In this document: positions 1 to 64,000 of the stretch, in pieces
Position numbering within the stretch: the first letter of the stretch is position 1
Layout of the letters: every line of letters begins with the position of its first letter
Source of the DNA: Candidatus Bathyarchaeota archaeon
GTDB lineage: Archaea; Thermoproteota; Bathyarchaeia; Bathyarchaeales; Bathycorpusculaceae
Assembly (NCBI GenBank): GCA_963772455.1
Contig: CAVYXJ010000013.1
Location: forward strand, 32,001 to 96,000
Length of the DNA: 64,000 nucleotides
Direction of reading: 5' to 3'
Translations under genes and position numbers: made by a program
Notes under the pieces: model-generated
Told to the model about the DNA's origin: nothing
What the model saw: only the letters and a program-made list of their open reading frames with translations
The model's database searches: none

Positions 1-1
1 A

Positions 2-91
2 GAATTTAAATCGGAGGCTGCCGAGAGCAGACGTAAAGTTGTTGAGAAACGTTTCCTTTCTGAGGCACTTAAATCGGAGGAACCCAAATGA
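2..91 (+). CDS. 3' end of upstream gene (partial), translationally coupled to hdrA
   Basis: Open frame EFKSEAAESRRKVVEKRFLSEALKSEEPK* ends in an ATGA overlap with the start at 88. Confidence 0.55.
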   Translation, partial: EFKSEAAESRRKVVEKRFLSEALKSEEPK

Positions 92-2553
92 GTAATTCAC
101 ATACCTCATTAAATCAAGCTGACGCTTGTAATTGTACACCTGAACCTTTGCGAGTCGGCGTTTTCGTTTGCCACTGCGGCTTAAACATTGCAGGTACTGT
201 TGATGTTAAGGCTGTAGCTGAATACGCTAAAACCATTCCTGACGTTGTTTTTGTTAAAGAAAACCGTTATACATGTGCGGACCCTGGGCAAGCAGAAATC
301 CGTAAAGCTATCAAAGAACAAAACCTAAATCGAGTAGTTATCGCCGCATGTTCACCCAGAATGCACGAACCCACTTTTCGACGTACTGTTTCCGAAGCTG
401 GTTTGAACCCATTCCTTTATGAAATGGCAAACATTCGAGAATTCGCTTCTTGGTGTCACCAAAGTGATCCTAAAGCAGCCACAGAACGGGCCAAAGACAG
501 CGTACGTATGGCCGTTGCAAAAGTTCGTTTAATGCAATCGCTCCAAACAATCGAAGTTCCAGTCACTAACAAGGCACTTATAATCGGTGGTGGAATCGCA
601 GGTATGAACACAGCCTTAGACCTTGCAGAAATGGGCTATAAAGTCTACATGCTTGAAAACTCTCAAAGCATTGGAGGGCACATGGCAGCATTAGATAAAA
701 CCTTCCCAACCTTAGACTGCAGCATCTGCATTGAAGGACCAAAAATGGTGGATTGCGCACGCCACCCAAACATTACCATCTTTGCCAATTCAGAACTTGT
801 GAAAGTCGATGGTTACATCGGCAACTTCAAAGTGAAAATACGTAAAAATCCAAGGTATGTCATTACAGAAAAATGTACGGGTTGCGGTGAATGCAAGGAA
901 GCTTGCCCAATTGAGTACCCAAACGAATGGGACATGAACCTTGGTACACGCAAAGCAATTTCGGTACCTTTTGACCAGACAGTGCCACTTATTTATTCTA
1001 TCAACAAGGATTACTGTATCGAATGCTTCAAATGTACCGAAGCTTGCGGTGAACGTCAAGCAATTGACTTTAATCAGAAGGCTGAAGAAGTAGAATTTGA
1101 TGTTGGAGCAATTATTGTTTCGACAGGTTTTGACATTTACTTACCCTATGACATGCCGCTGCTTGGCTATGGGAAATACCCAAACGTCATCACAAGCATG
1201 GAGTTTGAACGACTCATATTAGCAGCTGGTCCAACAGGCGGTAAAGTCATCCGCCAATCAGACGGCCAAAAACCGCACAAAATAGTTTTTATCCAATGCG
1301 TCGGGAGCAGAGACAAAAGCAAGTACCCGTACTGTTGCAATTTTGGCTGTATGTACACGCTCAAACATGTAGTTCAGCTTAAAGAGAAGTACAAAGAAGA
1401 CATCGAAGTCTACGTTTTCTACATGGATATTCGAAGCCCAGGCAAAGGCTATGAGGAATTCTATGACCGTGCACGAGAAAGAGGAGTAAACTTTATTCGT
1501 GGAAGAGTAAGCCGCATTGACGAAGATCCAAAAACCCATAATCTTACTGTCCATTCAGAAGACTCACTTCTAGGCTCTCCAATCGAAATCGATGCAGACA
1601 TGGTTGTGCTTGCAACTGCCGCCATACCTAAAAAAGGCTCAGAAGAAATAGCACGAATACTCAACTTATCCCGGGGCTCAGACGGGTTCTTCATGGAGGC
1701 TCACCCTAAATTAAAACCAATGGATGCACCAACTGACGGTGTTTTCTATGCAGGAGCATGCGTTGGTTTAAAAGATATTCCTGCTAGCGTATCCCAAGGT
1801 AGCGGTGCGGCAGCAAGAGCAGCCACAGTTATCAGCAAATCCAAATGGAAAATTGAACCAATAATCTCAACCGTAGATGAAACAAAATGCAGAAACAAAA
1901 CCGCCAAATGCGGCGTCTGTCAAGACAAATGCCCATATGGAGCTATTCGCATTGAACCAGGCAAGCCAGCGCAAATAATTACTGCTAGTTGTCACGGCTG
2001 CGGAACATGCGTTGCAGAATGCCCCCAACGTGCCATTACACAAATGCATTTCACAGAAGCCCAAATAATGGCTCAAATCCGAGCTGCACTTGAGGATAAA
2101 CCAGAAGAAAAAATACTTGCTATTCTCTGCAATTGGTGTAGTTATGCAGGCGCAGACCTTGCAGGCATTAGCCGATGTGATTATCCAGCGAGCGTACGAG
2201 CTATCCGTGTTATGTGCAGCGGTAGGGTTGCTCGTGAATTCGTCCTCGAAGCTTTTAGACTTGGTGCAGGCACTGTTTTGATAGGTGCATGTCACTTACC
2301 CTATGACTGCCATTATATCAGTGGAAACTATAAGATGAAAGCCCGAACTGACGCACTCAAAGGTATGCTTACAAAACTTGGAATGAGCCCAGAACGGTTC
2401 CGAGTGGAATATGTTTCAGCGGCAGAAGGTATACATTACGCTGAGGTAATCAAAGAAATAGATGCTGACATGAAGGCGTTGGGCAAAGAAAAAATTGAAG
2501 CAGAAAATTCGAAGCTTAAACCAGTTTTGGAGAACATGCTAAAGCGAAAATAA
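88..2553 (+). CDS. hdrA: Heterodisulfide reductase subunit A fused to MvhD-like [2Fe-2S] domain
   Basis: VGVFVCHCG N-terminus, GGGIAG FAD motif, DKTFPTLDC, several CxxCxxCxxxCP clusters; C-terminal CNWCSYAGAD/IRVMCSGRV/GACH..DCHY MvhD motifs. Confidence 0.95.
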   Translation: MSNSHTSLNQADACNCTPEPLRVGVFVCHCGLNIAGTVDVKAVAEYAKTIPDVVFVKENRYTCADPGQAEIRKAIKEQNLNRVVIAACSPRMHEPTFRRTVSEAGLNPFLYEMANIREFASWCHQSDPKAATERAKDSVRMAVAKVRLMQSLQTIEVPVTNKALIIGGGIAGMNTALDLAEMGYKVYMLENSQSIGGHMAALDKTFPTLDCSICIEGPKMVDCARHPNITIFANSELVKVDGYIGNFKVKIRKNPRYVITEKCTGCGECKEACPIEYPNEWDMNLGTRKAISVPFDQTVPLIYSINKDYCIECFKCTEACGERQAIDFNQKAEEVEFDVGAIIVSTGFDIYLPYDMPLLGYGKYPNVITSMEFERLILAAGPTGGKVIRQSDGQKPHKIVFIQCVGSRDKSKYPYCCNFGCMYTLKHVVQLKEKYKEDIEVYVFYMDIRSPGKGYEEFYDRARERGVNFIRGRVSRIDEDPKTHNLTVHSEDSLLGSPIEIDADMVVLATAAIPKKGSEEIARILNLSRGSDGFFMEAHPKLKPMDAPTDGVFYAGACVGLKDIPASVSQGSGAAARAATVISKSKWKIEPIISTVDETKCRNKTAKCGVCQDKCPYGAIRIEPGKPAQIITASCHGCGTCVAECPQRAITQMHFTEAQIMAQIRAALEDKPEEKILAILCNWCSYAGADLAGISRCDYPASVRAIRVMCSGRVAREFVLEAFRLGAGTVLIGACHLPYDCHYISGNYKMKARTDALKGMLTKLGMSPERFRVEYVSAAEGIHYAEVIKEIDADMKALGKEKIEAENSKLKPVLENMLKRK

Positions 2554-2660
2554 AATTAACTTTTTATTTTTCCAAACTTTTTTTAATTCGAAAAACTGAA
2601 TGGATTAAAAGATTTTTTTAACACTGCTTGCTTCAAATAAATAATGGAGACCATAATACA

Positions 2661-2834
2661 CTAACGTGTTTTTTTGAACCATGCTATTCCAATGATTGCT
2701 ACGGTTATTGATATCAGGGCTGCAATAGGGTTAATGGTTTCTATTGCTGAGTAAGATGTTATCAATAACGTCATCAAAGCAATGGAGAAAACCAGAATTG
2801 CTGTTGTTCCAATGGCTAAGTTTTTGTGACTCAT
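2661..2834 (-). CDS. Small two-TM membrane protein (57 aa)
   Basis: Manual translation MSHKNLAIGTTAILVFSIALMTLLITSYSAIETINPIAALISITVAIIGIAWFKKTR; two hydrophobic helices, basic tail. Confidence 0.55.
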   Translation of the reverse strand: MSHKNLAIGTTAILVFSIALMTLLITSYSAIETINPIAALISITVAIIGIAWFKKTR

Positions 2835-2973
2835 CCTTTAACAATCCTTTCATGTTATAGTCAAGGGTTGTTTTGATTTAATGCTAAGCTCTGGAACAAT
2901 CTGTTCAGGGATTAGGACAGTGTATTAATGACTAAACTAAAAATAAAAATTATTTATTTTGGTAAAAAAGCGT

Positions 2974-3255
2974 TTAATCTTCTTCTTCGTCAAGTTTTCT
3001 TTCTTTAATTTTTAATGCCTCTTCGTCACCTATAACTTTGAAAGTTTCAGATAGCTCGTGTTTGTGCAGAAATTTCTTAACGATTATGCGGACATATTTT
3101 TTTGCGAGTGCTTCGCCTTCGCCTTTGACAGTTACCGTCTTTGAGTCTGTAGATACGTCTCCACCTGTTTTTTCTTTGAGGAAATCTGCAAGTTTCTCGA
3201 TTAGTTTGCTTTCGTCGCCTTTAAGCTCTGAAGCATCAACTTTCATTTCAACCAT
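2974..3255 (-). CDS. rpl22e: Ribosomal protein eL22 (L22e)-like
   Basis: 93 aa; LADFLKEK and KKYVRIIVKKFLHKHEL resemble eL22 motifs; acidic DEEED tail; GAGGTGA RBS. Confidence 0.7.
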   Translation of the reverse strand: MVEMKVDASELKGDESKLIEKLADFLKEKTGGDVSTDSKTVTVKGEGEALAKKYVRIIVKKFLHKHELSETFKVIGDEEALKIKERKLDEEED

Positions 3256-3349
3256 TTATTGTTCACCTCGATTCTTGTTACGCCAATTAACTGATGATTT
3301 AGCTTACTTTCTCATGGCTACTCTATTGATAAGTTTTCCGCTTGAACTT

Positions 3350-3411
3350 TTGTCAGTTCGCCCGTCGAGTCCATCTCACTGCTTAAGCTCAGACTCTAGT
3401 GCTCATCATCC
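3350..3411 (-). ncRNA. Box C/D guide sRNA; D guide predicted to target 16S C1402-equivalent
   Basis: Minus strand: box C ATGATGA (3409-3403), guide, D' CTGA (3392-3389), degenerate C', guide CGACGGGCG-AA, box D CTGA (3356-3353); guide is complementary to conserved 16S CGCCCGUC. Confidence 0.7.
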
Positions 3412-3681
3412 AAGCATAACTTGAACATCAGAGCTTAAGACTGTTACGCCTGCAAAACCATTTTTTGTAAAATAGACTATTTTTTGCTCAACCAAATCTT
3501 TAGGCATTTTCTAGGTTACAGGTTATTGTTTTTGGTATTATGGTAACATTTAAAAGGGTCTTTAGCATACATCTTTGAACTTCAATGGTTGAATGTACAT
3601 GTGTGAATCGGTAGAACGCCAGTTCAGCAAACATGTGTACGATGGTCGTTGAAAAATCATAATAACAAAGGAGGAAAAGAA

Positions 3682-3807
3682 ATGTTATCACGAGATTGCG
3701 ACGGATGTTCCCAAATGAAACCGTGCAGTAAACGATTCGATATCGCTGAGAAAGGTAATTGTGTTTACTGCCCAGATGGAACAGCTCATTTAATTGACGG
3801 TTCCTAA
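3682..3807 (+). CDS. Small Cys-rich putative metal-binding protein (41 aa)
   Basis: MLSRDCDGCSQMKPCSKRFDIAEKGNCVYCPDGTAHLIDGS; GGAGGA RBS upstream; two CxxC. Confidence 0.55.
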   Translation: MLSRDCDGCSQMKPCSKRFDIAEKGNCVYCPDGTAHLIDGS

Positions 3808-4146
3808 GAAACAATGAAAAGTTGTTAATTTTAGGCAAATTGTTTTTTCCTATTTTCTTTTTATTTTTTTTATTTGGTTATGCCATTTTAATAATTGAGG
3901 CTTTCTAAATCTTCTTAATTTCGAAGGATTTCCGCGAAATTAGCTTCTTTTTCAGGTATTATGCCCTTTTTTGAAACTTTCAACAGTCTCTTGTAGCCTT
4001 TGGTTTGGTGTTTTCTGTTCTCGAAAAATACACTATGAGGTATTCAAGGTTCAAATTAGCTCTGTTTCTGTTAATAGTATCTTACTCTGTAGATTATGTG
4101 GTAAGTTTAAAAGTTCAAGAAAGCAGTATTCTTGAGAGCCAAAAAC

Positions 4147-5919
4147 ATGGATTACGTTATAATCGCTGACTCTTACGAGAAAATAGAAGCAACCACCAAA
4201 CGCTTAGAAATGACTGATTTGCTTGTTGAATTACTTAAGAAAACACCCAAAGATGTCATCGCTAAAGTTGTTTATTTAACTCAGGGCAAATTGTACCCTG
4301 ACTTTATGGGAATAGAAATGGGCGTGGCGGAGAAACTTGCCGTAAAAGCTCTATCCCGTGCGTCGGGGCAAAGTGAAAGTTTAATTCAAGCTGAGTTACA
4401 GACAAGCGGCGACATCGGTCAAACCTCAGAAAAACAATTAACCAAACGCAAACAATCAACTTTCTTTACAAAAAAACTCACTGTAGAAAGGGTTTATGAA
4501 ACCCTTGACAAACTTGCCACAACCTCTGGCAGCGGAGCGGTAGACACAAAAATGGCACTTCTATGCGGGCTCTTAACTGATGCCTCACCTAAAGAAGCAA
4601 AATGGATCATCCGCACGGTAACAGGCAACTTACGTTTGGGCATAGCTGACATGTCGGTGTTAGATGCTTTGGCGATTGCTTACGGCGGCGGAAAAGAAGC
4701 TCGCGAACTCATCGAACGCGCCTATAACATCTCCTCAGATTTAGGTAGAGTCGCAAATATAGTTGTTGAAAAAGGGGTAGAAGGTATAAAAGAGTTTCAA
4801 GTTATGGTTTTTGAACCAATCCGCCCCATGCTTGCCGAGAGGCTTGGAGCACCCGAGGAAATCTTGGAGAAATTCAGCGGCAAATGCGTTGCTGAGTATA
4901 AGTACGATGGCGAACGAATTCAAGCACACAAGAAAGATGGCAAAGTGGTGTTGTACTCCAGACGTTTAGAGAATATTTCTGAACAATACCCAGATGCTGT
5001 TGATTTAATCAAGGAAAAAATAACGGCAAATGAAGCAATTTTAGAAGCCGAATGTGTTGCGATGGATTTGGAAACAGGTGATATGCGCCCCTTCCAGGAA
5101 CTTATGCACCGCCGACGCAAATATGGCGTGGAAGCAGCCATCAAAGATTATCCGATTTCGCTTTTTGCATTCGACGCGCTGTATGTTGACGGTAAAGACT
5201 TAACCCTTGATTCATTCCCCCATAGGCGTAAAGCGTTGGAAAAAATCATTAAGCAAAACGATCGCATGAAGCCCGCCACCCAGAAACTAGTCGGAAGTCC
5301 TAAAGAACTGGAGGATTTCTTCGAACAAGCCATCGCGGATGGTTGTGAAGGTTTAATGTGCAAATCCGTTGCCAAAGACTCAGTTTACCAGGCGGGAAGT
5401 CGCGGTTGGCTCTGGATAAAACTGAAACGCGACTACCGAAGCGAAATGACTGACACTGTGGATCTAGTTGTCGTTGGGGCATTTCACGGTAGAGGCAAGC
5501 GAGTTGGAGCATACGGTGCTCTGCTTTTAGCCACTTATAACGATGAAAACGACACTTTCGAAACCGTTACTAAATGTGGTACTGGCTTTACCGACAAAGA
5601 CCTATCTACGCTTCATGAAATGCTTCAGAAACATTTGGTTCCACGGAAGAACAGTCGTGTTCAATCTATGTTGGAAGCAGATGTGTGGTTTGAGCCAGCT
5701 GTGGTCCTGGATGTTTTAGGTGCCGAAGTTACCTTGAGCCCTATTCACCTGTGCGCTATGAACTCAATTCGTAAGGGTGCAGGCTTAGCTATCCGTTTCC
5801 CTCGTTTCACGGGCAAATATCGAATTGACAAGGCAGCCGAAGACGCAACAACCTCTAAAGAAATCGTGGAAATATATAGTGCGCAATTGAAAAAAATCGG
5901 TGATTCGCCAAAAAGCTAA
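4147..5919 (+). CDS. lig: ATP-dependent DNA ligase
   Basis: EYKYDGER adenylation motif, EGLMCK, WIKLKRDY, RFPRF. Confidence 0.97.
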   Translation: MDYVIIADSYEKIEATTKRLEMTDLLVELLKKTPKDVIAKVVYLTQGKLYPDFMGIEMGVAEKLAVKALSRASGQSESLIQAELQTSGDIGQTSEKQLTKRKQSTFFTKKLTVERVYETLDKLATTSGSGAVDTKMALLCGLLTDASPKEAKWIIRTVTGNLRLGIADMSVLDALAIAYGGGKEARELIERAYNISSDLGRVANIVVEKGVEGIKEFQVMVFEPIRPMLAERLGAPEEILEKFSGKCVAEYKYDGERIQAHKKDGKVVLYSRRLENISEQYPDAVDLIKEKITANEAILEAECVAMDLETGDMRPFQELMHRRRKYGVEAAIKDYPISLFAFDALYVDGKDLTLDSFPHRRKALEKIIKQNDRMKPATQKLVGSPKELEDFFEQAIADGCEGLMCKSVAKDSVYQAGSRGWLWIKLKRDYRSEMTDTVDLVVVGAFHGRGKRVGAYGALLLATYNDENDTFETVTKCGTGFTDKDLSTLHEMLQKHLVPRKNSRVQSMLEADVWFEPAVVLDVLGAEVTLSPIHLCAMNSIRKGAGLAIRFPRFTGKYRIDKAAEDATTSKEIVEIYSAQLKKIGDSPKS

Positions 5920-5966
5920 AACTGATAAGTACCTATTGCGCCTAAATAGCTGGGAGTGCGTTTGGT

Positions 5967-6584
5967 TTGTCTCAAGATTCAGAAAAATTGAAATCAATTA
6001 TTGCTCTTAAAAAAAGGCTTGAAGAGCAGTTAGAGAAATTAGAGGTTGAAACCAAAGAGGTTCAAGATACTCTTGATACAGTTAATCAGATTCTCCTTGA
6101 AAAAGGCTTCAAACGCGGAGATATAAAAGAAGTTGTTTCCCAATCGTCTATACCTAAAGAAGTTGTTCTGCCAAAGCTTGAACCAGAAGGGCCAAAAAAT
6201 GAACCAGTCAACCAACATTCGGAACCAGAAAGCGTTATACCTTTAAAAACTATGAATGACGAACCCTTGGCGCTCATGTACTTTGAAAAACAATCTATCC
6301 ACGTACTGCCTGACGAATCCAAAAAATTCAGCGTTAATACGCCTCCATTCATTAATTTTCTGGTCGAGAAAGTTTTCGCTAAAATGCAGGAAAAAGATAA
6401 AGAACTTGTCAGGTTAGGGCAATTATCAACTGATAAAATGTTTTCTTATAATATAGTTCGTGAAGGCGACTTAATTCGAGAAATAATAATTAAAAATGCT
6501 GACGATGAGCGTTTAAAAGAGCTTAAATCAAGTATCCGTTGGACTTTTGAGAAAATGTATGAAAAAATAAAGAGTGGCATCTAA
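5967..6584 (+). CDS. Hypothetical protein with N-terminal coiled coil
   Basis: 205-aa ORF directly after lig. Confidence 0.75.
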   Translation: MSQDSEKLKSIIALKKRLEEQLEKLEVETKEVQDTLDTVNQILLEKGFKRGDIKEVVSQSSIPKEVVLPKLEPEGPKNEPVNQHSEPESVIPLKTMNDEPLALMYFEKQSIHVLPDESKKFSVNTPPFINFLVEKVFAKMQEKDKELVRLGQLSTDKMFSYNIVREGDLIREIIIKNADDERLKELKSSIRWTFEKMYEKIKSGI

Positions 6585-6586
6585 AA

Positions 6587-6913
6587 CTACATTAAATGTT
6601 TCTGTAGTGTATCGCCAATTTTATTCTTGGGGCATAAACCAACTAGTCTTTCTGCTTCTTTTCCGTCTTTGAAAACTATCATTGTGGGTATGCTGAAAAC
6701 TTGGAATTTTTCTGCTGTGGCAGGATTTTCGTCAACGTCAAGTTTGCCGATTAAAGCTTTGCCACTATACTCTTTTGCGAGTTCCACGATGGTTGGAGCT
6801 AAAGCTCGACATGGTCCACACCAGTTAGCCCAGAAATCAACAAAAAACAATTTGTTTTTTTTGAGTGTTTCTTCAAAATTTGAGTCGGTTACATGAAAAG
6901 GTTCAGTGCTCAT
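6587..6913 (-). CDS. trxA: Thioredoxin
   Basis: WCGPC active site, SIPT cis-Pro. Confidence 0.96.
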   Translation of the reverse strand: MSTEPFHVTDSNFEETLKKNKLFFVDFWANWCGPCRALAPTIVELAKEYSGKALIGKLDVDENPATAEKFQVFSIPTMIVFKDGKEAERLVGLCPKNKIGDTLQKHLM

Positions 6914-6983
6914 TTTAACTTACTCCATTAATAACTAATAGAAACTAGTAAATTGTTTGATATAAACCGTTCGTGACTTAAAA

Positions 6984-7433
6984 TCATCTGCAGGACTTCA
7001 TTTTTTCAAGTAAAGCTTTGAATGTATCATACGATTCATTAGGGTTGGAAATGTCAGCTGCGACTTTTTCGAAGGGGCAAACATTTGCTTTATCAAAGTC
7101 AAGAACGTTGTCGATGATTTCTTTCCACGAAAACATTATTTTGTTTTCTTCAAAAATTATCTGAGCTTTTTTGCTTAAAACTTCTGCGTAAACTTGATTT
7201 ATTCCAGCGTAAACACACAACAAAGCTATTGCTTTTCCAGCTACTCGATCAGCCACTGAGGCACCTCTTAGTTGGATTCCAAATTTTTCTATTGCTCCGA
7301 TGAAACCGGAAATTCTGTGAGAATCAGTCTGGAAAATAATTATGCCATTCTTAACTATAGCAAGTGTTAGATTTTTGTTATACAGTTGGTTTTTAGCTAT
7401 TTCAACGTCCTGCATGATTCTCAACCAATTCAA
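6984..7433 (-). CDS. DUF1893-like protein
   Basis: ADRVAGKAIA and CPFE motifs. Confidence 0.75.
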   Translation of the reverse strand: MNWLRIMQDVEIAKNQLYNKNLTLAIVKNGIIIFQTDSHRISGFIGAIEKFGIQLRGASVADRVAGKAIALLCVYAGINQVYAEVLSKKAQIIFEENKIMFSWKEIIDNVLDFDKANVCPFEKVAADISNPNESYDTFKALLEKMKSCR

Positions 7434-7544
7434 CTCGTGGCAGCTAAAAACACTATTGGTATTAAGTTAAAATGTACAAACCTTTTTTCTGCGAATCGAG
7501 GATTTTTTCACGTTTCAGTTTAAAGACACTTGTCTGGCTGTTTA

Positions 7545-7841
7545 TCAGCTTCTAAATATTCTTGATCCATTAAATATAGAATTTTCATCGTTTAAACCAA
7601 AATAGTCACATAACATTTGTCCTTTTTTTGTGATAGAATATTCTACCTTTGGACCAATTGTTTCTTCATTTATTAAATCTAATTCAATTAGAAAATTGAA
7701 GAAATCTTTTGAAGGAGGTGAGCTAAGTCCTGCTTTGCGCATTATTTGTTGTTGACCCAATGAATCCCCCCGGTCTAAAACCTTGATTATTTTAAGGTAC
7801 ATTTCCATTTTAGATTGTCCCAAGGTATGTGCGCCTTTCAT
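7545..7841 (-). CDS. Winged-helix transcriptional regulator
   Basis: IMRKAGL...FLIELDLI...YSITKKG archaeal wHTH pattern. Confidence 0.75.
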   Translation of the reverse strand: MKGAHTLGQSKMEMYLKIIKVLDRGDSLGQQQIMRKAGLSSPPSKDFFNFLIELDLINEETIGPKVEYSITKKGQMLCDYFGLNDENSIFNGSRIFRS

Positions 7842-8121
7842 TAAAAAAACTGAATGTTTTAACTATTAAGGCTTTCGACTTAAGACAGTTATCACGAGAG
7901 ACGAAAGAAGTTACGTTCTAAAAATTATGAATGTCGATAAGGCTCAAAAGTTGCTTTTTCAAATTTTGATTTAGTAACCCTATAAGTAAAGAATCTTTGT
8001 TTGGGGCGTTTTCATTCTTATGTTGCTTTCTTATTCGTGGCTTTGTCCATCTTAGAGTTTGAAGTTTAAAGAATTATTAAATTCAATCTGAATCGGCAAA
8101 AATTGCAATCAATTGACAAAG

Positions 8122-8469
8122 TCATTTTTTTCCAAGAGATTGTGGATCAATCTGTCTGCGTGTTCCATCTTTATCTATTACATACATGTGAAAGTCATAT
8201 TCATCACAGTAGTTTTTGATTTCAAGATACTTTTCTTTGTTGCCATCGAACATTTCAGGAGTAACCACTTCACAGATGCGCGTTAAACAACCTTTCTTTT
8301 CTGCTTGAACATCTGGAAGATACCCTTTGCCTATGATTGAGGGTTTATCGTAACCTTGTAAATCTGCCTTTACTGTCCAGTTGTCCCGTTTCAATTCTTC
8401 AGCTACAGCCATAACACAAGCGTCATGATTATCTTGATTTTTACTTTTTTTCTCCGACATAGTCATCAC
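8122..8469 (-). CDS. Hypothetical protein (possible PD-(D/E)XK-like fold)
   Basis: 115-aa ORF; PDVQAEK...ICEV pattern. Confidence 0.6.
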   Translation of the reverse strand: MMTMSEKKSKNQDNHDACVMAVAEELKRDNWTVKADLQGYDKPSIIGKGYLPDVQAEKKGCLTRICEVVTPEMFDGNKEKYLEIKNYCDEYDFHMYVIDKDGTRRQIDPQSLGKK

Positions 8470-8493
8470 TTATTCAAAATTACTTGGGCTAAC

Positions 8494-8805
8494 TTATTGT
8501 TTTTTCCAAGGTCTAATAACGCGGTCATTATCCCAATATGCGCAACACATGCGAACGGTGACGTACATTTCTATTTTCTTATTGTAGCACATTCTCTTGC
8601 TTGAAGCGTCGGCTTTCGAGCCACCTGGTAGTGTAATTAAGTCAGAATTCTCGGCTCGATTCATTTCTTCATTGTTTTTTGGGTTAACTCCACCTTCGTT
8701 ATTCAATTCTTGTGAGACTACAGGTTCATTGTTGTTGGCAATAAATTTGCAGTTAAAACAATTGGTTCCAAGAATTTTTTCTTTAGATAAGCTATTTTTA
8801 CTCAT
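8494..8805 (-). CDS. Hypothetical Cys-containing protein
   Basis: Start moved to MSKNSL (8805) because the longer ORF crosses a tRNA; CFNCKF...C...CCAYW. Confidence 0.6.
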   Translation of the reverse strand: MSKNSLSKEKILGTNCFNCKFIANNNEPVVSQELNNEGGVNPKNNEEMNRAENSDLITLPGGSKADASSKRMCYNKKIEMYVTVRMCCAYWDNDRVIRPWKKQ

Positions 8806-8879
8806 AAAAACACCTAATATTTGAAATATTTTTCTCTTAGTAAAACGTTTTGTAAGACTTCTTCTTTGGAATATTGAAA

Positions 8880-8957
8880 TGGTGGGCCGAGCCGGATTTG
8901 AACTGGCGACCTTTCGATTATCAGTCGAACGCTCAAGCCAAGCTGAGCTACCGGCCC
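8880..8957 (-). tRNA. tRNA-Ile(GAT)
   Basis: Cloverleaf GGGCCGG...TTCGA-CTGATAA-TCGAA...GTTCAAATC...CGGCCC-ACCA. Confidence 0.96.
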
Positions 8958-9054
8958 ACATTTTTTGAAGCGACACAAGTTTAATATTATGTGGGTTTAT
9001 AAGAATTGTCATAAATCTTTTAATGCTACACCATTACTTTGGTTGTCAGAACAA

Positions 9055-9130
9055 GGGCTCGTAGCCTAGCACGGATTAAGGTGTCAGCCTTCGGAGCTGG
9101 AGATCGTGGGTTCAAATCCCACCGGGCCCG
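9055..9130 (+). tRNA. tRNA-Arg(TCG)
   Basis: GGGCTCG...TCAGC-CTTCGGA-GCTGG...GGTTCAAATCC...CGGGCCCG. Confidence 0.95.
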
Positions 9131-9338
9131 TTTATTTTAATTTTAGCTTTTTTCAATTTGTGTTTATATATTTTTAAACAATAATTGTTTTTTTTATTTG
9201 AAATTTTTGGTTTATTGTTCAAAATATTACTTTTTAAGATTAAAAAGAGTTTTTTAGCGAAGGAATATTGTTGTCATAACAAATCTTAAATCTATCTAAC
9301 TGTCCATAGAAAGAAACAGAAACAAGGAGAGCGGTAGT

Positions 9339-10289
9339 ATGGTAGATATACTCTTAGTCTTGGCAATAATTATTCCCTTAATAGTTGTATTATATGCCTT
9401 AATTTCATCTCTTCGAATCGTTAGACCTACAGAGAAAGGTTTGGTTGAGCGATTTGGCAAATACCACCGTTTTGTTGAGGGGGGCATAACTTTGCTGGTT
9501 CCTTTCGTTGACCGAATAATTAAAGTAAACGTAACTGAACGCATGACTCCAGTCCAACGTCAGGACGTAATTACTAAAGACAAGGTATTCATGGGTGTCG
9601 ATGCAGTGGTTTTCTACAGAATCAAACAAGATGAACCGTCGGTTAAAGCATCACAATATGCAGTTGCTAGTTTTGCGGCTCAAATTGACACCTTAGCTCG
9701 TACAGTGTTGAGAGATATAATCGGTGGCATGGATATGGCAATAGCTAATACATCCCGACCTATCATTAATGCTAGCCTCAAAAACGCATTAGATGAACAA
9801 ACCGAAAAATGGGGCATCGAAATTGTACGCGCAGAAATCAAAGATCTTGAGCCGCCACGAGAACTCATCGTGTCTATGGAGTCAGTTCTAAAAGCAGATA
9901 ACGAAAGACAAGCAGCGGAGAAAACCGCCATCGCCCAGGCTACCTTAGCGAGCGGACAGAAAAACGCGGCAATTCAGGTTGCTGAAGGACAGAAGCAAGC
10001 GGCTATTCTTTCATCTGAAGGCCAGAAAATTGCAACAATTCAAATTGCGGAAGGAGATGCACAAGCAACCAAATTAAGAAATGAGGCTTTAACAACGTAC
10101 TTCAAAGACAGCGCAATCACTTTCAAGCAATTGGAAACTATCACAACATCTTTGCAAAATAACACCAAAATAATTGTTCCTGAAGGAAAAGCAATTTCAC
10201 TTATACTCAATGAGCAAGAGAATCTTTCAAAAGCAACTATCCTTCCTATACCGCCACCACCTGGGCAAAAAACAAGTAGACAGATGTAG
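9339..10289 (+). CDS. SPFH/band 7 (stomatin-like) membrane protein
   Basis: N-terminal TM, GLVERFGKY, QDVITKD, WGIEI, AEG repeats. Confidence 0.93.
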   Translation: MVDILLVLAIIIPLIVVLYALISSLRIVRPTEKGLVERFGKYHRFVEGGITLLVPFVDRIIKVNVTERMTPVQRQDVITKDKVFMGVDAVVFYRIKQDEPSVKASQYAVASFAAQIDTLARTVLRDIIGGMDMAIANTSRPIINASLKNALDEQTEKWGIEIVRAEIKDLEPPRELIVSMESVLKADNERQAAEKTAIAQATLASGQKNAAIQVAEGQKQAAILSSEGQKIATIQIAEGDAQATKLRNEALTTYFKDSAITFKQLETITTSLQNNTKIIVPEGKAISLILNEQENLSKATILPIPPPPGQKTSRQM

Positions 10290-10309
10290 AAAAAAATTGA
10301 CTTTGGCTC

Positions 10310-10732
10310 TTATTTAGAGCCTAAACCCACTTTTATGTAGTCTTTTATCATTTGGTCATGTTCAAAAGCTATAGGCTTAGGCAGTTCACTTATGGAAAAA
10401 AGTTTGATTTCTTGGATTTCGCTATCTTGCTTTTTGGTTTCTCCACTCTCAGGTTTCACAAGAAAACAGGTCGGGTAAAATTCGTATTCTACTTCATCTT
10501 TAACGCCTTTTTCAATATATTCGCCAATCTTGCCTGCAATTGTTACGTCGAGTCCTGTTTCTTCTTTAACTTCCCGAACTATCGTTTGTTCGATGGTCTC
10601 GCCAGAGTCCATTCTTCCACCAGGCAATGCCCAGTAGCCTTTGAAAGGAATTGTGTTGCGTTTAATGAGCAATATCTTGTTTCCTGGATAAGGTATTATG
10701 GCGGTTGCTGTTTTACCTGTGTATTTCTTCAT
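10310..10732 (-). CDS. NUDIX hydrolase
   Basis: Nudix box GGRMDSGETIEQTIVREVKEETGL; start at MKKYTG. Confidence 0.93.
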   Translation of the reverse strand: MKKYTGKTATAIIPYPGNKILLIKRNTIPFKGYWALPGGRMDSGETIEQTIVREVKEETGLDVTIAGKIGEYIEKGVKDEVEYEFYPTCFLVKPESGETKKQDSEIQEIKLFSISELPKPIAFEHDQMIKDYIKVGLGSK

Positions 10733-10743
10733 TGTATCCCTTT

Positions 10744-11550
10744 CTAAGTTGTTAATTTGTATCTCCAATTGATAACTAATGATGCTACGAAAATTGTTAT
10801 GCCAGAAAAAACGACTATGGGACCTGAGAATGGGACAATAGAAGTTGGACCAAAAAAGAGGCTCCATATTAGAACTCCAGAGAAACATGCAATTGCACCG
10901 AAAACCGCGCTAAGCATTGAGTATCTTCGCATATGGGGGCTTAAGATTTTAGCAGCTATTGCAGGTACAATGACTAGAAATCCAACAAGTAATGTCCCAA
11001 CTATCTGGATTCCGATTGCGACAATTACTGAGACTAGAAAGAGATAAAGTAGGTTTACTCTTGCAACTTTGATGCCTTTTGAAATGGCAAGGTCCTCCGA
11101 AATCATAGCTAAGATCAGTTTGTCATAGATTAATTTCGTGAGAATAATCGCTACGATGCAAACTGCAGCTGCTATGGACATGCTAATTAGGGTTACTTGG
11201 GATATGTCTCCAAAAAGCGCCGCCTCAAGTGCATCTAAATTATCCCCATAAATCAGAATACCAATCGCCAATGCAAGAGTAAACATTGCGCCAACGAGGG
11301 CTTCGAAAGAGATTTTTGTTGTTCTTTGAATTTGCCAAATTATAACTGCTGAAGCAAACAAGAACACGAAGGCACCTAGGGTAGCATCAAAATGTAAGGT
11401 TATTCCAATAGCTAATCCGGGTAGCGCAACATGTGAGAGAGCATCACCAACAAGCGCCATTTTCTCCAAAACCATCAAAGACCCTAAGTAGCCTGCGGCG
11501 ACACCTACGAAAATTGACAATATTAGGCTGTAGAAAGTGGTGTCGAGCAT
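10744..11550 (-). CDS. Zn/Mn ABC transporter permease (ZnuB-like)
   Basis: GDALSHVALPG, LFGDI, multiple TMs. Confidence 0.92.
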   Translation of the reverse strand: MLDTTFYSLILSIFVGVAAGYLGSLMVLEKMALVGDALSHVALPGLAIGITLHFDATLGAFVFLFASAVIIWQIQRTTKISFEALVGAMFTLALAIGILIYGDNLDALEAALFGDISQVTLISMSIAAAVCIVAIILTKLIYDKLILAMISEDLAISKGIKVARVNLLYLFLVSVIVAIGIQIVGTLLVGFLVIVPAIAAKILSPHMRRYSMLSAVFGAIACFSGVLIWSLFFGPTSIVPFSGPIVVFSGITIFVASLVINWRYKLTT

Positions 11551-11555
11551 TTCAG

Positions 11556-12251
11556 TCAGTTTTCTCCTCTTTCAGTTTCGACGCAGACTGTTTCGCCGTA
11601 AATCTGTCTTTGTATGTCTGGTTTCCCAATTTCCTCTGCGGGTCCGCAGAATGTAACGCATTTATTTATCGCTAGCAAAGCGTCAGCGTATTCCTGAACG
11701 ATGTGTATGTTGTGGGTTATCAAGAAAATAGTTATTTTTTGGTTTTTCTTGATTTCGTTAAGCATCAAGTAAATTGGTTCTTCGCTATCCATGTCAACAC
11801 CTGTTGTTGGCTCATCCAAAAGCAGGATGTTGGGGTTATCATTTAGTGCCCAAGCGATTAAGACTCGTCGAAGTTGCCCACCAGACAAAACGCCTAATCT
11901 CTTATCTAAAATACTGTTATCGTATAATCTTACTTTTTTTAGCGAGTTTTCCACGTCAACTCCATTTCCAATTGAGAGGAATTCTCTAACGGACATGGGA
12001 ATATCGGAAACAGTGACGTATTGAGGGACATATCCGATTTTTACTTTCTCTGTCCATTCGAGTGAACCTGTGTGAGGGATTAGGTTTAGAAGGGCTTTGA
12101 GTAAAACTGTTTTTCCTGCGCCGTTTGGTCCCAGTATGGCTAATGTGGTACCTTTTGTGACGTTAAAATTTATGTGGTCAAGTAAGATTTGGTTTTGAAG
12201 TTTTACCCCAAGATTTGAAACTTTTAGGATATAGTCGTTTTTTTCAGCCAT
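11556..12251 (-). CDS. Zn/Mn ABC transporter ATPase (ZnuC-like)
   Basis: GPNGAGKT, LSGGQ, LLLDEPT. Confidence 0.93.
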   Translation of the reverse strand: MAEKNDYILKVSNLGVKLQNQILLDHINFNVTKGTTLAILGPNGAGKTVLLKALLNLIPHTGSLEWTEKVKIGYVPQYVTVSDIPMSVREFLSIGNGVDVENSLKKVRLYDNSILDKRLGVLSGGQLRRVLIAWALNDNPNILLLDEPTTGVDMDSEEPIYLMLNEIKKNQKITIFLITHNIHIVQEYADALLAINKCVTFCGPAEEIGKPDIQRQIYGETVCVETERGEN

Positions 12252-12343
12252 AATTGACCAAAGCTTTCGAGTGCCTTAACGGTTTAAACAATATAACATT
12301 AACATTGTGAGGCGTCCAATAAGTTTTTTGAAACAACCAAACA

Positions 12344-13957
12344 CTAAATCTTCACTCTGCCGTTTAAAGCCTGTTGTTCCTTATCGGAAAGCCAGCCCTC
12401 ATTTTTCAAGAAACTTAATCCGCGTTCAACTTTTTCCATGAATAACCTATTTACTAAAAGGTTGTTTTTTTGGGATAAGTCGTTAAGTTGATTTTCAAAC
12501 ACCTTGTTTTGTTTGGCAAGAGTTTTAACATTGTTGACTAGAGTTGTTGCTGATTTGAAGCGTGGAATGAGGCGATCTTTGATTTTTGATATCCCAAAGG
12601 CTCCTTTCAACTTTCCAGAAAAATCAACTCCGGCAATAATAGAGGGTTCAATGAAAAAGTATCGTCTTGAAGCGCCTGCTTCATAGCAAGATACGTAAAA
12701 CGGAATATAAAACAAAGCCGAACTTTTCAACCCTTGTTCTTTAATGCCTAACTCTTCAAAATTAGATCTTGTGGTCTCGGATAGCTTGATGGTTTTGCTT
12801 AAGCTTTCAAGTAATATTTTCTCTTGTTTAAGGAGTTTGTCGGTTTCCAGTTTGAAGGTAAGCATTTTAGCATCTCGGGTAGCCTTCAGTTCTAGTAGAG
12901 GCAGTCGGGCAAGTTTGATTTCAGTGTCAAGCTCAAAATTTATCTTGGAAATTTCCTGCACTTTTTGTTTGTTTATTTGTGTAACGTTGAAATGTATGTC
13001 CTTTAATTTCTTTTTTAGATCCTTAAGGTCTCTTTGAGTTTGCTTAATTTTTTCTTTCCATCGTTTCTCGTAAAGTGAATGCTTTTTAGTGGCTTGAGAT
13101 TTTGCTTCGTGTTGATATTGCTTGATTTTTCGTTCGTTGATTTCGATGGATTTTTGCGTTTTGGTTTCAAGTTTTTGTAACTTTTTAATTTCTTTGACAA
13201 ATTGTTCAGTTAAATTCTTTATTTTGGCTTTGTGATCTTTGTTTAATTTAGTTATTTTGGGGTTTACGATTTCTTCTTGAGCTCTTATTTTTGCATCTAT
13301 TTCCTCAGTTGCGGCTGATTCTTCATATTTGAGTTCTGTTACATATTGAACTGTTATTTTATTCAATAGCCTTTTGCATTCAGGAAGCAGTTCAACTTCT
13401 TCTCTTAGGCTTGATTGAAGTTTGTAAAACATAGCTACCGAGGAGCAAATGGTGTTTTCATCTAGAGTTGGTGAAAGCTGGCCTGAATTTGCAGGATTCA
13501 ATTCTGATGCTTCTTTGCAGTAATTGCTAAATTCATTTCTAAAATCTACATCCGCAATTAAGCCCTTAAAAACAAATTGTTTTTCTTTTATGGGGATTTG
13601 AAAATAATCACTATGGTCTAACAGGAATGTATGATAATTTTCCCGTGGACTTGAATTGGCTTCCAAACTTTTTATAAAAGCTTTGGTCGATGGAACTTCC
13701 GTGTAAGAAATGTTGTAGCTTGAGTCGCCGAATCCATCAAAAACTAAGTTCACATTGTTTTTTGGATAAAGCCATAATGGATAGCCTAATTTCGATAGGA
13801 AAACCAGTTTTTCTTCAGGTTGCCTCATAAATAATCCGCCGCCTCTGCTTCTTTCGAGCTCTGCGGTGGCGAAAATGGCTGCTGCCTCGACCTCTTGTGT
13901 GGTGTTTTTTGGGTTTGAGAAGGGTAGGCTAAAGCGTTTAGTTGCAGAGGTCAACAT
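12344..13957 (-). CDS. Hypothetical long coiled-coil protein
   Basis: 537 aa with K/E/Q-rich heptad core. Confidence 0.75.
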   Translation of the reverse strand: MLTSATKRFSLPFSNPKNTTQEVEAAAIFATAELERSRGGGLFMRQPEEKLVFLSKLGYPLWLYPKNNVNLVFDGFGDSSYNISYTEVPSTKAFIKSLEANSSPRENYHTFLLDHSDYFQIPIKEKQFVFKGLIADVDFRNEFSNYCKEASELNPANSGQLSPTLDENTICSSVAMFYKLQSSLREEVELLPECKRLLNKITVQYVTELKYEESAATEEIDAKIRAQEEIVNPKITKLNKDHKAKIKNLTEQFVKEIKKLQKLETKTQKSIEINERKIKQYQHEAKSQATKKHSLYEKRWKEKIKQTQRDLKDLKKKLKDIHFNVTQINKQKVQEISKINFELDTEIKLARLPLLELKATRDAKMLTFKLETDKLLKQEKILLESLSKTIKLSETTRSNFEELGIKEQGLKSSALFYIPFYVSCYEAGASRRYFFIEPSIIAGVDFSGKLKGAFGISKIKDRLIPRFKSATTLVNNVKTLAKQNKVFENQLNDLSQKNNLLVNRLFMEKVERGLSFLKNEGWLSDKEQQALNGRVKI

Positions 13958-14010
13958 TTGTATTGTCAGTGAAGGTATTAAGACGCTGGTTTTTTAAAAC
14001 TTGTTATAGC

Positions 14011-15354
14011 TTAACCAGTAAAGAAGTCTGAAATCTTCTTTTGGAATAGTGCCTTCTTTAGTAGTTCGCTTTGAAGTATCCAGCGTTGCATTGGTATTTC
14101 AAATCTGGCGCTAATGAATTGGAGAGATTCGGCAAGATTCTTGAAAATATAGGGTTTTTGGTGCATTGCATTTCGGACGTTTTCACGAACTTGCCAGACG
14201 CCAATAGGCATAATATAACCTGGTCTTGCTTCTCGGAGAACGATTGCGGTGGCTTGGCGTCGATCTTTTTGGAGTTGTTCGCAGATGGCTAATCGTGCTG
14301 AGTAATAGCAGCCGCCAATCGCTGCGTAAGTTGTTCGTCCGTTATTGCCTTCCCAGTCAGAGAAAATAGCTATGTTTTGGCCAGTTGGGTTCCAGACGGT
14401 TCCTGGATACCAAGCTTCCATGGATTCATAACTCCACTGCCCGGGTATCATTAAAATCTCAAACACATTGTCCATATAGATCGATTCGTAAACTCGGTAT
14501 TCATTGATTTCTGGGAATGTTTTTACTTTTTCTCGGAGGTTCTTGGAGATGATGTCATCTACGGCTGTTATGCTCCATCTTGTTGGAACGAGTCGTCGTT
14601 TCTTTTCCACTCCAAAAGCGCCGACACTGAATGCTTTTTGAATTTTACTTACAATGACTCCTCGATTGTATAAGTCTACTACAGCCTGGGTTGCTCGTAA
14701 ATCCGTGTCATAGTATGCTTTCTCAATTTTGTCATCGTAACGTGCATTACCAACGTGAAGGTCGCGAATGGGGGCTGAAGGACCAAATGGTTGAACATTA
14801 TCATCGAGGTAAATTGATCCCCGAGGTTTTTTTGTAAGATTCAATTCGATGTCAACACAGGTGTCTGCAAGAGCTAATTCCCGTGTTTGATCAAGAATTT
14901 TTCCCCCGTCCATAAATTTCTGGACATTAACTCTGTGTTTTCCTCGAACAAGCAAGCTACGAAATCCCACAATCTCATCCATTGATTTTCCAAACCATTT
15001 CTCAGGCAAATCATAGATTCCGGTATCTTCGTGAACAGGCGGAACAAGTGGTCCTGCGTAAACGTTGGGGTAGCCGATTCTTCCAATAAAAACGCTGGGC
15101 GGTGACATGCCATCGATGTCTTCAGTAGCCATTAAAGGTGCACTTTTGAGGAAATAGTTGACTTTTACCATTATTGGGCATCGAGTTTTTCCGCAAAGAG
15201 CTCTTGCTCCTTTGCAAAGGACACAGAGGCTATCGTTTCTGGTTCGAGTTATGATTTGGCGCTCGTCGATTGCGCTTTTGTTTACTTTTTCTATTATTTC
15301 CAGTAGCCAGTTGTTTGGTTTTGTTGTAGTTTGGGTTTTTTGGGTGACAGTCAT
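14011..15354 (-). CDS. nreA: Nre family DNA repair protein
   Basis: N-terminal CxxCKG..LCG..RCP, SPPSVFIGRIGYP, LVPTRWSITAVD, C-terminal PIP box QKKISDFF. Confidence 0.93.
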   Translation of the reverse strand: MTVTQKTQTTTKPNNWLLEIIEKVNKSAIDERQIITRTRNDSLCVLCKGARALCGKTRCPIMVKVNYFLKSAPLMATEDIDGMSPPSVFIGRIGYPNVYAGPLVPPVHEDTGIYDLPEKWFGKSMDEIVGFRSLLVRGKHRVNVQKFMDGGKILDQTRELALADTCVDIELNLTKKPRGSIYLDDNVQPFGPSAPIRDLHVGNARYDDKIEKAYYDTDLRATQAVVDLYNRGVIVSKIQKAFSVGAFGVEKKRRLVPTRWSITAVDDIISKNLREKVKTFPEINEYRVYESIYMDNVFEILMIPGQWSYESMEAWYPGTVWNPTGQNIAIFSDWEGNNGRTTYAAIGGCYYSARLAICEQLQKDRRQATAIVLREARPGYIMPIGVWQVRENVRNAMHQKPYIFKNLAESLQFISARFEIPMQRWILQSELLKKALFQKKISDFFTG

Positions 15355-15451
15355 TATCAGTTAAATTATCTTTACATGGTCTCATATGTTTTTTCTGCAT
15401 GAAAATTGTTAAAATATATGCTTATTCGATGTTTTTGACGATAGTGTATCT

Positions 15452-16120
15452 CTACTTTTCAAAAAGTGTTTTAGTGATTGTTTTAAATATCAAAGTAAGT
15501 TTTTTTGGAAGTTTTGGCTTAACTTCATCAATCTTTCTGAGAACATATGGAACTGGAATACTCGTCAAGTTGGCATCAATGATTTTCAGTTCACCATTGA
15601 TTCTTTTCAAGTTCTCTTCTTTAATATCAAAAACACCGTATCGATAAACAATTCGTCTGAGTCGTGCAAGTTCCCCCTCATTAATTTGGGCTGGAAATCC
15701 ATACTCTTGCAACAAACAATATTTAGTATGCCAAAATATTCTGGCAAACACTTGATGGCGAATACTTTCAGGAATGCGTTTGTAAGTTCTATGGTCGTTT
15801 TCTATGCTTTTTTTTGGACCGATTTTGAGCACTATTTTTTGGTCGGCTGAATGAATGCCAAAGACAATTTTGTGCCATCCAACATCTCTAACATAGAGAT
15901 CAGGAAAATTTCTTGATACTAACTTTTCAAGTTGAGGTTGGGGGATGAATGGAGAACCTGACAGGTGTAAGTAGTGTTCTATTGAATGGTCAATTTGTAT
16001 GGCAGTGTGATGGTAAGACTTGAATTTCAACTTTAGGCACTCAAAAGCATTTAACACTAAAACATGAGCTCGTTGATAATAATAAACATAACAAAAAATT
16101 GTAGGTCTTATTATTTTCAT
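15452..16120 (-). CDS. Hypothetical protein, minimal atypical kinase-like fold
   Basis: VLKIG, LLQEY, DIKEEN, IID motifs in kinase-like order; start uncertain. Confidence 0.55.
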   Translation of the reverse strand: MKIIRPTIFCYVYYYQRAHVLVLNAFECLKLKFKSYHHTAIQIDHSIEHYLHLSGSPFIPQPQLEKLVSRNFPDLYVRDVGWHKIVFGIHSADQKIVLKIGPKKSIENDHRTYKRIPESIRHQVFARIFWHTKYCLLQEYGFPAQINEGELARLRRIVYRYGVFDIKEENLKRINGELKIIDANLTSIPVPYVLRKIDEVKPKLPKKLTLIFKTITKTLFEK

Positions 16121-16176
16121 TTGGAAACTGGTGGTTATCTTTATTTTGATTTATTGAACGGGTTTGATTTTTTGTT

Positions 16177-16374
16177 CTATACTACGTATTGGGTTGCGTT
16201 TTCTGGAAGATGTGGCTGGATTTGCTCTGTTTTGCTTGGAATAGTGGCATGCTCATTCATCCACTTGGATAGTCCCTTACAGCAGTTTGGGTTGCATGAA
16301 AATTTTTTCTGTTTTCCGTTCCATGACTGGCAGGAGGCACAGGGAATTTCTTTTTGATGTTCCATGGCAATCAC
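16177..16374 (-). CDS. Small Cys-rich hypothetical protein
   Basis: CASC...CNPNCC. Confidence 0.5.
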   Translation of the reverse strand: MIAMEHQKEIPCASCQSWNGKQKKFSCNPNCCKGLSKWMNEHATIPSKTEQIQPHLPENATQYVV

Positions 16375-16479
16375 GTCCTTATTGTTTTAGCGATATTTAC
16401 CATTTATGAAAAAGAACTCTTGAGCAGCTGTTTGAATTCAAAATCAATAAATCGCATAATTACTTAGATATAAGAAGAA

Positions 16480-16557
16480 TGGCGCCCAGGCCGGGATTCG
16501 GACCCGGGTCCTACGGGCGACAGCCGCATATACTGGACCGAACTATACTACCTGGGC
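16480..16557 (-). tRNA. tRNA-Asp(GTC)
   Basis: GCCCAGG...TGCGG-CTGTCGC-CCGTA...CCGGG-TCCGAAT-CCCGG CCTGGGC-GCCA. Confidence 0.93.
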
Positions 16558-16680
16558 AATTTAGCGCCGCAAGAATACTAATAACTTTAGCTAATTAACC
16601 TTTCTCGGACATTAGTGTTGGTTTAGCGACATTTTTAATACTGTTCAGAAATATTTAATGGGTATATTGTTTGAGGATGA

Positions 16681-18639
16681 GTGAAAAAAGTTAAAACAAA
16701 TGCGGTTTACATGGAAATTCTGGAAAAATTCTGGGTTCCCATAGTGCTGCTTCTGTTAACGACTGGTTCATTTGTTTCAGGTTATGTTGCAGTATTTACC
16801 GCGTTGGTTTTCACTTTTCTGGTTCCAGGTTTAATCGCTCACCGGTTTTTTGGTTTGAAAACTCATGAGATTTGGGCGTTCGTACCCGTTTTCAGTGTTT
16901 TAGTTTCGGTTCAATTTGTTTATTACTTATCGTTGATTTTTGGGTATTCAAGGGAAACAATATTTTTTAGTTTTTTGGCTTTGATTACAATTTACACTTT
17001 GGTTGTTTACAAAAAAGGTGAACCATTTAATCTCCAAAAGTTACTCAAAATAAAACAAGTCAGAAAAACTAGCATTCTTATTTTCACAGTGATTTTCCTT
17101 ATCTCCCTCGCGGTTCTGTCCAGAAGTGTTTGGTATGGAAACCAATATGGCATTGTTATAACAGGTTCAAATTGGCAAGACACTCCTCTGCACTATGAAA
17201 TAATAGAAAGCATAAATAATGGAAATTTTCCTCCCCAAAAGGCAAACTTTGCGGGGTACCCCGAAAATTATCATTATTTTGTTGATTTCCATACTGCTAT
17301 CTTGGAGAAGGTTTTTGGTTATTTGCCGACACTTTTGCCTTTTCTAAATGCTGTGTTCATTGTGGTTTTCTCTCTTGCAATTTATGCTTTGGCAAGAAAT
17401 TATGGGAGAAAAGTTGGGGTAATTGCTGTTGTTTTGGGTGTGTTTGGTTGGGGGCTGAGTTATTTTGGTTTGTTCGGTGCCCTCTTCAATGGCACTTTTA
17501 ATCCTTATATTAATTATATTTATCATTTTGGAGAGACATTTCAAGTTACCCAATCAAACGGGGTTGTTTTAGGTTTCGGGTTGCCGTCAATATTTGACAA
17601 TCTTTTACAGCAACGTCCCTTGCTTGTGGGGTTGCCTGCGTTTGCTTTGGTATTAGCGCTTCTCCGGAACATGGATGATAAAAAACGTATTATTTTAGCA
17701 GGCGTTATAACAGGTTTAACCTATGAATTTCACAATGTTGCGTTTTTCTGCTGCTACATTGCGTTTATAGTGTGTTTGCTTTTGAATTTACGCAAGTTTA
17801 AGATAAACTATCTATATTTTTTGGTGCCATCCGTTTTTGCTTTGCCATTTATCTTGTTTGGTGGTTCCTCGTTTGCTTTACAGTTTAATTTAGATTTCTT
17901 GGCAACTTATGTCAAAAATCCGTTTATTTATTATCCCCTAAATCTTGGTATACCTCTTGCCCTAGCTATTATTTCGTTTATTAGGCGTGGACATGAATAT
18001 CTCAAAGTTACTTTGTTGTTATTGTTCTTGGTTCCTAACCTTTTGTTGTTAACGCCTAACCCGTGGGACATGTACAAGTTCTTTATGTTTGCTTGGATTC
18101 CCATTGCCGTGTTGAGCGGGGTGGTTTTGGCTAAGATATGGGTTCGAAAGTGGCGGATAGTGGTTTTGGGGTTGATTTTGTTATCTGTTATGACGTCTGC
18201 TAGCGTAGTCATCTTCAATGTCGGTACAGATTATACTGCAGTTAATTGGAGTGAATACGATACTGGGCTATGGGTTAGAGATAATACGCCGCAGAAATCA
18301 GTGTTTTTGACTTATTATTCAATTCATGCACCATCCAGTATGATTGGGGGGCAGTTACGCGTCTCGTCTTACGTAAATTGGCCTTATGGTCATGGGGTAC
18401 CGTTAGATCAAGTGTTTCAGCGGGAGCATGACATCGATGCTGCCTACAATGGTACAGAAGCCCAGCTGGCAGTAGTTGTTCGTGAGTACAATGTTTCTTA
18501 TGTTTACGTTGGAGGTGAAGAGTTGACTAATTATCCGGGTTGTGTAACTCGTTTTAATGGTGTTGTATGGCTTACCCAGGTTTACATTAATGGTGATCTA
18601 AGAATTTACCAAGTTGATCGGTCAAGTTTAGGTGGTTGA
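16681..18639 (+). CDS. Polytopic membrane protein, GT-C-like glycosyltransferase
   Basis: >10 TMs, WQDTPLH and YHYF loop motifs, C-terminal YNVSYVYVG..E domain. Confidence 0.7.
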   Translation: MKKVKTNAVYMEILEKFWVPIVLLLLTTGSFVSGYVAVFTALVFTFLVPGLIAHRFFGLKTHEIWAFVPVFSVLVSVQFVYYLSLIFGYSRETIFFSFLALITIYTLVVYKKGEPFNLQKLLKIKQVRKTSILIFTVIFLISLAVLSRSVWYGNQYGIVITGSNWQDTPLHYEIIESINNGNFPPQKANFAGYPENYHYFVDFHTAILEKVFGYLPTLLPFLNAVFIVVFSLAIYALARNYGRKVGVIAVVLGVFGWGLSYFGLFGALFNGTFNPYINYIYHFGETFQVTQSNGVVLGFGLPSIFDNLLQQRPLLVGLPAFALVLALLRNMDDKKRIILAGVITGLTYEFHNVAFFCCYIAFIVCLLLNLRKFKINYLYFLVPSVFALPFILFGGSSFALQFNLDFLATYVKNPFIYYPLNLGIPLALAIISFIRRGHEYLKVTLLLLFLVPNLLLLTPNPWDMYKFFMFAWIPIAVLSGVVLAKIWVRKWRIVVLGLILLSVMTSASVVIFNVGTDYTAVNWSEYDTGLWVRDNTPQKSVFLTYYSIHAPSSMIGGQLRVSSYVNWPYGHGVPLDQVFQREHDIDAAYNGTEAQLAVVVREYNVSYVYVGGEELTNYPGCVTRFNGVVWLTQVYINGDLRIYQVDRSSLGG

Positions 18640-19108
18640 GTGCTGGCAAGTTTTAAATACCGAAAAGGAGAAAAAAGTAAATATGACAATTAAGCTTGCA
18701 AGTCTTGGAATAGTCCATAAAATCTTAATGCTGTTTGTTTTGATTAACATCATCGGTGACATAGGTAACGTCGCTTTTTGGTGGGCAAACTCGGCTTCGC
18801 GTGCAGCATCATTAAACACAGGTTATATAGGAGTAACTGCTGGGATTGGCAATGCTCTTATCGTGGGCACAATAGTCCTGTTGGTTGTTGCAGTAGTGTA
18901 TATTATAGCCTTGTTTGGGTTAATGAAACAGAAGAAGTGGGCGCCCCAGTTAATCATAGTCATATCAGTGGTTAACCGTGCCCTCGCTCTTGTCCTCTAC
19001 TTCATTAGTCCTGCATTCACATTTTGGGCGGTTTGGAGCATTATTCTAATTGCTCTAGCATACTTTGACTGGCGTAAAATAAATACTGCTAAAGCAGTAG
19101 CCCAATAA
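18632..19108 (+). CDS. Membrane protein
   Basis: About four hydrophobic helices. Confidence 0.7.
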   Translation: MVECWQVLNTEKEKKVNMTIKLASLGIVHKILMLFVLINIIGDIGNVAFWWANSASRAASLNTGYIGVTAGIGNALIVGTIVLLVVAVVYIIALFGLMKQKKWAPQLIIVISVVNRALALVLYFISPAFTFWAVWSIILIALAYFDWRKINTAKAVAQ

Positions 19109-19117
19109 TTTTTTTAT

Positions 19118-19597
19118 TTATTTTTGGTGTCTGGTGCTTTTGCCAGATATGTAATTAATGTCTATTCTGCCCATGGTGACGGCTTCAAGTTTTTCAGGTT
19201 TGATTTTTGAAAGTTTTACTTCGGGGTCAAGCGAGACTTGACGGATAAGGACTTCCATTGCGTGTTTTTTCTCATTTAAATCCGTGATTAAAGAGAATTT
19301 TCCTTTAAAATGAACCGAACTGTAATCATAGTCACATTCTTGGGTAACACCGAAATCAAGAACAGCTTGACCCCAAACTTTTGGGTTAGCTTTTGCATAA
19401 ATGAGTTTTTTGCCTTCAGGAGCGCAATGGAAATAGAGACAGTTACGGGTCTGGTCGTATCCGTGGCTCAAAGCGACAAGATAAGGTTCATCTTCCATGC
19501 AAAAGGCAATCGTTACGTATTTAGTGGCTTTTAGAACTTTTTGCATCTCATTGGAATCGGTGATTTCTCGATCTTTGCGTCTAACATGAAAAGACAT
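19118..19597 (-). CDS. Pyridoxamine 5'-phosphate oxidase-like flavin-binding protein (NimA family)
   Basis: RRKDREI, PY.V.L, LYFHCAPEGKK, YSSV. Confidence 0.88.
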   Translation of the reverse strand: MSFHVRRKDREITDSNEMQKVLKATKYVTIAFCMEDEPYLVALSHGYDQTRNCLYFHCAPEGKKLIYAKANPKVWGQAVLDFGVTQECDYDYSSVHFKGKFSLITDLNEKKHAMEVLIRQVSLDPEVKLSKIKPEKLEAVTMGRIDINYISGKSTRHQK

Positions 19598-19624
19598 GCT
19601 TGACTTTAAGCAGAATTAATAATA

Positions 19625-20149
19625 TTAACTTTTTTTGTGACTCATTCTGTGGTAGATATTTGAAAGTTTGGTTTTGAATTTACTCATGATGCTTGGGGTA
19701 AAGATGGAGAGAGAAGCTAGTAGAAAGTTAAGTGGAAAGACAAGGGGGGACTCAAATAGGTTGTCGCCATAGGAGGCGGTGACGTATTGTAGGTATCCCC
19801 ATAGTTGAAACAATGACCAAAAGGTTGTCCATAATAATGCGCCTCCAAGGCGAGCTAAATATTTCTGTTTTCGACTTAGAACTTTTTGATTTAGATTTGT
19901 GTAAAAGATTTCTCCTGCGACTGCTCCTGCGCCGCCGGGGAAAAAAGCGTTAACTAAAATCTTCTCTACAATGTTGCCAGGAACAAATGGAGAGACCCAG
20001 AAAGGCATGAACATACTTAAAATTGGTAGGTGAATGTTGCCTGTTGTAATTCTTATTGTCGCTGGCGTAGCATAAATTAAAACTGCGCTAATCTGCCAAA
20101 CCCAAAACCTTCTATTTCGAAGAGATTTTAAGATGGCATTTCGAAGCAT
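19625..20149 (-). CDS. Membrane protein
   Basis: Hydrophobic; NAFFPGGAGAVAGE motif. Confidence 0.7.
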   Translation of the reverse strand: MLRNAILKSLRNRRFWVWQISAVLIYATPATIRITTGNIHLPILSMFMPFWVSPFVPGNIVEKILVNAFFPGGAGAVAGEIFYTNLNQKVLSRKQKYLARLGGALLWTTFWSLFQLWGYLQYVTASYGDNLFESPLVFPLNFLLASLSIFTPSIMSKFKTKLSNIYHRMSHKKS

Positions 20150-20408
20150 AGTTCTAAATTAACTGGTAAGTTTAAAAAAGCCTTCTAAACGAAAATGGTT
20201 TCTTGGAAAATATGAGTGTTTATTGTTGGAGTTTAATGAAGATGCATGCAGAAAACGATAGACGAGGAGTCTAAAATAATGGGGTGGTTCCTACAATGGC
20301 AAATCTTGAAGACAGTTATTATTTTTACACTTATTGAGGATAGAGAACGTTCCGATTGCATTAGTTCTGTTATGCAATAGCTTTTTTAATCCACTCTTCA
20401 CCCTTATT

Positions 20409-21467
20409 TTGCGGTGCATTCAAACGGAAGAAGAAGCAGATATTTGGACTCCAATGGATGGAGACACATTCGTCACTAAAGATGGGTTTATCATGAACAC
20501 GTTTGGGTATGAACACCCCGACGACCGCGTTTTTGCGTTTCTCAAGTACATACCCGCTCAATACAAGCAACTCTTCAATGTGGAGATGCTTTCTCGCACT
20601 TGGAAATTTGGCACAAGCGAACTTACAAACCAATTATTTCGAGCAGAAAAACTCTACACCGCCAAAAACTACCAAACCTTCATCGAAGCCTTCCGCAAAA
20701 CCTTCCCAAGCTACATTTTCTTTGACCAAACACGCGGTAAAGAACTCATAACTGCACCCTTCGAAGTTATTGAACAAGTGTTTGTCCCAAAAGACCGCCT
20801 AGTTTGGCTTCAGAACCTCAAAAACCCTGATAAACTCCAAACTATGTCCCTTCAATTAATCGATCTAATCTCCAAAGAATCAGGCGTACCATGTGGCGAT
20901 TTGGGTATCCATGGTTCTATTGCATTGGAAATGCATGCGCCAGAATCAGACATCGACTTTGTTGTTTATGGCACAAGCAACTTCCGTGCTGTAGAAGATG
21001 CTATACAAAGACTTGTAAACGAAAACAAACTCACCTACATTGCAGGCAACCGCATTGAAGCAGCCCGAAAATTCGTTGGCAAATACAATGGCAAAATCTG
21101 GATGTATAATGCAACAAAAAAACCCGAAGAAATCAAGACCCAATTCGGCGAATTTACCTACACACCCTTAGCTCAGCTTCGTTTCATTGCAACCGTCTGT
21201 GATGACACAGAAACCATGTATCGTCCGGCAATCTATAAAATTAGCAATTATCAACCCCAAGATGACCAATCGGAACTTGATTTAGACAAAATTCCTATGC
21301 AAGTTGTCTCAAACATAGGTTGCTATCGAAACGTTGCACGAGCTGGGCAACAAATTAAGGTTGCAGGAACTCTCGAAAAAGTCCAATCAACATGCAACGA
21401 TAGTGTCTCATATCAGGTCGTTGTTGGAACAGCAACTTCGGAAGAAGAGTACATATGGCCACTTTAG
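20409..21467 (+). CDS. Pol-beta-type nucleotidyltransferase (COG1665-like), paralog 1
   Basis: [17 protein letters not shown]; N-terminal FGYEHP; start uncertain. Confidence 0.8.
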
Positions 21468-22534
21468 CTCTGCGAGACCGCGACGCAATTCAAACCGAAG
21501 AAGGTTTGATTTTTCGAGTTTTCGGCTACAGCCATCCCAAGGATGGTTATGTTTGCGATGCTGAGTATGCTTCATCTAAAATCTTTCTGTCCAAAGACCC
21601 AAGAGCTCCTCGAACAGGCAGAAGCGAAGTATTTTATAAATTCTACAATGACGAGGGCATGAAGTTAATTACAAAAAAATATCCACAGTATCTCATCAAT
21701 CATCAAATGCTCGGGTTAAAAATCGTCGGTGTACCGCAAACTTGCATAATGGAGGCAAGAAAACCTCCTGAACGTCTTCAGGACCTTCTCAAGGTTGGAC
21801 CAACCGACTCTCTCTTAAGTGCGATGGAACGTGTCCTGGAAATATCTCTTAAACACACGGGGCTAAAAAATTCTGATTTCGGCGTCTTTGGTTCTATGCT
21901 TCATGGTTTCCATCATCCCAAGTTTTCGGATATCGATTTGACAATTTATGGTAAGGCTGAAAACGCCAAAATGCGTGAAACAATGGCGCAGCTATTTTCG
22001 GATGGAAGTTCGCTTTTAAGAAACGAGTTTGAATCCCAAGACGTTATGAAAGGCAAAGATTGGCGTTTCAAAAACTTTGACGTTAAAGATTTCGTTTGGC
22101 ATCAGCGTCGAAAAATGATTTACGGTTTATTCGACGATCGCAAGCATAGCGGAAGAGTTATCAAAGCCGAATTTGAACCCGTTAAATCTTGGAATGAAAT
22201 CCAATCTGAATATGACCCGAATGTCCGCATCGTGCAGAAAGGTTGGGTTAAGTTAAAAGCTCGTGTTACTGCAGATGATGAAGCACCCTTTATCCCATCG
22301 ATCTACATTATTGAACCCTTAGAAGTTCTGGTTGGTCCCAAAGAGGCAATTGAAGTAAAACGGGTTTTTAGTTATATGGAAGAGTTCCGTCAGCAGGTAC
22401 AGAAAGATGAGACTGTAATTGTTGAAGGTAACCTTGAAAAAGTCGAATTGCCGTCGGGAAGTTTCTGGCAGGTAACACTGACTTATTGCCCACGATATTA
22501 CGAACAAGTACTCAAGGTCCAGCATTCTTTATGA
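21455..22534 (+). CDS. Pol-beta-type nucleotidyltransferase (COG1665-like), paralog 2
   Basis: [17 protein letters not shown]; RDRD...FGYSHP. Confidence 0.82.
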
Positions 22535-22562
22535 ATTGTTTAAAATCGTAGAAAAGTAGTTG

Positions 22563-22620
22563 ATGCAGCAGCAATCGCAGTGTGTAATTGCAGCAGCAGC
22601 ATCAGCAGCAGCATCAACAA
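22563..22620. repeat. Imperfect (CAG)n microsatellite
   Basis: gcagcagcaatc...gcagcagcagcatcagcagcagcatcaacaac. Confidence 0.6.
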
Positions 22621-22935
22621 CTTCTAATTCAAACAGGAAATGCCTAATTTTTAGTTCTGAAAGATGCAATAATCGTTGTGCAAAATGTTTGTGTAGCGGC
22701 ATCAGAAGCATTTTCTCCTGTTACCATTTCTTGCTCCATTCAAGTTCTTTAGAGACTTAAAGTCGTAGGTTCTGGTTTAGAAGATAAAACTGTATCATTC
22801 AGGTTTATTTCTGAAAGATAATACCCAACCGAAAATTCCAGAAGTGTCATCATCATTATCATCATTATCTTCTAAGAATGGTTAAGCTTTGAAGAATGAG
22901 CTGTTTCTTTGAAATTATGGCGTTGGAGTTAAGGT

Positions 22936-23979
22936 CTAAATTTTATTTTTAACAATCATGTAGTCGGTGGGTTTGCCACCAATAATCACTCGATAATGAG
23001 TTGCTCCTGTTTTTATGTCCGTGACAAGTTCAACTTTTCCTTGGGCTTCAATTGTGGTAGGTTCTCTTTGATTTGTGGGTACTTGTTCGCAGAACCTGCC
23101 CCGGAACGAAACAATTTCGTCGATTGCCGTTAGTATTGGTCCTTCAACAACTGCAACATCTCTAAGCTTGTAGGTGCAAGGAGTATATAGTGCGTCTGAA
23201 CTGTCAGACACGGTGGCGGTTATTTTTGCGTAACCGATGTTCTTGTAGTATTTGTCTCCATAATGGTCGCTTGTTTCGTTCCAATCCTTCACGAAACGAA
23301 TGAAATAGTCGGTTCCCATGAACATGCCTTGAAATGCTTTTTGGTTTTCAACCTTTTCGAAGTCTTCGAAGCTCATCTGAGTATCCTTCGAACGGAAGTC
23401 AAAAAGTGTCTGGAGTTCCTCTCGACTGTAGGCTTTGAAGCCTGAATCGGAAGCTGTTAGCAGTTCTTTTAGTGCAGTGTAGACTTTGCGACTGTTTTCT
23501 ACTCCGTAAATTAATGGATCTATGTCTGATTTTTCGTTCGTTAACCCTGCCATAATAGATCCAGAGATCCCAATTGCGGTCCAAGGTATTCTTGCTTTTT
23601 CTTTTAATGTTGTTGCCAGCCGCAGAGCCTTATTCTCCAGTGTACTGAGGTTTTTGTTTAACCGCAATGAGGCGAGTTTTTCTGTGGGTTGGAAGTGCTC
23701 AGCGATTTGATCGATTGGGACTTCACACATTGTCTCCCCAAATACAGGGTCAAAAACAATAAGATCAGGATGATTCTCCTGCAGATACTTAAAACGGTCT
23801 CCTAAACTGTACACTTTGCCATAAAGCGCGTTTTTTCCCTGTCTTGTACCCTGTGGCGAGGGAATAAAGCGAGGAAACGCGATGATTTTGTTGGGTGGGT
23901 GAACTAAGCCTTTAACGTCGAAAAACACGTTGCTCTTTGTTTTTATTAAGTCGCCCTCGCGTGCTCTCATACAAATCAA
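22936..23979 (-). CDS. Pol-beta-type nucleotidyltransferase (COG1665-like), paralog 3
   Basis: GISGSIMA..SDIDPLIYG; REGD...KGLVHP. Confidence 0.82.
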   Translation of the reverse strand: MICMRAREGDLIKTKSNVFFDVKGLVHPPNKIIAFPRFIPSPQGTRQGKNALYGKVYSLGDRFKYLQENHPDLIVFDPVFGETMCEVPIDQIAEHFQPTEKLASLRLNKNLSTLENKALRLATTLKEKARIPWTAIGISGSIMAGLTNEKSDIDPLIYGVENSRKVYTALKELLTASDSGFKAYSREELQTLFDFRSKDTQMSFEDFEKVENQKAFQGMFMGTDYFIRFVKDWNETSDHYGDKYYKNIGYAKITATVSDSSDALYTPCTYKLRDVAVVEGPILTAIDEIVSFRGRFCEQVPTNQREPTTIEAQGKVELVTDIKTGATHYRVIIGGKPTDYMIVKNKI

Positions 23980-24042
23980 AGGCTTGTAGTTTTCAAAACT
24001 TTAATAAACCTTTTTTAAACCACATAACCAGAGCACATCAAC

Positions 24043-24991
24043 ATGAGTAACTGCGAAAAGGCGCAACACATCTCCAAATGCCTTCAACTGGCAATAATGT
24101 TGGAAGTCAGCAGCCAAAAACCAGGTAACGTAAGCTTCACATCTAGCTTTGAAAAAACAAGGGTGGAGCATTTTTTGGCGTCAGCTGTTGCCGCGGGACC
24201 TACTTTTCAAGAGGCGGCTTACCTTGGGATTTCAGTGGCTGAAAAAAGACTTGATGTTGACAAGGTAGGTTTGGGTGAACTCATAAAGGATTGTGCTGTG
24301 GATGTTGCTGCTTGGCAGAAAGGCGGAAATACAATTCTGGGTACAGTGATGCTGTTTGTTCCTATCGCTGTTGCGGCAGGAATGACGCCGGCAAAAGAAG
24401 AATTCGTTTTTGATTTTTCTAAAATGCGTAAGAACATTGATTTAATTGTGAAATCTACGACTGCGTTGGATTCAGTTCGCCTTTACGAAGCTGTCGACAT
24501 TGCCAATCCCAGCGGACTTGGTGGTGCGCCAGACCTCGATGTAACTGACCCAGCTTCTAAAGAGCGATTGATAAAAGAGAATGTGGTTTTGTTTGAGGTT
24601 TTCAAAATTGCCTCAGCTTACGACGATATTTGCTATGAATGGGTCAACAATTATCCCATTACTTTTGACTTAGCTTATCCATATTTGATGAAGCAGCTTG
24701 AAAGTAAATCTCTCAATACTGCAGTTGTTCACACGTTCCTAAAAATCCTCTCTGAACGGCCAGATACTTTCATCGCGAGAAAAGTAGGTAAGGAAAAAGC
24801 ACTTGAAGTGTCGGCTAGACGCTAAGAATGTGTTGGAGCTTGGCGGATTAGAAACTGCTAAAGGCAAAAAAAGCCTTATGGAACTGGATGAAAAACTGCG
24901 GTTAAAAGGTAATTCATGTAACCCTGGCACAACGGCCGATTTAACGGCGGCTGCATTGGCACTCTGCACCCTTGGCGGGTATAGACCTTAA
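24043..24991 (+). CDS. citG: CitG-like triphosphoribosyl-dephospho-CoA synthase family protein (frameshift near 24810)
   Basis: LEVSSQKPGNV, GNTILG, DTFIARK, then NPGTTADL in the next frame. Confidence 0.85.
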
Positions 24992-25031
24992 ATTCTCTCA
25001 TTGCCACTCTTTGATCTATAGATCTCAAAAA

Positions 25032-26287
25032 TTAGGAAATTTGGATTTTTTTGTCAATTGAGCTGAAGACGTTTTTTTCGATTGTGCGTTTAAGGCTGCA
25101 AATTTTGTCTTCTGACTCTTTGTAAGCATTCTCTTTTACGGTTTCATGAGTTTCTACACTTGTTTTTCTTGCTTTCAGCAAATCAACTTGTTCTTGGAGT
25201 TGTGCAATGGTTTGATTTATCTCATCCATCTTTGAAGAAGCTAACAACTGATCCTTGTTAGTCGCCATCTCTACACATCTTATTTGAAGGTTCGCTAAAG
25301 AATCCTTATTCAAAATCTCATTTATTGATTGTTCAGCTTTGCGAGCCTTGTCTGGTTTCAATTTTAACTTATCCTCAGTCATTAACGCTGTGAGTTTATG
25401 CAAAATTTCCCTAAGCTGTGGATAACCAGTTTTTTCGGACACTAACGCATCAAAGGGCGCTTCCAAAAATTGGTTTATCTTGTTTAGGTCATCAGGAGTT
25501 ATTCCTCCACCGCCGCCTCCAGTGGCTAAAGCTTGCATTTTGATGAATGGCTTTTGTAAATGTCTAAGCGAATGTTTTAGTTCGTTGCTTAATGAGTCAA
25601 TTTCGCAATTGACCATGTTAAGCTTGTCAACAGGACCTTTGCATTTTAGAGTAGTTAATTTTTTCTTCCAAAACTGCAATTTCTTGCTCGATTGGCATTC
25701 GCTCGTTTTTTATTGTTTCTCTGTCACATTGAAGGATTGTCAATTGTTTTTCTACGTTTTGAAGTTCATTGATTTGCTGGAGTGCTTCTTCTAAAGTTTT
25801 GGTTTTAACGTATTCTTTGGTGACGTAGTCGTTTAGAGTTGTGTAGGATTGTTTGGCTCGCTCATAGATGGCTGAGAATTTTCGTCTATCCATTATAAAG
25901 AATGGAGAGATTCTTGGAAACCAATTTTTGATGTCGATTTCTGTTACCAAAATGACTTTTTGGGTTTCCTGGGCATACTTGCTTAAAGTCTCGTAAGAGA
26001 CTTGTTCGGGCGGGTTTAGTTTTTTGAGGCGATCGAGGAACAAGTCGTGCTAGTTTGTTTAGTGCTCTTGCGCGGTTGTAGACTTTCATGTTTCTTTTTT
26101 CTATTTCTTTTGAGCTTGTGTCGAAGAGCATTTTGCTGACTTCAATTACTGCTTGGACTGATGTGTTCATTTCGTCGCGTAGTTTTTTGGCTTGGGCATG
26201 TACGGGCGTTAAGATGCTGCTGGTTTGGGTTTCAAGCCAACGTTTTACTTCGCTTGAGGATGAGAATTGGAGGGTTGTTTCAGTCAA
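25032..26287 (-). CDS. Hypothetical coiled-coil protein split into three ORFs by frameshifts
   Basis: ORFs 25886-26287, 25627-26043 and 25032-25679 read on as one helical protein. Confidence 0.65.
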
Positions 26288-26416
26288 CTCTGCTTCACTG
26301 CCTATTGTTATCGTTGGCTTGTTTATCTATTTTAGCCCAAATTCGCAACTCTTATTTGGGTAGCTACTCTTAAATAGGTAACCAATACATTGAACACACT
26401 ATACGAAGGAATCAAA

Positions 26417-27020
26417 ATGAACACCAAAGCACTCTCACTAATAATAGTCTTCTACTGCCCTGGCGAGCACACTAAACCATACTGGACCAAACATCCCTTT
26501 GCCTGCGCCGTTCGCTCAAGGACTCATTACCAAGTATGGGAAATCCCCATCGTCATCGCGTTCCTAATGGTAAGACCCACATCAGGATTAATCGTCTCAA
26601 TTGTAAATACAGCAGTGTTGATTTGCTAATTGTTTTCCCAGGTGTTCTTACCAACAGGACCAGTCTATAACTTAGTCGCTACCTTGATAGCGATGTTTGT
26701 TGGAATTTATTGCCTAGCGGTTGCGAACGGGGTGCAAAAATGAAACTTCTGCTCTAAAAACCCGGATACAAACATACTTGTCTAAAGTCAAATGGGCAGC
26801 AGTCGCAACAGCTTGGGAATCTCTTCGCAGCGTTGCATTCTGACAGTTGTTCATTACTTTGCCTTCCGCAGGAAGTCTTACCAATCGGTTTTAAAAGCTT
26901 CGGATTTGCCCAAACATCAGCGAATGGCATATTTGCCTTTGCTGCCTTTTCAATGCAACAGTGGCATTGTACACAGTTCCGATTGCTGAATTGCGCAGAG
27001 AGTCAAAAAGTCCTGCCTTA
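26417..27020 (+). CDS. ECF transporter S-component-like membrane protein, heavily frameshifted
   Basis: MNTKALSLIIVF...YQVWEIPIVIAFL fragments; many indels, end approximate. Confidence 0.45.
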
Positions 27021-27071
27021 ATGATGCGCGAAAGTAGAAAACTGCCCAATCCCAGACAAAAAGTAATAAAT

Positions 27072-28040
27072 TTAGAATCCTAAGGATTCTGCGAAAGTAC
27101 CTTAGGGTTTATTTTTCCTGCTTTAAAGGTTCTTCCAGATTTTGCGTTGTTTATCATGAGCACTGCTGGGGCGAATAATCCGTGGTCTATTTTGTAGAAG
27201 TCTTTGTCGGCTTCGCGGAAAATCTGCAGGAAAGGTTTGCCGTAGTCTTTAGAGGCCATTGAAGGTGCTTGGTTAATGATGTTTTGAAGCGCTGTTTCAT
27301 CGTCAAAGTCCACGGTGAGGTAGACTGTTCCGCCGTAGAGGATGGCGTCGTTTGTTCTTGCCATTGCAACTTCAAAGTCATGACCAACCGGTGGGAATTG
27401 GGCAGTAACCCATTGCGTAACGGATAACTTTTGGGCTTAAACCGAGTGTTCGGAGTTTATGGATTCCTACTTCTACTACTCTGCCCGCGACCTGTGTTAA
27501 GCCCGCGATGCTTGCGGTTGGAGCAACAACAATGATCAAGTTTTGAGCTAAGACACCACTGGCGGTTGTCACTTTTTCAATAAGTGCATCTGAAGGAAGG
27601 GCATTACTTTCTAGGGTTATAACGGCTTTGTCGCTTGTGTCTTTGTAGCCGATTTCCTCGAAAACATCTTTGGGTTTAAGCGCTAAGAGCTCGGATGGGA
27701 CCTGAGCCAATTGCTATTGAGCCGTCTGGTTCTTTAATGCGCCATCCTGCAAACTGCGAGCCCAAGCATGGCAATGGCTGGGAAATCGGAGGAAACAGTG
27801 ACTGAGGGAAAAGTTAAGTCGCCATATGTTTTGAATCCTAACTGAACTTTCCCTGCACCGCCTAAACATAAGTTCAGTTAATAATTTGCCAGCTTGAAAA
27901 CCGCCTGAAGCCTTGACACCTGCGTCGACGATTGTTGCTCCTGTAGAGGATTTAGAAACTGTTACGCCGTAAGATTCTGGGGTTTCGATGAATTTTTGGG
28001 CTTTTTTCCAAGCCATTTGGTTAACGCTTAAAGTTCCCAT
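27072..28040 (-). CDS. mch: Methenyltetrahydromethanopterin cyclohydrolase (split by frameshifts)
   Basis: LSVN, IVDAGV, APTASIAGLTQVAGRVVEVGIHKL, MARTNDAILYGG, DFYKID.GLFAPA motifs across consecutive ORFs. Confidence 0.9.
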
Positions 28041-28192
28041 GACTTTCACCTTAAAGGTATCTTATTTGATATTTCATTTAATATTAAAGTTAACGCTACA
28101 ATCATGAAGAACGGATTGTAGTCTGAATCAGCATGCTTTTATTGTCGGGGCAACTATGCAAATAGCGAAAAACTAACTGCGAAGGCAAATAG

Positions 28193-29719
28193 ATGGCTGA
28201 ATTAAGAACCCAAGAACAACAATTACTATCCACGTTGGAATCGCTTGGTGGATCAGCAACTGTAGATGATTTAATCCAAGCTTGCGGAATCCAAGATACA
28301 GCCGTTATGCGTAATGCATTGATACTTCAAGAAAAAAACTTTGTTGCTATTCGTGCGAAAATCCAAAATATTATCAAACTAACTCCTGAAGGAGAGAAAT
28401 ATGCCAAAGAAGGCTTACCCGAACGTAACCTAATTTTGGCAACTGCAGCACTAGGAGGAACAGCAGACCTTCAAGAAGCAGCAAAAAAAGCCAACCTAGC
28501 ACCAGAATTCATCCAAATAGCACTCGGATGGACAATTAGAAAAAAATGGGCAACCTACACGCCTAAAAACAATACTCTCCATATCACTGAAACACTTTTG
28601 CACCAAACAACAATTCCAGAAGACTGTGATGAAACATTTTTGAAACATTTAATCACAAAGCACCAAGCTGCCCAAGAAGATCTTAGCCCAGAACTTCAAA
28701 AAGCCACTGAACAACTTAAAAAACGAAAGCTTCTGACAATCGAACCTAAAACCACCCGTACACTTCAAATCACAGTAGAAGGTAAGAAAGCTGTATCTGA
28801 GGCAACGATCACACCTCAAGAAATAACCACTCTAACCCCTGATTTAATAATCACGGGTAAATGGAAAACTGCAAAACTCCAAAAATACAACATTCAAGCG
28901 CCTGTGGCGAAAAATTGGCCAGGAAAAAAACATCCATATCTTCAATTTCTCGATGAAGTCCGTGCGAAACTGGTTCAACTGGGCTTTCAAGAAATGGTGG
29001 GAACTGCGGTTGAAACCAGTTTTTTCAACTTCGATTCGTTGTATGTGCCCCAAGACCATCCAGCACGGGAAGCTAGTGACATTTACTATGTTAATGATCC
29101 AAAATCAGGTGACATAACTGATGAGGTTGTTTTGCAGCAGGTGAAGGAGACTCATGAAAACGGCTGGAAAACAGGCTCTACAGGTTGGGGATACAAATAT
29201 TCTCTACAAGCAGCCCAACGTTTGCTTCTCCGCGGTCACGGCACATGCTTGAGCGCAAGAACCCTTGAAGCTGGAAACTTTGAAGTCCCAAGCAAACACT
29301 TTTCAATTGCACGAGTATATCGACCCGAAATTACTGATAAAACGCATCTCTCAGAATTCAACCAAGTCGAAGGTATAATAATCGATGAAAACCTGAACCT
29401 GAAAGACTTGCTTGGAGTTTTGGGTAAATTTGCAATGGAGATTGCTGGAGCAGACAAAATTCGCTTCAAACCCGACTACTTCCCCTTCACGGAACCCAGC
29501 GTGGAACTCTCAGCTTATAAGGAAGGTTATGGTTGGGTGGAATTTGGTGGCTCAGGAATTTTCCGTCCCGAAGTCACGTTGCCTCTTGGAGTTAAGGAAC
29601 CAGTCATTGCTTGGGGGCTTGGTGTTGATCGCCTCTTTATGATGCGTGCTGGCATTGAGGATATTCGAATGATTTTTAGTCAAGATCTCGATTGGCTTAG
29701 GAAAAAACAGGTGACATAG
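28193..29719 (+). CDS. pheS: Phenylalanine-tRNA ligase alpha subunit
   Basis: NFDSLYVPQDHPARE, YFPFTEPS, GIFRPEV, WGLGVDR. Confidence 0.97.
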   Translation: MAELRTQEQQLLSTLESLGGSATVDDLIQACGIQDTAVMRNALILQEKNFVAIRAKIQNIIKLTPEGEKYAKEGLPERNLILATAALGGTADLQEAAKKANLAPEFIQIALGWTIRKKWATYTPKNNTLHITETLLHQTTIPEDCDETFLKHLITKHQAAQEDLSPELQKATEQLKKRKLLTIEPKTTRTLQITVEGKKAVSEATITPQEITTLTPDLIITGKWKTAKLQKYNIQAPVAKNWPGKKHPYLQFLDEVRAKLVQLGFQEMVGTAVETSFFNFDSLYVPQDHPAREASDIYYVNDPKSGDITDEVVLQQVKETHENGWKTGSTGWGYKYSLQAAQRLLLRGHGTCLSARTLEAGNFEVPSKHFSIARVYRPEITDKTHLSEFNQVEGIIIDENLNLKDLLGVLGKFAMEIAGADKIRFKPDYFPFTEPSVELSAYKEGYGWVEFGGSGIFRPEVTLPLGVKEPVIAWGLGVDRLFMMRAGIEDIRMIFSQDLDWLRKKQVT

Positions 29720-31427
29720 ATGCCTACAATAGACATAGATTACGCTGAGCTGGAACGTTTGCTCAATGTACAGTTGAACGGTGATATGGCAAAACTTGAT
29801 GACATCCTTGCTTACGTTAAAGCAGAAGTGAAAACCTTCAACGAAAAAGAATGCTCGGTTAGTATCGAAATGAAGGATACAGCAAGACCTGACCTTTGGA
29901 GCGTGGAAGGATTAAGCCGCGCATTGCAAGGTTACCTAAATCATGCCAAAGGAATAAAAAAGTATTCTATAGGTAAATCAGCAATAGAAGTCAACGTTAA
30001 TGCCAAACTATTCGGCGTTCGACCATACATCTGCTGCGCAATAATCAAAGACATCCACCTCTCTGACAGCATAATTAAAGGCATAATGCATCTCCAGGAC
30101 AAACTTGACCAAACCAACGGTCGAAGCCGCCAAAAAACATCCATAGGCATATACAACTTGGATCTAATTAAACCGCCAATCGAATACACCGCGGTTAAAC
30201 CAAAAGAAGTAAATTTTGTTCCATTAGGATTCACTGAAAAAATGGGCTTAGATGAAATTCTTGAGCGTCACCCAAAAGGTATCGAGTACGGCCAAATAGT
30301 TAAGAAAAATCTTCTTTATCCTATGTTATTCGACTCTGAAGGCAAAGTCCTCTCTTTCCCACCAATCATTAACTCAAATGATTTAGGCAAAATTACTGAA
30401 GAATCACGCAATTTGCTTGTTGAAGTCACAGGAACCCTGCATAAAACCGTTTTAAACACACTTAACTTGGTTACGTTGGCGTTGATTGACCGCGGAGGAA
30501 AAGCTTACTCAGCAACAATCAATTACCCAGCAAAGTCCGAGTACTCTGAGAAAGTAGTGGTTACTCCTGATTTTAACAATCGTGTCGTATCTTTGAGTGT
30601 TGAATATACGAACAGACTTTTAGGTCTGAAGTTGAGCTGCAAACAAATTTCTGATTTGTTGCTTATCGCTGGTTTAGAGGTTGAGAAGGTTTCGGGTGAT
30701 AGCTTATCGGTTTTGGTTCCATGCTACCGAGTTGATGTAATGCATCAGGTGGACATAATCGAAGACGTCGCTATTGCATACGGCTACAATAACATCGAGC
30801 CTACATGGCGTGAACTGCCGACAACTGGACGCGCAAAATACGACCAACGTTACATCGACGTAGCCCGCGACTTGATGGTTGGATTGGGATACCAAGAAAC
30901 CCTCAACACAACCTTGACTAATCAAGAAAAACTTTTCCAAAAAATGAACATGCATACAATCAAAATAATCGAACTCAACAACCCAAAAATTGTTACTATG
31001 ACCTGCTTGCGCAATTGGCTCCTGCCAAGCCTCATGGAGTTCCTCAGCAACAACACTTCAGTTGAGTTTCCGCAAAAAATCTTTGAACTCGGCAAGGTGA
31101 CATTGCCTGATGAAACCAAGGAAACAAAAACTCGCGACGAAGATTGGCTGTCTGCTATAACCTCGCATCCTCAAGCAAATTTCAGCGAAATTAAATCTGC
31201 CCTCGACTCTTTTATGGCTAATTTTGGGGTGGAATGGCAAATAAAAGAAACTCTTCACCCAAGCTTCATCGAAGGCAGAGTCGGAAAAGTCATCGTTGGC
31301 AGGAACTGAAGTTGGCTTTGTAGGTGAAGTTAACCCTGTTGTGCTTGAAGCATGGAAATTAGAGAACCCAGCAGCCGCCTTCGAAGTTAATTTTAGAAAT
31401 ATCCTGGAAAGTAAATTGAAAAAATAG
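29720..31427 (+). CDS. pheT: Phenylalanine-tRNA ligase beta subunit (frameshift near 31300)
   Basis: RPDLWSVEG, SFPPIINS, DIIEDVAIAYGY; C-terminus GFVGEVNP...AAFE continues in another frame to TAG 31427. Confidence 0.95.
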
Positions 31428-31437
31428 ATGCAGAACG

Positions 31438-32232
31438 CTAGAACCATGAGAGGGTTCCGTTTTTCCGTGCCGTTTTAAGGCACCAACTGTAAGCTAGGTA
31501 ACCGACGGGGAGAATTATGGCACACATAACTCCAAGAATGGCAAGATCAGGTAGAATCGCTTCGATGCCTTGCCCTATCAGCATGGGTCTGATGCATGTG
31601 AAGAAATAGTATTGTGGCACAAAGAAGCTAACTATCTGAAGCGGAAGCGGCATAACAGAGATTGGGAAGAGCACGTTTCCAAATAGGTTGGTTGCTAGGG
31701 TGATAATTGTAGTTACCGGGTCACCTTGCTTGGTTAAGATTAGGACTCCGGCGCCTATCATGCTGAACCCTATGAATGTTCCAATTCCCAATCCCACAAC
31801 GATGATGGTTCCGATTATGTTTATGCTGAGGATTACGCCGAAGGCTAAAACACCTACCGACAAATAGATAATGATAACAAGAGTGCTCCAGATGAAGCCC
31901 CAAAGCGAACTGCCAACAATAAAAGTTACCAATCCAGTGGGTGAAACCAGAACTTCCTCGAGGCTCCATGGGTTAATAGTTCGCTGGACAAGAGTGAGGC
32001 TTTGGGACAAGTATGTATTGAAGGCAAGTCCAATCAATAGGTAAGTTACGACGGGCATTCCTAGGTTCTGTACGCTTGGCATTGAGGCATTAGCTCCCCA
32101 AAACGCATATGAAAGTGCTCCAAATAGAGCGCTTATGACGCTGAGCAGGATGTTTGTCTTGTAAGTTGAGAATGAAATGATGTCGCGTTTCATGAAGTAG
32201 TAGATTTTGTCGAGTTCTTGGGTCAATGTCAT
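31438..32232 (-). CDS. ABC-2 type permease
   Basis: Six TMs, LEEVLVSP, FPISVMP.PLQ. Confidence 0.88.
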   Translation of the reverse strand: MTLTQELDKIYYFMKRDIISFSTYKTNILLSVISALFGALSYAFWGANASMPSVQNLGMPVVTYLLIGLAFNTYLSQSLTLVQRTINPWSLEEVLVSPTGLVTFIVGSSLWGFIWSTLVIIIYLSVGVLAFGVILSINIIGTIIVVGLGIGTFIGFSMIGAGVLILTKQGDPVTTIITLATNLFGNVLFPISVMPLPLQIVSFFVPQYYFFTCIRPMLIGQGIEAILPDLAILGVMCAIILPVGYLAYSWCLKTARKNGTLSWF

Positions 32233-33247
32233 TTGTTTGCATTGGCTCCTGTTAACTCGATGAATGCATCCTCAAGAGTTGGCTCCTCTTGGCGGAAAGT
32301 TTACAAGCTTGATTTTCTCGCGGAAAAAGTAATCCAGTACAATCGGCAACGCATCTGAGTTCTCCAAATGGATTCGTAACCGAGTTTGTCCAAGTACTGA
32401 ATCTTGCACTTCTGCAGGCTAAACCTGAGACGCCACTCAAACTCCTCAGACTGTTCACCTGCGCTTCAGACATGTTCTTAACTACGATGTCGACGACTTC
32501 GCCTTTTTTCGCCATTCCTTTGAGAGCTTCAGGTGTGTCCAAAGCGACAATTCTGCCTTTGTTCATGATGCCAACTCGATCGCACATCTGAGAAACCTCC
32601 TCAATGTAATGAGTTGTATAGAGGACGGTTTTGCCGTGTTTTTTACTTAGGTCGTTTTTTATGAAGTCTCTGATATGCCTTGATGAAGTAACGTCTAAGC
32701 CTGTAGTGGGCTCATCCAGAAGCAGAATAGGCGGATCAGCCAACAAAGCCCTAGCTAAAGCAAGTTTTCTTTTCATGCCACCTGAATACTTCTGGAAAAT
32801 ATCAAACGCTTTATCTTGCATGCCCACTAACTCTAGAACCTCCATGATTCGATGCTTTCTGCCACTTCGGGGAACATTGTTTATGGCTGCGAAGAATTCC
32901 AAATTGCTATAGCCGCTTAGTCTCCAGAAAAAACCCCGTTCACCCACACTAAAAATAGTGCCGATTGACTTTTTTACTTGCATCTGTTGTTTTACAACGT
33001 CGTAGCCGTTTACGGCGGCTGTTCCACTATCAGGAGGAAGCAAGGTGCAGAGGATTTTTACGAGAGTGGTTTTACCCGCGCCGTTTGGTCCTAATAATCC
33101 GAAGAGTTCACCTTTTTTTATGGTTAAGTTGAGGTTGTCTACGGCATTGACAGAAAAGGTTTTGGGGTTAAAGCGGCTGCTGTTGGGAATTTTGGATTTG
33201 TATGTCTTTGTCAAGTTGATTATTTCGATGGCATTTTCGTTTTGCAA
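32229..33247 (-). CDS. ABC transporter ATP-binding protein (3' frameshifts)
   Basis: GPNGAGKT, YSGGMKR, LLDEPT; LEDAFIELTG tail in another frame. Confidence 0.92.
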
Positions 33248-33506
33248 CAGTAACCCCCTTGTTAGATAGACTTAGCGAAAATTTGCAGTAGATTCAGTTA
33301 GCGTTGAAGCGGCAATTAAGTTTTTCTACATATCTTCGGAGGATACATTTTTTTCTAAATGTCCTCTCTTGTTTCTGGATAAAATCGAAATTGAGATCAG
33401 GATATTTAGGTTGCTTCTTGTCAATTAGTTTAAAATGAATAATGGTGGACAAAAAATCGGCTACCTATCTCTCTTCTATCTTGAATCCCCTTTCAATCCA
33501 AACTTG

Positions 33507-33689
33507 CTATACAATAGCTGCTTTATGCAACAAAGCCCGTTCTATATCCTGACATTCATCGCAGAGATCAGAATTCGGTCGCCAACTGCGTTTCTGAATA
33601 ATAGCTCGCGGATATTGTTTGCAGTTTTTGTACCAATGCCACCTATCGGGTTCTGGACCTTTAACATACTCGTCCACATTAACCGCCAA
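33507..33689 (-). CDS. Small putative Zn-binding protein
   Basis: WHW..NC...LCDEC, 60 aa. Confidence 0.55.
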   Translation of the reverse strand: MAVNVDEYVKGPEPDRWHWYKNCKQYPRAIIQKRSWRPNSDLCDECQDIERALLHKAAIV

Positions 33690-34111
33690 ACAATATTATA
33701 TCAATAGAAATATTTTTAATTTTGCATTTTTCAGTTGAGAAAATTTGGGGGATTGCAGGTTGCCGCTAATTATGATATGTTACTTTGATTTGCCAGCTTT
33801 TTTTGCGCAGGCATCGCTGCAATACTTTGATTTAGCATTAAATGTGGTGTAAGGTTTTTTGCAGACTGGACATTTCTTTTCCATGGTAAACCCTAATCAG
33901 TAAATATGATGCTCTAGGGTATAAGCTTAGGGGAATTCATGCAAGCTTTTTTGGAAAAGTTTTCTTTTTCTAATTGACATAATGTCGAATTAATGATCTT
34001 TAGTTATCCTACAGTAATTTAAGCTATTATTCTAAAAAATTGTTGCTTGTTCGTTTTGTTTAAATATTAGTATTATGTGTATGATGTTGCAAAAAGAAGG
34101 AATATCTTAGA

Positions 34112-34552
34112 ATGGGTTCCAAGTCACCAAGAGGCGAATTTGCCGCAAGGCAACTAGCAAAGAAACGAAAGAATTTCCGTTGGTCAGATCGTTACTTTAA
34201 CCGACGCATGCTTAGATTAGATGAGAAAGTTGACCCTATGCAGGGTGCACCGCAAAGCCGCGGCATCGTTCTTGAGAAAGTAGGCGTTGAATCAAAACAG
34301 CCTAACAGTGCCATCCGTAAATGCGTCCGCACACAACTTATCAAAAATGGCAGAACCATCACAGCGTTCTTGCCAGGAGACGGTGCCCTCAACGTAGTTG
34401 ATGAACACGACGAAGTCGTCGTGGAAGGCATCGGTGGAACAAGAGGCGGCGCTATGGGCGACATTCCAGGAGTTAGATGGAAGGTCGTTATGGTTAACGG
34501 CGTAAGCTTAAATGAACTCGTCTATGGACGTAAACAAAAACCAGCAAGGTAA
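34112..34552 (+). CDS. rps12: 30S ribosomal protein uS12
   Basis: [20 protein letters not shown]. Confidence 0.98.
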
Positions 34553-34558
34553 TAGATT

Positions 34559-35152
34559 ATGTCACAAACATCCACAGTTTCTCAGCCACAAGAAATTAAG
34601 CTCTTCCAAAAATGGAGTTTTAAAGACATTGCAGTCGTTGATATCGGATTGCAACGTTACTTGAATTTGACTCCGATGGTTGCACCCCATAGCATGGGAC
34701 GTCACGAACACCAGCGATTCCGCAAAGCTAAAGTCAATGTTGTCGAACGTCTAATCAACGGCTTAATGCGCGGCGGCAAGAATGCAGGCAAAAAAGCAAA
34801 AGCAACCAACATTGTTAAAGAAACCTTCGAAATCATTTATCTTCGCACAAACAAGAATCCAATAGAAGTCCTGGTCAAAGCAGTTGAGAATGCTTCTCCA
34901 TGCGAAGATACTACAAGAGTAAGTTACGGAGGAGTTGTTTATCACCTATCAGTTGATGTTGCTCCACAACGAAGAATTGACCTTGCCATACGACACATAA
35001 CAACAGGAGCTCGTGCATCTTCAGCAAACAATCCACGAAGCATACAAGAAACCCTCGCAGATGAACTCGTTCTCGCAGCAAACAAAGACATAAAAAGCGT
35101 CGCTATCTCAAAACGCAACGAAATCGAACGTGTAGCACAATCCAGCAGATAA
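34559..35152 (+). CDS. rps7: 30S ribosomal protein uS7
   Basis: VERLIN, VDVAPQRR, ERVAQSSR. Confidence 0.98.
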   Translation: MSQTSTVSQPQEIKLFQKWSFKDIAVVDIGLQRYLNLTPMVAPHSMGRHEHQRFRKAKVNVVERLINGLMRGGKNAGKKAKATNIVKETFEIIYLRTNKNPIEVLVKAVENASPCEDTTRVSYGGVVYHLSVDVAPQRRIDLAIRHITTGARASSANNPRSIQETLADELVLAANKDIKSVAISKRNEIERVAQSSR

Positions 35153-35264
35153 ACAATTTTTCTTTTCTTATTTGTATTTTTTAATCTCTTAACTTAGTTT
35201 TTGTTTATAATTGCCCTTAAATATTCTTAATTCAGAAACGTTAGAAATAATTGCCTCTTTAAGC

Positions 35265-36452
35265 TTAAACTATTCTAGCATGAATCTCGACTATATCGCC
35301 ATCATCCAATACGAAATTCATTCCGACTTTTTTGGGGCTAAAGGGCAACCGCTTCGCCCAAACCATTGCAAACATGAAGTTCATTAAAAGTTCCTTGTGA
35401 ATGTTTTTGGCTAAATCGTTTACTGTGGCCCCTTTTTTAAGTGCAAAAGGTCGGTCGGCGTGCACCTTGTTGCCTGGTTCTTTGGTATAAATTCGAATGA
35501 TACCCAGCGCATCAAACATCGCTTTTCCCAGTTCTTGAAGACCAACTTTATTCTGAGCAGAAATAGCAACGATTGGTAATTTTCCGTTCACAAAAGACTG
35601 CAAATGTCGCATGTTCACTTGAGCACCCTTCAAATCCATTTTGTTTGCGACAATTACTGCAGGTTTGTAAATTGTACTTTCATAAATCGCGTTTTCAACA
35701 TCTTCTAGGGAAACCTCACCGCTGATTCTTACGATGGCATCGTGAACTTTGTAGTCCCGAAGCAATTGTTCTACCTGATTCATAGTGCAATTAATTAATT
35801 TCCCCACAAGGATGACCCTTAGTGCTGTGCCAGAGTGTCGTCTGTCAATATCGACTTTTCCACTTGGTTTATAGACTAAAACTCTGGTTTTTTCCAATTC
35901 GGCCAAAATCAACTCCAACTGCTCAACAGGGTCATAGCCCAAGTCAACCATTAGAATCACGCCGTCTGCGTTGCGTGCTAAACCAAGAGTGACATTGCCG
36001 CCAGCTTTTCCTTCGGCTGCTCCCTCCATCACTGCAGGTGCTTCAACAATCTGGTATTGTACATCCATGTAACTCATTATCCCAGGAACAGGTTCATGAG
36101 TGCTAAATGGTGTAGGTGTAACGACCACTTTTGAGTTTGTAACCGCGGTCATGAGGGCGCTTTTGCCAACGTTAGTCATGCCGATTAATGCTATTTGAGC
36201 TGAACCTTCTTTCTCTATGAAGAGTTTTGGTCCGCCGCTGCTCTTGCCCGTGCCCATGCGCTTCTTTTTGTCTAAATCCTCGCGGATAAGTGCGATTTTC
36301 CTGTTCATTTCGCCGCGCAGTTTCATGGTGCCTTTATGATGTGGAACATACTTTAGGAACTCAATCATGGCATCCATTTTTTCTTTAGGAGTATGAGCAG
36401 CTTCAACAAACTCCCATTTATCCATCGCTTCTGGCGGCAGGTTAGTCGGCAT
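35265..36452 (-). CDS. DRG/OBG-family GTPase with TGS domain
   Basis: MPTNLPPE, GMTNVGKS, NKMD, C-terminal TGS (LDDGDIVEIH). Confidence 0.92.
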   Translation of the reverse strand: MPTNLPPEAMDKWEFVEAAHTPKEKMDAMIEFLKYVPHHKGTMKLRGEMNRKIALIREDLDKKKRMGTGKSSGGPKLFIEKEGSAQIALIGMTNVGKSALMTAVTNSKVVVTPTPFSTHEPVPGIMSYMDVQYQIVEAPAVMEGAAEGKAGGNVTLGLARNADGVILMVDLGYDPVEQLELILAELEKTRVLVYKPSGKVDIDRRHSGTALRVILVGKLINCTMNQVEQLLRDYKVHDAIVRISGEVSLEDVENAIYESTIYKPAVIVANKMDLKGAQVNMRHLQSFVNGKLPIVAISAQNKVGLQELGKAMFDALGIIRIYTKEPGNKVHADRPFALKKGATVNDLAKNIHKELLMNFMFAMVWAKRLPFSPKKVGMNFVLDDGDIVEIHARIV

Positions 36453-36605
36453 TTAAACTTCGCAAATACAATCTATAAAACAACCATATGACTATTTCTA
36501 AAATAAAACCAAAAAATCTTAGCTTTACTAATAAACCGCTAAAAATACAATTTACTAAGATGTTGACTTTTTCTTTTTTTACCCCTTTATTCATTTTCCA
36601 AACAG

Positions 36606-37553
36606 CTATGATATTTCTAGTTGTTTGTTTAGATAGAAATTTTCCACAATCATATTGTTGCCGATGGAATCCCAGTCATCTGTAAATCTATGAACAACTG
36701 CAAGGATAGAAAAGTTGAGACTATTATAGTCTGAAACAGTAGCAAAAGTCAAGTAAGAATAATTTGTTCCATCAATGTAGAATGATACTTCTGCGCCCTG
36801 CAAAATCATGGTATAATGATGTTTCATTCCATCGTTAGACCAAAGCTTGAGCATCTGAAAATGAACTTCTCCGTAGTTGCCGTTTGGTTCCTGAATGTAG
36901 CCATAGAGAAAACCGTCACTTAAGTCCAATCTGATGCCAAATTCTGTTCCTTTATAAGTAGATGTATCAGAGGTGGCAAAAATTGCCATTTCATCAAATC
37001 CAAGTGCCTTAATTTTGGGTGTTATGAACGTTGCTTCAAAGTCAATCTTTTGAATTGAATAGGTGTCAAAAGTTATAGCGTCTGATCCAGCTATTTGGCC
37101 TTGATTCGTTTTATTTGGGAATGTAAAATAAAGTATGTTTGGTTCAGTTTGTTCAACAGGATGGCCGCAGTAAGTGTATGTATTGAATAGTAGGGGTTCC
37201 AGCGGAATTGGTGCTATGCTTATAGGCGCAGAAAAGATTCGGGGTGGGTTTGATGGTATATTTTTTGGTGGATTTGAAGTTTCTAAAGAAATGGGTGTTG
37301 TGGTAATGGGTGAAGAGATATTGTAATTGTAGAAATTGGTTGAATTCAATTTATCTGTTTGATTGATGTTTGTTAGTTTCGTTGTAGGCTCTTGTTGTTT
37401 TGTTACTTGATTAATACTTGAATCAGTGTTTATCGTAAAAATTGATTGTAACTCGCAATTGCTAAGAATGGAAATAATAATGACTAATAAACTGAAAGCA
37501 ATTGGCAAAATAAATAATATTTTCCTTTTATTGCTTCCTTTTTTTATCATCAT
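36606..37553 (-). CDS. Membrane-anchored extracellular protein
   Basis: N-terminal TM, S/T/P linker, beta-rich domain. Confidence 0.7.
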   Translation of the reverse strand: MMIKKGSNKRKILFILPIAFSLLVIIISILSNCELQSIFTINTDSSINQVTKQQEPTTKLTNINQTDKLNSTNFYNYNISSPITTTPISLETSNPPKNIPSNPPRIFSAPISIAPIPLEPLLFNTYTYCGHPVEQTEPNILYFTFPNKTNQGQIAGSDAITFDTYSIQKIDFEATFITPKIKALGFDEMAIFATSDTSTYKGTEFGIRLDLSDGFLYGYIQEPNGNYGEVHFQMLKLWSNDGMKHHYTMILQGAEVSFYIDGTNYSYLTFATVSDYNSLNFSILAVVHRFTDDWDSIGNNMIVENFYLNKQLEIS

Positions 37554-37811
37554 TGTATTAGTTGAAAATCAAATATTAAAAATAGACTATTCTTTCTGTT
37601 TAGAGATTATCTAAAAATTTCTTTATCACAAAAAACTTTAGCGCTCTTGAAGGAATTTTTCGCGGAGTAAGGGTTTGTTTTTCGTTGGTTTAATACGAGA
37701 AAGTTTTTTATGCATTTCACGTAAATATTACTTGGGGGATAAAAGATAGTCAAATCTATCGATTTTATCCGATCTAAGTCGAAAAAACAGGCTCCTCCAT
37801 TAATTTATTCT

Positions 37812-39401
37812 TTGATGTCCCCCTCAGAAAACAAAAAATGCGTTGATGATAATCAAAGTTTTCTTAATGAGTTAGGTGTCAACGGTCAGCAATTCAAAAC
37901 GCTTTTTGGTAGACTGCCTCAAGGAATCGCTTTGTACAAAATGGTTTACGATAAAAAAGGCATACCCATTGACTTCATTCTTCTTGAAAGTAACAAGGCA
38001 TACAAAAAAATAAACTATTTCAAAAGGGAAAATGTTGAGAATAGCCAATCTAAATTTGATTCAAAAATAAAAAATAACAACAAAGATTGGATTAGAGTAT
38101 TCGGCAGGGTAGCTGACGCATGCAAACCTGAGCATTTTGAAACTTATAGTGAACCTGAAGACAAATGGTATCAAATCTACTTATACAGCCCCAAGAAGAG
38201 CTTTTTTGTTTCGGTTTTTATGGACATAACCCCCGAAAAGAAGCAGACAATACGTGAATTTGAAGAACAAAAAAAATCGGCCGAGCAACTTGTTTTTTCA
38301 GAAAAGAAATATCGTAGGCTATACGAGACAACTCAAGATGGAATTATGGCTAGGGACCTGCAAGCACGAATGATTGATTGCAATCCAGCATATGCAAAAA
38401 TGCTTGGCTACACAAAAAAAGAATTAAGATGCTTAACTGTCCAAGAACTGCTGCCTGAAAAGTGGCATAAACAAAGAAAAGAAATTGTTCGTAAAGTCCT
38501 GCAAACCGGTAAATCCATTGTTTTCGAAAGAGAATATAATCGAAAGGATGGCTCTGTTTTTCCTGCCTCCGTTAGGACATGGCGGTTAACTAATGGAAAA
38601 GGGAAAGTAATTGGAATATGGTCCATTGTTCGAGACATTACTGAACAAAAGAATTCGCAGAAAAACCTTGAAAAATATGCTGATGTTCTTAAAAAAATAA
38701 TAGATGACCGTACCAAGCAGCTTAAAGATTCAGAACGATTGGCAGCGATTGGTCAAACCGCTGGAATGGTTGGTCATGATCTCCGCAATCCCCTGCAAAC
38801 GGTAATCGGCGAATTGTTTCTGGCAAAGAAAGAAGTTGAATCACTTATTGAAAGTGAAGCTAAAAACAACCTTATTGAGAGTATTCAAGCAATAGAAGAG
38901 CAAGCAGTCTATATGGATAAAATTGTTTCTGACCTTCAAGCCTTTGTGCAACCTATAAAAGTAGACAAAAAACCCTTCAACCTTGGAGAACTCGCAAACG
39001 AAATTTTGGCGTCAATTGTTACTACTAAAAATATTAAGGTAAAAATGCAAATTAAAGATGATTTTCCCCAGATAAAAGCTGACCTTCAATTGATAAAACG
39101 TGTTCTTATCAATTTGGTTACAAATTCAGCTCAGGCTATGCCTAACGGTGGAACACTGACATTGACTGGACAGGTTAATCCTCAAGGACAAGTATTGGTT
39201 GCGGTAAAAGACACAGGAGTTGGAATCCCGAACAACATAAAAAATCAGATATTTACTCCTTTATTTACTACTAAACCGCGTGGGCAAGGATTCGGATTAG
39301 CGGTTTGTAAGCGAGTAATTGAAGCTCACGGTGGATCAATAAGTTTTGAAAGCACAGTGGGAAAAGGTACCGAATTCACGATTCAGTTTCCGGTCAATTA
39401 A
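37812..39401 (+). CDS. PAS-domain sensor histidine kinase
   Basis: Two PAS regions, H-box HDLRNPL, N-box, DTGVG, FTTK, GFGL. Confidence 0.93.
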   Translation: MMSPSENKKCVDDNQSFLNELGVNGQQFKTLFGRLPQGIALYKMVYDKKGIPIDFILLESNKAYKKINYFKRENVENSQSKFDSKIKNNNKDWIRVFGRVADACKPEHFETYSEPEDKWYQIYLYSPKKSFFVSVFMDITPEKKQTIREFEEQKKSAEQLVFSEKKYRRLYETTQDGIMARDLQARMIDCNPAYAKMLGYTKKELRCLTVQELLPEKWHKQRKEIVRKVLQTGKSIVFEREYNRKDGSVFPASVRTWRLTNGKGKVIGIWSIVRDITEQKNSQKNLEKYADVLKKIIDDRTKQLKDSERLAAIGQTAGMVGHDLRNPLQTVIGELFLAKKEVESLIESEAKNNLIESIQAIEEQAVYMDKIVSDLQAFVQPIKVDKKPFNLGELANEILASIVTTKNIKVKMQIKDDFPQIKADLQLIKRVLINLVTNSAQAMPNGGTLTLTGQVNPQGQVLVAVKDTGVGIPNNIKNQIFTPLFTTKPRGQGFGLAVCKRVIEAHGGSISFESTVGKGTEFTIQFPVN

Positions 39402-39703
39402 GGTTCAATCATTTCTTTTTGTTTCTGGGTGCCTTTCAATCTTTGTCTAAGACTGTAAACAAATGCTATAAACCAAAAGGCAACTGTAGCCCAACCTAAT
39501 GCAAAACCAATCGTGTTACCCAAGAGGTAATAGGCTATTTCAAAGCCGACTATGGAAACAAAAGTCAAAAATGAACCAATTATGCTGTACCCATGCAGTG
39601 CATTTCGGCTTTTTATGACTGCTCTTAACATTAAGAGTAATGCAAGAAAATTTATGACACTTGCCAAATCTAAAGCTAAGTTTGCTAAACTGTAAACATC
39701 CAT
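39398..39703 (-). CDS. Small membrane protein
   Basis: Three hydrophobic helices. Confidence 0.65.
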   Translation of the reverse strand: MDVYSLANLALDLASVINFLALLLMLRAVIKSRNALHGYSIIGSFLTFVSIVGFEIAYYLLGNTIGFALGWATVAFWFIAFVYSLRQRLKGTQKQKEMIEP

Positions 39704-39902
39704 TTATCCAGTTTCCCAATGCCAAAACGGATTGGCTCAACTTAAGACTATCGCAGACATCAAGCTCCAAGATGTGAAAATACCTAACGCGTTTGAGAGT
39801 CAATTATTTTTTAGGAAATATTCAATTTGGGAGGGTTTTGGGGTAAAGTTAAAAAAGCATTATGTCTAAAGTAACTTTGAAGGTTTAGGGGGAGAATTCA
39901 GA

Positions 39903-40580
39903 GTGACATCACTTCGAATATCATTCATTTTAACTATAGTAGTATTTGGTTTCCTATGTAGCGGTCTTGTTGTCGGTTTAAATCAGGATCAAGCAACAGC
40001 AAGAGTATTGTTTTCAAGCGAAACACTGCCGGCAGGTCAAAAAGTGACTGGTACCATTTTCTTCAGCAGCACTTCCAGCGATCAATTGGCAGTTACTGCC
40101 GTAAGCATACACTTCGACTGGATGCCCAGCGGCCAAGTCGTGGGTTACCAGTTAACTACCCCAGTTACGATTGAAAGCGGTAGCAACCACTTATTTGATC
40201 CAATGGAAATTCCAATTCCATTAAACATAGCTTCTGGCTCTCACACCTACTATATCGGGATCGACGGAACAGAAAATGGAACTCCATTTTCGTGGGATTC
40301 TCCAGTGGCTTCAGTAAATGTTGAAGGCGGTACCGGTGGCGTTACTCCTTCACCATCAAGCACAAACTCGGGAGAAGAACAACCTGGGGAGCAATCAAAT
40401 TTGTTTATATATGGAGCGATTGCAGCCGTGGTCGTTATTGTAGTATTATTGTTAATAGTTTTAATAATGCGGAAAAAGCGTACAAGTTCCAAATCAGCAG
40501 TTAATCAAGATGCAAGTAATCAACCAAAGTCATCTGCTCCAGAGAAGAAACCTAACCCTGAGCAAGACTTCGATATTTAG
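39903..40580 (+). CDS. Cell-surface protein with C-terminal TM anchor
   Basis: Signal peptide, Ig-like beta domain, TM followed by RKKR. Confidence 0.75.
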   Translation: MTSLRISFILTIVVFGFLCSGLVVGLNQDQATARVLFSSETLPAGQKVTGTIFFSSTSSDQLAVTAVSIHFDWMPSGQVVGYQLTTPVTIESGSNHLFDPMEIPIPLNIASGSHTYYIGIDGTENGTPFSWDSPVASVNVEGGTGGVTPSPSSTNSGEEQPGEQSNLFIYGAIAAVVVIVVLLLIVLIMRKKRTSSKSAVNQDASNQPKSSAPEKKPNPEQDFDI

Positions 40581-40626
40581 TCGATCTTCAGACCTCACAG
40601 AAGGGTTTTAACTGCGTAGAGGTTAG

Positions 40627-41358
40627 TTGAAAAGGCTTATAGCTCAAGCCAACCACCATACATCTAAAACAGTGGCATCATTGACGACACCAAATGGCAA
40701 ACCAGTTCAATCTGGACTTGCAGCAATCATCATCGTAGTCTTGGTATTCTCTTTTTTTAGTCCCTTAGCACAAGCACAAACGCGCCAATTCTTCACGCCC
40801 TCTGACAAATTTAGCATTCCAGATCATAATGGCATCATAAGTTTTGCTTTCAACGGTTCCTTTTCATCAGCAAAGTTAGAGAATAACTTCTGGGTTTTTA
40901 ATGATTTAAGATTCAATATTTCCCGCCCCCTTGGCAACCTTAAAGTTTCTGTTGAAAACTCTAACATGACTATTTATTCTTATCAAGCAATCAATTTCTT
41001 TGGTCGTAGCGTATTTCTAAGGTGCCATGTGGATGGTTTAGGTGAGCAAAGGGTAAATCTTGGACTTAATTTTTCGAAGCCGACCAATTCAGTTGAGTGG
41101 TCTGTCACCATTCCAGGTCCCGATGGAAAAACCGTTTGGCTCGCTGAAAATGAAGGGTGGAAGCTCTTGCCTGACGATTCAGTGGTTGTCACTGGCATAA
41201 CAGGCAACTTGTCTATTGTGCATTACAATTTTGGTGTAGACATCGATGAGAATTTGCCTTTTTACCAAGCGCATTCAATTGCAATTATTACAGTTATCGC
41301 TATAGCCAGTACAGTTGCGTTTGCATTAGTAATAAGAGTTAAAGTGAGGAAGGATTAA
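40627..41358 (+). CDS. Secreted/surface protein with C-terminal TM
   Basis: Signal-like AQA site, C-terminal TM; start uncertain. Confidence 0.7.
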   Translation: MKRLIAQANHHTSKTVASLTTPNGKPVQSGLAAIIIVVLVFSFFSPLAQAQTRQFFTPSDKFSIPDHNGIISFAFNGSFSSAKLENNFWVFNDLRFNISRPLGNLKVSVENSNMTIYSYQAINFFGRSVFLRCHVDGLGEQRVNLGLNFSKPTNSVEWSVTIPGPDGKTVWLAENEGWKLLPDDSVVVTGITGNLSIVHYNFGVDIDENLPFYQAHSIAIITVIAIASTVAFALVIRVKVRKD

Positions 41359-41361
41359 CAA

Positions 41362-42609
41362 ATGTCTTTGGTTGACTCATCTACCATAATACTATTGGCT
41401 TATGCCCTAATAGTAGTGGTAGGCATAGTCGCCATCCTCAAATTTTCCAAAGACAAAACAAGAAAAATCACTTCTCTACGTCTCTTTATCCAAATAGCCG
41501 CAGTTTTCGCCATATTCATGGGGCTACTGATAGGACCTTTCAACAAACCGGGATCAATATTTTATCCCTTAGGAATTTCACCTCGTGACCACTTAATCGG
41601 CTCAGAAATTTTAGGCAACCAATTCCCTGACGGCATCTCCCTGCCCATTTTAGCCTGCTACTACCCCAACGGGCGAACAGTTACCTGTGCTATTTGGCAG
41701 TTACAAGCCTACGTTTTTCCCTTCTGGAACTATCCACGAGGCTACGAAGTAATCTATTCTACTTCAGGTCTTGAAAAAATAGGCATAGTGATAGGTATGT
41801 TGGTTGTGGCGTCTGTGATTTTGGGTAGGTCTTTCTGTGGTTGGCTCTGCCCCTTTGGTTTATATCAAGATTTACTTACAAGAATTCGAAAATCCGTAAA
41901 GCGGCGTCACTTGAGTTTTTCTGAAAAAACCAACACAAAACTTGGGCAATCTCGATTTATTATAATCGCCATCTTTATGATTCTAAGTGTTATTTTCGCT
42001 TCATACACAATATTTGGAACTGAAGTAATTCCAGGAACCAAACTTGGTGGACCACAAGGAACCGAAGCAGGAATAGTCAGCAACATCAACGAGCCTTTTT
42101 GCTTAGTCTGCCCCATGAGACCATTATGCATTTTGATAGAATGCGCCATTGGACAAATGAACTATTCCTATATTTCCCAAATCGTATATGGACCTGGATG
42201 GATATCAGGTTTCTACTTAACCTCAATAAATTTGGCTATTCTAGTTGCAATTACAATTTTAGCATTGGCTTACAGGCGATTCTGGTGTAGAATCTGTCCC
42301 CTTGGAGGCATAACTGCGCTGTTTAGTTCATTTACGCCCTTCAAACAAATTGCTTTAACAAAGCTCCAAAAAGATGAACATAAATGCACCAAATGCGGAG
42401 TTTGCAAACGGGTTTGCCCAACCCAAGCCACAGCAATGTATGCGCAAAAAGGTGGAGATGTAACAGAATCAAGATGCATGCTATGCGCACGATGTGTTGA
42501 AATATGCCCCTATGAAGGCGCATTGAAACTGACATTTGCTGGAAAGACCTTAATGACCTCCAGGAATTGGCTAAACGAAAACAATCCTGAAAGCAACAAA
42601 AACGTTTGA
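41362..42609 (+). CDS. Membrane 4Fe-4S protein (NapH/MauN-like)
   Basis: FCGWLCPFG, WCRICPLG, two CxxCxxCxxxCP. Confidence 0.88.
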   Translation: MSLVDSSTIILLAYALIVVVGIVAILKFSKDKTRKITSLRLFIQIAAVFAIFMGLLIGPFNKPGSIFYPLGISPRDHLIGSEILGNQFPDGISLPILACYYPNGRTVTCAIWQLQAYVFPFWNYPRGYEVIYSTSGLEKIGIVIGMLVVASVILGRSFCGWLCPFGLYQDLLTRIRKSVKRRHLSFSEKTNTKLGQSRFIIIAIFMILSVIFASYTIFGTEVIPGTKLGGPQGTEAGIVSNINEPFCLVCPMRPLCILIECAIGQMNYSYISQIVYGPGWISGFYLTSINLAILVAITILALAYRRFWCRICPLGGITALFSSFTPFKQIALTKLQKDEHKCTKCGVCKRVCPTQATAMYAQKGGDVTESRCMLCARCVEICPYEGALKLTFAGKTLMTSRNWLNENNPESNKNV

Positions 42610-42680
42610 ATGTAAAAAATTTGCGGCTTTGGATTGCAACTGTATTTTAAAAGTTTTTCTGTTGCCCAAAGAAATCCGAT

Positions 42681-43319
42681 TTACATGGCTCTCAAATAAG
42701 CAATAAGCCTTTCCCAATCGCCTGTCTTCTTCATATCTTTATTTTTGAGTAAGTCCATAATCGCCTTCGGGCTATACAATCCGCCATCTTTGGGGTAAAT
42801 ACGCCTTGAAACAAGAGTGAATGATACATATCCTTTATTTCCTAATTTTTCATCAGTTACTTCATGCGTGTAACCCCTTTTTTCTGATAAGATAACCACT
42901 GCAAAACGTAAATCTGGCGACAATTTTTTCAGTTCATCAAAATTTTCCTTTAATATTTCTGACTGATTAGCAACAGCATTATTCTTAATTACAATCACCA
43001 AGTTGACATCCTTGGGAGAATATTCTTTTTGATCTGGATTTATCGTAGATTTGAGTAAGAATAAATCATTCTTTATGTTTGACCCTTCGAGTTTTATTTT
43101 TGGATTAAAAGTTAGATTAAACCCTCTTCTCAAAAGATGTTCTCGAATCACTACTTCTGTTGGTACTCCACTTTTTTTCTGCGCGGTTTTTTCTCTCTCT
43201 TGGTGAATAAATTCTTCTGCAACTTCCATTAGCATCTGATATTCTTCGTCTTTTTTCGTTAACAGAGGTGCTTTGAGTTCATCGTAATGAGACATGGCTG
43301 ATACATCAATTTTTGTCAT
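42681..43319 (-). CDS. Hypothetical protein, possible degenerate PD-(D/E)XK nuclease fold
   Basis: TEVVIREHL...NDLFLLK...VIVIKNN layout. Confidence 0.55.
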   Translation of the reverse strand: MTKIDVSAMSHYDELKAPLLTKKDEEYQMLMEVAEEFIHQEREKTAQKKSGVPTEVVIREHLLRRGFNLTFNPKIKLEGSNIKNDLFLLKSTINPDQKEYSPKDVNLVIVIKNNAVANQSEILKENFDELKKLSPDLRFAVVILSEKRGYTHEVTDEKLGNKGYVSFTLVSRRIYPKDGGLYSPKAIMDLLKNKDMKKTGDWERLIAYLRAM

Positions 43320-43479
43320 TAAATAACATGTTGTTTTTGTTTTCGTTTACTGTTGCAATAAATGCCAAAGGGTATAGCTCATTTTTTTGAGGATAACTAC
43401 TGATAGAACAACATTTAAAAAAAAGTTTGTTGTTGTTCTTTCAGTTATAGATCGTCTTTATTGGCAGTACAAGAACGAT

Positions 43480-43876
43480 CTCCACGTGGGTATCGTGGCA
43501 GTAGATGGGACAAGCAACGTAAATATGGTTCATTATTCGAACGTCAAAATCGTAATGTAAATACCAAAATAGGTAAAATTGCTCGTATTTTTCAGTTTAC
43601 CAGAATAATTTTACTCGATTTTCAACGAAAAAACGTATTAAAAAGTCTGAAAATTTAGGCAATCATACTTTTTTATATGAAGGCGAAAATACAATTCGAT
43701 AACATACTTTACTTATCGCAAAAACCCTCTTTGAAAACAACCGATCAACCCAACCTATGAACGCAACACAAAAAAACTTACTTTGTTAAAGTTAAGTTTA
43801 TCAAGCTTTTAGTTTAAAATTTAGTTTATGCTTTTTCCTAAACGTTGGGTTTGTTTTGAGAGATGGGTTTTCGATG
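43480..43876. repeat. Conserved array-distal block, copy 1 (direct repeat of 53090-53482)
   Basis: Starts cgtgggtatcgtggcag; highly similar from ~43610 (ttttactcgattttcaacgaaaaaac...) into the gene tail ISQNKPNV. Confidence 0.92.
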
Positions 43877-45013
43877 CATTCTAAAAAGCAAAAGAGAGAC
43901 CAAGATAACCGTTAAAACAACAACCACAACAATAATGAGGTAAAAAATTGTTATCCCTATGAATGCTGGAAAAACAAGTGGATGATGGTCAATGTTGTTT
44001 TGGTCAATAACGTGTGTTCCGTTACCAGAATAGTCACTCCAGTAATTACCCTCTTTTCCATTATCCCACGAAACAATATCAGTTCCGTTAACTGAGGTTG
44101 GATTTTTATTCAAATAAGTTGTCTCAACCAAGGCATTTTGACCATTACTGACAAAGTTATTGCTATAAACAACGTTTCCTAACCCAATGTATGCATCGCC
44201 AGAGACTACAAAATTCTCAAGTTTAATCCCAATAGTGTTCCCGTCAACTTCATTATTATGAAAATCTGTGTTGCTAACGCCACGCCCAAAATTGGCCCCA
44301 AAGATACTGTTGTCTATTATCTTATTATCATGGATTGAATAAGGACCAGTCCACTCGAGAACCAATCCTTCCTCATTATTCATAATTGTATTATCGTTGA
44401 CAATCACGTATCGTGAGTAAATGCTAACCCCTTGACTGTTGTGGCTGATTGTGTTTCCTGAAATCACACCTGTAGAAGCCATGCCGTTTGATGAGATTCC
44501 AATTCCTCCTTCATTATTGATAATGGTGTTGTCTTTTATCTCAAAGTTTTCACTTCTTTCAACCATAATTGCTTGGTTATTATCGGTAATGATGTTCCCT
44601 ATTATTTTGCAGTTAGAAGGAATTGCTTGTTGGGCATAATTTGCGACAGATATGGCTGTTTCACAGTTTCTTATCGTGAACCCAGAGATGGTTACATCTG
44701 GGGCTCCAACCTTAATTGTTGCACCGGCAAAAGGGTATTTTTGACCCTGAATAATAGTTTTCTGAGGAGATTCTCCTGTTAAGGAAATTGATTTGCCTAT
44801 TGTTAGCTCTCCAACCTGAAATGTTCCGCTCCTAACATAAACGGTATCTCCTGTATTGGCATTGTTTATAGCCCCTTGGATTGTTTGGTAATTATCTGGA
44901 ACAGTTATTGCTCTCGGTAGGACATAAGTCCTTAGAATTACTATTGTAAAAACGGATGCCGCTATGACAAGAGCAATAAGCAAAACAGCAGAACTCTTTC
45001 TGATAGTTCCCAT
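43838..45013 (-). CDS. Surface protein cassette: NosD/right-handed beta-helix with C-terminal TM
   Basis: ITVPDNYQTIQGAI, parallel beta-helix repeats, WDNGKEGNYWSDY, D..PL, TM, tail RKPISQNKPNV. Confidence 0.88.
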   Translation of the reverse strand: MGTIRKSSAVLLIALVIAASVFTIVILRTYVLPRAITVPDNYQTIQGAINNANTGDTVYVRSGTFQVGELTIGKSISLTGESPQKTIIQGQKYPFAGATIKVGAPDVTISGFTIRNCETAISVANYAQQAIPSNCKIIGNIITDNNQAIMVERSENFEIKDNTIINNEGGIGISSNGMASTGVISGNTISHNSQGVSIYSRYVIVNDNTIMNNEEGLVLEWTGPYSIHDNKIIDNSIFGANFGRGVSNTDFHNNEVDGNTIGIKLENFVVSGDAYIGLGNVVYSNNFVSNGQNALVETTYLNKNPTSVNGTDIVSWDNGKEGNYWSDYSGNGTHVIDQNNIDHHPLVFPAFIGITIFYLIIVVVVVLTVILVSLLLFRMHRKPISQNKPNV

Positions 45014-45037
45014 AGTTAGCTGATAGACCCGCTTTAA

Positions 45038-45137
45038 ATAAAAGACTTCTCGTACAAGACTCTTGACTAAGAGCAGTCAAACTTCCTTTACTGAACTGTG
45101 TTTGTGTTTTTTGTGGTAGACCAACAAACCAGCAGAT
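45038..45137. repeat. Cassette junction repeat J1 (promoter, two palindromes, upstream gene tail)
   Basis: ataaaagacttctcGTACAagactcTTGACtaagagcaGTCAAacttccTTTACtg...tgtgttttttgtggtagaccaacaaaccagc; near-identical to 56156-56251. Confidence 0.9.
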
Positions 45138-46210
45138 GCCACCAAGATAAAAGCAACGACTGAAACAGCGGTTATAATGACCAAGTTTCGAGAGGAGTCT
45201 AATCCTGATTTAGTTTCATAAGATGGAGCAATAAGCGGATAATGGTCTATATTTGTAGCATCAATAACATAAGCTGTATCTCCGATGCCGTCCCAGTTAG
45301 CATCTGAACCATTATAGCCTTGCCAGTAATTGCCTTCTTTGCCATTATCCCAAGAAGTATCTTGAACTGTCACATCCAAACTTACAGGGTTATTTTTACC
45401 TAAGAAGGTATTGTGAAAAAAAGTATTATTTGTAGCTAAACCAATAATTAAATTGGTACCATAACGTCCAACACTAATTTTGTTATTATCAAAAATATTG
45501 TTGCTGCTATTATAAATTTGAAGTGCACTGTTGAGTTTTCCTTCCGTGTCAATAGTATTTTCAAAGATTATATTCTGGTTAGAAGAATTCAAGTAAAAGT
45601 AAGACATTTCATTTAAACCGATTGTGTTCTGGTCAGCCAATTCCAGATTAAGGGTGTAAATATTATTTTTGAGGAGAGTATTATAAGCGCCTACTAGTTC
45701 AACGCGCCCGTTCCAAGTGTTATTAGATATATTACAGTTAGACCCACTTATTGACAACGTCTTCCCGCCTGTTATGTTATTGTCGCATATTTGGGTTCTA
45801 TCGCCTTCTACCGTGATGTCTCCGAACGGCGAGAGGATAATTGTTAAGTTTACAAGCCGCACATCATTGGCTTTAATGTTAATTGAATCCGTATGACCAT
45901 AAAAAGGGGTAGTTATAATCCATTCCACACCATATGCAGGGAACAAATTTATTACAGTCTTCTTGGCGTTTTCTCCGATAATCCAGAGGGATTTGTCAAT
46001 TATCAATGTTTGATTAATTGGTCCATCATATTCTCCCTCTTTAACAAATATCGTATCCCCATTAGTTGCATTTCCGATTGCCGATGCAATCGTTGGATAA
46101 TCGTCTGGAACAATGATAGTTTTGTTTTCAGCTTTGACTGGCAAAAATGTGATTATGGATGATGCTGTTAGGAAGACGAGAACAAGTGCTAAAGCTAAAG
46201 CTTTACTCAT
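45077..46210 (-). CDS. Surface protein cassette: NosD/beta-helix with C-terminal TM
   Basis: Signal MSKALAL...VKA, IIVPDDYPTI, WDNGKEGNYW, tail GLLVYHKKHKH. Confidence 0.88.
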   Translation of the reverse strand: MSKALALALVLVFLTASSIITFLPVKAENKTIIVPDDYPTIASAIGNATNGDTIFVKEGEYDGPINQTLIIDKSLWIIGENAKKTVINLFPAYGVEWIITTPFYGHTDSINIKANDVRLVNLTIILSPFGDITVEGDRTQICDNNITGGKTLSISGSNCNISNNTWNGRVELVGAYNTLLKNNIYTLNLELADQNTIGLNEMSYFYLNSSNQNIIFENTIDTEGKLNSALQIYNSSNNIFDNNKISVGRYGTNLIIGLATNNTFFHNTFLGKNNPVSLDVTVQDTSWDNGKEGNYWQGYNGSDANWDGIGDTAYVIDATNIDHYPLIAPSYETKSGLDSSRNLVIITAVSVVAFILVASAGLLVYHKKHKHSSVKEV

Positions 46211-46240
46211 TGCCACCACTTCATTGTTGGTTGGTTTGCA

Positions 46241-46299
46241 GATAAAAGACTTCTCGTACAAGACTCTGGACTAAAATTAGTTAAGAATTCTGGACTAAG
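46241..46299. repeat. Cassette junction repeat J2
   Basis: gataaaagacttctcGTACAagactcTGGAC + GTTAAgaattcTGGAC, 24 bp apart. Confidence 0.88.
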
Positions 46300-46398
46300 C
46301 TGAATTGCGGATATTATTAAAATAGTTTACCTTCATCGAGAACATTGCCGTTTAGTTTAATTGAGGCAATGAAACTTGAATTTATGACTTCTAACGTT

Positions 46399-47199
46399 TT
46401 ATTTCCTGTTTTTCCTTAGGGCAACCAAAAGAACAACAGCAATTGCTACAAGTCCAATCCCAATGGCACCAATATAATAGGTTGAAAAATTAGTTGTTAC
46501 TGAGAAATTTGTTACAGCTTCAGCTCTTCCCTTTTCAGTCACCACTATCATTAAGATTTCATAGTTACCCTCAGAGATTGATGTTAAAGTTGTATTTCCT
46601 GTGAGGGGATATTCATTTGATGTATCAGGTCCATAGTGTGGGTAATCTGCATTTTCATACAAATAGTAAGATGCCTTCTCCATGTTTCCATTAACAGTAA
46701 AGATTAGAGGTATCTCTCCAGTGTAGGTTTGGTTTGTTGGAGATAAAATTTTGATGCTTGTAACTTGATAGCTGGAATTTACTGTAAAGTCTCTTGATGT
46801 GTACATGCCGTTTGCGTAAGCTTCCACTGTGTGGTTACCGTCAGATAAGTTCTCGAGAATAGCTTTGCCAATTACTGTGTAGCCAACTCTTCCTGGACCA
46901 AAGTTCGAAGGGCTTTTGATTGTGAGATTTCCAATATATTGCAATGGCTCTCCATCTACACTGTAGGCTATGTTGTTAACTTTTTGTGATTCAGCGAATT
47001 GATAGACATTCACTTCAAGATTGACAGTAGAATTCTCATATCTATTTGGAGGGTAAGGGGGAGAGATAATCTTCATAGAAGGTATTGGAATTTCATCAAA
47101 AAGGGAACCTTCTGTCACTAAGAGTTGAGAGGTAGCCCCTACTAATAGCAGCATTAGCAAAATAGTAGCTACATTATAGGTCTGTCTCATGTTTACCAA
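46399..47199 (-). CDS. Surface protein cassette: tandem Ig-like domains with TM
   Basis: IISP..NxxY repeats, YSVDG, NLSDGNH, C-terminal TM + RKNRK. Confidence 0.82.
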   Translation of the reverse strand: MVNMRQTYNVATILLMLLLVGATSQLLVTEGSLFDEIPIPSMKIISPPYPPNRYENSTVNLEVNVYQFAESQKVNNIAYSVDGEPLQYIGNLTIKSPSNFGPGRVGYTVIGKAILENLSDGNHTVEAYANGMYTSRDFTVNSSYQVTSIKILSPTNQTYTGEIPLIFTVNGNMEKASYYLYENADYPHYGPDTSNEYPLTGNTTLTSISEGNYEILMIVVTEKGRAEAVTNFSVTTNFSTYYIGAIGIGLVAIAVVLLVALRKNRK

Positions 47200-47220
47200 G
47201 GTCTGCTAATAGATTTCTAC

Positions 47221-47326
47221 TTAAGAGTTTTTTCGTAAAGGTTTCTTGACTAACTCTGAAAACTGCTCGGTCAAACTTTCTTTACTAAGTTGTGTTTGTG
47301 TTTTTTGTGGTAGACCAACAAACCAG
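47221..47326. repeat. Cassette junction repeat J3
   Basis: GTAAAggtttcTTGAC (47235) + GTCAAactttcTTTAC (47270) + LLVYHKKHKH tail DNA. Confidence 0.85.
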
Positions 47327-48218
47327 CAACTACCAAGGCTACTACTGCAACAGAAATAGAGGCAAAAGGAACAATTGGGAAAGGCAGGGTTTCTTCCTCA
47401 GGGACATTGAAAACAACAACAGCGCCATGTACAGACGGTGGTTCTTCTTCTCGGGAGAAAGCAATTGTCATTCTTCCAGCTTTACCATCAATCAGAGTAT
47501 TGTTTAAGGGCGTCAATGTTCCACGGGTATCTATAGAATAAGCTTGCAACTCAAAGAGGTCGGATTCAATCTGAATGCCGTATTTGTTGGGAGAATATCC
47601 ATACCAAGAGTACAGTGGGTATGAAATATTGCTGCATCCATAGCGCCCGTATAAAGGCAGTGTAAATGAATAGTCTCCAAGGTAAGCATAAGATGTTGGG
47701 GTTTTTGAAATCGGAAGCTCATAATGAATTGCCACAACAAAGTCACGCAAAACAGGTGAAACAGTCCAATTGATTTCCTGCAAGTTGGTGTCAAAAATAT
47801 GGAAATATCCACGAGAATCTATTTGTGATTCGACTTCTTCACCGTTTAACCAAACAGAGATGTGAGTCGTGTTAAAAGGAATTGGATAGTGAGCTTCCAA
47901 CGTATCTTGTGTAACGATAACTGTAACATAAGGTGATGAATCTTTTATCAAACCCATGCCAGTATTTTCTGCGATATAGCTATCTCCTAAGGCGTAAACT
48001 GTGTGCATTTTGTATTCTGCATCAATCTTCACCCATAAGGCTTCATCAACTCGGAAGATTGTGGCGTTGATGTTAGTTTCAGGCACGTTGACCTTTGGCG
48101 GGATTCCATAAGTGGGGTATGCTTTTGCAGTATTGACCGTTTGTAGTTCTCCAAAAGTAACCATGTATAATGTCAGGAGTAAGAAAATGACAAGTAGTTT
48201 GGCTGTGTTCTTGTTCAT
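47271..48218 (-). CDS. Surface protein cassette with C-terminal TM
   Basis: Signal peptide, beta-rich body, tail GLLVYHKKHKHNLVKKV. Confidence 0.82.
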   Translation of the reverse strand: MNKNTAKLLVIFLLLTLYMVTFGELQTVNTAKAYPTYGIPPKVNVPETNINATIFRVDEALWVKIDAEYKMHTVYALGDSYIAENTGMGLIKDSSPYVTVIVTQDTLEAHYPIPFNTTHISVWLNGEEVESQIDSRGYFHIFDTNLQEINWTVSPVLRDFVVAIHYELPISKTPTSYAYLGDYSFTLPLYGRYGCSNISYPLYSWYGYSPNKYGIQIESDLFELQAYSIDTRGTLTPLNNTLIDGKAGRMTIAFSREEEPPSVHGAVVVFNVPEEETLPFPIVPFASISVAVVALVVAGLLVYHKKHKHNLVKKV

Positions 48219-48252
48219 TTCAATTCCTACCAGTATAGGGCTGTTTTAGTGA

Positions 48253-48287
48253 TTAAAGATTTTTCCAAGTAAAGAATTCTGGACAAA
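48253..48287. repeat. Cassette junction repeat J4 (single palindrome)
   Basis: GTAAAgaattcTGGAC at 48269-48284 beside the TATA of the 48218 gene. Confidence 0.7.
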
Positions 48288-48373
48288 CAAAAAGTAGTCC
48301 TTCCAGCCTCGCCGCCATTCCTATAAAGGTGTGACCGGACAAGGGACACGTTAAATTCGTGGAGGTCAACAAA

Positions 48374-49494
48374 ATGATAACACAAGTAAATACAACGATT
48401 GAATTAAAACCAGAATTAGTCAATTTAGCTTGTGAAATAGGTTTAAATCCGTCTAAAATCTGTGAAAATGCCCTTAAATCGGCAATAAGGTGCCTTCAAG
48501 GCGTAAATTTGAATAAGTGTTTGGTGGACGAGCCGGGATTTGAACCCGGGACCTCCACGATGCCAACAGGGACAGAAACAAGCTCTTTTTCAGAAAAAAA
48601 GGCTGAATTAATCGTTAAACCTGAAACCCTCGTCACATTTGCGGAATTCATGACTGTAAACATGCGCCTTGAAAAGAGAACGGTTCGGGAAACAAAATCC
48701 AATGTTCATCGGTATTTAGAAAGTTCAAAATATGTCGTAAACTATGAAACTGTCTCGAAATTCCTGAAATCATACATGACCAAATCCTCAAGGACGTATA
48801 ACGCTCAGCTAACAAGTCTTGCGAAGATTTGTTAGAGATTTCTTGCATGCACCTGAAAGCATTTTAGATTTTAAGATGGCTCCAATTGATTTGTTAGGCA
48901 AAAACATACAGCTACCAACAAAAGAACAATTGAAGAAAGGTTTTGACGCTTTAACCGAAGAAGGCGAGAAAGCATTGTATTTGTTTACTTTGTCAACAGG
49001 TCTGCGCCGAAGCGAAATCATGGGGCTGACAAAAGACAAAATAGACTTCAAAATGCAGAAGCGTTATTCCCTTGCATTTCACACGCGTTAAACGATCAGG
49101 AATTACATTTTACAACTCAGAAACCGAAGAATACCTAAACAAATACTTGTCAGCACGACCAGACGATACCAAAGTTTTTAGGCTGTGTCCAAAGAAATGC
49201 AAGTTGATGTGGCGGAAAATCAGCGAAGCAGCAGGAATTAAGATTTCACCTCAAATTCTACGAGTTTGGTTTTCAAACGAACTGGGGGAACAATTCGTTC
49301 CTGATCGATTTGTTGACATTTTCCAAGGGCGTGCACCAAGATCTGTTTTCGCGAAGAGCTACACTGCAAAAGGAATTGAACGGTTAAAAGCAATTTATGA
49401 AAAAGCTAACTTAACTATTACTTGTCAAGACGCAAATGCCTTTGTTTTTTCAATAGCTCATCCGTTAAGCTTTCGGCATGACTTTTCCTCTTGA
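48374..49494 (+). CDS. SSV-type tyrosine integrase: int(N) RHH-like domain + att + int(C); two frameshifts (~48818, ~49052)
   Basis: TGLRRSEI (Arg), RVKRSG (Lys), PQILRVWF, FQGRAPRSVFAKSYT (Tyr); reading frame runs through the tRNA-Ala 3' copy. Confidence 0.88.
48522..48567 (-). repeat. att site: copy of the 3' half of tRNA-Ala(GGC)
   Basis: tggtggacgagccgggatttgaacccgggacctccacgatgccaac matches 58500-58545 with one mismatch and ends just after the anticodon loop. Confidence 0.95.
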
Positions 49495-50025
49495 ATCCAT
49501 CAAATCACCGTCTTGAAGCCCACGTGTTTCTTCTGCTAATTTGTACGCATGTCTGAGCAAAACAAAGCTCAAAGCACGTTTGACTTCTTTTTCATCTCTG
49601 GCAAATTCATTGCCAAAATCTATTTCGTCAGCCGTAGTCAATTCTTCTTCATGTTTTCTCATATATCTTAATTCTAAATTAATGAATTTCTGAACTTCTT
49701 TAGGCAGTTCTTTAGCAAGTTCTTTGACCTTTTCTGTGATCAATTTTTCTGAAATCGTAAACAATTTGGCGTTCTCACGTTTGAGTGTAATAGACATTCT
49801 TTTTGGCGTTTACTTTGTTTTGGCAGTTTATCGATGTATATTCCATCCATTTCTTCTTTGAGATAACGGTAGAGTTGTATTCGCGTCCCATGGGCTTTTT
49901 ACATTTTTGTCGTTAACGTGTGTTGCGAAGGTCAAGAAGTTTTTTTGACCTGATATTGGAGTTCCGTCAGGCATCAAATCAAGAATCTTTTCGATGTATT
50001 TTTCAGAATGTCTTCGGTTTACCAT
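49465..50025 (-). CDS. Element hypothetical protein(s), probably one frameshifted DNA-binding protein
   Basis: ORFs 49828-50025 and 49465-49797 bridged by alternative-frame IQLYRYLKEEMDGIYIDK. Confidence 0.5.
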
Positions 50026-50126
50026 ATTTCACCATCTTTAGTTTGGATATGCGAGCAAATAACCATAATAAAAACGATGTATATAAGTCATTCTGTCAAG
50101 TCAGCAATTGACATCATGCAAAAAAC

Positions 50127-50271
50127 ATGGAGATAAAAAAATTGGTAAAAATTCCAAGAATTGAATGCCCTCAGTGCCTCTATAATTGGCGTCCCGAGGG
50201 TAGAACCTTTGCCAAAACGTTGTCCAAATTGTGGACATAGGCTATCGCAGGAAAGTGAGGTGAAACAATGA
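50127..50271 (+). CDS. Small zinc-ribbon protein (one frameshift near 50195)
   Basis: Corrected translation MEIKKLVKIPRIECPQCLYNWRPRVEPLPKRCPNCGHRLSQESEVKQ; stop overlaps next ATG. Confidence 0.65.
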
Positions 50272-50684
50272 ACGAGAAAGAAATAGCAAAAATGATTGCA
50301 GAAAGCGAAGTCTTAGAGCCTTACCTGAGAAAAATGCCGCCAATCCCACAATACCAACTCGATTCGCAACAAGCTATTGAACTCTACAGAAAAGACGTAG
50401 ACGCGATGGAAGAAAACAATTTTCGAATCGCCGTTTTCCAATGTGCCTATGACATAGCAATCTGGCTTAGTGAAGGTGGAGGTTCGTTTACGTCTTTGCA
50501 ATGCATGACTCCTGAGTCTCACAAAAAAACTTTCAGTCAAATCAACTTTGGTCAACTCGAAACAAACGCTCAAGGAATAAGACAGGAAATTAAAAGATTG
50601 AAAATGGCTAAACCATTAATTTTAAAACTAATTGATGCAAACGCTAAGGCACAATGGGATAAAACTCAGTACAATCACTGTTGA
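50268..50684 (+). CDS. Element hypothetical protein
   Basis: 138 aa, GAGGTGA RBS. Confidence 0.75.
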   Translation: MNEKEIAKMIAESEVLEPYLRKMPPIPQYQLDSQQAIELYRKDVDAMEENNFRIAVFQCAYDIAIWLSEGGGSFTSLQCMTPESHKKTFSQINFGQLETNAQGIRQEIKRLKMAKPLILKLIDANAKAQWDKTQYNHC

Positions 50685-50711
50685 AACGCCAAATCGAATC
50701 ATCCACCCGAG

Positions 50712-51158
50712 TTGAATACGATTGGATGTAAGCATGAGTTAAAAACTAAAGGTCAGGAAGCCGTTCTTGACTTGGCTATACTTCAATACGAAAAGATTCT
50801 TGAAGTCTACAATATAGAGGCATCTGACAGAAAGAAATCCCCCATCGTTAAAGACATCATCAACAACATAACTTCATTGATTAAACAGGCAGAAAAAATA
50901 CACCCAATCATAGTTAAAGCTAATCTGAAAGCACAAAAAGCTTTGGCAAATGGCATTTCGCCTGATCTTAAAACTTGTAACTCTTTTATCGATGCAACTG
51001 CCAAATTCTCTGAATTGAGCCACGAATATTTCACTCAAAAGGGCAAACTCGATTTCTACACAGACCAATCTTCAAACGATCTTGTCTTTCCAACTTTAAC
51101 CAACAACGACACATCTGCTGAATATGAGATGAAGCGACAATGGAGGAAATTTGCCTAA
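50712..51158 (+). CDS. Element hypothetical helical protein
   Basis: 148-aa ORF in operon orientation. Confidence 0.65.
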   Translation: MNTIGCKHELKTKGQEAVLDLAILQYEKILEVYNIEASDRKKSPIVKDIINNITSLIKQAEKIHPIIVKANLKAQKALANGISPDLKTCNSFIDATAKFSELSHEYFTQKGKLDFYTDQSSNDLVFPTLTNNDTSAEYEMKRQWRKFA

Positions 51159-51407
51159 ACAATCGGAAGCCGCATGCTCCACAAAAGGCTCAGACAGCTC
51201 GTTTTCCGGATGCGCGTACGTAAACGGAATTTTCCGCAAAGCAGGGCTTAATCTTTGCCCTTGATTCCCCTAACGCGCGGGGCTCCTGCTTGGAGGTTTT
51301 ATGTCATCGCTGTCGGGCTCTGCGGAAAAGCATGTGGCTTTCAAACGAAGTTGCGTTTCATCAATCCCCTTTTTCATTTTTTATTATTATTAACGGAGGT
51401 GAATTAC

Positions 51408-52064
51408 ATGAATAACAAAGTAGGAAAACTCATAAAGACAATATCAATCGATAACAAGCCAGAACTTGTTCAGCATATTGAGAAACAATCGAATTTCAGC
51501 AACTACGTTCAAACACTCTTAGAGCAAGACCTTGCAAGACTTCACGCAACACAGCAACAAAAACAGACTGAAGCGAAAATAGAGCTAACAAAAGATGAAT
51601 ACCTCACATTCGAGCATTGTAAAAAATATTTCAGAGAATATGGCGGTATGACCTATGCAAAGTACTTCCATTACTTCCCTGTGCAAATAAGCTCCGACCA
51701 TCTGAATTGTTTATTGTTAGATGTTTATGATATTTGTAAAACGTATGCTCCAACAACCGCCGAATACATTAAGCATATTAGAGAAAACGATGAAGACTTT
51801 GATATCTTCTACGATAAAATAAGTCGTTATTGGCAACAAGAAAATCCAATACCTGAAGACTGGAAGAAAGAAATCATACCTGGAATGACATTGCATGAAG
51901 CACTTTCAAAGATTATACCTGAAGCTATCAAGCTAAAAGACAAAGATATTCCATTAACAATCAAACGAATCAGCGAGATAGTGGGGTTAACCTATCAGCA
52001 AACATACACACAACTAATGCCACATATCAGACCTATTCTAAAAGAGCTACAGGTTGAAGTTTAA
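51408..52064 (+). CDS. Element regulator-like protein (N-terminal RHH-like, C-terminal HTH-like)
   Basis: GGAGGTGA RBS before ATG 51408; KTISID...NFSNYVQTLL; LTIKRISEIVGLTYQQTY. Confidence 0.65.
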   Translation: MNNKVGKLIKTISIDNKPELVQHIEKQSNFSNYVQTLLEQDLARLHATQQQKQTEAKIELTKDEYLTFEHCKKYFREYGGMTYAKYFHYFPVQISSDHLNCLLLDVYDICKTYAPTTAEYIKHIRENDEDFDIFYDKISRYWQQENPIPEDWKKEIIPGMTLHEALSKIIPEAIKLKDKDIPLTIKRISEIVGLTYQQTYTQLMPHIRPILKELQVEV

Positions 52065-52882
52065 TAATAATAAAAAAAAATAAACCCTTTCTTTTTTGTT
52101 AAACTAATCGAGGCAATCTTAACCTGATGTTTCCTTAACGTTAACATGAATAGTGAAGTCAGCGTTACCGCAGTAAACAGCGTTATAATTGCTAACAATG
52201 AAAACTCTGGAACAGTGGGAGTTGGCGTTGGATTGGGAGTGGGAGAAGCAGATGAAGTTTCACCGATGGTTATTGTTTGTGTATCGCTCCAATCGCTTGT
52301 TTCACCGATAAAAGTCCATCCGCTTGGACTTGATTCAGAGTTATAGCTAATGTAGCCTATGAATGCTTTAACTTGAAAATCAATTTGGGAGTCAGGTGGT
52401 AACGTTGGACCGAACCCATTCCATCCAGCCGATGAATAGTCTCCTTTATACGAAAAAACCGAATACTCTGTTTTTAATTGGGCATCTTCTACCGTCAACA
52501 TAGCATATTCATCATAGGGGTAATACTTCTGATGCCAGTCTTTTTCAAAATGTCCCTTCCAATGAATCTCATAGTGAAGATAAACAGTCCTGTCCCCAAT
52601 CTGTTCCTTGATTGTAAAAGGGGTGAATGGCTGATTCTTTACCGAAAGTTGAATGGTTCTTGATTCAACATGCCGTCCAGCCTCGTTTATAACCTGTCCG
52701 TTGAAAGGGTTTACCGTTGAAGAAGGTGGAATATCATAAGAGGAGTCGATAAGGGTAACATTAAACTCAGGCACAGAGGGTTTAGGTATTGACTGAGCAT
52801 ATGCAGATTCAATCATTATCAGACTTGAAACTGCTAAGACAATAACAAGAAGTAACGAGAACCCTTTGCCGATACTGCCCAT
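52061..52882 (-). CDS. Surface protein, AQSIPKPSVPEF family, PEF-CTERM-like anchor
   Basis: Signal peptide, PT-rich linker, TVPEF + TM + RKH. Confidence 0.85.
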   Translation of the reverse strand: MGSIGKGFSLLLVIVLAVSSLIMIESAYAQSIPKPSVPEFNVTLIDSSYDIPPSSTVNPFNGQVINEAGRHVESRTIQLSVKNQPFTPFTIKEQIGDRTVYLHYEIHWKGHFEKDWHQKYYPYDEYAMLTVEDAQLKTEYSVFSYKGDYSSAGWNGFGPTLPPDSQIDFQVKAFIGYISYNSESSPSGWTFIGETSDWSDTQTITIGETSSASPTPNPTPTPTVPEFSLLAIITLFTAVTLTSLFMLTLRKHQVKIASISLTKKKGFIFFYYY

Positions 52883-53089
52883 ATCAAGTACTAAGAGAAT
52901 AGAAGCGATAAAAGGTTTATTCCAAAAAACTATACTATTTCAATTCTCCTAATTTGATTCGCTTTGAGAGTTGTTGTACTTTTCGAGGTTGCTTCGTTGT
53001 TGGTATCGTAAATGTTGAGAAAGCTAAAAGCTGCAAATTCCATTAGAAATAGGTTTAAGATGGAAAAACTCCATTCTTTTGCTAATGTT

Positions 53090-53482
53090 CACCGCGTGGG
53101 TATCGTGGCAGATGAATGCTGTTTCATTGAACATGTTTGCAATTATCGAAGCTAAAATTTGAAGTAAACATTGAAACAAGGTAAAATATGCCTTAATTTT
53201 CAATTTTACAGAGAATTTTTACTCGATTTTCAACGAAAAAACATATTAAAAAGTCTGAAAATTTAGGCAATTATACTTTTTTATACATAGATGAAAATGC
53301 AATTCGATAACATACTTTACTTATCGCAAACCTTCTTTGAAAACGACCGATCAACCACCCTCTGATCGCAACACAAAAAAAACTTACTTTGTTAAAGTTA
53401 AGTTTATCAAGCTTTTCATTATAAATTTAGTTTATGCTTTTTCCTAAACGTTTGGTTTGTTTTGAGAGATGGTTTTTCGATG
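53090..53482. repeat. Conserved array-distal block, copy 2
   Basis: Direct repeat of 43480-43876. Confidence 0.92.
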
Positions 53483-54388
53483 AGTTCTGTAAAACAGAAG
53501 ATAGATAATAACTATAACTAATACGACAAATACGAATGGAACTATTAAGACAAAATTGTTGTCAGATACTTGAGAAGGCGTTGGCGTAGGGGTTTGCATC
53601 GGAGTTGGTAAAGGTTTTACTGAGGGCAAAGGCAAAAACGGTTCTGTCTTAATCAAATAAATCCTTCCTGTTCGTGGATTATCGAATAAATTATATCCAA
53701 CACCCAAAACAGCGAGTGCACCATTAGATGTTTCAATTATCGAAGAAATCTCAAGAGGAGCAGTGCCATCACCACCAGTGTAGGTCAGGTTTATTATCCA
53801 TTGAGTGTTGTTATTTGAATCAGTTTTAATAAGGCTGCCTTGTTCTCCATAAACAAACCCGCTATCACTTGTTTGAACGAGAGTTGGAGCACTGCCTAAG
53901 TCTGGTACACTTGAATAATTTTGAATCCATTGGATGTTTCCTTGAGAATCTGTTTTAATTAAAGTAGGAGTGAATTCACGTGCCCCTCCGCCAATTAAAG
54001 CGGAAAACCAGCTTCCTGATAATTCATATCCTTCATCGCTTGTTTGGATAAATGTTGTTGCTCTAAAGTAACTGATGGTTTTATTCCATTGTAAATTGCC
54101 TGATGAATCAACTTTGTATAGGGTTGATGGTCTAATAGTGTACTGGTATGACCAACCCAAATTCACGAAAACGTACCCTCCATCACTTGTTTGAATTAGG
54201 TTTGAAGTTGATTCAACATTAGTGTCGCCATAAGGACCAGAATCACCGTAATCTTTTTGCCATTGTATAGTGGGAGCAGAAGTAAATGTGGTTGATTGGG
54301 CTTTCACGGTTGCAGGTTCAAGTGTAATTAAAGAAGTTAGGAACAACGCAACAAGAACCAATGCAAAACTCTTGCTTTTCTTACCCAT
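53444..54388 (-). CDS. Surface protein cassette: beta-propeller-like repeats with TM
   Basis: QTSDGGY/LIKTDS.GN.QW repeats, tail RKTISQNKPNV. Confidence 0.85.
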   Translation of the reverse strand: MGKKSKSFALVLVALFLTSLITLEPATVKAQSTTFTSAPTIQWQKDYGDSGPYGDTNVESTSNLIQTSDGGYVFVNLGWSYQYTIRPSTLYKVDSSGNLQWNKTISYFRATTFIQTSDEGYELSGSWFSALIGGGAREFTPTLIKTDSQGNIQWIQNYSSVPDLGSAPTLVQTSDSGFVYGEQGSLIKTDSNNNTQWIINLTYTGGDGTAPLEISSIIETSNGALAVLGVGYNLFDNPRTGRIYLIKTEPFLPLPSVKPLPTPMQTPTPTPSQVSDNNFVLIVPFVFVVLVIVIIYLLFYRTHRKTISQNKPNV

Positions 54389-54410
54389 AGTAAGCTGATA
54401 GAACCATTTC

Positions 54411-54446
54411 AGATAAAAGACTTCTCGTTCAAGACTCTTGACTAAG
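54411..54446. repeat. Cassette junction repeat J5
   Basis: agataaaagacttctcGTTCAagactcTTGACtaag. Confidence 0.88.
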
Positions 54447-54510
54447 CACTATTTGCGTTTTCTGTATGTATTATTTAGGCGAAGATGTCAGAGCATTCAG
54501 TAGATAAGTA

Positions 54511-55224
54511 TTAGGAATAGAAAATAACTTTGAGATATTTTTGCTCACTTTTTTTGTTCTTCAATTGCGATATAAGTGTAACAGTAATTATTGCTGCAGC
54601 AATTAGAAAAGCAACACCTATGTATAGATACAAATTATCCTTCTCCATTTGGGCAGTATAAGTTACCAAATACTCTTTAAAGTCAAAAACTTGTACGAAT
54701 CCTCCATGTAGAAAAATTGCAGTATAGTAATTGCCTGATTCTGTAGCCCTAAAAGCTACTGCTCCATTCTTCCTTGCTACATTTGATGCCTCAAAATTAG
54801 TTCCATTTTTACTTGCCCATGCCGAGAAGTCAAAACTGTTATTGTTTAACTGAATAACAACTGATTTAAAGTTGGTAAATTGTTGCTCAGAAAAAATGAA
54901 GCCAGTTACGTAAATATCTGTGTCCCACTTAGCTTCTATGCCTTGTCCTGCGTGGAGAGATATTGGTGGTAGATTGAGAAAATCAGTATTAGGTGGCTGA
55001 AATGGAGGATAATAATAGTTCCCATTTAGGTATGTGTTATTTACTGATGCTACTGGATTTGGGTAGTTTATGTTTGGAGTATCAGTTTGATAAGAACTCC
55101 TTATTGGAGCAGTATGTGGAGAAGCAAAGTTGAGAGAGATAAAAAATGCGCCCGTTAGAAGCAATATTAAGATAACTATTTTTACTATATTTCTAAGTCT
55201 GAATCTCTCTACCTTTGGCTTCAT
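54511..55224 (-). CDS. Surface protein cassette with N- and C-terminal TMs
   Basis: Start set at MKPKVER from TATA spacing. Confidence 0.75.
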   Translation of the reverse strand: MKPKVERFRLRNIVKIVILILLLTGAFFISLNFASPHTAPIRSSYQTDTPNINYPNPVASVNNTYLNGNYYYPPFQPPNTDFLNLPPISLHAGQGIEAKWDTDIYVTGFIFSEQQFTNFKSVVIQLNNNSFDFSAWASKNGTNFEASNVARKNGAVAFRATESGNYYTAIFLHGGFVQVFDFKEYLVTYTAQMEKDNLYLYIGVAFLIAAAIITVTLISQLKNKKSEQKYLKVIFYS

Positions 55225-55250
55225 ATCCATATTCTGTAAGATGTTAGTCC

Positions 55251-55350
55251 ATAAAAGCCTTGCAGTAAACAATTCTTGACTGAGATTCGTAAAATTTCCT
55301 TTACTAAGTTAAGTTTGTGTTTTTTGTGGTAGACCAACAAACCAGCAGAT
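55251..55350. repeat. Cassette junction repeat J6
   Basis: GTAAAcaattcTTGAC (55265) + GTAAAatttccTTTAC (55289) + tail DNA. Confidence 0.85.
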
Positions 55351-56130
55351 GACACCATAATAGTTCAGTAGCAGAGGAATTGTCCATAAGGGAAACTCTG
55401 GAACTGTCGGGGTGGGTGTCGATGATGTTATGGTTGGAGTTGGTGTTAAATTTGGTGAGGGTGAGGTTGAAGTGGAAGTTGGAAGAGGTTCAGGATAAAT
55501 CAATGTTGGATATGGGGAATTATCAATACTGCTTGCAAAAACGTTTGCAGTATCACTTTGGTTAATTGTCACAGTAAGCGTATTGCTCCATCCACTATCT
55601 TGACCATTAATCACGGGATAGGGAAAAAGTGGTTGTATAACCCAGCTTTGGTAGCCAATCATAGATATTACTTGAACATCAATCACTGAACCTTTAGAAA
55701 AATCTTGGTGGATAGTGAAATAGGTAAAAACAGAACTATAGTTTCTATTTAGGAAGCCCTCGTCTTCTCCGCCATAAAGATATTGCCAATATTCACCAAA
55801 GTGTCCCTTATAGCGGACATTGTAGAAGAAGTTAAGGTCACGTCTTGTACCATTGGGGTTTGTTAGTACAAACTGGTTGAAGGGTTGATTTTTGATTTTC
55901 CCTTCAATTTTTATATCGGTAATATGTCTGCTGGGAATAGTCGTTTGTTGCCCAGTATAGGGGTCTGTTTGGATTGTTGCAGTAGTATCATATGAATTAT
56001 CAACCACTTGGATAGAAAACTGCGGAACAGATGGTTTAGGAATAGTTTGAGCATTGACGGATTCTGTCAAAAATACAGAGAAGGCTAAGATAACTACAAT
56101 TAGTACTGAGAAACCCTTGATACATTCCAT
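55309..56130 (-). CDS. Surface protein cassette, AQTIPKPSVPQF family, PEF-CTERM-like (frameshift near 55363 in the TM)
   Basis: Start MECIKGF; TVPEFPLW; SAGLLVYHKKHK lies in the adjacent frame. Confidence 0.82.
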   Translation of the reverse strand: MECIKGFSVLIVVILAFSVFLTESVNAQTIPKPSVPQFSIQVVDNSYDTTATIQTDPYTGQQTTIPSRHITDIKIEGKIKNQPFNQFVLTNPNGTRRDLNFFYNVRYKGHFGEYWQYLYGGEDEGFLNRNYSSVFTYFTIHQDFSKGSVIDVQVISMIGYQSWVIQPLFPYPVINGQDSGWSNTLTVTINQSDTANVFASSIDNSPYPTLIYPEPLPTSTSTSPSPNLTPTPTITSSTPTPTVPEFPLWTIPLLLNYYGVICWFVGLPQKTQT

Positions 56131-56947
56131 GTTTAAGGTTAGGGTTGGTTTGTAGATAAAAGACTTCTCGTACAAGACTCTTGACTAAGAGCAGTAAAAC
56201 TTTCTTGACTAAGTTGTGTTTGTGTTTTTTGTGGTAGACCAACAAACCAGCTAACACCAGCGTTATTGTTAGTAGTAGCGGAATTGTCAATGAGGAAAAC
56301 TCTGGAACGGTAGGAGTTGGCGTTGAATTAGGTGAGGGTGAAGTTGAAGTGGAAGTCTCAGGTATGGTTATTGTTTGTGTTTTACTCCAACCACTTGCTT
56401 CACCTGTAAAAACCCAAGGAGCCAAAGGTAGTTGCTGGTCTCTGAAGGAATTGCCTATCAACGCTTCAACTTGAAAATCTGCTTGACTGCCTGAAGGAAT
56501 ACTCAAAATTCTTAGACTCGAATGCAAAGACTCTGCTCCCGACAAAGCGAATGAAATGATGGTACTTTGATTTCCTGAATCTTGACTTGGATATGCATCA
56601 GGACTAAAAAGCTCCTGCCAATCGGTTGAAGAATGTTCCTTCCAGCGAACATTATAGAAAAATCCAATTCCAAAGGTATCATCAACATAAGGTTGATTCT
56701 TAATAATTATCTTTACGGCACTATATTCCATATGATATCCATTATCATTAGCTTCAAACAGTCCAGTGCTGGGATTAAGAGAGTAAGTTGGTGGTTTGTC
56801 AAAAGATGGACCTATTAACTCTAAGGTGAATTGCGGAACAGATGGTTTTGGTATTGTTTGAGCATTTACAGATTCAACCATCAGTAGACTTAGACTTGAG
56901 ATAGCCATTGTTAAAATCAGAACTATTGCTAAATTCTTGCTATTCAT
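56036..56947 (-). CDS. Surface protein cassette, AQTIPKPSVPQF family, PEF-CTERM-like; usual stop lost
   Basis: TVPEFSSL + TM + LLVYHKKHKHNLVKKV, then reads through J7. Confidence 0.82.
   Translation of the reverse strand: MNSKNLAIVLILTMAISSLSLLMVESVNAQTIPKPSVPQFTLELIGPSFDKPPTYSLNPSTGLFEANDNGYHMEYSAVKIIIKNQPYVDDTFGIGFFYNVRWKEHSSTDWQELFSPDAYPSQDSGNQSTIISFALSGAESLHSSLRILSIPSGSQADFQVEALIGNSFRDQQLPLAPWVFTGEASGWSKTQTITIPETSTSTSPSPNSTPTPTVPEFSSLTIPLLLTITLVLAGLLVYHKKHKHNLVKKVLLLLVKSLVREVFYLQTNPNLKHGMYQGFLSTNCSYLSLLCIFDRIRQCSNYS
56156..56251. repeat. Cassette junction repeat J7
   Basis: GTACAagactcTTGAC (56170) + GTAAAactttcTTGAC (56194) + tail DNA. Confidence 0.9.
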
Positions 56948-58184
56948 TGGTGGTCCTTCTATGCTTGAGGTAAACTGCAGCTAAGAGTACAGGCACAAAG
57001 AATGTTAAAATTGCCAATACTGGAAACTCTGGAACGGTAGGTGTAGCTGTTGGTGACAAGGTAGGTGTTGGTTTAGGGGTTGTTGTAGGGGTTGAGGTGG
57101 GAATCGTTGGTGCTTCAGGGTTTGGTGCAGTTAAAAAGGGTGTGAAATTGACTGTACCTAAATTGAAATCATTCTTTTTATCATGGATTGTTTGGCTTAT
57201 CATTGCTGAATTGGTTGTTCCCCACCAATTATTAGTAGCATCCACATTTTCATTAGCTTCTGGAGCTAAGTGTATGTTTTCAGAGTTTCCGTAGATATTG
57301 TTGTTATTAATGCGTGGAGTAGGGTAGGCGATTATGCCAACTGTATTGTTAACTATTGTATTCTTTAGAATAATGCTATGGCTTGCCACTATTCCTTGAT
57401 AGTTATTGATGACTATGTTTTCTTCAACCCTGCAAGAAGGACCTGATTTGATCCCAACTTTGCACCCATAGACTGTATTATTAGATAGAACATAGATGTC
57501 ATGAAAACTGTTGTAAATAATGCCTATTTCTCCACCAATAACCGTGTTGTTTGAAATCGTGGAGGCATCATCGTCTGTATAAATTCCCCAATTAATGTTA
57601 TGAACTACATTGCCTGAAATCGTTGCTGAAGACTTAAAAATTGACATCGTATCCCATTCGCCAAATATTTCATTGTTCGTAATTATAGTTGAACTATATT
57701 GACAGCTTATGTATCCTGTTATTGTGTTGTCGTTTATTTTTGGGGATGTGCCATTAATTTTTATCCAGATTGATTTTAATATGGAGTTTTCTATTATGGA
57801 GCCTAATTGTGTGTTTTTGTTCCAGCTTGGGCTTGGATTCATAAATTCGATATATGATGCTCTATTATCGCCACCGTTGAAATTTACTTTTTCAGTGTTG
57901 CTGCCTTTTGCATTTATTGTGCCATTTACTAATAGGTAATGGTTGTTAAGGTTTACAGTGGCTCCAGAATCAATTGTTAATGTTGCTCCTTGACTTATGG
58001 CTACAGGACCTGCAAGATTGTATGGGCTGTTTGCTTTGGTCCAAGTTGTATCTGAGTTTATTATCATACTGTTGATGGTAGTACCGTTTTGAGCTAATCC
58101 AAAAGGTGTAGTTCCAACAATTATTAAACTCGATACAGCCATAATTAGAACAAGGAATACTGCAAAACTCTTACTTACACCCAT
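56940..58184 (-). CDS. Surface protein cassette: right-handed beta-helix, PEF-CTERM-like
   Basis: TTWTKANSPY, beta-helix repeats, DATNNWWG, TVPEFP + TM + KHRR. Confidence 0.87.
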   Translation of the reverse strand: MGVSKSFAVFLVLIMAVSSLIIVGTTPFGLAQNGTTINSMIINSDTTWTKANSPYNLAGPVAISQGATLTIDSGATVNLNNHYLLVNGTINAKGSNTEKVNFNGGDNRASYIEFMNPSPSWNKNTQLGSIIENSILKSIWIKINGTSPKINDNTITGYISCQYSSTIITNNEIFGEWDTMSIFKSSATISGNVVHNINWGIYTDDDASTISNNTVIGGEIGIIYNSFHDIYVLSNNTVYGCKVGIKSGPSCRVEENIVINNYQGIVASHSIILKNTIVNNTVGIIAYPTPRINNNNIYGNSENIHLAPEANENVDATNNWWGTTNSAMISQTIHDKKNDFNLGTVNFTPFLTAPNPEAPTIPTSTPTTTPKPTPTLSPTATPTVPEFPVLAILTFFVPVLLAAVYLKHRRTTNE

Positions 58185-58207
58185 AGTCAACTTATAGAAC
58201 TCATTTT

Positions 58208-58266
58208 AGATAAAAGACTTCTCGTAAACGTCTATTGACTAAGCCAAGTCAAGGTTTCTTAACTAA
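58208..58266. repeat. Cassette junction repeat J8
   Basis: agataaaagacttctcGTAAAcgtctaTTGAC + GTCAAggtttcTTAAC, 24 bp apart. Confidence 0.85.
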
Positions 58267-58351
58267 CAAAAGGTAGACCTTCCACCTCGCCGCCATTCCT
58301 ATAAAGGTGCATCCGGACAACAGACACGTGTAAAACGTGGAGGTCAACAAA

Positions 58352-58633
58352 ATGATAACACAAGTTAGTTCAACAATCGAGTTAAACCCTGAATTAGCGA
58401 ATTTAGCCTATGAAATGGGTTTAAATGCGTCAAAAATCTGTGAAAACGCCCTTAAATCGGCAATAAGGTGCCTTCAAGGCGTGAACTTGAATAAGTGTTT
58501 GGTGGACGAGCCGGGATTTGAACCCGCGACCTCCACGATGCCAACGTGGCGATCATGCCAGACTGATCTACTCGCCCAAATTTATCTGGCTTCTGAAAGT
58601 TACCCCGCCTCATTTAATAAGCGTTTCTTATAG
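58352..58633 (+). CDS. int(N) fragment (RHH/CcdA-like), reading antisense through tRNA-Ala
   Basis: Nearly identical to the first ~65 aa of the 48374 integrase; diverges at the att crossover. Confidence 0.8.
   Translation: MITQVSSTIELNPELANLAYEMGLNASKICENALKSAIRCLQGVNLNKCLVDEPGFEPATSTMPTWRSCQTDLLAQIYLASESYPASFNKRFL
58500..58577 (-). tRNA. tRNA-Ala(GGC), integration target
   Basis: GGGCGAG...CCACG-TTGGCAT-CGTGG...GGTTCAAATCC...CTCGTCC-ACCA. Confidence 0.95.
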
Positions 58634-58821
58634 AGCCAAGGAAACCATCAAAAAACATTGTTGGAAAAACTTAGATGTTGTATCGACTGAAAGAAGTTAA
58701 CTCTAAGCAATGAATTTTATTATTGCTTTTTTTTAGGGCTTTTTCGACATTAATTCCGGTTCCAAAGGTTTATGCGGCGTAGCTTTTTATAAGGCAAACG
58801 CAAATAGAAAAGCCAAGCAAG

Positions 58822-59886
58822 GTGCAAAAAGTAATGCCTAAAGTTAAAGTTGCATTAATCGGCGTTGGAAACTGCGCCTCATCATTCGTTCAAGGCATCC
58901 AATACTATGGAAAACTTGAGAAACCACAAGACTGTTTTGGATTACGTAACCCAGTTCTAGCAGGTTTAAGTCCCAAAGACATCCAAGTAGTCGCGGCGTT
59001 TGATGTGGATGATCGCAAAGTCGGCAAAGATCTCTCTGAAGCGATTTTCGCCACCCCAAATAATGCACCCAAAGTTTGTGATATCGCTCCAACAGGTGTT
59101 AAAGTCAGTAAAGGTCCATTGCTCGACGGTGTTGGAGATCAAACTAAAAAAATCGTTCAAGTCAGCAAGTTACCAGATGCAGACGCTGTTAAAGTTCTTA
59201 AAGCAGCAAGCGCAGAAATCCTGATTAATTTGCTTCCAAGTGGAGCCACAAAAGCATCCCAATGGTACGCAGAACAAGCACTTGCTGCCGGCTGCGCTTT
59301 TGTTAATGCTACACCAAACTTTATAGCAAGCGACCTTACATGGGCTAAAAAGTTTGAGGCAGCAAAGCTTCCGCTTGTAGGCGACGACTTAGTTGATCAA
59401 GTCGGATCAACTGCCCTCCACAAGACGTTGCTTAAATTGCTCTCAGATAGTGGTGTTCGAATTGACGAAACCTATCAGCTTGATGTGGGTGGAGGAACTG
59501 AATCCGTTGATACCATGGATCGATCACGCGATGCAAAACGTACAATAAAAACTGAATCAGTGGCAGCATCAATACCTTACAAAGCCGAAATAGTCGCAGG
59601 CTCAACCGACTATGTAGATTTCCTACAGAACAAACGTGATAGTTACTTTTGGATAAGCGGTGCCTACTTCTGCAATGCACCCATGAAAATCGACCTTAAA
59701 TTCCAAACTGTGGACGCACCTAACGCTGGAAGCGTTCTCTTTGATGTAGTGCGAGCAGTAAAATTGGCCTTGAACAAGAAACTCAACGGAGCAGTAGAGT
59801 CAGTTTGCGCTTACGGATTTAAGCGTCCACCGAAAATGGTGTCGCTTGAAGTTGCAGAAAAAGAATTCGCAAAATTCATAGCTTAG
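58822..59886 (+). CDS. ino1: myo-Inositol-1-phosphate synthase
   Basis: GVGNCASSFVQG, AFDVD.RKVG, GDD, YQLDVGG, DAPNAG, K.PP. Confidence 0.9.
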   Translation: MQKVMPKVKVALIGVGNCASSFVQGIQYYGKLEKPQDCFGLRNPVLAGLSPKDIQVVAAFDVDDRKVGKDLSEAIFATPNNAPKVCDIAPTGVKVSKGPLLDGVGDQTKKIVQVSKLPDADAVKVLKAASAEILINLLPSGATKASQWYAEQALAAGCAFVNATPNFIASDLTWAKKFEAAKLPLVGDDLVDQVGSTALHKTLLKLLSDSGVRIDETYQLDVGGGTESVDTMDRSRDAKRTIKTESVAASIPYKAEIVAGSTDYVDFLQNKRDSYFWISGAYFCNAPMKIDLKFQTVDAPNAGSVLFDVVRAVKLALNKKLNGAVESVCAYGFKRPPKMVSLEVAEKEFAKFIA

Positions 59887-59889
59887 ACG

Positions 59890-60990
59890 CTAAAGCTTTT
59901 CCAACGCGTCAACTATTTTCTCTTTTATCCCATTCTGTTTTAGCGTATCTTTTAGTATGTTTATAGTCTTTACAGGTGTTGGGTCAACTCCGCGCACCAC
60001 GGCTAAGTAGACGCTTATAAAATCACCGACAAGTATGGTTGAGAGCATCTTTGCCAAAGAGCTTTTGCCCTGCACTTCCAAGTCAAACATTATAAAACCC
60101 GCTTTTTCCATGATTTGCTTAGTGATTTCAATTCGACTCTCAATTTCCACCGGTTCATCGGCATCACGGATGAATATTACTGAGAACCATTTGCACTGTT
60201 CACCCCTGCCTTCCCAACCAACAATCTCATTATGATCCAGTTCTGGGAAATATTCCCATTTGGCTGCAGATTTGCTGTTCTCGTTAAACTGCTGCTTAAA
60301 CCGCTGGGCAACACCGCGGTAGAACCCAAACCCGTAAACTACGGGCGTAGATTCATCGATGTATTGGGCAACGTTTTTTGCAAAGTTCTCATTCGTTGGC
60401 TTTTGAGGCGAGTTGTCATCACTGATTTTTTCAAGAAGACTAAACGCTTCGTTTAGCTCTTGAGTCACGCCTTTAACTAACCTTGCTTTCTCCATGTAAA
60501 CCAGAAGCGGCACAAGCATATACGGCAAGGCTGCACGCGGAGGCATTCCAGCGGGAACCTGCAGGTGGGGCACTTTGTGCTTCTGAGCGTACTTGATGAG
60601 TGCGCCGCCACTGCTAATGCAGTAAATCATGCATTTGCGTTTGAGGGCATCGAGAAAGCTGCTCAGAGTTTCTTCGGTGTCGCCCGAATAACTCGTGATG
60701 AAAACCAGCGTTTTCTTGTTCGCGTACGCTGGCAACTTGTATTCTCTGCTAATCTCGATAGGTACGGTTAACTGGGTTTTTGCCCAGTCTTTAAGTAAGT
60801 CGCCGCCGATGGCTGAACCGCCCAAACCTGCCACTACAATATTGCTGGGCTTGGGGTAATCCACAATAATTCTGTCGGCGATTTTTGCGGCTTCGCGGTA
60901 ATGTTTAGAAGCGTTAACAGAAAAATTCAGCATACCGCTTTTATCGACTGCATTTATTCTTTCAACGTTATCTAAAAGCGCTGTTGGCAA
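59890..60990 (-). CDS. Bifunctional phosphoglucose/phosphomannose isomerase
   Basis: GLGGSAIGG, SYSGDTEET, PRAA, NENSK, PELDHNEI. Confidence 0.93.
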   Translation of the reverse strand: MPTALLDNVERINAVDKSGMLNFSVNASKHYREAAKIADRIIVDYPKPSNIVVAGLGGSAIGGDLLKDWAKTQLTVPIEISREYKLPAYANKKTLVFITSYSGDTEETLSSFLDALKRKCMIYCISSGGALIKYAQKHKVPHLQVPAGMPPRAALPYMLVPLLVYMEKARLVKGVTQELNEAFSLLEKISDDNSPQKPTNENFAKNVAQYIDESTPVVYGFGFYRGVAQRFKQQFNENSKSAAKWEYFPELDHNEIVGWEGRGEQCKWFSVIFIRDADEPVEIESRIEITKQIMEKAGFIMFDLEVQGKSSLAKMLSTILVGDFISVYLAVVRGVDPTPVKTINILKDTLKQNGIKEKIVDALEKL

Positions 60991-61080
60991 CTTGGGTCCT
61001 CCAAATAACACGCAGTTTTATATCTCATCCCTGCCTTTTAAGCACACCGCAGACAAGTAAGCGTTGAGGGAAAGGGCAGC

Positions 61081-61932
61081 ATGAATAGAAAGAAACTTTC
61101 GATCGCAATTCCGGCATCTACAATATCTGACACTCCGCATCCAAGGGAGAAAACAGCTAAAATCGGGTTGATTGGGCGGGCAGCGGCGATTTTTCGAGTG
61201 GATGAAATAATAGTTTACCCCGACAACAACGAGGTGGACCAGCGTAGGCACCTAGATTATATTGCTCTTATACTCAACTACTTGGAAACCCCTCAGTACC
61301 TTCGAAAGGCGCTCTTCAAACTTGATCCGGATTTGGAGTTTGCGGGAATTCTGCCTCCATTACGTACTCCGCATCATCCTTTGAGCGGTAAAACTAAGCA
61401 TTTGCAAGTTGGCGAGTATCGTGAAGGCTTGATTTTGTCTGAGGTTAAAGAGGGGTTAGTTGTGGATATTGGTGTTCAGCAACCAGCTCTTTTGAGACAA
61501 AAACAGTTTGCCGTTGGCAACCGCTTAACCCTGCAAATTGTTAATGTTGGCAAACAGATTGAAGTTCAAGCTGCAAACCGCGAGGATGTTCCACAATATT
61601 GGGGTTATAACGTTCGCGTTGAGAAGCGTTCTTTTGGTCAATTAATGTTTGATAGGGATTTTGATTTGAAAATTGCTACGGCAAAGATAGGTGACAATTT
61701 CATTGATGTTGCCAACAAAATAAATGCGAAATGGCGGAGCAGCCAAAATGTCTTAGTAGCGTTTGGTGCGCCAACCCGAGGATTACATGAAATCGCCGAA
61801 GATGAAGGCTTAAAACTGGGAAGCATCGCAGATTTTGTGGTTAACATGGTGCCTAATCAAGGAACTTTGACCGTTCGCACAGAAGAGGCGCTTTTTGCTT
61901 CCTTAGCCATTCTAAACATACATTTCAACTGA
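61081..61932 (+). CDS. SPOUT-class RNA methyltransferase (SPOUT1/C9orf114-like)
   Basis: RAAAIFRVDEI, ETPQYLRK, LPPLRTPHH, PNQGTLTVRTEEA. Confidence 0.9.
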   Translation: MNRKKLSIAIPASTISDTPHPREKTAKIGLIGRAAAIFRVDEIIVYPDNNEVDQRRHLDYIALILNYLETPQYLRKALFKLDPDLEFAGILPPLRTPHHPLSGKTKHLQVGEYREGLILSEVKEGLVVDIGVQQPALLRQKQFAVGNRLTLQIVNVGKQIEVQAANREDVPQYWGYNVRVEKRSFGQLMFDRDFDLKIATAKIGDNFIDVANKINAKWRSSQNVLVAFGAPTRGLHEIAEDEGLKLGSIADFVVNMVPNQGTLTVRTEEALFASLAILNIHFN

Positions 61933-61986
61933 CGTTTTTTACTCTAAGTTTTTTAGATGTTTTGGCTAAAGGCATAAAAGCCTCTT

Positions 61987-63124
61987 TTGTTTATTGTGGA
62001 GTCTATGCCCTCTCTTGACCTTGCCATGCCAACTGCGCTTTTGATTGTAGTGATCGTTGCCATGTTCTTAAATAAGCGAGCTGAAGGTAAATTGGCGGCG
62101 ACAGTCGAGCAGAAAGAATTCAAGACCCGAGACATCATTCTTCTAGTTATCTTCATAGCAATTGCAATTTCAGTGATCGCTGTCACTTCAATGCTAAACC
62201 TAGGAGAAATCTTCCCAAACATCCTCATGATAGTTTTCCTATCCTCCTACACTATGCTCCTATTTACCTTTGCACTCGTTTTCTCCAACCTGACCAGAAT
62301 TCGGGTGCAATTACTCTCAACAGGATTCGGAATCATAAGCTTGATTGCAGGGGTAGCTAGCCTTCTTGGTCAGCTGGCTGATGCCTATACAATCTATAGA
62401 GCAATTGCGTTTTTTGTGCTCACAGCATTATGCTTCGGAGTAGTAGTTTATGAACAAAAAAATGTTATCTCAAAGACACGGTGGTATTTGGCTGCTCAAC
62501 CACCAGCAATATTTGTCTTACTTGTTCGCATTCTTCAATGTTGCATATGGAGGGACTGTCAGCGTTTGGTTCCCAATCCTAATGGATGTATTCGGATTCA
62601 CATTCGCTATTTTAATCATAATGTATCTTTCATCCATGTTTAACTGGAAAACAGTGGGAATTTTTGCAGTGCTACTAACTATACTAGATGTCATACTGGT
62701 CTTTAGTGGACCAATGGTGACAGCGGCACGCACATTCACTGGACTGGGTCTTCCAGTTCTGGTTTACCTGCCAAACTTCCCAGTTATACTAAACCAAGCA
62801 GGCGAAATTGGACTCCGCGGGCTAGGCCTTGGCGACTTCTTCTTTGCGGGGATTCTCGCCGTCCAAACATTCAAGCAGTTCGGCAAAAGAACCGGAATCA
62901 TAACGGCTGTTGCAATGGCTTTAGCTTTTGGAATTTGGGAAGCCTTTTTACCTGAAATAACAAAGTATTTCAATATAGGAGGTTTCCCTGCGACTGTGTG
63001 CATCATTACCGGTTGGTTACCAATCGTCGCATGGAAACTGCTAACTACAAGAAACCAACCTAAATCCATTCCACTTGTTGAACAAACCGGGCAACCAGTC
63101 GAGCCGCCACCAAATTCCCAATAA
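61987..63124 (+). CDS. Presenilin/SPP-like GxGD intramembrane protease (frameshift near 62520)
   Basis: Multi-TM; ILDVILV, GLGLGDFF, FPAT (PAL-like). Confidence 0.8.
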
Positions 63125-63218
63125 ATTTATCACATCACAATTAAAAAAAACGCTAATTTTAATATAAAGTAAAATATTTTTGGGAAAAAATAAAATATAA
63201 AATAAAGTAAGGCTTATT

Positions 63219-63536
63219 TTACCCGAATAGGGCGCCTAATCCTTCTAGTGCTGCATCTTCCTTGGCTTTCTCTTCTTCAGCTTTCTTCTTCTTGTCTTCT
63301 GGTGCGGCTGCTGCTGGTTTTGCTTCTCCTGCTGGAGCGATTGGAGCTGCTGCCATCATAGCTGGTGCGGCTTTGATTGCTTCTTCAATGTTTACTTCAC
63401 TGAGTGATGCAACGAGTGCCTTTACTTGTATAGGGTCAACGGTGACGCCTGCTGCTGTGAGAACTTTTGTTACTGATTCTTCGTTAATTTCTTTTCCTGC
63501 CTTGTGAAGGAGCATTGCTGCGTAAATATTTTCCAT
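63219..63536 (-). CDS. rpl12: 50S ribosomal stalk protein P1 (L12)
   Basis: IYAAMLLH, Ala-rich hinge, GLGALFG. Confidence 0.97.
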
Positions 63537-63811
63537 ACTTTTTCACCTCTCAATTGCACTATTTTTAACTTTTTTATTGGTCTGATCCGCTTCGAATTTG
63601 AAGCTGATCGTTACCTGAAATGGCAGTTTTATCCGCCGTTTTCTTGCCGTTTAACAGAATACCCGATGCCTTATGAACCTTTCGTACATGCATTATACAA
63701 GTCTAAAGTCATATTTTTCGTTATAGATTCAAAATAAAATATTGTGAGTCACCAATAACATTATCTTGAAGAACAAACCACAAATGCGCATAGCTTGCAG
63801 GTCATGAGACA

Positions 63812-64000
63812 ATGGGAAACATTACAGTAGCCATCCTAGGACCAGTAGATTACGGCAGTAACCTTGCCAAAAAAGGAACATCAACAGATATAACTCTCTA
63901 TAACCTAAAAAAAGGCGAAGACACCGTAACCTTCATCGAACCCACAAGATACCCTGAACGATTGGCGCCATTGTTCTATGCTTGTGCCTTGGCAAAAAAA
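63812..64000 (+). CDS. EF-Tu/SelB-like archaeal translation factor homolog (partial)
   Basis: MGNITVAILG...LAKKGTSTDITLYN...FIEPTRYPERLAPL, runs off the window. Confidence 0.65.
   Translation, partial: MGNITVAILGPVDYGSNLAKKGTSTDITLYNLKKGEDTVTFIEPTRYPERLAPLFYACALAKK

Follow-up and report, generated by a model that had tools for sequence, protein, structure and literature searches.

Two co-oriented arrays of surface-protein genes lie beside integrase fragments and a tRNA-Ala gene in an archaeal genome, and the locus raises the question of whether an integrase gathers these genes at the repeats that separate them, as in an integron, or whether the genes are the cargo of integrated elements. The window, i.e. 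the whole stretch of DNA that was analysed, comprises 64,000 nucleotides from Candidatus Bathyarchaeota archaeon (GCA_963772455.1, CAVYXJ010000013.1:32001-96000). An earlier note on this DNA had described the arrays as integron-like and proposed an archaeal platform that collects and swaps cell-surface modules. Our analysis confirms the observation and supports the interpretation in part. We consider it probable that tandem SSV-type elements carry cargo of a surface-protein family, and that the junction module is a dispersed promoter of a regulon rather than a recombination site.

The 15-kb island (about 43.47-58.55 kb) is bordered by housekeeping genes on either side and is made up of two related integrase elements of the SSV type ("suicidal", type I), which are adjacent and reside in tRNA-Ala(GGC). 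The tRNA gene (58500-58577, minus strand; Rfam tRNA, 52.6 bits) is intact and is the single tRNA-Ala gene called by ARAGORN, the second att being a 46-nt copy of its 3' half. This copy (48522-48567, minus strand) is attL of the right-hand element and the 3' half of the tRNA gene (58500-58545, minus strand) is attR; the pair is 97.8% identical over 46 nt, the copy differs from the tRNA-Ala 3' half by 1 mismatch in 35, and there is no third copy in the whole window. The right-hand element is complete at both ends, from attL to attR/tRNA, and contains, in this order, attL, int(C), four small backbone ORFs, gene M, the distal block, array 2, int(N)2, and attR/tRNA; its circular form would measure 9,978 bp. 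The location of array 2 between the two att copies upholds the earlier claim that the arrays form part of integrative elements at tRNA-Ala. In the backbone (49465-52064), the four ORFs (49465-49797 on the minus strand; 50268-50684, 50712-51158, and 51255-52064 on the plus strand) belong to no known family: domain and profile searches gave no reliable match, the sole match being phrog_14312 (unknown function) for 51255-52064, and domain and PHROG-type searches recognised no replication or capsid genes in the elements.

The left-hand unit (43474-48567) is reduced to the distal block, array 1, and int(N)1 followed by att; int(C) and the backbone are missing, and no int(C) was found for this unit. 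Its left edge (43474-43501) contains a 17-nt core (43485-43501) with an identical copy at 53095-53111, within the left edge and distal block of unit 2 (53084-53505, distal block 53179-53505), giving two matches where none is expected. The core has a weak likeness to the anticodon-stem region of tRNA-Ala (score reached by 0/500 and 9/500 shuffles), which falls short of a decayed att, and the left boundary of unit 1 is without a recognisable att. Two integrations can therefore only be inferred, and the tandem state may have arisen either in this way or by tandem duplication of one element.

The integrase is split accordingly between the two ends. Int(N)2 (58352-58546, plus strand) encodes residues 1-65, is 92% identical to the same residues of the integrase P0001, and stops exactly at the att boundary within the tRNA, while int(C) comes after the other att copy. 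At that copy, the int(N) that belongs to the left unit continues through att into the int(C) of the right element, which yields a rejoined hybrid int (48374-49425, plus strand) with att translated as LVDEPGFEP.TSTMPT. The hybrid is colinear with the intact 350-aa integrases P0001 and P0003 at 80-86% identity and is read in frames +2, +3, +1, with frameshifts near 48820 and 49055, both of them in int(C). As judged from the sequence, it is a pseudogene disrupted by these two frameshifts, which could also be assembly errors. Given that they would inactivate the integrase, the island is probably fixed in place. The pieces of the hybrid score below the Pfam cut-offs (PF00589, 21.9 bits; PF16795, 20.9 bits) because they are fragmented, and P0001 and P0003 carry PF16795 (archaeal phage integrase) and PF00589 above the cut-offs; both domains are precomputed in 15/15 integrase relatives. 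Together with the split at att, the archaeal phage-integrase domain of the intact relatives bears out the earlier assignment to the SSV type. In NCBIfam, P0001 and P0003 match XerA, XerC, and XerD only weakly (47-49 bits against a cut-off of 220), and an integron-integrase model gave no match at E<=0.01.

Array 1 (43838-48218) holds four genes and array 2 (53444-58184) five; the genes are co-oriented and, including the extra family gene M between the arrays, 10/10 are on the minus strand, in agreement with the earlier description. Both arrays are enclosed by the same two flanks, a distal flank (43571-43899 vs 53179-53505; 88% over 331 nt, E 2e-113) and an int(N)/att flank (48265-48567 vs 58244-58545; 88% over 303 nt, E 3e-106). 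In copy 1 of the latter (plus strand), int(N)1 and the 46-nt att are accompanied by the int promoter and by operator site 1 of the promoter of A4. Apart from the flanks, nothing gene-sized is common to the two units, the arrays share no gene, and no sequence of 43300-58700 is repeated elsewhere in the window. The content between the conserved flanks has been completely turned over, and the difference in content noted earlier is thus fully borne out. The distal block had been presented as a conserved flank of ~390 bp; the 88% pair stands, but the right ~120 nt are a gene 3' end plus 3'UTR. In copy 1, the final ~120 nt (43776-43899) are the A1 3'UTR and anchor-tail coding end, and this part alone recurs outside, at 8/20 loci from other genomes. 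The remaining ~200 nt are non-coding and specific to the two units; a search for a conserved ORF in the left part found none.

The array genes encode surface proteins of several kinds. A1 (43838-45013) is a NosD-type parallel beta-helix (PF05048, 2e-28; PF13229, 9e-21) that has a signal peptide and, at its C-terminus, a membrane anchor with the final residues RKPISQNKPNV, A2 (45077-46210) is a beta-helix surface protein (NosD family, 1e-16) with a AGLLVYHKKHKH-type anchor, A3 (46399-47190) is an Ig-like surface protein (Big_7, 22.2 bits, below the cut-off of 24.1), and A4 (47271-48218) is a surface protein with a AGLLVYHKKHKHNLVKKV anchor and no match in family searches. In array 2, B1 (53444-54388) is repeat-rich and propeller-like by eye, with no domain model matched; it has the same 'slot' ends as A1, which matches B1 at the 5' and 3' ends and not in the ectodomain. 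B2 (54511-55227) is a membrane protein that matched no known family in a Pfam-type search. B3 (55309-56130) and B4 (56036-56947) belong, like M, to the 'IPKPSVP' family. The anchor module of B3 is out of frame and probably damaged. B4 has lost its stop codon, its frame continuing across the B3 promoter, and overlaps B5 by ATGA; its PEF-CTERM-like anchor covers the whole TIGR03024 model at 18.2 bits, below the cut-off of 23. B5 (56940-58184), the first gene beside int(N)2, is a beta-helix surface protein with a PEF-type end (weak PEFG-CTERM match) and a parallel beta-helix repeat at 19.0 bits, below the cut-off of 19.45. M (52061-52882) has a PEF-type C-terminus that matched no PEF model, and its own TATA-like promoter without the junction module; its predicted structure has an all-beta ectodomain with a signal helix on one side and a membrane helix on the other (pLDDT 73.4). 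Among the folds proposed earlier, the beta-helix (A1, A2, weakly B5) and the IPKPSVP assignments hold, the Ig-like one is sub-threshold, and the propeller rests on visual likeness. The proteins had also all been called membrane-anchored: by a crude hydrophobicity rule, 9/10 have a hydrophobic segment at both termini, the exception being B4, in which the lost stop codon adds a read-through tail.

The 'junction repeat' between the genes has two parts, the end of the upstream gene, which codes for the anchor, and the control module of the next gene, which it abuts and overlaps. The control module spans 60 nt and consists of two operator-like sites ~25 nt apart followed by a TATA box 24-33 nt before the ATG (ATG 24-31 nt past the TATA box in the window copies). 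A position weight matrix (PWM) with the consensus nTTAGTCAAgAAAcCTTgACnaatnTtAGTCAAGAGTCTTGTACGAGAAGTCTTTTATcT located it before A1 (45036-45095, minus strand), A2 (46240-46299), B1 (54411-54470, site 1 missing), B2 (55249-55308, weak), B3 (56154-56213), and B5 (58208-58267); the window scores are 38-90, the lowest being that of the degenerate copy at B2, against a maximum of -1.1 in 20 shuffles, and there are 38 matches across 21 sources. The junction core 17-mer occurs five times in the window, each time inside the arrays, against 0.37 expected (five reached in 0/100 shuffles). The full module precedes 5/9 array genes (A1, A2, B1, B3, B5); it is degenerate before A3, A4, and B2 and absent before B4, so the claim of one repeat between nearly all genes holds for the full form in little more than half of them. 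The claim that each cassette has its own promoter fared better, with a TATA-bearing upstream module at 8/9 array genes (five strong, three degenerate). As to the reported palindromes, a dyad is confined to the upstream operator-like site of some copies (7-4-7, AGTCAAG-N4-CTTGACT); the remaining copies and sites lack it.

The anchor module measures 66 nt (45076-45141, minus strand) and encodes AGLLVYHKKHKH plus a tail; it recurs at 47270-47335, 55289-55354, and 56194-56259, the copies being 86-92% identical to the reference, and its final ~20 nt run into operator site 1 of the gene that follows. Each module also occurs without the other: the promoter module stands without an anchor module before A2, B1, and B5, and after A4 and B3 the anchor module leads into no more than a degenerate promoter module. 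The att sequence does not resemble the junction. In agreement with the earlier note, which had called the junctions not attC-like, attC-like folding is absent: seven junctions, three of them on both strands, gave 10 ssDNA folds with z-scores of -0.3 to +1.1 in nine and -1.9 in one.

The distribution of the module in other genomes is informative about its role. One scan for exact matches to a strict pattern of its 24-nt core, covering one genome per species, returned 24 matches in 20 stretches from 10 other Bathyarchaeota assemblies, with the window's own genome not among them; matching loci lie on different contigs within the same genomes, and the module precedes single genes as well as arrays. 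In 22/24 cases an ATG follows it at a distance of 24-33 nt, the geometry of a promoter, and opens an ORF of 50 aa or more whose N-terminus is hydrophobic (a signal-peptide protein); the other two are remnants, and 5/5 strong window copies have the same spacing. Within the foreign stretches (8 kb each, two of 3.2 and 5.2 kb, beyond which an integrase would escape detection), 0/20 contain a relative of the island integrase, of its backbone ORFs, or of the int(N)/att block, and 0/20 a tRNA-Ala gene; 8/20 have housekeeping neighbours, e.g. ArgRS, EF-1alpha, TIM, CDC48, KdpABC, and PyrI. The earlier note had named the same junction upstream of many dispersed non-array genes, a plain regulon, as an outcome that would contradict it. 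This is what we found, and the analogy to an integron, with a recombinase collecting cassettes at the junctions, is therefore unsupported. A fixed gene order, which the note had likewise named as contradicting it, was not seen: the order differs between genomes. Most likely, the junction module serves transcription, combining the site of a shared regulator with a promoter, and not integrase-mediated capture; its position and general knowledge of archaeal TATA promoters suggest the promoter role, and a common factor may bind it.

Could the module nevertheless be a recombination site for another enzyme? A dedicated cassette-shuffling system, distinct from the SSV-type integrase, would employ a putative recombinase acting on the junction dyad, and units running from promoter to anchor would move among chromosomal arrays, proviruses, and integrative elements. 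Three gene-sized units recur in other species with different neighbours: A2 (45086-46301 vs L009:4865-6080; 98.2% over 1216 nt), A4 (47300-48287 vs L006:1828-2810; 93.5% over 988 nt), and B1 (53386-54445 vs L014:2820-3881; 92.4% over 1062 nt), the homologue of B1 being flanked by a MazE/PIN pair and a PLP decarboxylase. All six ends of these matches fall in a module or within 2 nt of one, and in two cases (B1 vs L014, and the int(N) block before A4 vs before B5) homology breaks between operator sites 1 and 2; the dyad at site 1 of some copies and the full replacement of content between 88% flanks would also suit such a system. However, these are three cases only, and units with different neighbours can align only up to their conserved edge, so that such breakpoints are expected under any model and without any site-specific event; the fact that homology ends at the modules, and not at unrelated points as one test in the earlier note had envisaged, carries correspondingly little weight. 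The TATA box and the 24-33 nt spacing to the ATG suffice to explain the conservation of the module, and no recombinase gene accompanies the arrays: by Pfam (150/157 ORFs scanned), a tyrosine recombinase occurs in 1/20 stretches and transposases in 2/20. In L015, ~3.8 kb separate this single recombinase from the nearest gene of the family (5504-6832), and that gene falls outside the ~2-kb element suggested by a 17-nt tRNA-Asn repeat. In total, mobile-element genes are touched in 6/20 stretches by Pfam (terminase and/or portal in L002, L004, and L009; transposase in L001 and L005; integrase in L015), so that the family does have a link, though a loose one, to mobile DNA. We regard a dedicated shuffling system as improbable.

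We attach a similarly low probability to the view that no exchange took place and that the arrays are tandem paralogues of a fast-evolving family, the ends of which were kept by selection on promoter, signal peptide, and anchor, with old duplication, divergence, and differential loss accounting for the differences between the two units. The family is very large and varied, the three conserved parts are constrained functional elements, and co-oriented arrays without any integrase occur elsewhere (L006, L011, L016), all of which fits this view. Against it, end modules of 66-99 nt are 86-93% identical where the ectodomains have no detectable similarity (A2/A1 vs B4/B3 junction), and the ends of A1 and B1 are both 80-90% identical around unrelated folds; such genes are mosaics, and divergence alone is therefore insufficient. 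Near-identical units amid differing neighbours in other species likewise speak against it.

An integron-like platform, in which the adjoining SSV-type integrase captures and reorders cassettes at the junction repeats, could appeal to the tyrosine-recombinase fragment with its own promoter that abuts the first gene of each co-oriented array, to the int(N) block extending into operator site 1 of that gene, and to the differing content between conserved flanks, but is very hard to reconcile with a dispersed module that lacks the island integrase, att, and tRNA-Ala in every foreign stretch, an att that is a tRNA 3' half unlike the junction, an integrase that is split by integration and also frameshifted, intact relatives of the archaeal phage type that match no integron-integrase model, junctions without attC-like folding, and cassettes with their own promoters.

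Multigene surface-protein families with shared control regions are known, as are 'mobile promoters' upstream of unrelated genes. The present family resembles these in having one upstream module before many differing genes, and in its conserved signal-peptide and anchor ends, variable middle, and clustering in arrays. It differs in being archaeal, in a 60-nt module that is near-identical across at least 10 species-level genomes and reaches into the coding end of the gene before it, and in genes that lie partly on integrated elements or beside virus-like genes.

With SSV-type elements (SSV1, pT26-2 family), as described in the available text of PMC7253208, the island shares an attP within the integrase ORF, so that tRNA-derived sequence is translated, and integration into a tRNA 3' half that splits int into int(N) and int(C), one per end; the 46-nt direct att repeats, the intact tRNA-Ala(GGC), and relatives with PF16795 complete the likeness. 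In contrast to the elements covered there, the host is a Bathyarchaeota genome and not a hyperthermophile, and the units are in tandem, so that one continuous hybrid gene, here frameshifted, passes from the int(N) of one unit across att to the int(C) of the other. According to the same text, this continuous state 'has not been observed' in the authors' data sets, although their model predicts it (PMC7253208). Like integrons, including the archaeal integrons and CALINs of the accessible parts of PMC9668308, the island has a recombinase gene beside co-oriented single-gene units that vary between conserved ends; unlike these, it has no IntI-type integrase and no attC folding as ssDNA, its units carry their own promoters rather than being expressed from Pc, and its repeat is dispersed and independent of the recombinase. 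A further likeness is to the cryptic integrated elements treated in the accessible sections of PMC6563490, small (~10 kb) tRNA-integrated elements in which the integrase is the sole recognisable mobility gene and the rest is cargo. Tyrosine-recombinase elements are known to stand in tandem at one target, and the tandem arrays described in archaea in those sections are proviruses and casposons (PMC6563490); here, by comparison, the cargo is an array of one surface-protein family under a host-wide promoter.

A literature search found no paper on this Bathyarchaeota family, which is very large and modular and consists of secreted, C-terminally anchored surface proteins; counted in representative clusters, one subfamily alone (that of M, IPKPSVP) has 1,970 at E<=1e-3 and 1,387 at E<=1e-10. 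Each gene is assembled from a 60-nt control module, a leader/signal peptide of one of three classes, a variable ectodomain (beta-helix, Kelch, PQQ propeller, Ig/fn3, or 'IPKPSVP' domain), and one of a few anchor/3'UTR modules. In the reading that we favour, that of tandem SSV-type elements with a dispersed promoter module, both units would carry cargo drawn from this family. Flanks that have diverged by only 12%, content that has been replaced between them, and three units recurring elsewhere at 92-98% identity together show that exchange proceeds faster than vertical descent, and the conserved end modules may have allowed the array content to turn over through ordinary homologous recombination, gene conversion, or duplication between them.

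Two co-oriented gene arrays occupy this island between the same two types of conserved flank and differ in what they carry, just as the earlier note had described. One pair of flanking blocks (43571-43899 and 53179-53505) is 88% identical over 331 nt, the other (48265-48567 and 58244-58545) is 88% identical over 303 nt, and the DNA common to both arrays between them consists of short gene-boundary repeats only. All genes lie on the minus strand. Array 1 contains A1 (43838-45013), A2 (45077-46210), A3 (46399-47190) and A4 (47271-48218); array 2 contains B1 (53444-54388), B2 (54511-55227), B3 (55309-56130), B4 (56036-56947) and B5 (56940-58184), and a tenth related gene, M (52061-52882, minus strand), is located between the arrays. 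Compared with one another, the ten proteins fall into a beta-helix group (A1, A2, B5) and an 'IPKPSVP' group (M, B3, B4) of three members each, the other four (A3, A4, B1, B2) being singletons, and a crude rule placed hydrophobic segments at both the N- and the C-terminus in nine of the ten. The sequence at 43300-58700 has no second occurrence elsewhere in the window, and the distal block yielded no conserved small ORF and no known RNA. The rest of the window, outside 43.4-58.6 kb, is ordinary chromosomal sequence, with genes for PheRS, ribosomal proteins S12 and S7, DNA ligase, inositol-phosphate synthase and PGI.

The arrays belong to elements inserted in a tRNA gene. ARAGORN and Rfam agree on a sole intact tRNA-Ala(GGC) at 58500-58577 (minus strand), and its 3' half has one further copy, the att sequence at 48522-48567. 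A tmRNA gene at 48522-48629 was rejected, as the Rfam score of 22 bits falls short of the gathering score, 47; the first 46 nt of this region are the tRNA-derived att copy and the remainder lies inside int(C), the C-terminal half of the integrase gene. With ORF 48359-48835 as query we recovered 15 longer proteins, 289-372 aa in length and in six cases 350-351 aa. PF00589 and PF16795 are present in every one of them, and two were mapped back onto the window. Integrase residues 1-65 align with 58352-58546 at 88-92%, and the match breaks off precisely at the edge of att within the tRNA. The stretch 48374-49425 is colinear with entire relatives, but its reading frame changes near 48820 and again near 49055, so that three frames are used; both shifts may be assembly errors. 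This layout, in which attP lies within the gene and integration splits int into the two halves int(N) and int(C), is that of an SSV-type integrase ('suicidal', type I) as set out in PMC7253208.

The att copies and the split integrase gene delimit a right-hand element at 48522-58545 (repeat spacing 9,978 bp), which comprises int(C), four small ORFs, M, a distal block, array 2 and int(N)2. Its four small backbone ORFs matched no Pfam, NCBIfam or PHROG family, and atlas searches gave leads only. The left unit (43474-48567) retains only a distal block, array 1 and int(N)1 with att; neither a third att copy nor an int(C) of its own was found in the window, and a 17-nt motif at its boundary, which resembles the tRNA only marginally, may or may not derive from an att. 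Since the left unit abuts the right-hand element, int(N)1, att and int(C) form one hybrid gene at 48374-49425, with two frameshifts. Such a tandem, int-reconstituting arrangement was not observed in the authors' data as presented in the part of PMC7253208 at hand, though their model invokes it, and the hybrid integrase is a rare snapshot bearing on the evolution of 'suicidal' integrases. The island may have arisen by two integrations or by the duplication of one element. Immediately left of the left unit, a low-GC stretch (GC 0.355) holds a 212-aa cytoplasmic ORF (42681-43319, minus strand), which may be part of the island; no Pfam, NCBIfam or PHROG family matched it, and its atlas leads are Bathyarchaeota and viral hypothetical clusters, together with a faint hint of a restriction endonuclease (RE_Bpu10I, found on 13% of one cluster).

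The repeats at the gene boundaries are composite. Read in gene direction, the strong junctions carry TTAGTCAAGAGTCTTGTACGAGAAGTCTTTTAT, followed by an ATG 24-31 nt on, and the core 17-mer is present in five copies in the window against 0.37 expected, all within the arrays. A repeat finder, together with listings of upstream and downstream sequence, resolved each junction into two separable parts. The first, an anchor module 66 nt long, codes for the membrane anchor and the basic tail (..AGLLVYHKKHKHNLVKKV) of the upstream gene, and it is carried by A2, A4, B3 and B4. The second, a control module, belongs to the downstream gene; it is strong upstream of A1, A2, B1, B3 and B5, degenerate upstream of A3, A4 and B2, and missing upstream of B4, which overlaps B5. 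A2, B1 and B5 have the control module upstream but no anchor module next to it, and the anchor modules at the ends of A4 and B3 have nothing but a degenerate control module behind them. Within the arrays, the upstream site of the control module shares sequence with the final codons and the stop of the gene before it. A scan for bacterial promoters and terminators was uninformative (45 found, 45 expected). In B4 the stop codon is lost, so that the frame crosses the B3 promoter into B3 (56036-56259), and the B3 anchor module (55289-55354) is out of frame; this damage reflects either decay of array 2 or indel errors in the assembly.

Searching one genome per species with exact patterns for a 24-nt degenerate core returned 24 matches in 20 stretches (L001-L020, each at most 8 kb), all in 10 Bathyarchaeota assemblies, several of which were matched on three to five stretches from different contigs. 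Behind 22 of the 24 matches, at a distance of 24-33 nt, lies the ATG of an ORF that is 50 aa or longer and has a signal-peptide-like start, the other two being remnants. Three leader/signal-peptide classes recur behind the core, and the ectodomains are of the NosD beta-helix, Kelch, PQQ propeller, fn3/Ig and IPKPSVP types. A weight matrix built from 29 copies gave a 60-nt consensus with an upstream site (in some copies a 7-4-7 dyad, AGTCAAG-N4-CTTGACT), a related second site about 25 nt on, and then TTTTAT; its hits number 38, spread over 21 sources, with scores well beyond those of shuffled sequence.

The surroundings of these matches are varied. Pfam, applied to 150 of the 157 foreign ORFs (the other seven are the last ones, all of L020), placed housekeeping neighbours in eight stretches (L003, L007, L008, L010, L012, L013, L014, L018), terminase and/or portal genes in three (L002, L004, L009), a transposase in two (L001, L005), and a tyrosine integrase adjoining tRNA-Asn in L015; the remaining six (L006, L011, L016, L017, L019, L020) show family arrays or unknown genes only. 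L017 and L002 derive from the same contig and look contiguous, a split IPKPSVP gene of 678 nt in total running across the boundary (L017:7624-7998 and L002:5-301), which would put a family array directly beside terminase and portal genes; terminase or portal genes adjoin family genes in L004 and L009 too. At L015:125-2261 a 475-aa tyrosine integrase lies behind a tRNA-Asn, and a 17-nt copy of the tRNA end is present at 2245-2261; this arrangement looks like a separate integrated remnant of about 2 kb with another integrase type. The family genes of L015 lie outside the element suggested by this repeat. At L012:1105-3528 the promoter module precedes the gene of an 807-aa protein in which a PQQ-type beta-propeller is fused to a dolichyl-phosphate-mannose protein mannosyltransferase domain, which hints that the regulon includes surface-glycosylation functions.

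These observations bear on the idea of an integron-like platform, in which the integrase captures surface-protein cassettes at the junction repeats. None of the 20 foreign stretches (0/20) contains a relative of the integrase, of the backbone ORFs or of the int(N)/att block, and none has a tRNA-Ala gene. The att sequence shows no likeness to the junction, and folding revealed no excess single-strand structure in junction DNA. Archaeal integrons, as covered in PMC9668308, have an IntI with a specific domain, folding attC sites and attI; intact 350-aa relatives of the island integrase match no integron-integrase model. Taken together, the dispersal of the module, its spacing from the ATG, the absence of the integrase, the lack of a folding excess and the dissimilarity of att argue that the junction is a putative promoter with operator-like sites common to a dispersed gene family, not a site tied to this recombinase, an outcome that the earlier note had itself named as refuting. 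What survives of the original interpretation is that the arrays are variable-content cargo of tRNA-Ala integrative elements; an integron-like platform they are not.

The family itself is large. With M as query, 1,970 representative clusters were found at E<=1e-3 and 1,387 at E<=1e-10, and no Pfam or NCBIfam model covers it. A model of the IPKPSVP domain based on ten members predicts, at moderate confidence (pLDDT 73.4), an all-beta ectodomain with a signal helix before and a membrane helix after; against the PDB it gave no match at E<=0.001 (best 8.9e-3, TM 0.19). The B4 tail resembles PEF-CTERM, with a score under the cut-off. IPKPSVP proteins (at 52061-52882 and 55309-56947, and in an alignment) display nearly the same motif, P(S/T)VPEF, twice, directly after the signal peptide and directly before the C-terminal membrane helix.

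Judged from sequence comparison, the family genes have a mosaic build. Over 99 nt the A2/A1 junction is 93% identical to the B4/B3 junction, with all four genes differing, and A1 and B1 match at 80-90% in promoter, leader, signal-peptide start and anchor/3'UTR around unrelated ectodomains. Whole units also recur in the genomes of other species with different neighbours: A2 (45086-46301) matches L009:4865-6080 at 98.2%, A4 (47300-48287) matches L006:1828-2810 at 93.5%, and B1 (53386-54445) matches L014:2820-3881 at 92.4%. The window and the 20 loci have no common non-family sequence to provide a genome-wide identity baseline, so these 92-98% identities stand without a housekeeping comparison. 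All six match ends lie in a module or at most 2 nt from one, which by itself is no proof of recombination there, because alignments stop where conservation stops; an all-against-all comparison of the loci found six segments that reach both 400 nt and 80% identity, too few for statistics. Homologous exchange of the ordinary kind, acting between the conserved ends, probably accounts for the turnover of array content, and a dedicated site-specific mechanism of exchange is the minority alternative.

A broader and, in our judgement, rather unlikely proposal is a Bathyarchaeota-wide 'plug-and-play' surface system, whose units reassort and whose control modules double as recombination handles. On this view the island would also be a natural case of the tandem, int-reconstituting state of suicidal-integrase elements, predicted in PMC7253208 but described there as unobserved. 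The units would be gene-sized, with a near-invariant 60-nt operator/promoter module on one side and one of few anchor/3'UTR modules, and would move among chromosomal arrays, proviruses and suicidal-integrase elements. If so, mobile elements would bring in new ectodomains, and these would come under the host surface regulon as soon as they arrive. Cryptic integrated elements and tandem arrays in archaea are described in PMC6563490, the portion of PMC10848311 at hand on Bathyarchaeia viruses makes no mention of such arrays, and literature searches on PEF-CTERM and on a Bathyarchaeia surface-protein family, supplements aside, yielded no description of this system. We regard the island as a tandem suicidal-integrase island with promoter-linked members of a surface-protein family.

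Bathyarchaeota are abundant, mostly uncultured archaea of sediment and soil, and their cell surface is almost unknown. The 'archaeal integron', an attractive but unsupported idea, gives way here to a testable alternative: a huge, unannotated surface family under one very conserved control module, residing partly on integrated elements or beside virus-like genes. The control motif offers a handle for a regulator search and allows the surface proteome to be listed from sequence alone, and the island provides a case for how mobile elements remodel the archaeal surface.

Follow-up and report, generated by a model that had tools for sequence, protein, structure and literature searches.

Two short dyads, here termed distal and proximal, within an integrative element of Candidatus Bathyarchaeota archaeon are conserved cis-elements of the element lineage, and both copy the dyad of its att core. 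They lie in a window of 64,000 nt (GCA_963772455.1, contig CAVYXJ010000013.1, positions 32,001–96,000 of the forward strand), which is the whole stretch of DNA analysed and to which all coordinates refer. The interpretation favoured here, tentatively and at a little less than an even chance, is that of these copies of the att core the proximal dyad may be an operator and the distal dyad a secondary recombination site.

Two decayed integrative elements in tandem at tRNA-Ala(GGC)

About 15.9 kb of DNA (approximately 42650–58545) is inserted at the gene for tRNA-Ala(GGC) (58500–58577, minus strand; ARAGORN, with an Rfam tRNA score of 52.6 bits). The insert is a tandem pair of related integrative elements, both decayed and of the type with an SSV-type ("suicidal") integrase. 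Empty sites in relatives comprise a polyferredoxin gene, about 95 nt, the tRNA and an inositol-phosphate synthase gene. The att core is the anticodon arm of the tRNA (58531–58550, CTCCACG-atgccaa-CGTGGC), and the tRNA is intact, having been restored after integration, with direct repeats at both ends. The att direct repeat of 56 nt, 98% identical between copies, occurs only twice genome-wide and is in frame within int. One copy forms the right end (attR, 58490–58545, plus strand), where the 3' half of the tRNA plus 10 nt falls inside the int(N) frame, and the other lies at the tandem joint (48512–48567, plus strand), where the left element's int(N) adjoins the right element's int(C). Because attP lies inside int, integration divides this gene into two parts, int(C) and int(N). 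The frame of int(N) that remains after integration (58352–58633, plus strand, 93 aa) runs into the tRNA, and int(C) follows the other att copy. Besides the tRNA, an Rfam scan of 42500–59000 returned only a spurious tmRNA-like match on an att copy.

The hybrid integrase gene at the joint (48374–49494, plus strand) is spread over three reading frames, being disrupted by single-nucleotide insertions at two points, near 48817 and 49055, when aligned to the intact 350-aa integrase of a related element (L001). Its matches to PF00589 (E = 1.6e-4) and PF16795 (E = 3.6e-4) are on two frames and both below cut-off; intact 350-aa homologues with 81–84% identity carry both domains. No match was found when the integrase was scanned against viral contigs. 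As the family's only integrase in this genome is frameshifted, the dyad sites of this genome are probably inert at present.

With a tyrosine recombinase catalytic domain, attP within int and integration into a tRNA, the element can be classed from its sequence as SSV-type. The integrases of SSV1, SSV2, pTN3 and pT26-2 likewise carry attP within a gene that is split on integration into a tRNA, the anticodon stem forming the core and the loop the overlap, with a catalytic domain matching PF00589 and PF16795, according to the part of PMC8371274 that treats them. The present elements differ in their Bathyarchaeia host, in an N-terminus resembling a ribbon-helix-helix domain, in conserved additional core dyads that lie outside attP, and in an int(N) that is open and constrained.

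Between the att copies, the right element carries backbone genes (49465–52882), of which p138 and p148 have homologues in two related elements (L001 and L040), followed by an array of five genes for secreted or anchored proteins (53444–58190, minus strand). The left element has an array of four such genes (43838–48218, minus strand), one with NosD/beta-helix domains. Searches of backbone and array genes against Pfam and PHROGs found no virus or plasmid hallmark, and no family match for the backbone.

Copies of the att-core dyad within the elements

The sequence-only reading of this locus had listed five sites, the tRNA att and CACG-N7-CGTG mimics of it bracketing both arrays. All five are present in the sequence at the positions given: the core itself, the distal dyads of the left element (43480–43499, CTCCACG-tgggtat-CGTGGC) and the right element (53090–53109, CACCGCG-tgggtat-CGTGGC, internal), and the proximal dyads of the left (48347–48367) and right (58325–58345) elements, each CACG-N7-CGTGGAGGTC; the four dyads were read on the plus strand. 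The right distal dyad is imperfect, with CGCG instead of CACG, its left arm giving a G.T mismatch. Similarity between the two copies does begin at the distal sites, as had been claimed (43474–43501 versus 53084–53111, 86%). The spacers differ, reading T[AG][GC]GTAT in the distal sites and ATGCCAA in att and being variable over 6–8 nt in the proximal sites, and distal and proximal sites lie in opposite orientations.

The dyads were expected to exceed background and to recur in homologous elements, and both expectations were borne out. The window holds four CACG-N7-CGTG matches against 0.32 expected, a count reached by none of 100 shuffles, and four of the 10 matches in the genome (2,445,428 bases; tetramer-based expectation 4.5) fall within 15 kb at this locus. 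The proximal pair share a common origin and a further match is the tRNA itself, so that no more than three of the four occurrences can be independent. Both dyads are conserved across 12–13 genomes and many metagenome contigs, beyond the saturation of synonymous sites. The sites are non-random and repeat the att-core dyad. Chance resemblance without function could appeal to stems of only 4–5 bp, and to a GGAGGT that is expected anyway as a ribosome-binding site, but is already contradicted by the conservation and is considered extremely unlikely.

The proximal dyad upstream of int

The proximal dyad is followed by GGAGGT; in the left element it begins 25 nt after a TATAAA (48322–48327) and ends 6 nt before the ATG, and the layout is the same in the right element (TATAAA at 58300–58305). 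Of 17 int upstream regions, drawn from 13 genomes, 15 carry it, with a spacer of 7 nt in 12 of the 15, 6 nt in two and 8 nt in one, the exceptions being a diverged upstream region (L002a) and a 5'-truncated one (L006). It is also present in 11 of 12 metagenome loci ending in tRNA-Ala(GGC). The arms are invariant against this variable spacer despite near-saturation at the synonymous sites of int(N), and in L001a the dyad is kept beside a diverged left flank. No recombinant joint was seen at the proximal site in the 17 genome-derived upstream regions or the metagenome loci. Invariant arms, a variable spacer and the position relative to the TATA and ribosome-binding sites fit an operator and not a crossover site, although a spacer of 6–8 nt suits neither a core site of fixed overlap nor a rigid dimer. 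At a locus beside tRNA-Ala(CGC), with stem CCGCG/CGCGG (L048), an otherwise identical promoter carries CGCA-N7-CGCG, which suggests that the proximal dyad tracks the integration target.

Most likely, the proximal dyad acts on DNA as a putative operator, overlapping the int transcription start predicted from the TATA position and abutting the ribosome-binding site, where Int or its ribbon-helix-helix-like domain would limit int transcription; this domain would persist after integration as Int(N). Resolvases of Tn3 and gamma-delta repress at res, a recombinase site that overlaps their own promoter, limiting synthesis. There the enzyme is a serine recombinase and res a true recombination site, whereas here the putative operator would be a copy of the core that does not recombine. 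The F55 protein of SSV1 is a ribbon-helix-helix protein. This small repressor controls int expression (PMC8371274), but is encoded by a separate gene and binds its own repeats, whereas in the present elements the domain forms part of Int and would be released as Int(N) by integration.

Both dyads might instead be operators of the ribbon-helix-helix type for Int or Int(N), with the likeness to the tRNA stem coincidental or secondary and the distal joints described below arising by microhomology deletion at CCACG. The N-terminus matches Pfam CcdA in eight of nine members (best E = 7.6e-5), and int(N) frames stay open even in islands without int(C), with dN/dS of 0.06–0.66 and most pairs under 0.3. 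Each subfamily has its own palindrome 10–40 nt before the start codon. In the other integrase subfamilies these are different, AT-rich palindromes at the same position that follow the N-terminal domain rather than the target, which favours a ribbon-helix-helix operator over a mimic of the Int core; one group keeps GTATAC-N4-GTATAC across the targets Gly-CCC, Gly-GCC and Leu-TAA. Among loci on other tRNAs, none of 28 mimics its own anticodon stem, and interior mimics number four against 1.4 expected. In Arc- and CopG-type repressors two dimers sit on one face of the helix, an arrangement suited to half-sites lying, as here, 10–12 bp apart centre to centre.

Within the Ala(GGC) group, however, the strand residues presumed to contact bases vary (S/N, T/I, Q/E) while the arms stay constant, and in L048 these residues are the same as in the window, yet the arms have changed to mirror its own tRNA. 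No palindrome of any kind occurs in a sister group on tRNA-Ala(CGC), though its N-terminal domain is similar, and this weighs against the favoured reading as well. The Pfam matches also fall short of the curated threshold, and the predicted monomer structure is poor (pLDDT 53; coil at residues 1–12, helices at 13–21 and 26–44). A homodimer prediction for residues 1–50 scored 0.34 against a mark of 0.42, which speaks neither for nor against a dimer, and a PDB sequence search with the N-terminal profile gave no match under E = 0.3. A ribbon-helix-helix operator role for both dyads is judged unlikely, though well within the range of plausible outcomes.

The distal dyad and its joints

The distal dyad was identified at 13 sites in 12 genomes, always adjoining a conserved non-coding block (43560–43745 in the left element and 53179–53351 in the right). 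Its spacer is 7 nt in all 13 sites, and its helix is paired in 95.4% of cells, with three G.U states and two compensated pairs, both from one sequence; 30 of 500 shuffles do equally well. Pairing of this kind, together with the proximal spacer's freedom in length and sequence and the survival of the distal hairpin without int nearby, might indicate that the dyads act as RNA hairpins, the proximal one as a 5' stem-loop tuning translation or stability and the distal one as a structure in a transcript of the block. That the TATA-inferred transcription start falls at or after the proximal left arm argues against this, as does the lack of any compensatory change in the proximal arms of about 20 diverged sequences. 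The predicted folds are moreover weak (–3.9 to –7.5 kcal/mol) and no better than those of shuffles (z of –0.6 to –1.8), and a role as RNA hairpins is considered rather improbable.

At three of the 13 distal sites (L004, L142 and L143), a displaced 3' half of the host tRNA is fused exactly at the left arm: the 40 nt to its left match the tRNA 3' half with p = 0.0003 each, the arm being excluded. The flank in L004 aligns to an empty site with 82% identity over 661 nt, and the tRNA remnant in L142 lies 47 nt from the stop codon of the polyferredoxin gene. All three islands contain int(N), and no int(C) was present within the stretches examined. An origin of every distal site from an old tRNA remnant was rejected, because 10 of the 13 left flanks are not tRNA-like; the flank of the window's own left-hand site is not significantly so.

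These tRNA fusions are best read as footprints of recombination between attL and the distal site, deleting int(C) and the backbone; the joints themselves are observed, and catalysis by Int is the step that we infer. Deletion at a shared 5-bp CCACG would account for the three joints equally well. Phylogenies of the block and int(N) regions lack resolution (p-AU 0.47) and demonstrate no more than one joint event. The distal dyad resembles attB, its right arm being CGTGGC as in the tRNA. Under the favoured reading of it as a secondary recombination site, Int-catalysed recombination of attL with it would remove int(C) and the backbone, and the remainder would be a locked mini-island of block, array and int(N). 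The proposal that the dyads are secondary integrase sites is supported for the distal dyad, with its joints, and not for the proximal one, at which none was seen.

Pseudo-att sites of phage lambda Int keep the core dyad with another overlap and recombine at low frequency, the joint lying at the overlap edge. Secondary attachment sites of SSV1 similarly keep the core dyad, differ in the overlap and recombine at low frequency, and SSV1 Int cuts on both sides of the overlap region corresponding to the anticodon loop, as set out in the relevant part of PMC8371274. In those systems the outcome is integration elsewhere, whereas here the site lies inside the element, is conserved, and its use results in the loss of int(C) and backbone. 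The passages of PMC8371274 on suicidal integrases describe no internal att-like sites.

The block and hairpin were also found without int or tRNA nearby (L138–L140 and L145), and in L138 both distal arms have changed in a compensating manner, which indicates a role of the distal dyad apart from Int. The L138 arms were considered as a mimic of tRNA-Ala(TGC), a candidate that was rejected as that stem is CTTGA/TCAAG. Contigs from two public read runs (5% of sampled words each) yielded short pieces of relatives. Their joints occurred only between the repeated gene-end units of arrays and at none of the four dyads; both observations are neutral evidence.

Turnover of the gene arrays

The sequence-only reading had further proposed that the dyads bracket the arrays and could let each be moved or exchanged as a unit. 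As paired secondary att sites, the distal and proximal dyads would then allow Int to excise, move or swap a whole array as a cassette. Use of the distal site as a recombination joint is in keeping with this, as is the fact that array content is wholly different between related elements while both flanks are conserved: at E = 1e-5 the array proteins of the window have no matches in L001, whereas int, p138 and p148 match.

The limits of the variable region are, however, not at the dyads. Distal-side similarity of the two copies resumes at 43571–43899 versus 53179–53505 (88%), and proximal-end similarity (48265–48567 versus 58244–58545, 88%) begins 82 nt away from the dyad, towards the array. The breakpoints lie at about 43725–43900 and 48265–48317, and the variable part of the array (about 43900–48264) is inside both conserved modules. 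The sites are also inverted, with spacers differing in sequence and length, no proximal joint occurs in any locus examined, and the footprints record loss of int(C) and backbone with no movement of an array. The conserved 5' and 3' ends of array genes recur in paralogues on at least seven other contigs, so ordinary homologous exchange explains the turnover. Movement of the array as a unit is not supported, and a cassette role for the paired dyads appears very unlikely.

Discussion

Suicidal integrases have long posed the question of an element's fate once it has inactivated its own integrase by integrating. In the lineage described here, selection maintains additional core dyads within the element, and one of these copies has served as a joint stripping the element to a cargo island. 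For uncultured Bathyarchaeia this offers a concrete route by which a mobile element becomes a fixed genomic island. The part of PMC8371274 concerned with int(N) and int(C) calls them inactive pseudogenes; the present data suggest that Int(N), commonly dismissed as the product of a pseudogene, could persist in a regulatory role. The dyads also provide defined short DNA sites for first biochemistry on an integrase of this group.

A bolder and improbable version is that the lineage uses copies of the att core for two programmed jobs, as a core mimic on the int promoter through which Int senses its own level, and as an internal attB-like site for resolution. If so, Int would resolve the element soon after its integration, with loss of int(C) and backbone, and the array of surface-protein genes with a still-expressed ribbon-helix-helix Int(N) would stay as permanent cargo at tRNA-Ala, making this a self-truncating integrative element.

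Integrative elements at tRNA-Ala(GGC)

The tRNA-Ala(GGC) gene lies on the minus strand at 58500-58577, and its anticodon arm (58531-58550) forms the att core. A 56-nt direct repeat (48512-48567 and 58490-58545, 98% identical, the only two copies in the genome) contains the tRNA 3' half, reaching the anticodon loop, and sits in frame within an integrase gene, int, whose intact relatives encode 350-aa tyrosine integrases with PF00589 and PF16795. The layout is SSV-type, with int split upon integration: one N-terminal half, int(N), reads from 58352 into the tRNA, and a second, from 48374, is connected via the repeat to the C-terminal half, int(C). The tests run for membership placed the DNA among SSV-type integrase elements. 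Measured against the intact gene of the related locus L001, the hybrid has one extra nucleotide inserted near 48817 and another near 49055; these two frameshifts could be assembly errors, and the whole analysis is based on metagenome-assembled genomes. The genome, at 92% completeness, has no further int(C).

In relatives whose site is empty, a polyferredoxin gene is followed by ~95 nt, the tRNA and an inositol-phosphate synthase gene, so that the stretch at about 42650-58545 is inserted DNA. It is composed of an older left and a newer right element. From left to right, the latter contains int(C), backbone genes, distal dyad, conserved block, an array of secreted/anchored-protein genes, the int promoter and int(N); the left element has neither int(C) nor a recognisable left att. 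In a relative with a like tandem layout (L001, 10001-11050; metagenome loci L042/L058), int(N) and int(C) are fused into an unbroken gene of 350 aa, so tandem integration is able to restore a functional integrase gene. A 212-aa reading frame (42681-43319, minus strand), situated between the left distal dyad and the polyferredoxin gene, had no family match and no counterpart in related loci, is missing at empty sites, and may be the relic of a third insertion. A weak tmRNA-like Rfam match on the att copy (48522-48629; 22 bits against a cut-off of 47) was rejected, as tRNA-derived sequence accounts for it.

Dyads flanking the arrays

The sequence-only reading had proposed that sites of the form CACG-N7-CGTG bracket both arrays as secondary integrase sites through which the whole array could be moved or exchanged as a unit. 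Sequence readout recovered its five sequences, namely the anticodon arm, the distal dyads (43480-43499 and 53090-53109) and the proximal dyads (48347-48367 and 58325-58345), the site at 53090 being an imperfect dyad (CGCG...CGTG). The motif proved to be above background, with 4 occurrences in the window against 0.32 expected and at least 4 in 0 of 100 shuffles. Genome-wide (24 contigs, 2,445,428 bases) there were 10 matches against a tetramer-based expectation of 4.5, and 4 of the 10 fall inside this 15-kb stretch. Conservation in homologous elements was likewise borne out for both types of dyad.

Of 332 genomes searched from the family, 15 carry the block that adjoins the distal dyad; adding the earlier loci brings the tally to 13 distal dyads from 12 genomes. 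Spacer and right arm of these dyads (GTATCGTGG) hardly vary, and the left arm is variable. The right arm, CGTGGC, matches the tRNA-side arm of attB, whereas the attP arm differs (CAGGGAC). In the helix 95.4% of cells are paired. There are three G.U states, and the two compensated pairs both come from one locus (L138) and are equalled by 30 of 500 shuffles. Units of block and hairpin also occur without nearby int or tRNA (L138-L140, L145), so the distal module has its own role. The block itself (43560-43745 and 53179-53351; loci L001, L004, L038, L040, L041 and L138-L145) is a non-coding stretch of ~130-180 nt, highly conserved over three genera, and contains a T-rich TATA-like stretch; promoter, small RNA and origin are candidate roles. 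In L004 and L041 a plus-strand gene whose product looks ribbon-helix-helix-like at its N terminus lies 3' of the block, whereas in the window no gene follows it.

tRNA joints at the distal dyad

In three related loci (L004, L142 and L143), a decayed tRNA-Ala 3' half makes up the 40 nt left of the distal arm (p = 0.0003 for each locus, the arm being excluded from the test); tRNA likeness was absent from the other 10 of the 13 distal left flanks. Across 661 nt that extend through the dyad, the L004 flank aligns at 82% with the empty site L021, and the L142 remnant is 47 nt away from the stop of the polyferredoxin gene, as in another empty site (L016). The remnants are therefore the host's displaced tRNA halves, still where they originally lay. 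Judged from sequence, what follows these halves from the anticodon-loop position on is the distal spacer and right arm, where int(C) would otherwise stand. All three islands retain int(N) at the tRNA, and int(C) was not found within the stretches examined. The simplest history would be recombination between attL and the internal distal site, with the exchange falling on the overlap's left edge and the heterologous spacer retained; deletion at the shared 5-bp CCACG could equally have made the same joint. Differing decay patterns among the remnants and two host contexts hint at more than one event, which the trees do not show (p-AU 0.47). The left-hand distal site of the window has GATCT-CCACG in common with L142, and its left flank shows no significant tRNA likeness.

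The notion of secondary sites is thus supported for the distal dyad, where a tRNA half is joined at the arm in 3 of 13 cases, but not for the proximal dyad, where no joint was seen in the loci examined. Movement of the array as a cassette between the two sites is opposed by further observations: similarity between related elements stops at about 43725-43900 and 48265-48317, within conserved modules and away from the dyads; distal and proximal dyads are inverted relative to each other; and distal, proximal and att spacers are all unlike. Array genes have conserved 5' and 3' ends that recur at every gene boundary and on at least 7 other contigs of the genome (C5, C6, C7, C12, C16, C21 and C24), and because these ends are shared across contigs, array turnover is explained by homologous exchange within the gene family. 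The array genes (43838-48218 and 53444-58190) belong to a genome-wide secreted-protein family whose 5' leader and signal regions are nearly the same from gene to gene, as are the ends coding for the C-terminal anchor; NosD/beta-helix domains occur in one member.

The proximal dyad at the int promoter

Among 17 int upstream regions from 13 genomes, 15 contained the proximal dyad, with a spacer of 7 nt in 12, 6 nt in two (L002b and L041) and 8 nt in one (L144); it was missing from L002a, where the upstream region has diverged, and from the 5'-truncated L006. Metagenome contigs, scanned without bias using the first 49 residues as query, yielded 80 loci. Of those ending in tRNA-Ala(GGC), 11 of 12 had the dyad; in the lone exception (L052) both the right arm and the promoter have decayed. 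Alignment of 24 distinct sequences, gathered by a loose motif and hence indicative of pattern, not frequency, showed arms and flanks at least 90% conserved, with only the spacer free, except its first T. Over the first 49 codons of int(N), dN/dS was 0.06-0.66 (most pairs <0.3) with dS reaching saturation; conservation of the arms at such divergence places the non-coding dyad under selection.

In both proximal copies, TATAAA begins 25 nt upstream of the left arm. The archaeal TATA box is centred ~26-27 nt upstream of the transcription start, so that int transcription is predicted to start where the left arm ends or within the first bases of the spacer. This position speaks more for an operator at the DNA level than for an RNA hairpin, and as RNA the dyad gave weak folds, no better than shuffles.

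As the putative reader of the proximal dyad, the core-binding part of Int, for which the dyad would be an att mimic, is rated somewhat above the N-terminal domain. The dyad is confined to the lineage targeting tRNA-Ala(GGC), within which N-terminal strand residues differ (S/N, T/I, Q/E) and the arms are constant. A locus beside tRNA-Ala(CGC), L048 (stem CCGCG/CGCGG), carries CGCA-N7-CGCG, in which an A-T pair has become G-C as in the tRNA; its N terminus is 89% identical to that of the window and its promoter is otherwise identical, but it is one case and its innermost pair is broken. Against mimicry, loci on other tRNAs matched their own anticodon stem in 0 of 28 cases (cross-pairing control, 5 of 738), with 4 interior mimics against 1.4 expected, and mimicry is therefore no general rule of the superfamily. 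Reading by the N-terminal domain, rated somewhat lower, is consistent with Pfam CcdA (ribbon-helix-helix antitoxin) matches in 8 of 9 members, every one below cut-off, and with the AT-rich palindromes found at the equivalent position in more distant subfamilies, a different one in each, with one subfamily retaining a single palindrome over three tRNA targets. In a sister group on tRNA-Ala(CGC) the palindrome is entirely absent. The 6-8-nt spacer range suits either reader poorly.

int(N) and the wider integrase family

The metagenome loci (L042-L121) form a broad SSV-type integrase family with a shared N-terminal domain (...GLN.SKICENALK...), tRNA targets including His, Val, Arg, Thr, Gly, Pro, Leu and Glu, and subfamily-specific palindromes immediately 5' of the start codon. 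In the sister group (L055, L059, L060 and L062), tRNA-Ala(CGC) is represented after int(N) by its anticodon loop and 3' half, in sense, with no 5' half ahead of them, and the target tRNA may be left split.

A literature text search for suicidal integrases with ribbon-helix-helix or secondary attachment sites returned nothing on this subject, and the passages on integrases, tRNA and proviruses in a Bathyarchaeia virus paper (PMC10848311) do not describe the element. In the available passages of PMC8371274, the SSV1 cuts are placed on both sides of the anticodon loop, secondary sites are treated solely in the context of integration, and int(N) and int(C) are described as inactive pseudogenes. 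The Bathyarchaeia element differs from such SSV-type systems in that int(N) is open and constrained. The frame stays open after integration for 72-93 aa, antisense through the tRNA (58352-58633 in the window; L004, L038, L040, L041 and L141-L143), and the constraint (dN/dS 0.06-0.66) holds also in islands without int(C). int(N) may encode a working small ribbon-helix-helix-like protein and not be a pseudogene.

Follow-up and report, generated by a model that had tools for sequence, protein, structure and literature searches.

Does the region behind the tRNA-Ala(GGC) gene of Candidatus Bathyarchaeota archaeon collect and swap surface-protein genes one at a time, as an integron would? An earlier note on this DNA had proposed that it does, after finding two arrays of co-oriented genes there, separated by a common repeat and enclosed by conserved flanks next to integrase sequences. 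We analyzed the window, meaning the whole stretch of 64,000 nucleotides that contains the region, together with related genomes (denoted by G numbers). We favor, at a probability of about 0.6, a reading in which three things overlap at this locus, namely a family of integrative elements, an operator belonging to the host, and an internal site (att*) acting as a second core site for the integrase, with the whole cargo block as the unit of exchange.

Two tandem elements behind a tRNA-Ala gene

Two related integrative elements lie in tandem behind the tRNA-Ala(GGC) gene (58500..58577, minus strand), the 3' 46 nt of which (58500-58546) form the att core. Both are members of one genus-restricted, split-integrase family of ~10-kb (roughly 9-10 kb) elements. 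Element 1 (43477-48567) is an old copy that has lost its backbone, and element 2 (48522-58546) is a later full copy, now decaying; a decayed, cargo-only element and a later element in tandem at one att are the pattern by which CIMEs and tandem accretion are recognized. In the relative G011 the tRNA-Ala site is empty, with the match to the window ending at 58485 and restarting at 43342. The att junction between the elements (48522..48567, minus strand) repeats the 3' end of the tRNA from the anticodon loop on, and in the window, G074 and G090 the identity of att with the tRNA 3' half ends at the loop edge. From att to att the element measures 9,978 bp in the window, 9,905 bp in G074 and 8,792 bp in G090, the last without the conserved block D, and all three have the same layout, which for the family as a whole we would write as att, int(N), ~4-5 kb of variable cargo, block D ending in att*, backbone, int(C) and att.

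The two int(N)/att blocks (48307-48567 and 58285-58545) are 89% identical and the two distal blocks (43571-43899 and 53179-53505) 88%. Both conserved flanks belong to the element backbone, with cargo in the slot that they enclose. The flanks stand as previously described, except that the distal block, put at ~390 bp, has an element-specific part of only ~250 bp; another ~60-130 bp is the tail of the last array gene plus its terminator, in common with solitary genes on contigs C5, C11 and C12.

Consistent with the SSV-like, tRNA-targeting integrase recognized by the earlier note, att lies inside the integrase ORF, which is split into int(N) and int(C). The int(N) of element 2 (58352..58546, plus strand; 88% to residues 1-65 of the intact homologue P0001) ends inside the tRNA, and the int(N) of element 1 joins the int(C) of element 2 to give a full-length tyrosine integrase (48374..49425, plus strand), disrupted by two +1 frameshifts. 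All four loci that have a near-full-length integrase (window, G074, G090 and G059) have it rejoined in this way, at a tandem-type junction, and in the last three the frame is open. P0001 matches PF00589 and PF16795 and, weakly, Xer models, and no integron-integrase model is among its six NCBIfam matches. The catalytic motif of the element clade is QILR, and of 96 integrase homologues 51 carry QxxR, 32 KxxR and 1 RxxR (12 were not parsed), to be set beside the R...KxxR...Y consensus given for the SSV1 type in the part of PMC8371274 drawn on here. The backbone ORFs (49465..52064; one phrog_14312 match) include genes at 49537-50025 (minus strand) and 50268-51158 (plus strand), each broken into two ORFs that share a frame, and at 51408-52064 (plus strand; 63% to G059). 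An IPKPSVP-family gene that has no operator (52061..52882, minus strand) also lies within the backbone. Searches with PHROGs, Pfam and Atlas returned no replication protein in the backbone, and neither D nor the integrase matched viral contigs.

Block D, att* and the cargo slot

The new finding is a site, att*, at the end of the distal block. It is a conserved copy of the core of the tRNA anticodon arm, inverted and with a changed 7-bp spacer. In element 2, the conserved non-coding block D2 (~250 bp; 53085..53335, minus strand) ends in an att* of the internal type (CCACG-ATACCCA-CGCGG; 53092..53108, minus strand), with the backbone next to it. In element 1, D1 (43477..43730, minus strand) marks the end of the truncated element, and its att* (CCACG-ATACCCA-CGTGG; 43482..43498, minus strand) is followed by six tRNA-like bases, only 5/6 of them matching, and then by host DNA; G037 likewise has 5/6, which may reflect the symmetry of the site. 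Across 11 aligned D blocks the arms and the ATA of att* are nearly invariant and the flanks drift, and matches to att* are restricted to the element family (9/401 genomes). The spacer agrees with the anticodon loop at 5/7 positions when inverted and at 2/7 directly. The att-to-att* distance is 4.0-5.5 kb in nine of ten measurable copies. As candidates for what D might be, coding sequence was rejected (no open frame is common to 10 copies), as was a known RNA (Rfam matches the tRNA only).

The state of att* differs with that of the backbone. All three copies with an intact backbone have att* with its own flank and no tRNA fusion, and four of nine backbone-less copies have att* fused directly to the tRNA 3' half. 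The tRNA 3' half after att* is matched at 27/33 positions in G121, 20/33 in G002 and 19/33 in G108, the last of these found after the prediction had been made; the fusion in G104 requires a gapped alignment, as good as which none of 2000 shuffles scored. Independent origins of the fusions have weak support: a single clade of fused copies is disfavored (AU p 0.03), but no branch is well supported. From the identity of the arms and the fusion products we infer that att* is a second core site of the integrase, with anticodon-stem arms around a different 7-bp spacer. Because the spacer differs from the loop, standard two-strand direct exchange should be poor. Recombination between att* and the distal att, of presumed enzyme and direction, would remove the backbone and int(C) and so fix the cargo, and two D/att* copies of a tandem, recombining site-specifically or homologously, would yield a circle that combines the backbone of one element with the cargo of the other. 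We propose that att* recombination sheds the backbone and lets tandem elements swap cargo, in whole blocks and not gene by gene. Neither circles nor chimeric elements were seen. Reads from two distant runs, which contain relatives, leave 48874-50475 uncovered, and the joints in them derive from paralogues of other organisms and were set aside.

A more specific version of this scheme, which we offer tentatively and think somewhat less probable than its negation, is a two-site exchanger of cargo blocks. The int(N)-cargo-D stub at tRNA-Ala would be a landing pad, kept by the host, on which each arriving element would again have a complete integrase gene. Use of att* by that integrase, through a one-strand exchange with att or through att* with att*, would leave the new cargo in place and let the element depart with the old. 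If true, the action would be integron-like, each cassette being a block of 4-5 kb with surface or defence genes, under a 'suicidal' integrase that escapes suicide.

We regard it as rather unlikely that the same elements and operator have undergone ordinary decay and that att* is not a site of the integrase. D would then be an origin or another cis element with a hairpin, and the backbone would be lost and the cargo turned over through microhomology deletion and through homologous recombination between tandem copies. The mismatch of the att* spacer to the anticodon loop fits this account, as do the arm at the G108 fusion, which is the att*-type CGCGG and not the CGTGG of the tRNA, and the fact that the fusions could be 5-bp microhomology deletions. 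Several other deletion endpoints are seen: G084, G109 and G115 lack the backbone and retain the internal flank, and int(N) stubs without D occur in G015, G095, G098, G102 and G119, so deletion also follows other routes. It is accepted that tandem archaeal elements exchange modules by homologous recombination (PMC8371274, in part), and decay and accretion of CIMEs are known (PMC5704250, in part). Against decay, four copies with divergent D are fused to the tRNA 3' half at an identical position, and the conserved motif reproduces the very stem arms that flank the crossover loop.

The view of the slot as a platform dedicated to surface modules is not supported. Surface genes occupy it in only four of 12 copies; the other eight hold non-surface cargo, including CBASS, restriction-modification, NACHT and small unknown genes. 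G104, for example, carries a CBASS cyclase with NucC and a type II restriction-modification system, G121 an LmuB-like gene with DAC, G084 a NACHT gene and G115 a DpnII-type REase. The cargo of G002, G108, G109 and G037 was assigned to a class from hydropathy, from BLAST against the window proteins and from resemblance of the protein ends. Partial D matches in G081 and G038, with neither att* nor a nearby tRNA, lie outside the 12 copies, and a metagenome scan for D gave one locus with the gene set and positions of G074, not counted separately. The variability of content between the flanks is borne out, and swapping is supported at the level of whole cargo blocks but not of single genes.

The array genes and their junction repeat

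Array 1 comprises four ORFs (43838-48218) and array 2 five (53444-58184/58190), all on one strand, as first reported, here the minus strand. Array 1 encodes two proteins with NosD/beta-helix family matches (43838..45013 and the NosD-like 45077..46210), a surface protein with a weak, under-cut-off Ig-like match (46399..47190; Big_7, E 2e-4) and a surface protein with a 63% paralogue on contig C24 (47271..48218). Array 2 encodes a surface protein with QTSD repeats (53444..54388) that shares its signal and tail ends with 43838 and differs in the middle, a membrane-anchored protein without a confident family (54511..55230), two IPKPSVP-family surface proteins (55309..56130, with a frameshifted tail, and 56036..56947, which has lost its normal stop at ~56197 through TGA>TTA in an operator arm) and a beta-helix surface protein (56940..58184; TIGR03804 repeat, 36% paralogue on contig C21). 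A hydropathy scan found 2-3 hydrophobic segments in all nine, upholding the claim of membrane anchoring, with damage to the anchor or end in 55309 and 56036. Among the protein types previously assigned, beta-helix holds for 43838, 45077 and 56940; Ig-like for 46399 is weak, and no family match was found for 53444, called propeller-like. No orthologous gene common to these arrays and the surface array of G002 was found.

The single repeat family said to separate nearly all genes is confirmed at six of seven internal boundaries. It is a paired GTCAA-N6-TTGAC palindrome at a fixed position beside BRE/TATA, the two palindromes helically phased and the second abutting BRE/TATA. On the minus strand, the pair with BRE/TATA occurs at the head of array 2 (58207..58267), at 46240..46302 and, together with the tail or tail-coding end of the upstream gene, at 56153..56216 and 45036..45098; the pair with TATA occurs at 55249..55311 and, spaced one helical turn longer, at 47219..47292; and the proximal operator with TATA occurs at 54411..54472. 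The repeat is absent at 56940/56947, where the genes overlap, and the head of array 1 has a degenerate copy. A TATA-like box lies 20-31 nt 5' of the start in seven of nine array genes, and homology tracts between genes extend 20-140 bp into the coding ends.

The repeat is far from confined to the island. Matches number 39 in the genome and 1 in the reversed genome with nhmmer, and 30 and 0, respectively, with a PWM at >22 bits. Of these 30 strong copies, 23 lie outside the island on nine other contigs, some before cytoplasmic genes, and a signal-peptide gene follows 14 of the 23 (470 of 2200 genes genome-wide). The pattern is present in 23 of 24 congeners, and G135 has 37 dispersed sites, where the pattern stands once per operon, at its head. 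Because of this dispersal, the single copy per operon elsewhere and the fixed position beside BRE/TATA, we consider the junction repeat most likely a gene switch (operator) of the host and not an integron site. A palindrome at a fixed BRE/TATA distance at many dispersed promoters is what characterizes an archaeal regulon, and such a plain regulon, an outcome that the earlier note had itself named as counting against its proposal, leaves the view of the palindromes as cassette recombination sites unsupported. A conserved multi-wHTH gene (312-aa protein, G000:C10:75486-76424) is a candidate regulator. The site lies upstream of it at 10 of 21 loci, some of them in genomes that have no more than 1-2 sites; it was not found in G135 or G005, both many-site genomes. 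Given a protein that binds it, the operator would regulate the dispersed, mostly surface-protein gene set whose distribution we observe. The arrays are stacks of such genes, each with its own promoter, made mosaic, presumably, by recombination in the signal-peptide, anchor-tail and promoter tracts that they share.

We judge it improbable that the palindromes are instead site-specific recombination sites, integron- or dif-module-like, at which the element integrase or another tyrosine recombinase adds or reorders single surface genes. Their arms of 8-9 bp, placed around an asymmetric 6-bp spacer, do resemble a tyrosine-recombinase core. Several tail tracts stop abruptly at the first palindrome, which supplies the upstream gene with its TGA stop codon, solitary operator-gene units occur in differing housekeeping contexts across species, and each of five genomes checked has several tyrosine recombinases. 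Yet among operator-like matches in relatives the upstream stop lies inside in only 3 of 47, and the fixed distance to TATA and start, the spacing of the pair in helical steps, the sites before conserved cytoplasmic genes and the one-per-operon placement in G135 all speak against recombination sites. The palindromes have no similarity to the att core, none occurs between the genes of the G002 array, and we saw no gene recurring in a second array in another order. A host Xer/dif model is weakened, as the other recombinase of this genome is patchy and not conserved, but it stays conceivable, since relatives have other tyrosine recombinases. Folding of five junctions gave nothing better than shuffled sequence (z -0.1 to 1.0). 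The integron reading fails for the most part because junctions are dispersed, 20 paralogue loci in relatives show no match to the element integrase and no tRNA, cargo is non-surface in eight of 12 copies and the G002 array lacks palindromes between its genes. The earlier note had itself set the locus apart from classical integrons, rightly, given the lack of an integron-integrase model, the absence of the attC pair RYYYAAC...GTTRRRY from all eight junction stretches and the gene-by-gene TATA-like boxes. Very unlikely is an origin of the island by local duplication of a single flank-array-flank segment that then diverged: the two flank pairs are indeed 88-89% identical and ~10 kb apart, but the genes of the arrays show no pairwise homology, the units are separated by int(C), backbone genes and an att, and the layout recurs with unrelated cargo in other species, that of G074 and G090 refuting the idea.

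Relation to known systems

These results remove the attractive but misleading idea of an archaeal surface integron and put in its place a small element family in which tandem integration has repeatedly rejoined the split integrase and whose internal att-like site marks where the backbone is often lost. Such a family offers a route by which tRNA islands may shed mobility genes yet retain cargo for defence or the cell surface; the second outcome is a surface-protein regulon that spans the genus and has a candidate regulator. Literature searches, confined to openly accessible texts, turned up no description of the element, att* or the operator.

Archaeal operators beside BRE/TATA are known for the Ptr2, TrmB-family and EarA types. 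The junction operator resembles these in its paired palindromes, fixed TATA distance, helical phasing and dispersed genes; it differs in sequence and in that its first palindrome can overlap the last codons of the upstream gene. Block D recalls the plasmid resolution sites cer and psi, likewise conserved non-coding blocks of ~250 bp ending in a recombinase-type core, but its core derives from tRNA anticodon-stem arms and no accessory factor was identified.

With the suicidal integrases of the SSV, pTN3 and pT26-2 types, as treated in the parts of PMC7253208 and PMC8371274 drawn on here, the family shares an att within the integrase gene, use of the tRNA 3' half from the anticodon loop, a gene antiparallel to the tRNA and the int(N)/int(C) split. 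It differs in its QxxR/KxxR motif and in its internal att-like site, which those parts do not describe. The Thermococcales-type survey reports no tandem integrations among 73 integrases (PMC7253208, in part), whereas the window, G074, G090 and G059 rejoin the integrase at a tandem-type junction. CIMEs and the accretion of ICEs and IMEs, as outlined in PMC5704250 (in part), offer the same sequence of integration, decay to a cargo-only remnant and new integration at a regenerated att; CIMEs retain attL and attR, whereas the remnant here, which in many cases terminates at an internal att*/att hybrid, retains an int(N) able to complement the element that arrives next. Integrons, including the archaeal integrons and CALINs described in the part of bioRxiv 10.1101/2022.02.06.479319 drawn on here, also place a tyrosine recombinase beside co-oriented, signal-peptide-rich genes with repeats between them; the present elements differ in having neither IntI nor attC, a promoter for each gene, repeats that are dispersed operators and exchange, as proposed, by the block.

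Two elements at one tRNA-Ala gene

The window covers G000:C13:32001-96000 and is taken to be bathyarchaeal, in line with the name of one homologue. The integration target of the island is a tRNA-Ala(GGC) gene on the minus strand (58500-58577), the 3' 46 nt of which are repeated 9,978 bp away at 48522-48567, with identity ending at the border of the anticodon loop. At both of these att copies, int(N), one part of a tyrosine integrase gene split by integration at the tRNA, runs into att, and at 48374-49425 it is rejoined with the other part, int(C), as a full-length integrase gene. In the congener G011 the site is empty, the match to the window ending at 58485 and picking up again at 43342. Given this empty site and the att repeat, the island consists of two elements, an old one without backbone (43477-48567) and a later full one (48522-58546). 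The rejoined integrase shares about 80% identity with homologues of 350 aa that are intact, and carries two +1 frameshifts. These more likely reflect decay than assembly noise: among 112 other genes of the assembly with good matches, a changed frame was seen in just 3, and each of two backbone genes is split with both parts in one frame.

Integrase genes rejoined across att are also found, with an open frame, in three relatives: G074 (350 aa), G090 (351 aa) and G059 (346 aa, on a short contig with a tRNA-Ala(CGC)-type att). G072, G038 and G067 hold matches to int(C) that are more distant. In the available text of a survey of 73 suicidal integrases, tandem integration is reported for none and such tandems are expected to be unstable (PMC7253208).

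The int(N) segments at 48374-48475 and 58352-58460 score weakly as a CcdA-like (ribbon-helix-helix) domain, so the stub that is retained may itself act as a DNA-binding protein; stubs of int(N) alone are present in many congeners. Just beyond the island, a 212-aa gene without a family match (42681-43319) is patchy among congeners and often adjoins the tRNA-Ala insertion point. The assembly also holds three tRNA-Ala(CGC) genes, one per contig (C1:9836, C4:23682, C20:81149).

The junction repeat and the mosaic surface genes

The earlier note described two surface-protein arrays (43838-48218, four genes; 53444-58184, five genes), each with all genes on one strand, lying between the same flanks. 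The analysis confirmed the two arrays, the two pairs of flanks and the junction repeat, which stands at 6 of the 7 boundaries inside the arrays and also heads array 2. Each junction consists of two GTCAA-N6-TTGAC palindromes about 24, 35 or 45 bp apart, that is, in steps of about one helical turn, the second continuing as a BRE-like word and then TATA, 20-31 nt upstream of the start codon. A profile from the seven island junctions gave 39 matches in the genome vs 1 in the reversed genome; a matrix built from island sites only, in which those seven score high by construction, gave 30 sites above 22 bits vs 0. Twenty-three of the 30 lie outside the island, over 9 other contigs: 14 upstream of signal-peptide genes (background 470/2200), 2 before C-terminal-anchor genes, 4 before non-surface genes, including an epimerase-like gene, and 3 without a called ORF. 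The pattern recurs in 23 of 24 sampled congeners and in 3 of 16 genomes from other families, and G135 carries 37 sites around its chromosome, one per operon and often between divergent surface operons. Neither an attC consensus nor a hairpin beyond shuffled controls was found at the junctions. We read the junction as most likely an operator, with a candidate for the binding protein.

That candidate is a 312-aa multi-wHTH protein (G000:C10:75486-76424, minus strand; L049:987-1925) that combines several winged-helix domains with a cluster of cysteines at its N-terminus. Of the 21 loci examined, 10 keep the operator site upstream of its gene, among them those of G006, G017 and G018, genomes with only one or two sites; most of the other 11 represent a paralogue. 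Most congeners have two paralogues per genome, one copy retaining the operator pair upstream. The protein is a candidate autoregulator and a candidate for control of the surface regulon, but it was found in neither G135 nor G005. Surface genes led by the operator form further clusters at C16:1-8522, C24:1-7519 and C12:103000-107200, the last after a tRNA-Gly(GCC), and all are without the element integrase.

Array genes whose ectodomains are unrelated have signal-peptide starts and anchor tails in common. In genes 43838 and 53444 the similarity covers -58 to +26 and resumes 61 bp ahead of the stop, the parts between being unrelated, and solitary genes of contigs C5, C12, C16, C21 and C24 carry these tracts too. 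Some shared tracts end in signal peptides, linkers or anchors, others at the first palindrome, where the final residues and the stop of a common tail are encoded. This tail, NLVKKV, ends within the first palindrome at 56194-56216, 45076-45098 and 47270-47292; in G002 (L085) another type of tail likewise runs out within the palindrome, with the reading frame unchanged. Recombination within the shared signal and tail tracts has probably made the genes look like cassettes. Because some tract ends fall at the first palindrome, the earlier note's model, in which junction palindromes are recombination sites for collecting and swapping single surface genes, retains a very small probability; one ancestral tail-operator fusion, spread as a module, accounts for those ends equally well. 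The model is contradicted by the strong copies outside the island, some before non-surface genes, and by 20 loci with array-gene paralogues, which gave no match to the element integrase and no tRNA, and where an upstream stop lay inside the operator-like match in only 3 of 47 matches.

A generic slot bounded by att*

The conserved flanks are the element backbone, and the slot between them is generic. Its far end is marked by D, a conserved non-coding block of about 250 bp (D1, 43477-43730; D2, 53085-53335). BLAST detected D in 9 of 119 other congeners; two partial matches were discarded, and a profile or pattern search contributed the copies of G115, G108 and G037, making 12 with the window's two. 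The G074 element (9,905 bp) matches the window's in layout. Only 4 of the 12 copies carry surface-protein cargo (the window's two, G002 and G108), and the G002 array has another tail type, overlapping stop and start codons, and a palindrome at its head only. Elsewhere the cargo comprises a CBASS cyclase, NucC and type II R-M (G104), a similar R-M pair as judged from protein ends alone (G109), an LmuB-like ATPase with DAC (G121), NACHT (G084), a DpnII-type nuclease (G115), or small or regulatory genes (G074, G037, G059).

D terminates in CCACG-N7-CGYGG, where the two arms of the tRNA anticodon stem enclose a spacer that is mostly ATACCYA. This site, att*, is the best-conserved section of 11 aligned D copies, and a pattern search of 401 genomes of the order matched this element family only. 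It lies 4.0-5.5 kb from att in 9 of 10 measurable copies, the exception being G108 (2.3 kb). The spacer agrees with the anticodon loop at 5 of 7 positions in inverted orientation and at 2 of 7 in direct orientation. In the three copies with backbone after att* (D2, G074, G059), YGAAC and a small second palindrome follow. Among nine backbone-less copies, four continue directly into the tRNA 3' half (G121, 27/33; G002, 20/33; G108, 19/33; G104, in a gapped alignment), two have only 5/6 such bases (D1, G037), and three retain internal flank; the G108 fusion turned up after the fusion idea was on record.

By general tyrosine-recombinase chemistry, a single strand exchange where spacer and arm meet, then replication, would give this product, the att* spacer continuing as the arm onward from the distal att. 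The cuts of SSV1 integrase flank the anticodon loop, according to the accessible part of PMC8371274. The spacer's mismatch with the loop, the CGCGG arm in G108 and other deletion endpoints speak against such an exchange, and support for independent fusion origins is weak (AU p 0.03, without a strong branch). Since D1 and D2 have identical spacers, their recombination would free backbone 2 together with array 1. We suggest that whole cargo blocks are exchanged via att*, a putative route.

In G059 (L035 and L037), a related element has a tRNA-Ala(CGC)-type att with stem arm CGAGG and an att* right arm that is CGAGG too, a possible single case of covariation if the two contigs, as we infer, join. 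Locus L124 (G037:C12:about 165300-170300) holds cargo resembling that of G074, with D and a nearly symmetric att*, adjoining a host gene, with neither tRNA nor int(N) alongside.

Comparison with known systems

Within the literature searched, no account of the element family, att* or the operator was found. As the earlier note held, the family is not a classical integron: IntI, attC and promoterless cassettes, under the definitions in the available text of bioRxiv 10.1101/2022.02.06.479319, were each looked for and not found. It works like CIME accretion, as described in the accessible part of PMC5704250, here driven by a suicidal-type archaeal integrase.

Follow-up and report, generated by a model that had tools for sequence, protein, structure and literature searches.

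The repeated palindromes found in the window, i.e. the whole 64-kb stretch of DNA analysed here, are very probably operators for a dimeric transcription factor, set within the standard promoter module of a cell-envelope regulon in this Bathyarchaeota lineage. We favour the operator reading because the sites lie at a fixed distance of 4 nt from a TATA-like box, are distributed genome- and genus-wide, come in phased pairs and stand out as footprints at orthologous promoters, and the same observations support one of the two roles proposed in the first-pass annotation, a shared operator just upstream of BRE-TATA. The operators are probably activator sites. As a kind of element, a palindromic operator upstream of BRE/TATA is ordinary.

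All 14 sites listed in the first-pass annotation are found where it placed them, far above chance. The window contains eight exact matches to GTMAA-N6-TTKAC, compared with 0.50 expected, and none of 100 shuffles reaches eight. As a consensus, this pattern holds for only part of the list: seven of the 14 sites match exactly, whereas four (45052, 48269, 56170 and 58248) require one mismatch and three (46256, 46280 and 54427) require two. Likewise, the palindrome is real but was drawn too short; its true length is 22 bp and its centre belongs to the symmetry, with G..C adjoining the arms and AA/TT inside. Read on the minus strand, the window sites follow TTAGTCAAGAA/TTCTTGACTAA, and the genome-wide matrix consensus, TTAGTCAAGAATTCTTGACTAA, is symmetric across all 22 bp, an inverted repeat that suits a dimeric DNA-binding protein. 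When the window was scored with this 22-bp matrix, which had been retrained on genome-wide matches, the 14 sites reached 19.3–29.5 bits and the best other position only 10.8 bits; the list is therefore complete and clean. The pairing (24 bp in five pairs and 35 bp in the sixth, 47235/47270, with 48269 and 54427 as singles) and the tally of 6-bp spacers (AGACTC four times; GAATTC, GGTTTC and ACTTTC twice each) were both described correctly. All 14 sites are on the minus strand, and the eight loci, described earlier as cassette junctions, each correspond to the promoter region of a minus-strand gene. The predicted operator sites are the following:

45049..45070, minus strand: proximal site, 22-mer TTAGTCAAGAGTCTTGTACGAG, score 23.4; gene 43838-45013; TATA-like CTTTTAT at 45038-45044, offset 4 nt
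45073..45094, minus strand: distal site, score 20.2; 24 bp upstream of 45049..45070; overlaps the last codons and TGA stop of gene 45077-46219
46253..46274, minus strand: proximal site, score 21.3; gene 45077-46219; TATA-like box 46242-46248; start codon 33 nt after the site
46277..46298, minus strand: distal site, score 27.2; 24 bp upstream of 46253..46274
47232..47253, minus strand: proximal site, score 29.5; gene 46399-47199; TATA-like CTCTTAA at 47221-47227; start codon 32 nt after the site
47267..47288, minus strand: distal site, score 21.3; 35 bp upstream of 47232..47253; overlaps the last codons and TGA stop of gene 47271-48218
48266..48287, minus strand: single site, score 19.3; gene 47271-48218; CTTTAAT box at 48252-48258, 7 nt after the site
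54424..54445, minus strand: single proximal site, score 21.3; gene 53444-54388; TATA-like box 54413-54419; start codon 35 nt after the site
55262..55283, minus strand: proximal site, score 22.1; gene 54511-55230; TATA-like box 55251-55257; start codon 31 nt after the site
55286..55307, minus strand: distal site, score 23.3; 24 bp upstream of 55262..55283
56167..56188, minus strand: proximal site, score 23.4; gene 55309-56130; TATA-like box 56156-56162; start codon 36 nt after the site
56191..56212, minus strand: distal site, score 23.0; 24 bp upstream of 56167..56188; arm GTTTTAC, not GTTTGAC
58221..58242, minus strand: proximal site, score 19.8; gene 56940-58190; TATA-like box 58210-58216; start codon 30 nt after the site
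58245..58266, minus strand: distal site, score 23.1; 24 bp upstream of 58221..58242; left edge of the repeat carrying int(N) and the att core

Several distal sites are interlocked with the end of the preceding gene. The protein encoded by 45077-46219 has the tail HKKHKHSSVKEV, its stop codon lying inside site 45073..45094, and that encoded by 47271-48218 has the tail HKKHKHNLVKKV, ending within site 47267..47288. Because site 56191..56212 has the arm GTTTTAC, ORF 56036-56947 is not terminated within the site and continues into the promoter (tail ...HKKHKHNLVKKVLLLLVKSLVREVFYLQ...). Site 48266..48287 is located at the left edge of a 304-bp repeat common to 58244-58545, and the two repeat copies, 48265-48567 and 58244-58545, are 88% identical. 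The genes downstream of the sites are:

43838..45013, minus strand: secreted NosD-like beta-helix protein anchored in the membrane by its C-terminus (Pfam NosD 2.2e-28; signal-like N-terminus; C-terminal TM segment)
45077..46219, minus strand: secreted beta-helix-like protein, anchor tail LLVYHKKHKHSSVKEV (NCBIfam NosD family 1.3e-16, under the family cut-off)
46399..47199, minus strand: secreted, C-terminally anchored protein with a weak Ig-like match (Big_7 2.2e-4, under the cut-off)
47271..48218, minus strand: secreted protein, anchor tail LLVYHKKHKHNLVKKV (no match in the family search)
53444..54388, minus strand: secreted repeat protein with a C-terminal anchor (translation and family searches)
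54511..55230, minus strand: membrane or secreted protein of no known family (translation and family search)
55309..56130, minus strand: secreted protein with a PTPTVPEF motif ahead of a C-terminal hydrophobic segment (translation)
56940..58190, minus strand: secreted protein with parallel beta-helix repeats, PTVPEF motif and anchor (para_beta_helix 8.3e-4, under the cut-off)

The last of these genes probably forms an operon with 56036-56947, as the two ORFs overlap and 56036-56947 has no site of its own. Throughout the genome, too, the module mostly precedes genes for secreted or membrane-anchored proteins. A hydrophobic N-terminal segment is found in 24 of 35 downstream proteins and a C-terminal TM segment in 22 of 35, compared with 17.6% and 15.2%, respectively, of 1,247 background ORFs. 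The target families include NosD beta-helix, Kelch, PQQ propellers, Ig-like, collagen repeat and lectin, with Acyl_transf_3, NAD epimerase and a PMT fusion as further targets.

The matrix scan of the genome (92% complete assembly), which had been suggested as a check in the first-pass annotation, bears out the motif as a genome-wide element, with 110 strand matches at or above 18 bits and none in the reversed genome. At or above 14 bits, there are 146 strand matches, corresponding to 83 unique positions, versus nine matches in the reversed genome. At least 55 copies are arranged as in a promoter, of which 30 fit the strict proximal arrangement and 25 are distal copies spaced at 24, 35 or 45 bp, and the sites mark ~40 promoters on 17 contigs. 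A TATA-like box lies within 9 nt downstream of 33 sites and at exactly 4 nt in 26 of these, against a background rate of 2.8% at 20,000 random positions; the proximal copy ends 4 nt ahead of BRE/TATA (CGAAAAnnCTTTTAT). The same type of box, GAAA..TTTAAA/TTTTAT, is found in the tRNA promoters of this genome. Start codons follow the site by ~30–45 nt in the window, and genome-wide an ORF begins 25–58 nt downstream at 31 of 39 promoter sites. Spacings between neighbours closer than 200 bp (n = 27) fall on 24 bp (15), 25 bp (2), 32–35 bp (8) and 45 bp (2). Several of the window promoters are near-identical to one another, and part of the local similarity therefore reflects recent duplication rather than selection.

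The strict pattern occurs in 23 of 24 other sampled genomes of the genus, 11 of which hold 10–42 copies compared with 0–2 in controls. A genome from another family (G040) has 14 copies versus two in controls, and 13 of 15 other genomes of the order have none. The layout of site, TATA box and ORF recurs at 18 loci read in G040 and in the congeneric G005, 15 of which encode a hydrophobic N-terminus within 60 nt. Paired sites are conserved upstream of two small genes of regulatory type. Paired sites precede a winged-helix (wHTH) gene at 16 of 27 family loci, in 15 distinct genomes, and these loci cluster on the tree, requiring two changes, a number as low as this being seen in none of 500 shuffles. 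Ahead of a gene for a 56-aa Zn-ribbon protein, paired sites are present at -97/-73 or -92/-67 at all 15 loci, and an alignment of the 150-nt upstream regions reveals conservation of only the two sites and the BRE/TATA. Judged by these comparisons, the paired sites form a clean phylogenetic footprint ahead of both genes across species. By contrast, the PQQ-PMT fusion gene has sites at one of 19 loci, that of the present genome, and 15 of the 18 other loci, for which upstream sequence was read, have a different upstream box in common. A tRNA-Gly gene lies ~180 nt upstream of the apparently transplanted PQQ-PMT promoter, and no att-like duplicate was seen there. Regulon membership, as predicted from the sites, is thus not stable, and targets turn over between species.

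On the gene strand, the module consists of an optional distal palindrome, TTAGTCAAGAAnnCTTGACTAA, a gap and the proximal palindrome, with start-to-start distances of 24, 35 or 45 bp that correspond to steps of about one helical turn. The proximal palindrome is told apart by its 3' flank, CGA where the distal copy has TAA, and is followed by a purine-rich, BRE-like GAAAAnn, a TATA-like CTTTTAT, ~25–40 nt and the start codon. Since the proximal 16-bp core abuts the BRE, a bound factor would be expected to touch TFB/TBP and most likely to help recruit them, i.e. to activate transcription; a distal copy could accommodate a second dimer, bound cooperatively on a fixed face of the helix. Binding upstream of the BRE is typical of archaeal activators (PMC5512572 and PMC6737238, both available in part). 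Contigs from public sequencing runs match the region 43500-58700 over small shares, mainly at the conserved junction modules and the tRNA, and many have chimeric-looking joints from relatives.

In systems of the Ptr2 and TFB-RF1 type, the factor occupies a site immediately ahead of the core promoter, from where it recruits TBP or TFB. The candidate wHTH factor considered below has no seen homology to the Lrp-family Ptr2 and is built of ArsR/MarR-like winged helices. Upstream activating sites of the Ptr2 and TFB-RF1 type are named in the available part of PMC6737238, which describes Tar (TK0271) of Thermococcus kodakarensis. The Tar operator is TGGACA-N8-TGTCCA, its position is the argument given there for activation, and EMSA and in vitro transcription demonstrated that Tar binds and activates (PMC6737238, in part). 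The bathyarchaeal sites, known from sequence, differ in both sequence and half-site spacing; they precede envelope-protein genes, whereas Tar governs aromatic amino-acid synthesis, and they occur in paired, phased copies, which are not described for Tar in the available part of that paper. In Methanococcus maripaludis, activity of the fla promoter requires its EarA sites, which control a cell-surface structure but comprise four 6-bp boxes at one operon (PMC5512572, available in part), compared with the 22-bp palindromes found here in one or two copies at each of ~40 promoters.

That the sites are instead repressor operators, a dimer on the proximal palindrome covering the start of the BRE and blocking TFB and the distal copy strengthening the block, is rather unlikely. 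The proximal 22-mer shares its CGA flank with the BRE-like stretch, whose first bases it overlaps, and occlusion could therefore bring about repression, but the 16-bp core ends before the BRE, the TATA box stays free and distal copies lie even further upstream. Conserved sites before regulator-type genes fit auto-repression and auto-activation equally; in the available parts of PMC5512572 and PMC6737238, it is activators rather than repressors that bind upstream of the BRE. We consider it very improbable that the motif is functionless, the conserved part of a promoter-plus-anchor module spread by tandem duplication and gene conversion among paralogous surface-protein genes. Such copying would account for the turnover of targets between species and for the blocks of 33–134 nt, 77–97% identical, that the window junctions share and that include coding parts for signal peptides and anchor tails. 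However, most of the ~40 promoters are alike only in the palindromes and BRE/TATA and differ in the sequence between and around them, and copying alone leaves unexplained the symmetry, the 24/35/45 phasing and the conservation over the genus and into another family. An RNA element, in which transcripts of the upstream gene would end in a hairpin formed by the palindrome and serving as a terminator or stability element, is scarcely credible: although the palindrome could fold as a stem of 6–9 bp and distal copies in tandem arrays overlap the stop codon or follow it directly, the proximal copy keeps a constant distance to the downstream gene's TATA box rather than to the upstream stop. Sites also stand ahead of first genes with no upstream neighbour in the same orientation, among them the wHTH and Zn-ribbon genes.

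The other role proposed earlier, cassette recombination sites possibly used by the host XerA, is extremely unlikely. In such a scheme the palindromes would be Xer/dif- or pdif-like crossover sites of a tyrosine recombinase, at which surface-protein cassettes are exchanged, excised or inserted. The likeness to Xer/dif is that of an imperfect inverted repeat around a short centre; the arms do flank a central 6 bp, the region holds an integrase and an integrated element, and the promoter module has been transferred to a gene whose orthologues rely on a different one. Archaeal dif has 11-bp arms, a 6-bp spacer and one sequence found per genome (PMC2958812, available in part). The conserved arms here span 8–9 bp (TTAGTCAAG) with 4 bp at the centre, or, in the form given by the first-pass annotation, 5 bp with 6 bp between them, and the centre is conserved next to the arms as part of the palindrome. 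Instead of a single copy per chromosome, there are 83 positions at or above 14 bits, and at least 55 copies on 17 contigs keep a fixed distance from TATA. Pair members lie 24 bp apart on one side of a gene and do not flank cassettes as boundaries of the pdif or integron type would, and sites are conserved ahead of single-copy genes outside arrays. Two homology blocks begin inside the spacer of site 55265, but spacers hold only four of 80 block ends, and 13 of 20 blocks span whole sites, in the comparison of breakpoints with spacers that the first-pass annotation proposed. The best match to the XerA model NF040815 in the 92%-complete assembly scores 27.3 bits against a cut-off of 220, and none exceeds it. 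Moreover, the att of the element itself is a 46-bp tRNA-Ala core different from the motif; a third copy of this core was not found to the left in the window. The recombination reading thus fails on the dozens of TATA-tied copies, the homology blocks running through sites and the lack of a XerA above the cut-off.

If the sites are operators, the leading, although doubtful, candidate for the regulator is the product of the wHTH gene (G000:C10:75489-76424), whose own promoter carries the conserved pair of sites. This 312-aa protein combines a Cys4 motif at its N-terminus with three winged-helix domains. A whole-protein fold search with its model gave no matches at E ≤0.001; only single winged-helix domains resemble MarR/ArsR proteins, and the sequence has weak ArsR/HlyU-type matches among solved structures. 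Profile searches with E up to 10 detected no homologue of the family in G005 (92% complete) or G040 (a single contig, 97% complete) despite their many good sites, and judged by these searches the candidate fails a phyletic test. Of the 24 other genomes of the genus, only 10 yielded the 56-aa protein, and it was not found in G040. A search for an autoregulated regulator in G040, G003 and G016 gave nothing regulator-like among the 10 of 20 further loci that passed a site-plus-TATA filter; nine of these 10 downstream ORFs encode signal-bearing proteins. A long ORF in G040 with an N-terminal ArsR-like stretch was considered as a site target and rejected, as the geometry of the pair fits the neighbouring secreted-protein gene. 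That pair is situated between the secreted-protein gene and the ArsR-like ORF, which beyond the ArsR-like stretch looks, by eye, like a ribonucleotide-reductase type enzyme.

Bathyarchaeota are abundant and uncultured, and in full-text literature outside the subscription journals we found nothing on the motif or on Bathyarchaeota transcription-factor regulons. More speculatively, the paired palindrome with BRE/TATA might serve a lineage-specific surface-proteome regulon as a portable 'plug-in' promoter. The distal operator in arrays would double as the final five codons and the TGA stop for the cytoplasmic tail encoded by the preceding gene (LVKKV-stop), so that the same ~120-bp junction would end one surface protein and switch on the next, and sharing this junction would let arrays grow via homologous exchange. 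Integrative elements with an SSV-type integrase would carry such arrays and in this way wire their cargo into the host regulon; the module would also have been transplanted onto the conserved PQQ-PMT gene in this species, and regulation would fall to a new Cys4 plus triple winged-helix family controlling its own gene. A genus-conserved cis-element at ~40 promoters would define the envelope proteins that the cell regulates together, and would give DAP-seq or EMSA experiments on a few recombinant candidates a direct starting point. It would also show how mobile elements and gene arrays plug into host control.

All fourteen palindromes which the first-pass annotation had placed at eight cassette junctions of the window under the consensus GTMAA-N6-TTKAC were recovered at their exact positions, arranged in five pairs with 24-bp spacing, one pair with 35-bp spacing and two singles, and its counts of the 6-bp spacer sequences are also correct. 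Four of the sites deviate from the consensus by one mismatch and three by two. Chance occurrence is a poor explanation, since the exact pattern is present eight times in the window versus 0.50 expected, a number reached in none of 100 dinucleotide shuffles; seven of these eight matches lie within 45076–58239. When scored with a 22-bp matrix, seeded with the 14 sites and retrained in three rounds on genome-wide matches, the sites reach 19.3–29.5 bits, and the best other position in the 64-kb window reaches 10.8. All 14 are on the minus strand, where they read TTAGTCAAGAAnnCTTGACTAA, a 22-bp palindrome whose symmetry includes the centre, and eight minus-strand genes have them upstream. The proximal copy, nearest to the TATA box, has the 3' flank CGA instead of TAA, followed by a purine-rich stretch and a CTTTTAT box, and the start codons of the window genes are located 30–47 nt past it. 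Because GAAA..TTTAAA/TTTTAT boxes are found ~35–40 nt upstream of tRNA genes in the same genome, CGAAAAnnCTTTTAT corresponds to the ordinary BRE/TATA type of the organism. The array gene 52061–52882 has a similar TATA box without a site.

The distal copy, located further upstream, frequently extends over the end of the gene before it. Across the genome, five genes have a tail ...LVK(K/E/A)(V/F) that terminates at a TGA within the arm GTTTGAC. It is unusual for an operator to coincide in this way with tail codons and a stop codon. One distal site differs in this arm:

56191–56212, minus strand, distal site with the arm GTTTTAC instead of GTTTGAC

Here ORF 56036–56947 (minus strand) has lost the in-site TGA stop and reads through both operator sites and the TATA box into the frame of the next gene. 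The listed TTG start of gene 55309–56175 (minus strand) falls within the promoter; its real start is likely the ATG of MECIKGF.

The motif is spread over the whole genome of the window (G000; 2.45 Mb, 24 contigs, 92% complete; the window is G000:C13:32001-96000). A genome-wide matrix scan, as proposed in the first-pass annotation, yielded 146 strand matches of at least 14 bits versus 9 in the reversed genome, and 110 versus 0 at 18 bits or more; the 146 matches represent 83 unique positions on 17 contigs. The strict pattern with the TAA flank occurs 30 times, the reversed pattern twice. A TATA-like box follows within 9 nt at 33 sites, the distance being exactly 4 nt in 26 cases, compared with 2.8% of 20,000 random positions. 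Under strict rules, 30 of the 83 positions are proximal, another 25 are distal partners of proximal sites and 28 belong to neither class; by eye, about nine of the latter can be classed as proximal with a weaker box, and ten are low-scoring matches inside long ORFs. The 25 distal sites are spaced from their proximal partners by 24 bp (15 sites), 25 bp (two), 32–35 bp (six) or 45 bp (two). The 24/35/45-bp steps are about one helical turn apart, a phasing that fits two dimers which would be held on a fixed relative face. An ORF starts 25–58 nt past 31 of 39 promoter sites and 96–206 nt past six others; two have no ORF. Two sets of three near-identical copies (G000 C1:6763, C20:84279 and C4:20609; G000 C3:2208, C18:4703 and C19:41382) display identical low-to-middle matrix scores. 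One set lies within a 1020-aa ORF, the other where a ~163-aa ORF ends in a lysine-rich tail; distributed over different contigs, both sets resemble repeated elements or collapsed repeats.

Of the 24 sampled genomes of the genus, 23 contain the strict pattern, eleven of them with 10–42 copies versus 0–2 in controls. Among 16 genomes from eleven other families of the order, G040 has 14 copies versus 2, two genomes have 1–2 and 13 have none. In G040 and the genus member G005, the 18 loci read display the same site–box–ORF layout, and a signal-like ORF begins within 60 nt in 15 of them. The gene for a 56-aa Zn-ribbon protein, found in 10 of 24 other genus genomes, is preceded by two sites at −97/−73 or −92/−67 in all 15 loci, and in the alignment of their 150-nt upstream regions conservation is confined to the two palindromes and BRE/TATA. 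The family of a 312-aa winged-helix (wHTH) protein has two or three paralogues per genome; in G000, G000:C7:401967-402890 is a paralogue of the 312-aa protein. Out of 27 scanned loci, 16 (15 distinct genomes) have a site pair upstream; nine lack sites, and the remaining two have a single weak one at −625. On the maximum-likelihood tree of 25 family members, paired sites require two changes (none of 500 shuffles gave as few), and a nine-member clade without sites includes the second family copy in G000. For a gene encoding a fusion of a PQQ propeller with a PMT glycosyltransferase, sites were found in only one of 19 loci, that of G000, and a different conserved upstream box, GTTTAATATAT, is common to the 15 of the 18 other loci whose upstream region was read. 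The set of targets is thus subject to turnover, with the module able to take the place of another promoter; the G000 gene is a case of such replacement. In this locus (L092, G000:C12:101728-107139; 1162–1238 and 1418–1463), the regulon promoter lies ~180 nt past tRNA-Gly.

According to a simple rule, a hydrophobic N-terminal segment is present in 24 of 35 downstream proteins (background 17.6% of 1,247 ORFs of 200 aa or more), and a C-terminal membrane segment in 22 of 35 (background 15.2%). Targets include NosD-type beta-helices, Kelch and PQQ propellers, Ig-like domains, a collagen-repeat protein and a lectin-like domain, as well as envelope-related enzymes (Acyl_transf_3, NAD-dependent epimerase, type I phosphodiesterase and the PQQ-PMT fusion). 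Two are small and of regulatory type, namely, the wHTH protein and the 56-aa CxxC...HxxxC protein. Genes 43838–45013 and 53444–54388 share their 3' end with ~270 nt of downstream DNA (88%; 43571–43899 and 53179–53505) and their promoter with the first codons (83%; 44988–45071 and 54363–54446), and their central parts are unlike; conserved ends surround a variable ectodomain.

The first-pass annotation had offered two readings, a shared operator upstream of BRE-TATA or Xer/dif-type cassette recombination sites, possibly for host XerA. Recombination is highly improbable. In a self-comparison of 43000–58700, 13 of 20 homology blocks span at least one whole site, and only 4 of 80 block ends fall in a 6-bp spacer, all from two blocks with site 55265, the promoter-side half of which is unlike the other sites. 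The blocks reach into the coding parts for signal peptides and anchor tails; conservation at the junction thus covers promoter and gene ends, and variation falls in the ectodomain. According to PMC2958812, dif has 11-bp arms and was found once per genome, whereas the motif here has dozens of copies. The best match to the XerA family in the 92%-complete assembly reaches 27 bits versus a cut-off of 220. An integrase is present locally, but its site is another one, a 46-bp core common to 48522–48567 and the tRNA-Ala 3' part at 58500–58545:

48265–48567 and 58244–58545, direct repeat of 304 bp with 88% identity, framing a ~10-kb segment
58500–58577, minus strand, tRNA-Ala, 3' part identical to the 46-bp core

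Both repeat copies contain the core, an operator site and a TATAAAGG box, and in both an SSV-type integrase ORF (MEVNKMITQV...) is represented by its N-terminal part. The left copy runs on into the integrase C-terminal ORF 49072–49494, with weak Phage_integr_3 and XerA-like matches, and the right copy leads into tRNA-Ala. This arrangement fits the integration, in tandem or in succession, of two related elements that each carried an array of surface-protein genes. The left-end integrase is split over ORFs 48359–48835 and 49072–49494 (plus strand; 158 and 140 aa, ~240 nt between) and may be broken.

The operator reading, by contrast, agrees with the fixed TATA distance, the genome- and genus-wide spread, the phased pairs and the footprints. 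In a coherent set of genes that extends across the lineage, the palindromic element has a fixed place by the core promoter, is often doubled in helical phase and leaves a conserved footprint. A dimeric factor would bind the palindrome. As the palindrome core is immediately upstream of BRE and does not cover the TATA box, this factor most likely aids TFB/TBP recruitment; according to PMC5512572 and PMC6737238, archaeal activators bind upstream of BRE. Activation is accordingly the predicted sign of regulation, with somewhat better than even probability, and repression by BRE occlusion is rather unlikely. The module may work like the Tar operator (TGGACA-N8-TGTCCA, upstream of BRE/TATA) and the EarA boxes of the fla promoter, although neither has sequence in common with the palindrome, and no new principle is involved. 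A full-text literature search, covering few subscription journals, found nothing on the motif or on Bathyarchaeota regulons.

Because its self-promoter is conserved, the wHTH protein (G000:C10:75489-76424) is the best candidate regulator, albeit a tentative one. Its structure is predicted with good confidence (mean pLDDT 85.6): the N-terminal part is helical and has four invariant cysteines, and after it come three winged-helix units, which singly resemble ArsR/MarR proteins; a whole-fold search gave no match. A profile search (E up to 10) detected no homologue in G005 and G040 despite their many strong sites, the 56-aa protein was not found in motif-rich G008, G013, G020 and G040, and no regulator gene was seen at ten further promoter loci in G040, G003 and G016. 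In a separate G040 locus (L090, G040:C1:176700-179200), the N-terminal ~95 residues of ORF 370–2499 looked by eye like an ArsR-type winged helix, and the rest like an ATP-cone and a body of glycyl-radical ribonucleotide-reductase type, an unusual-looking combination. Overall, the sites provide a ready-made regulon with testable candidates in an uncultured phylum.
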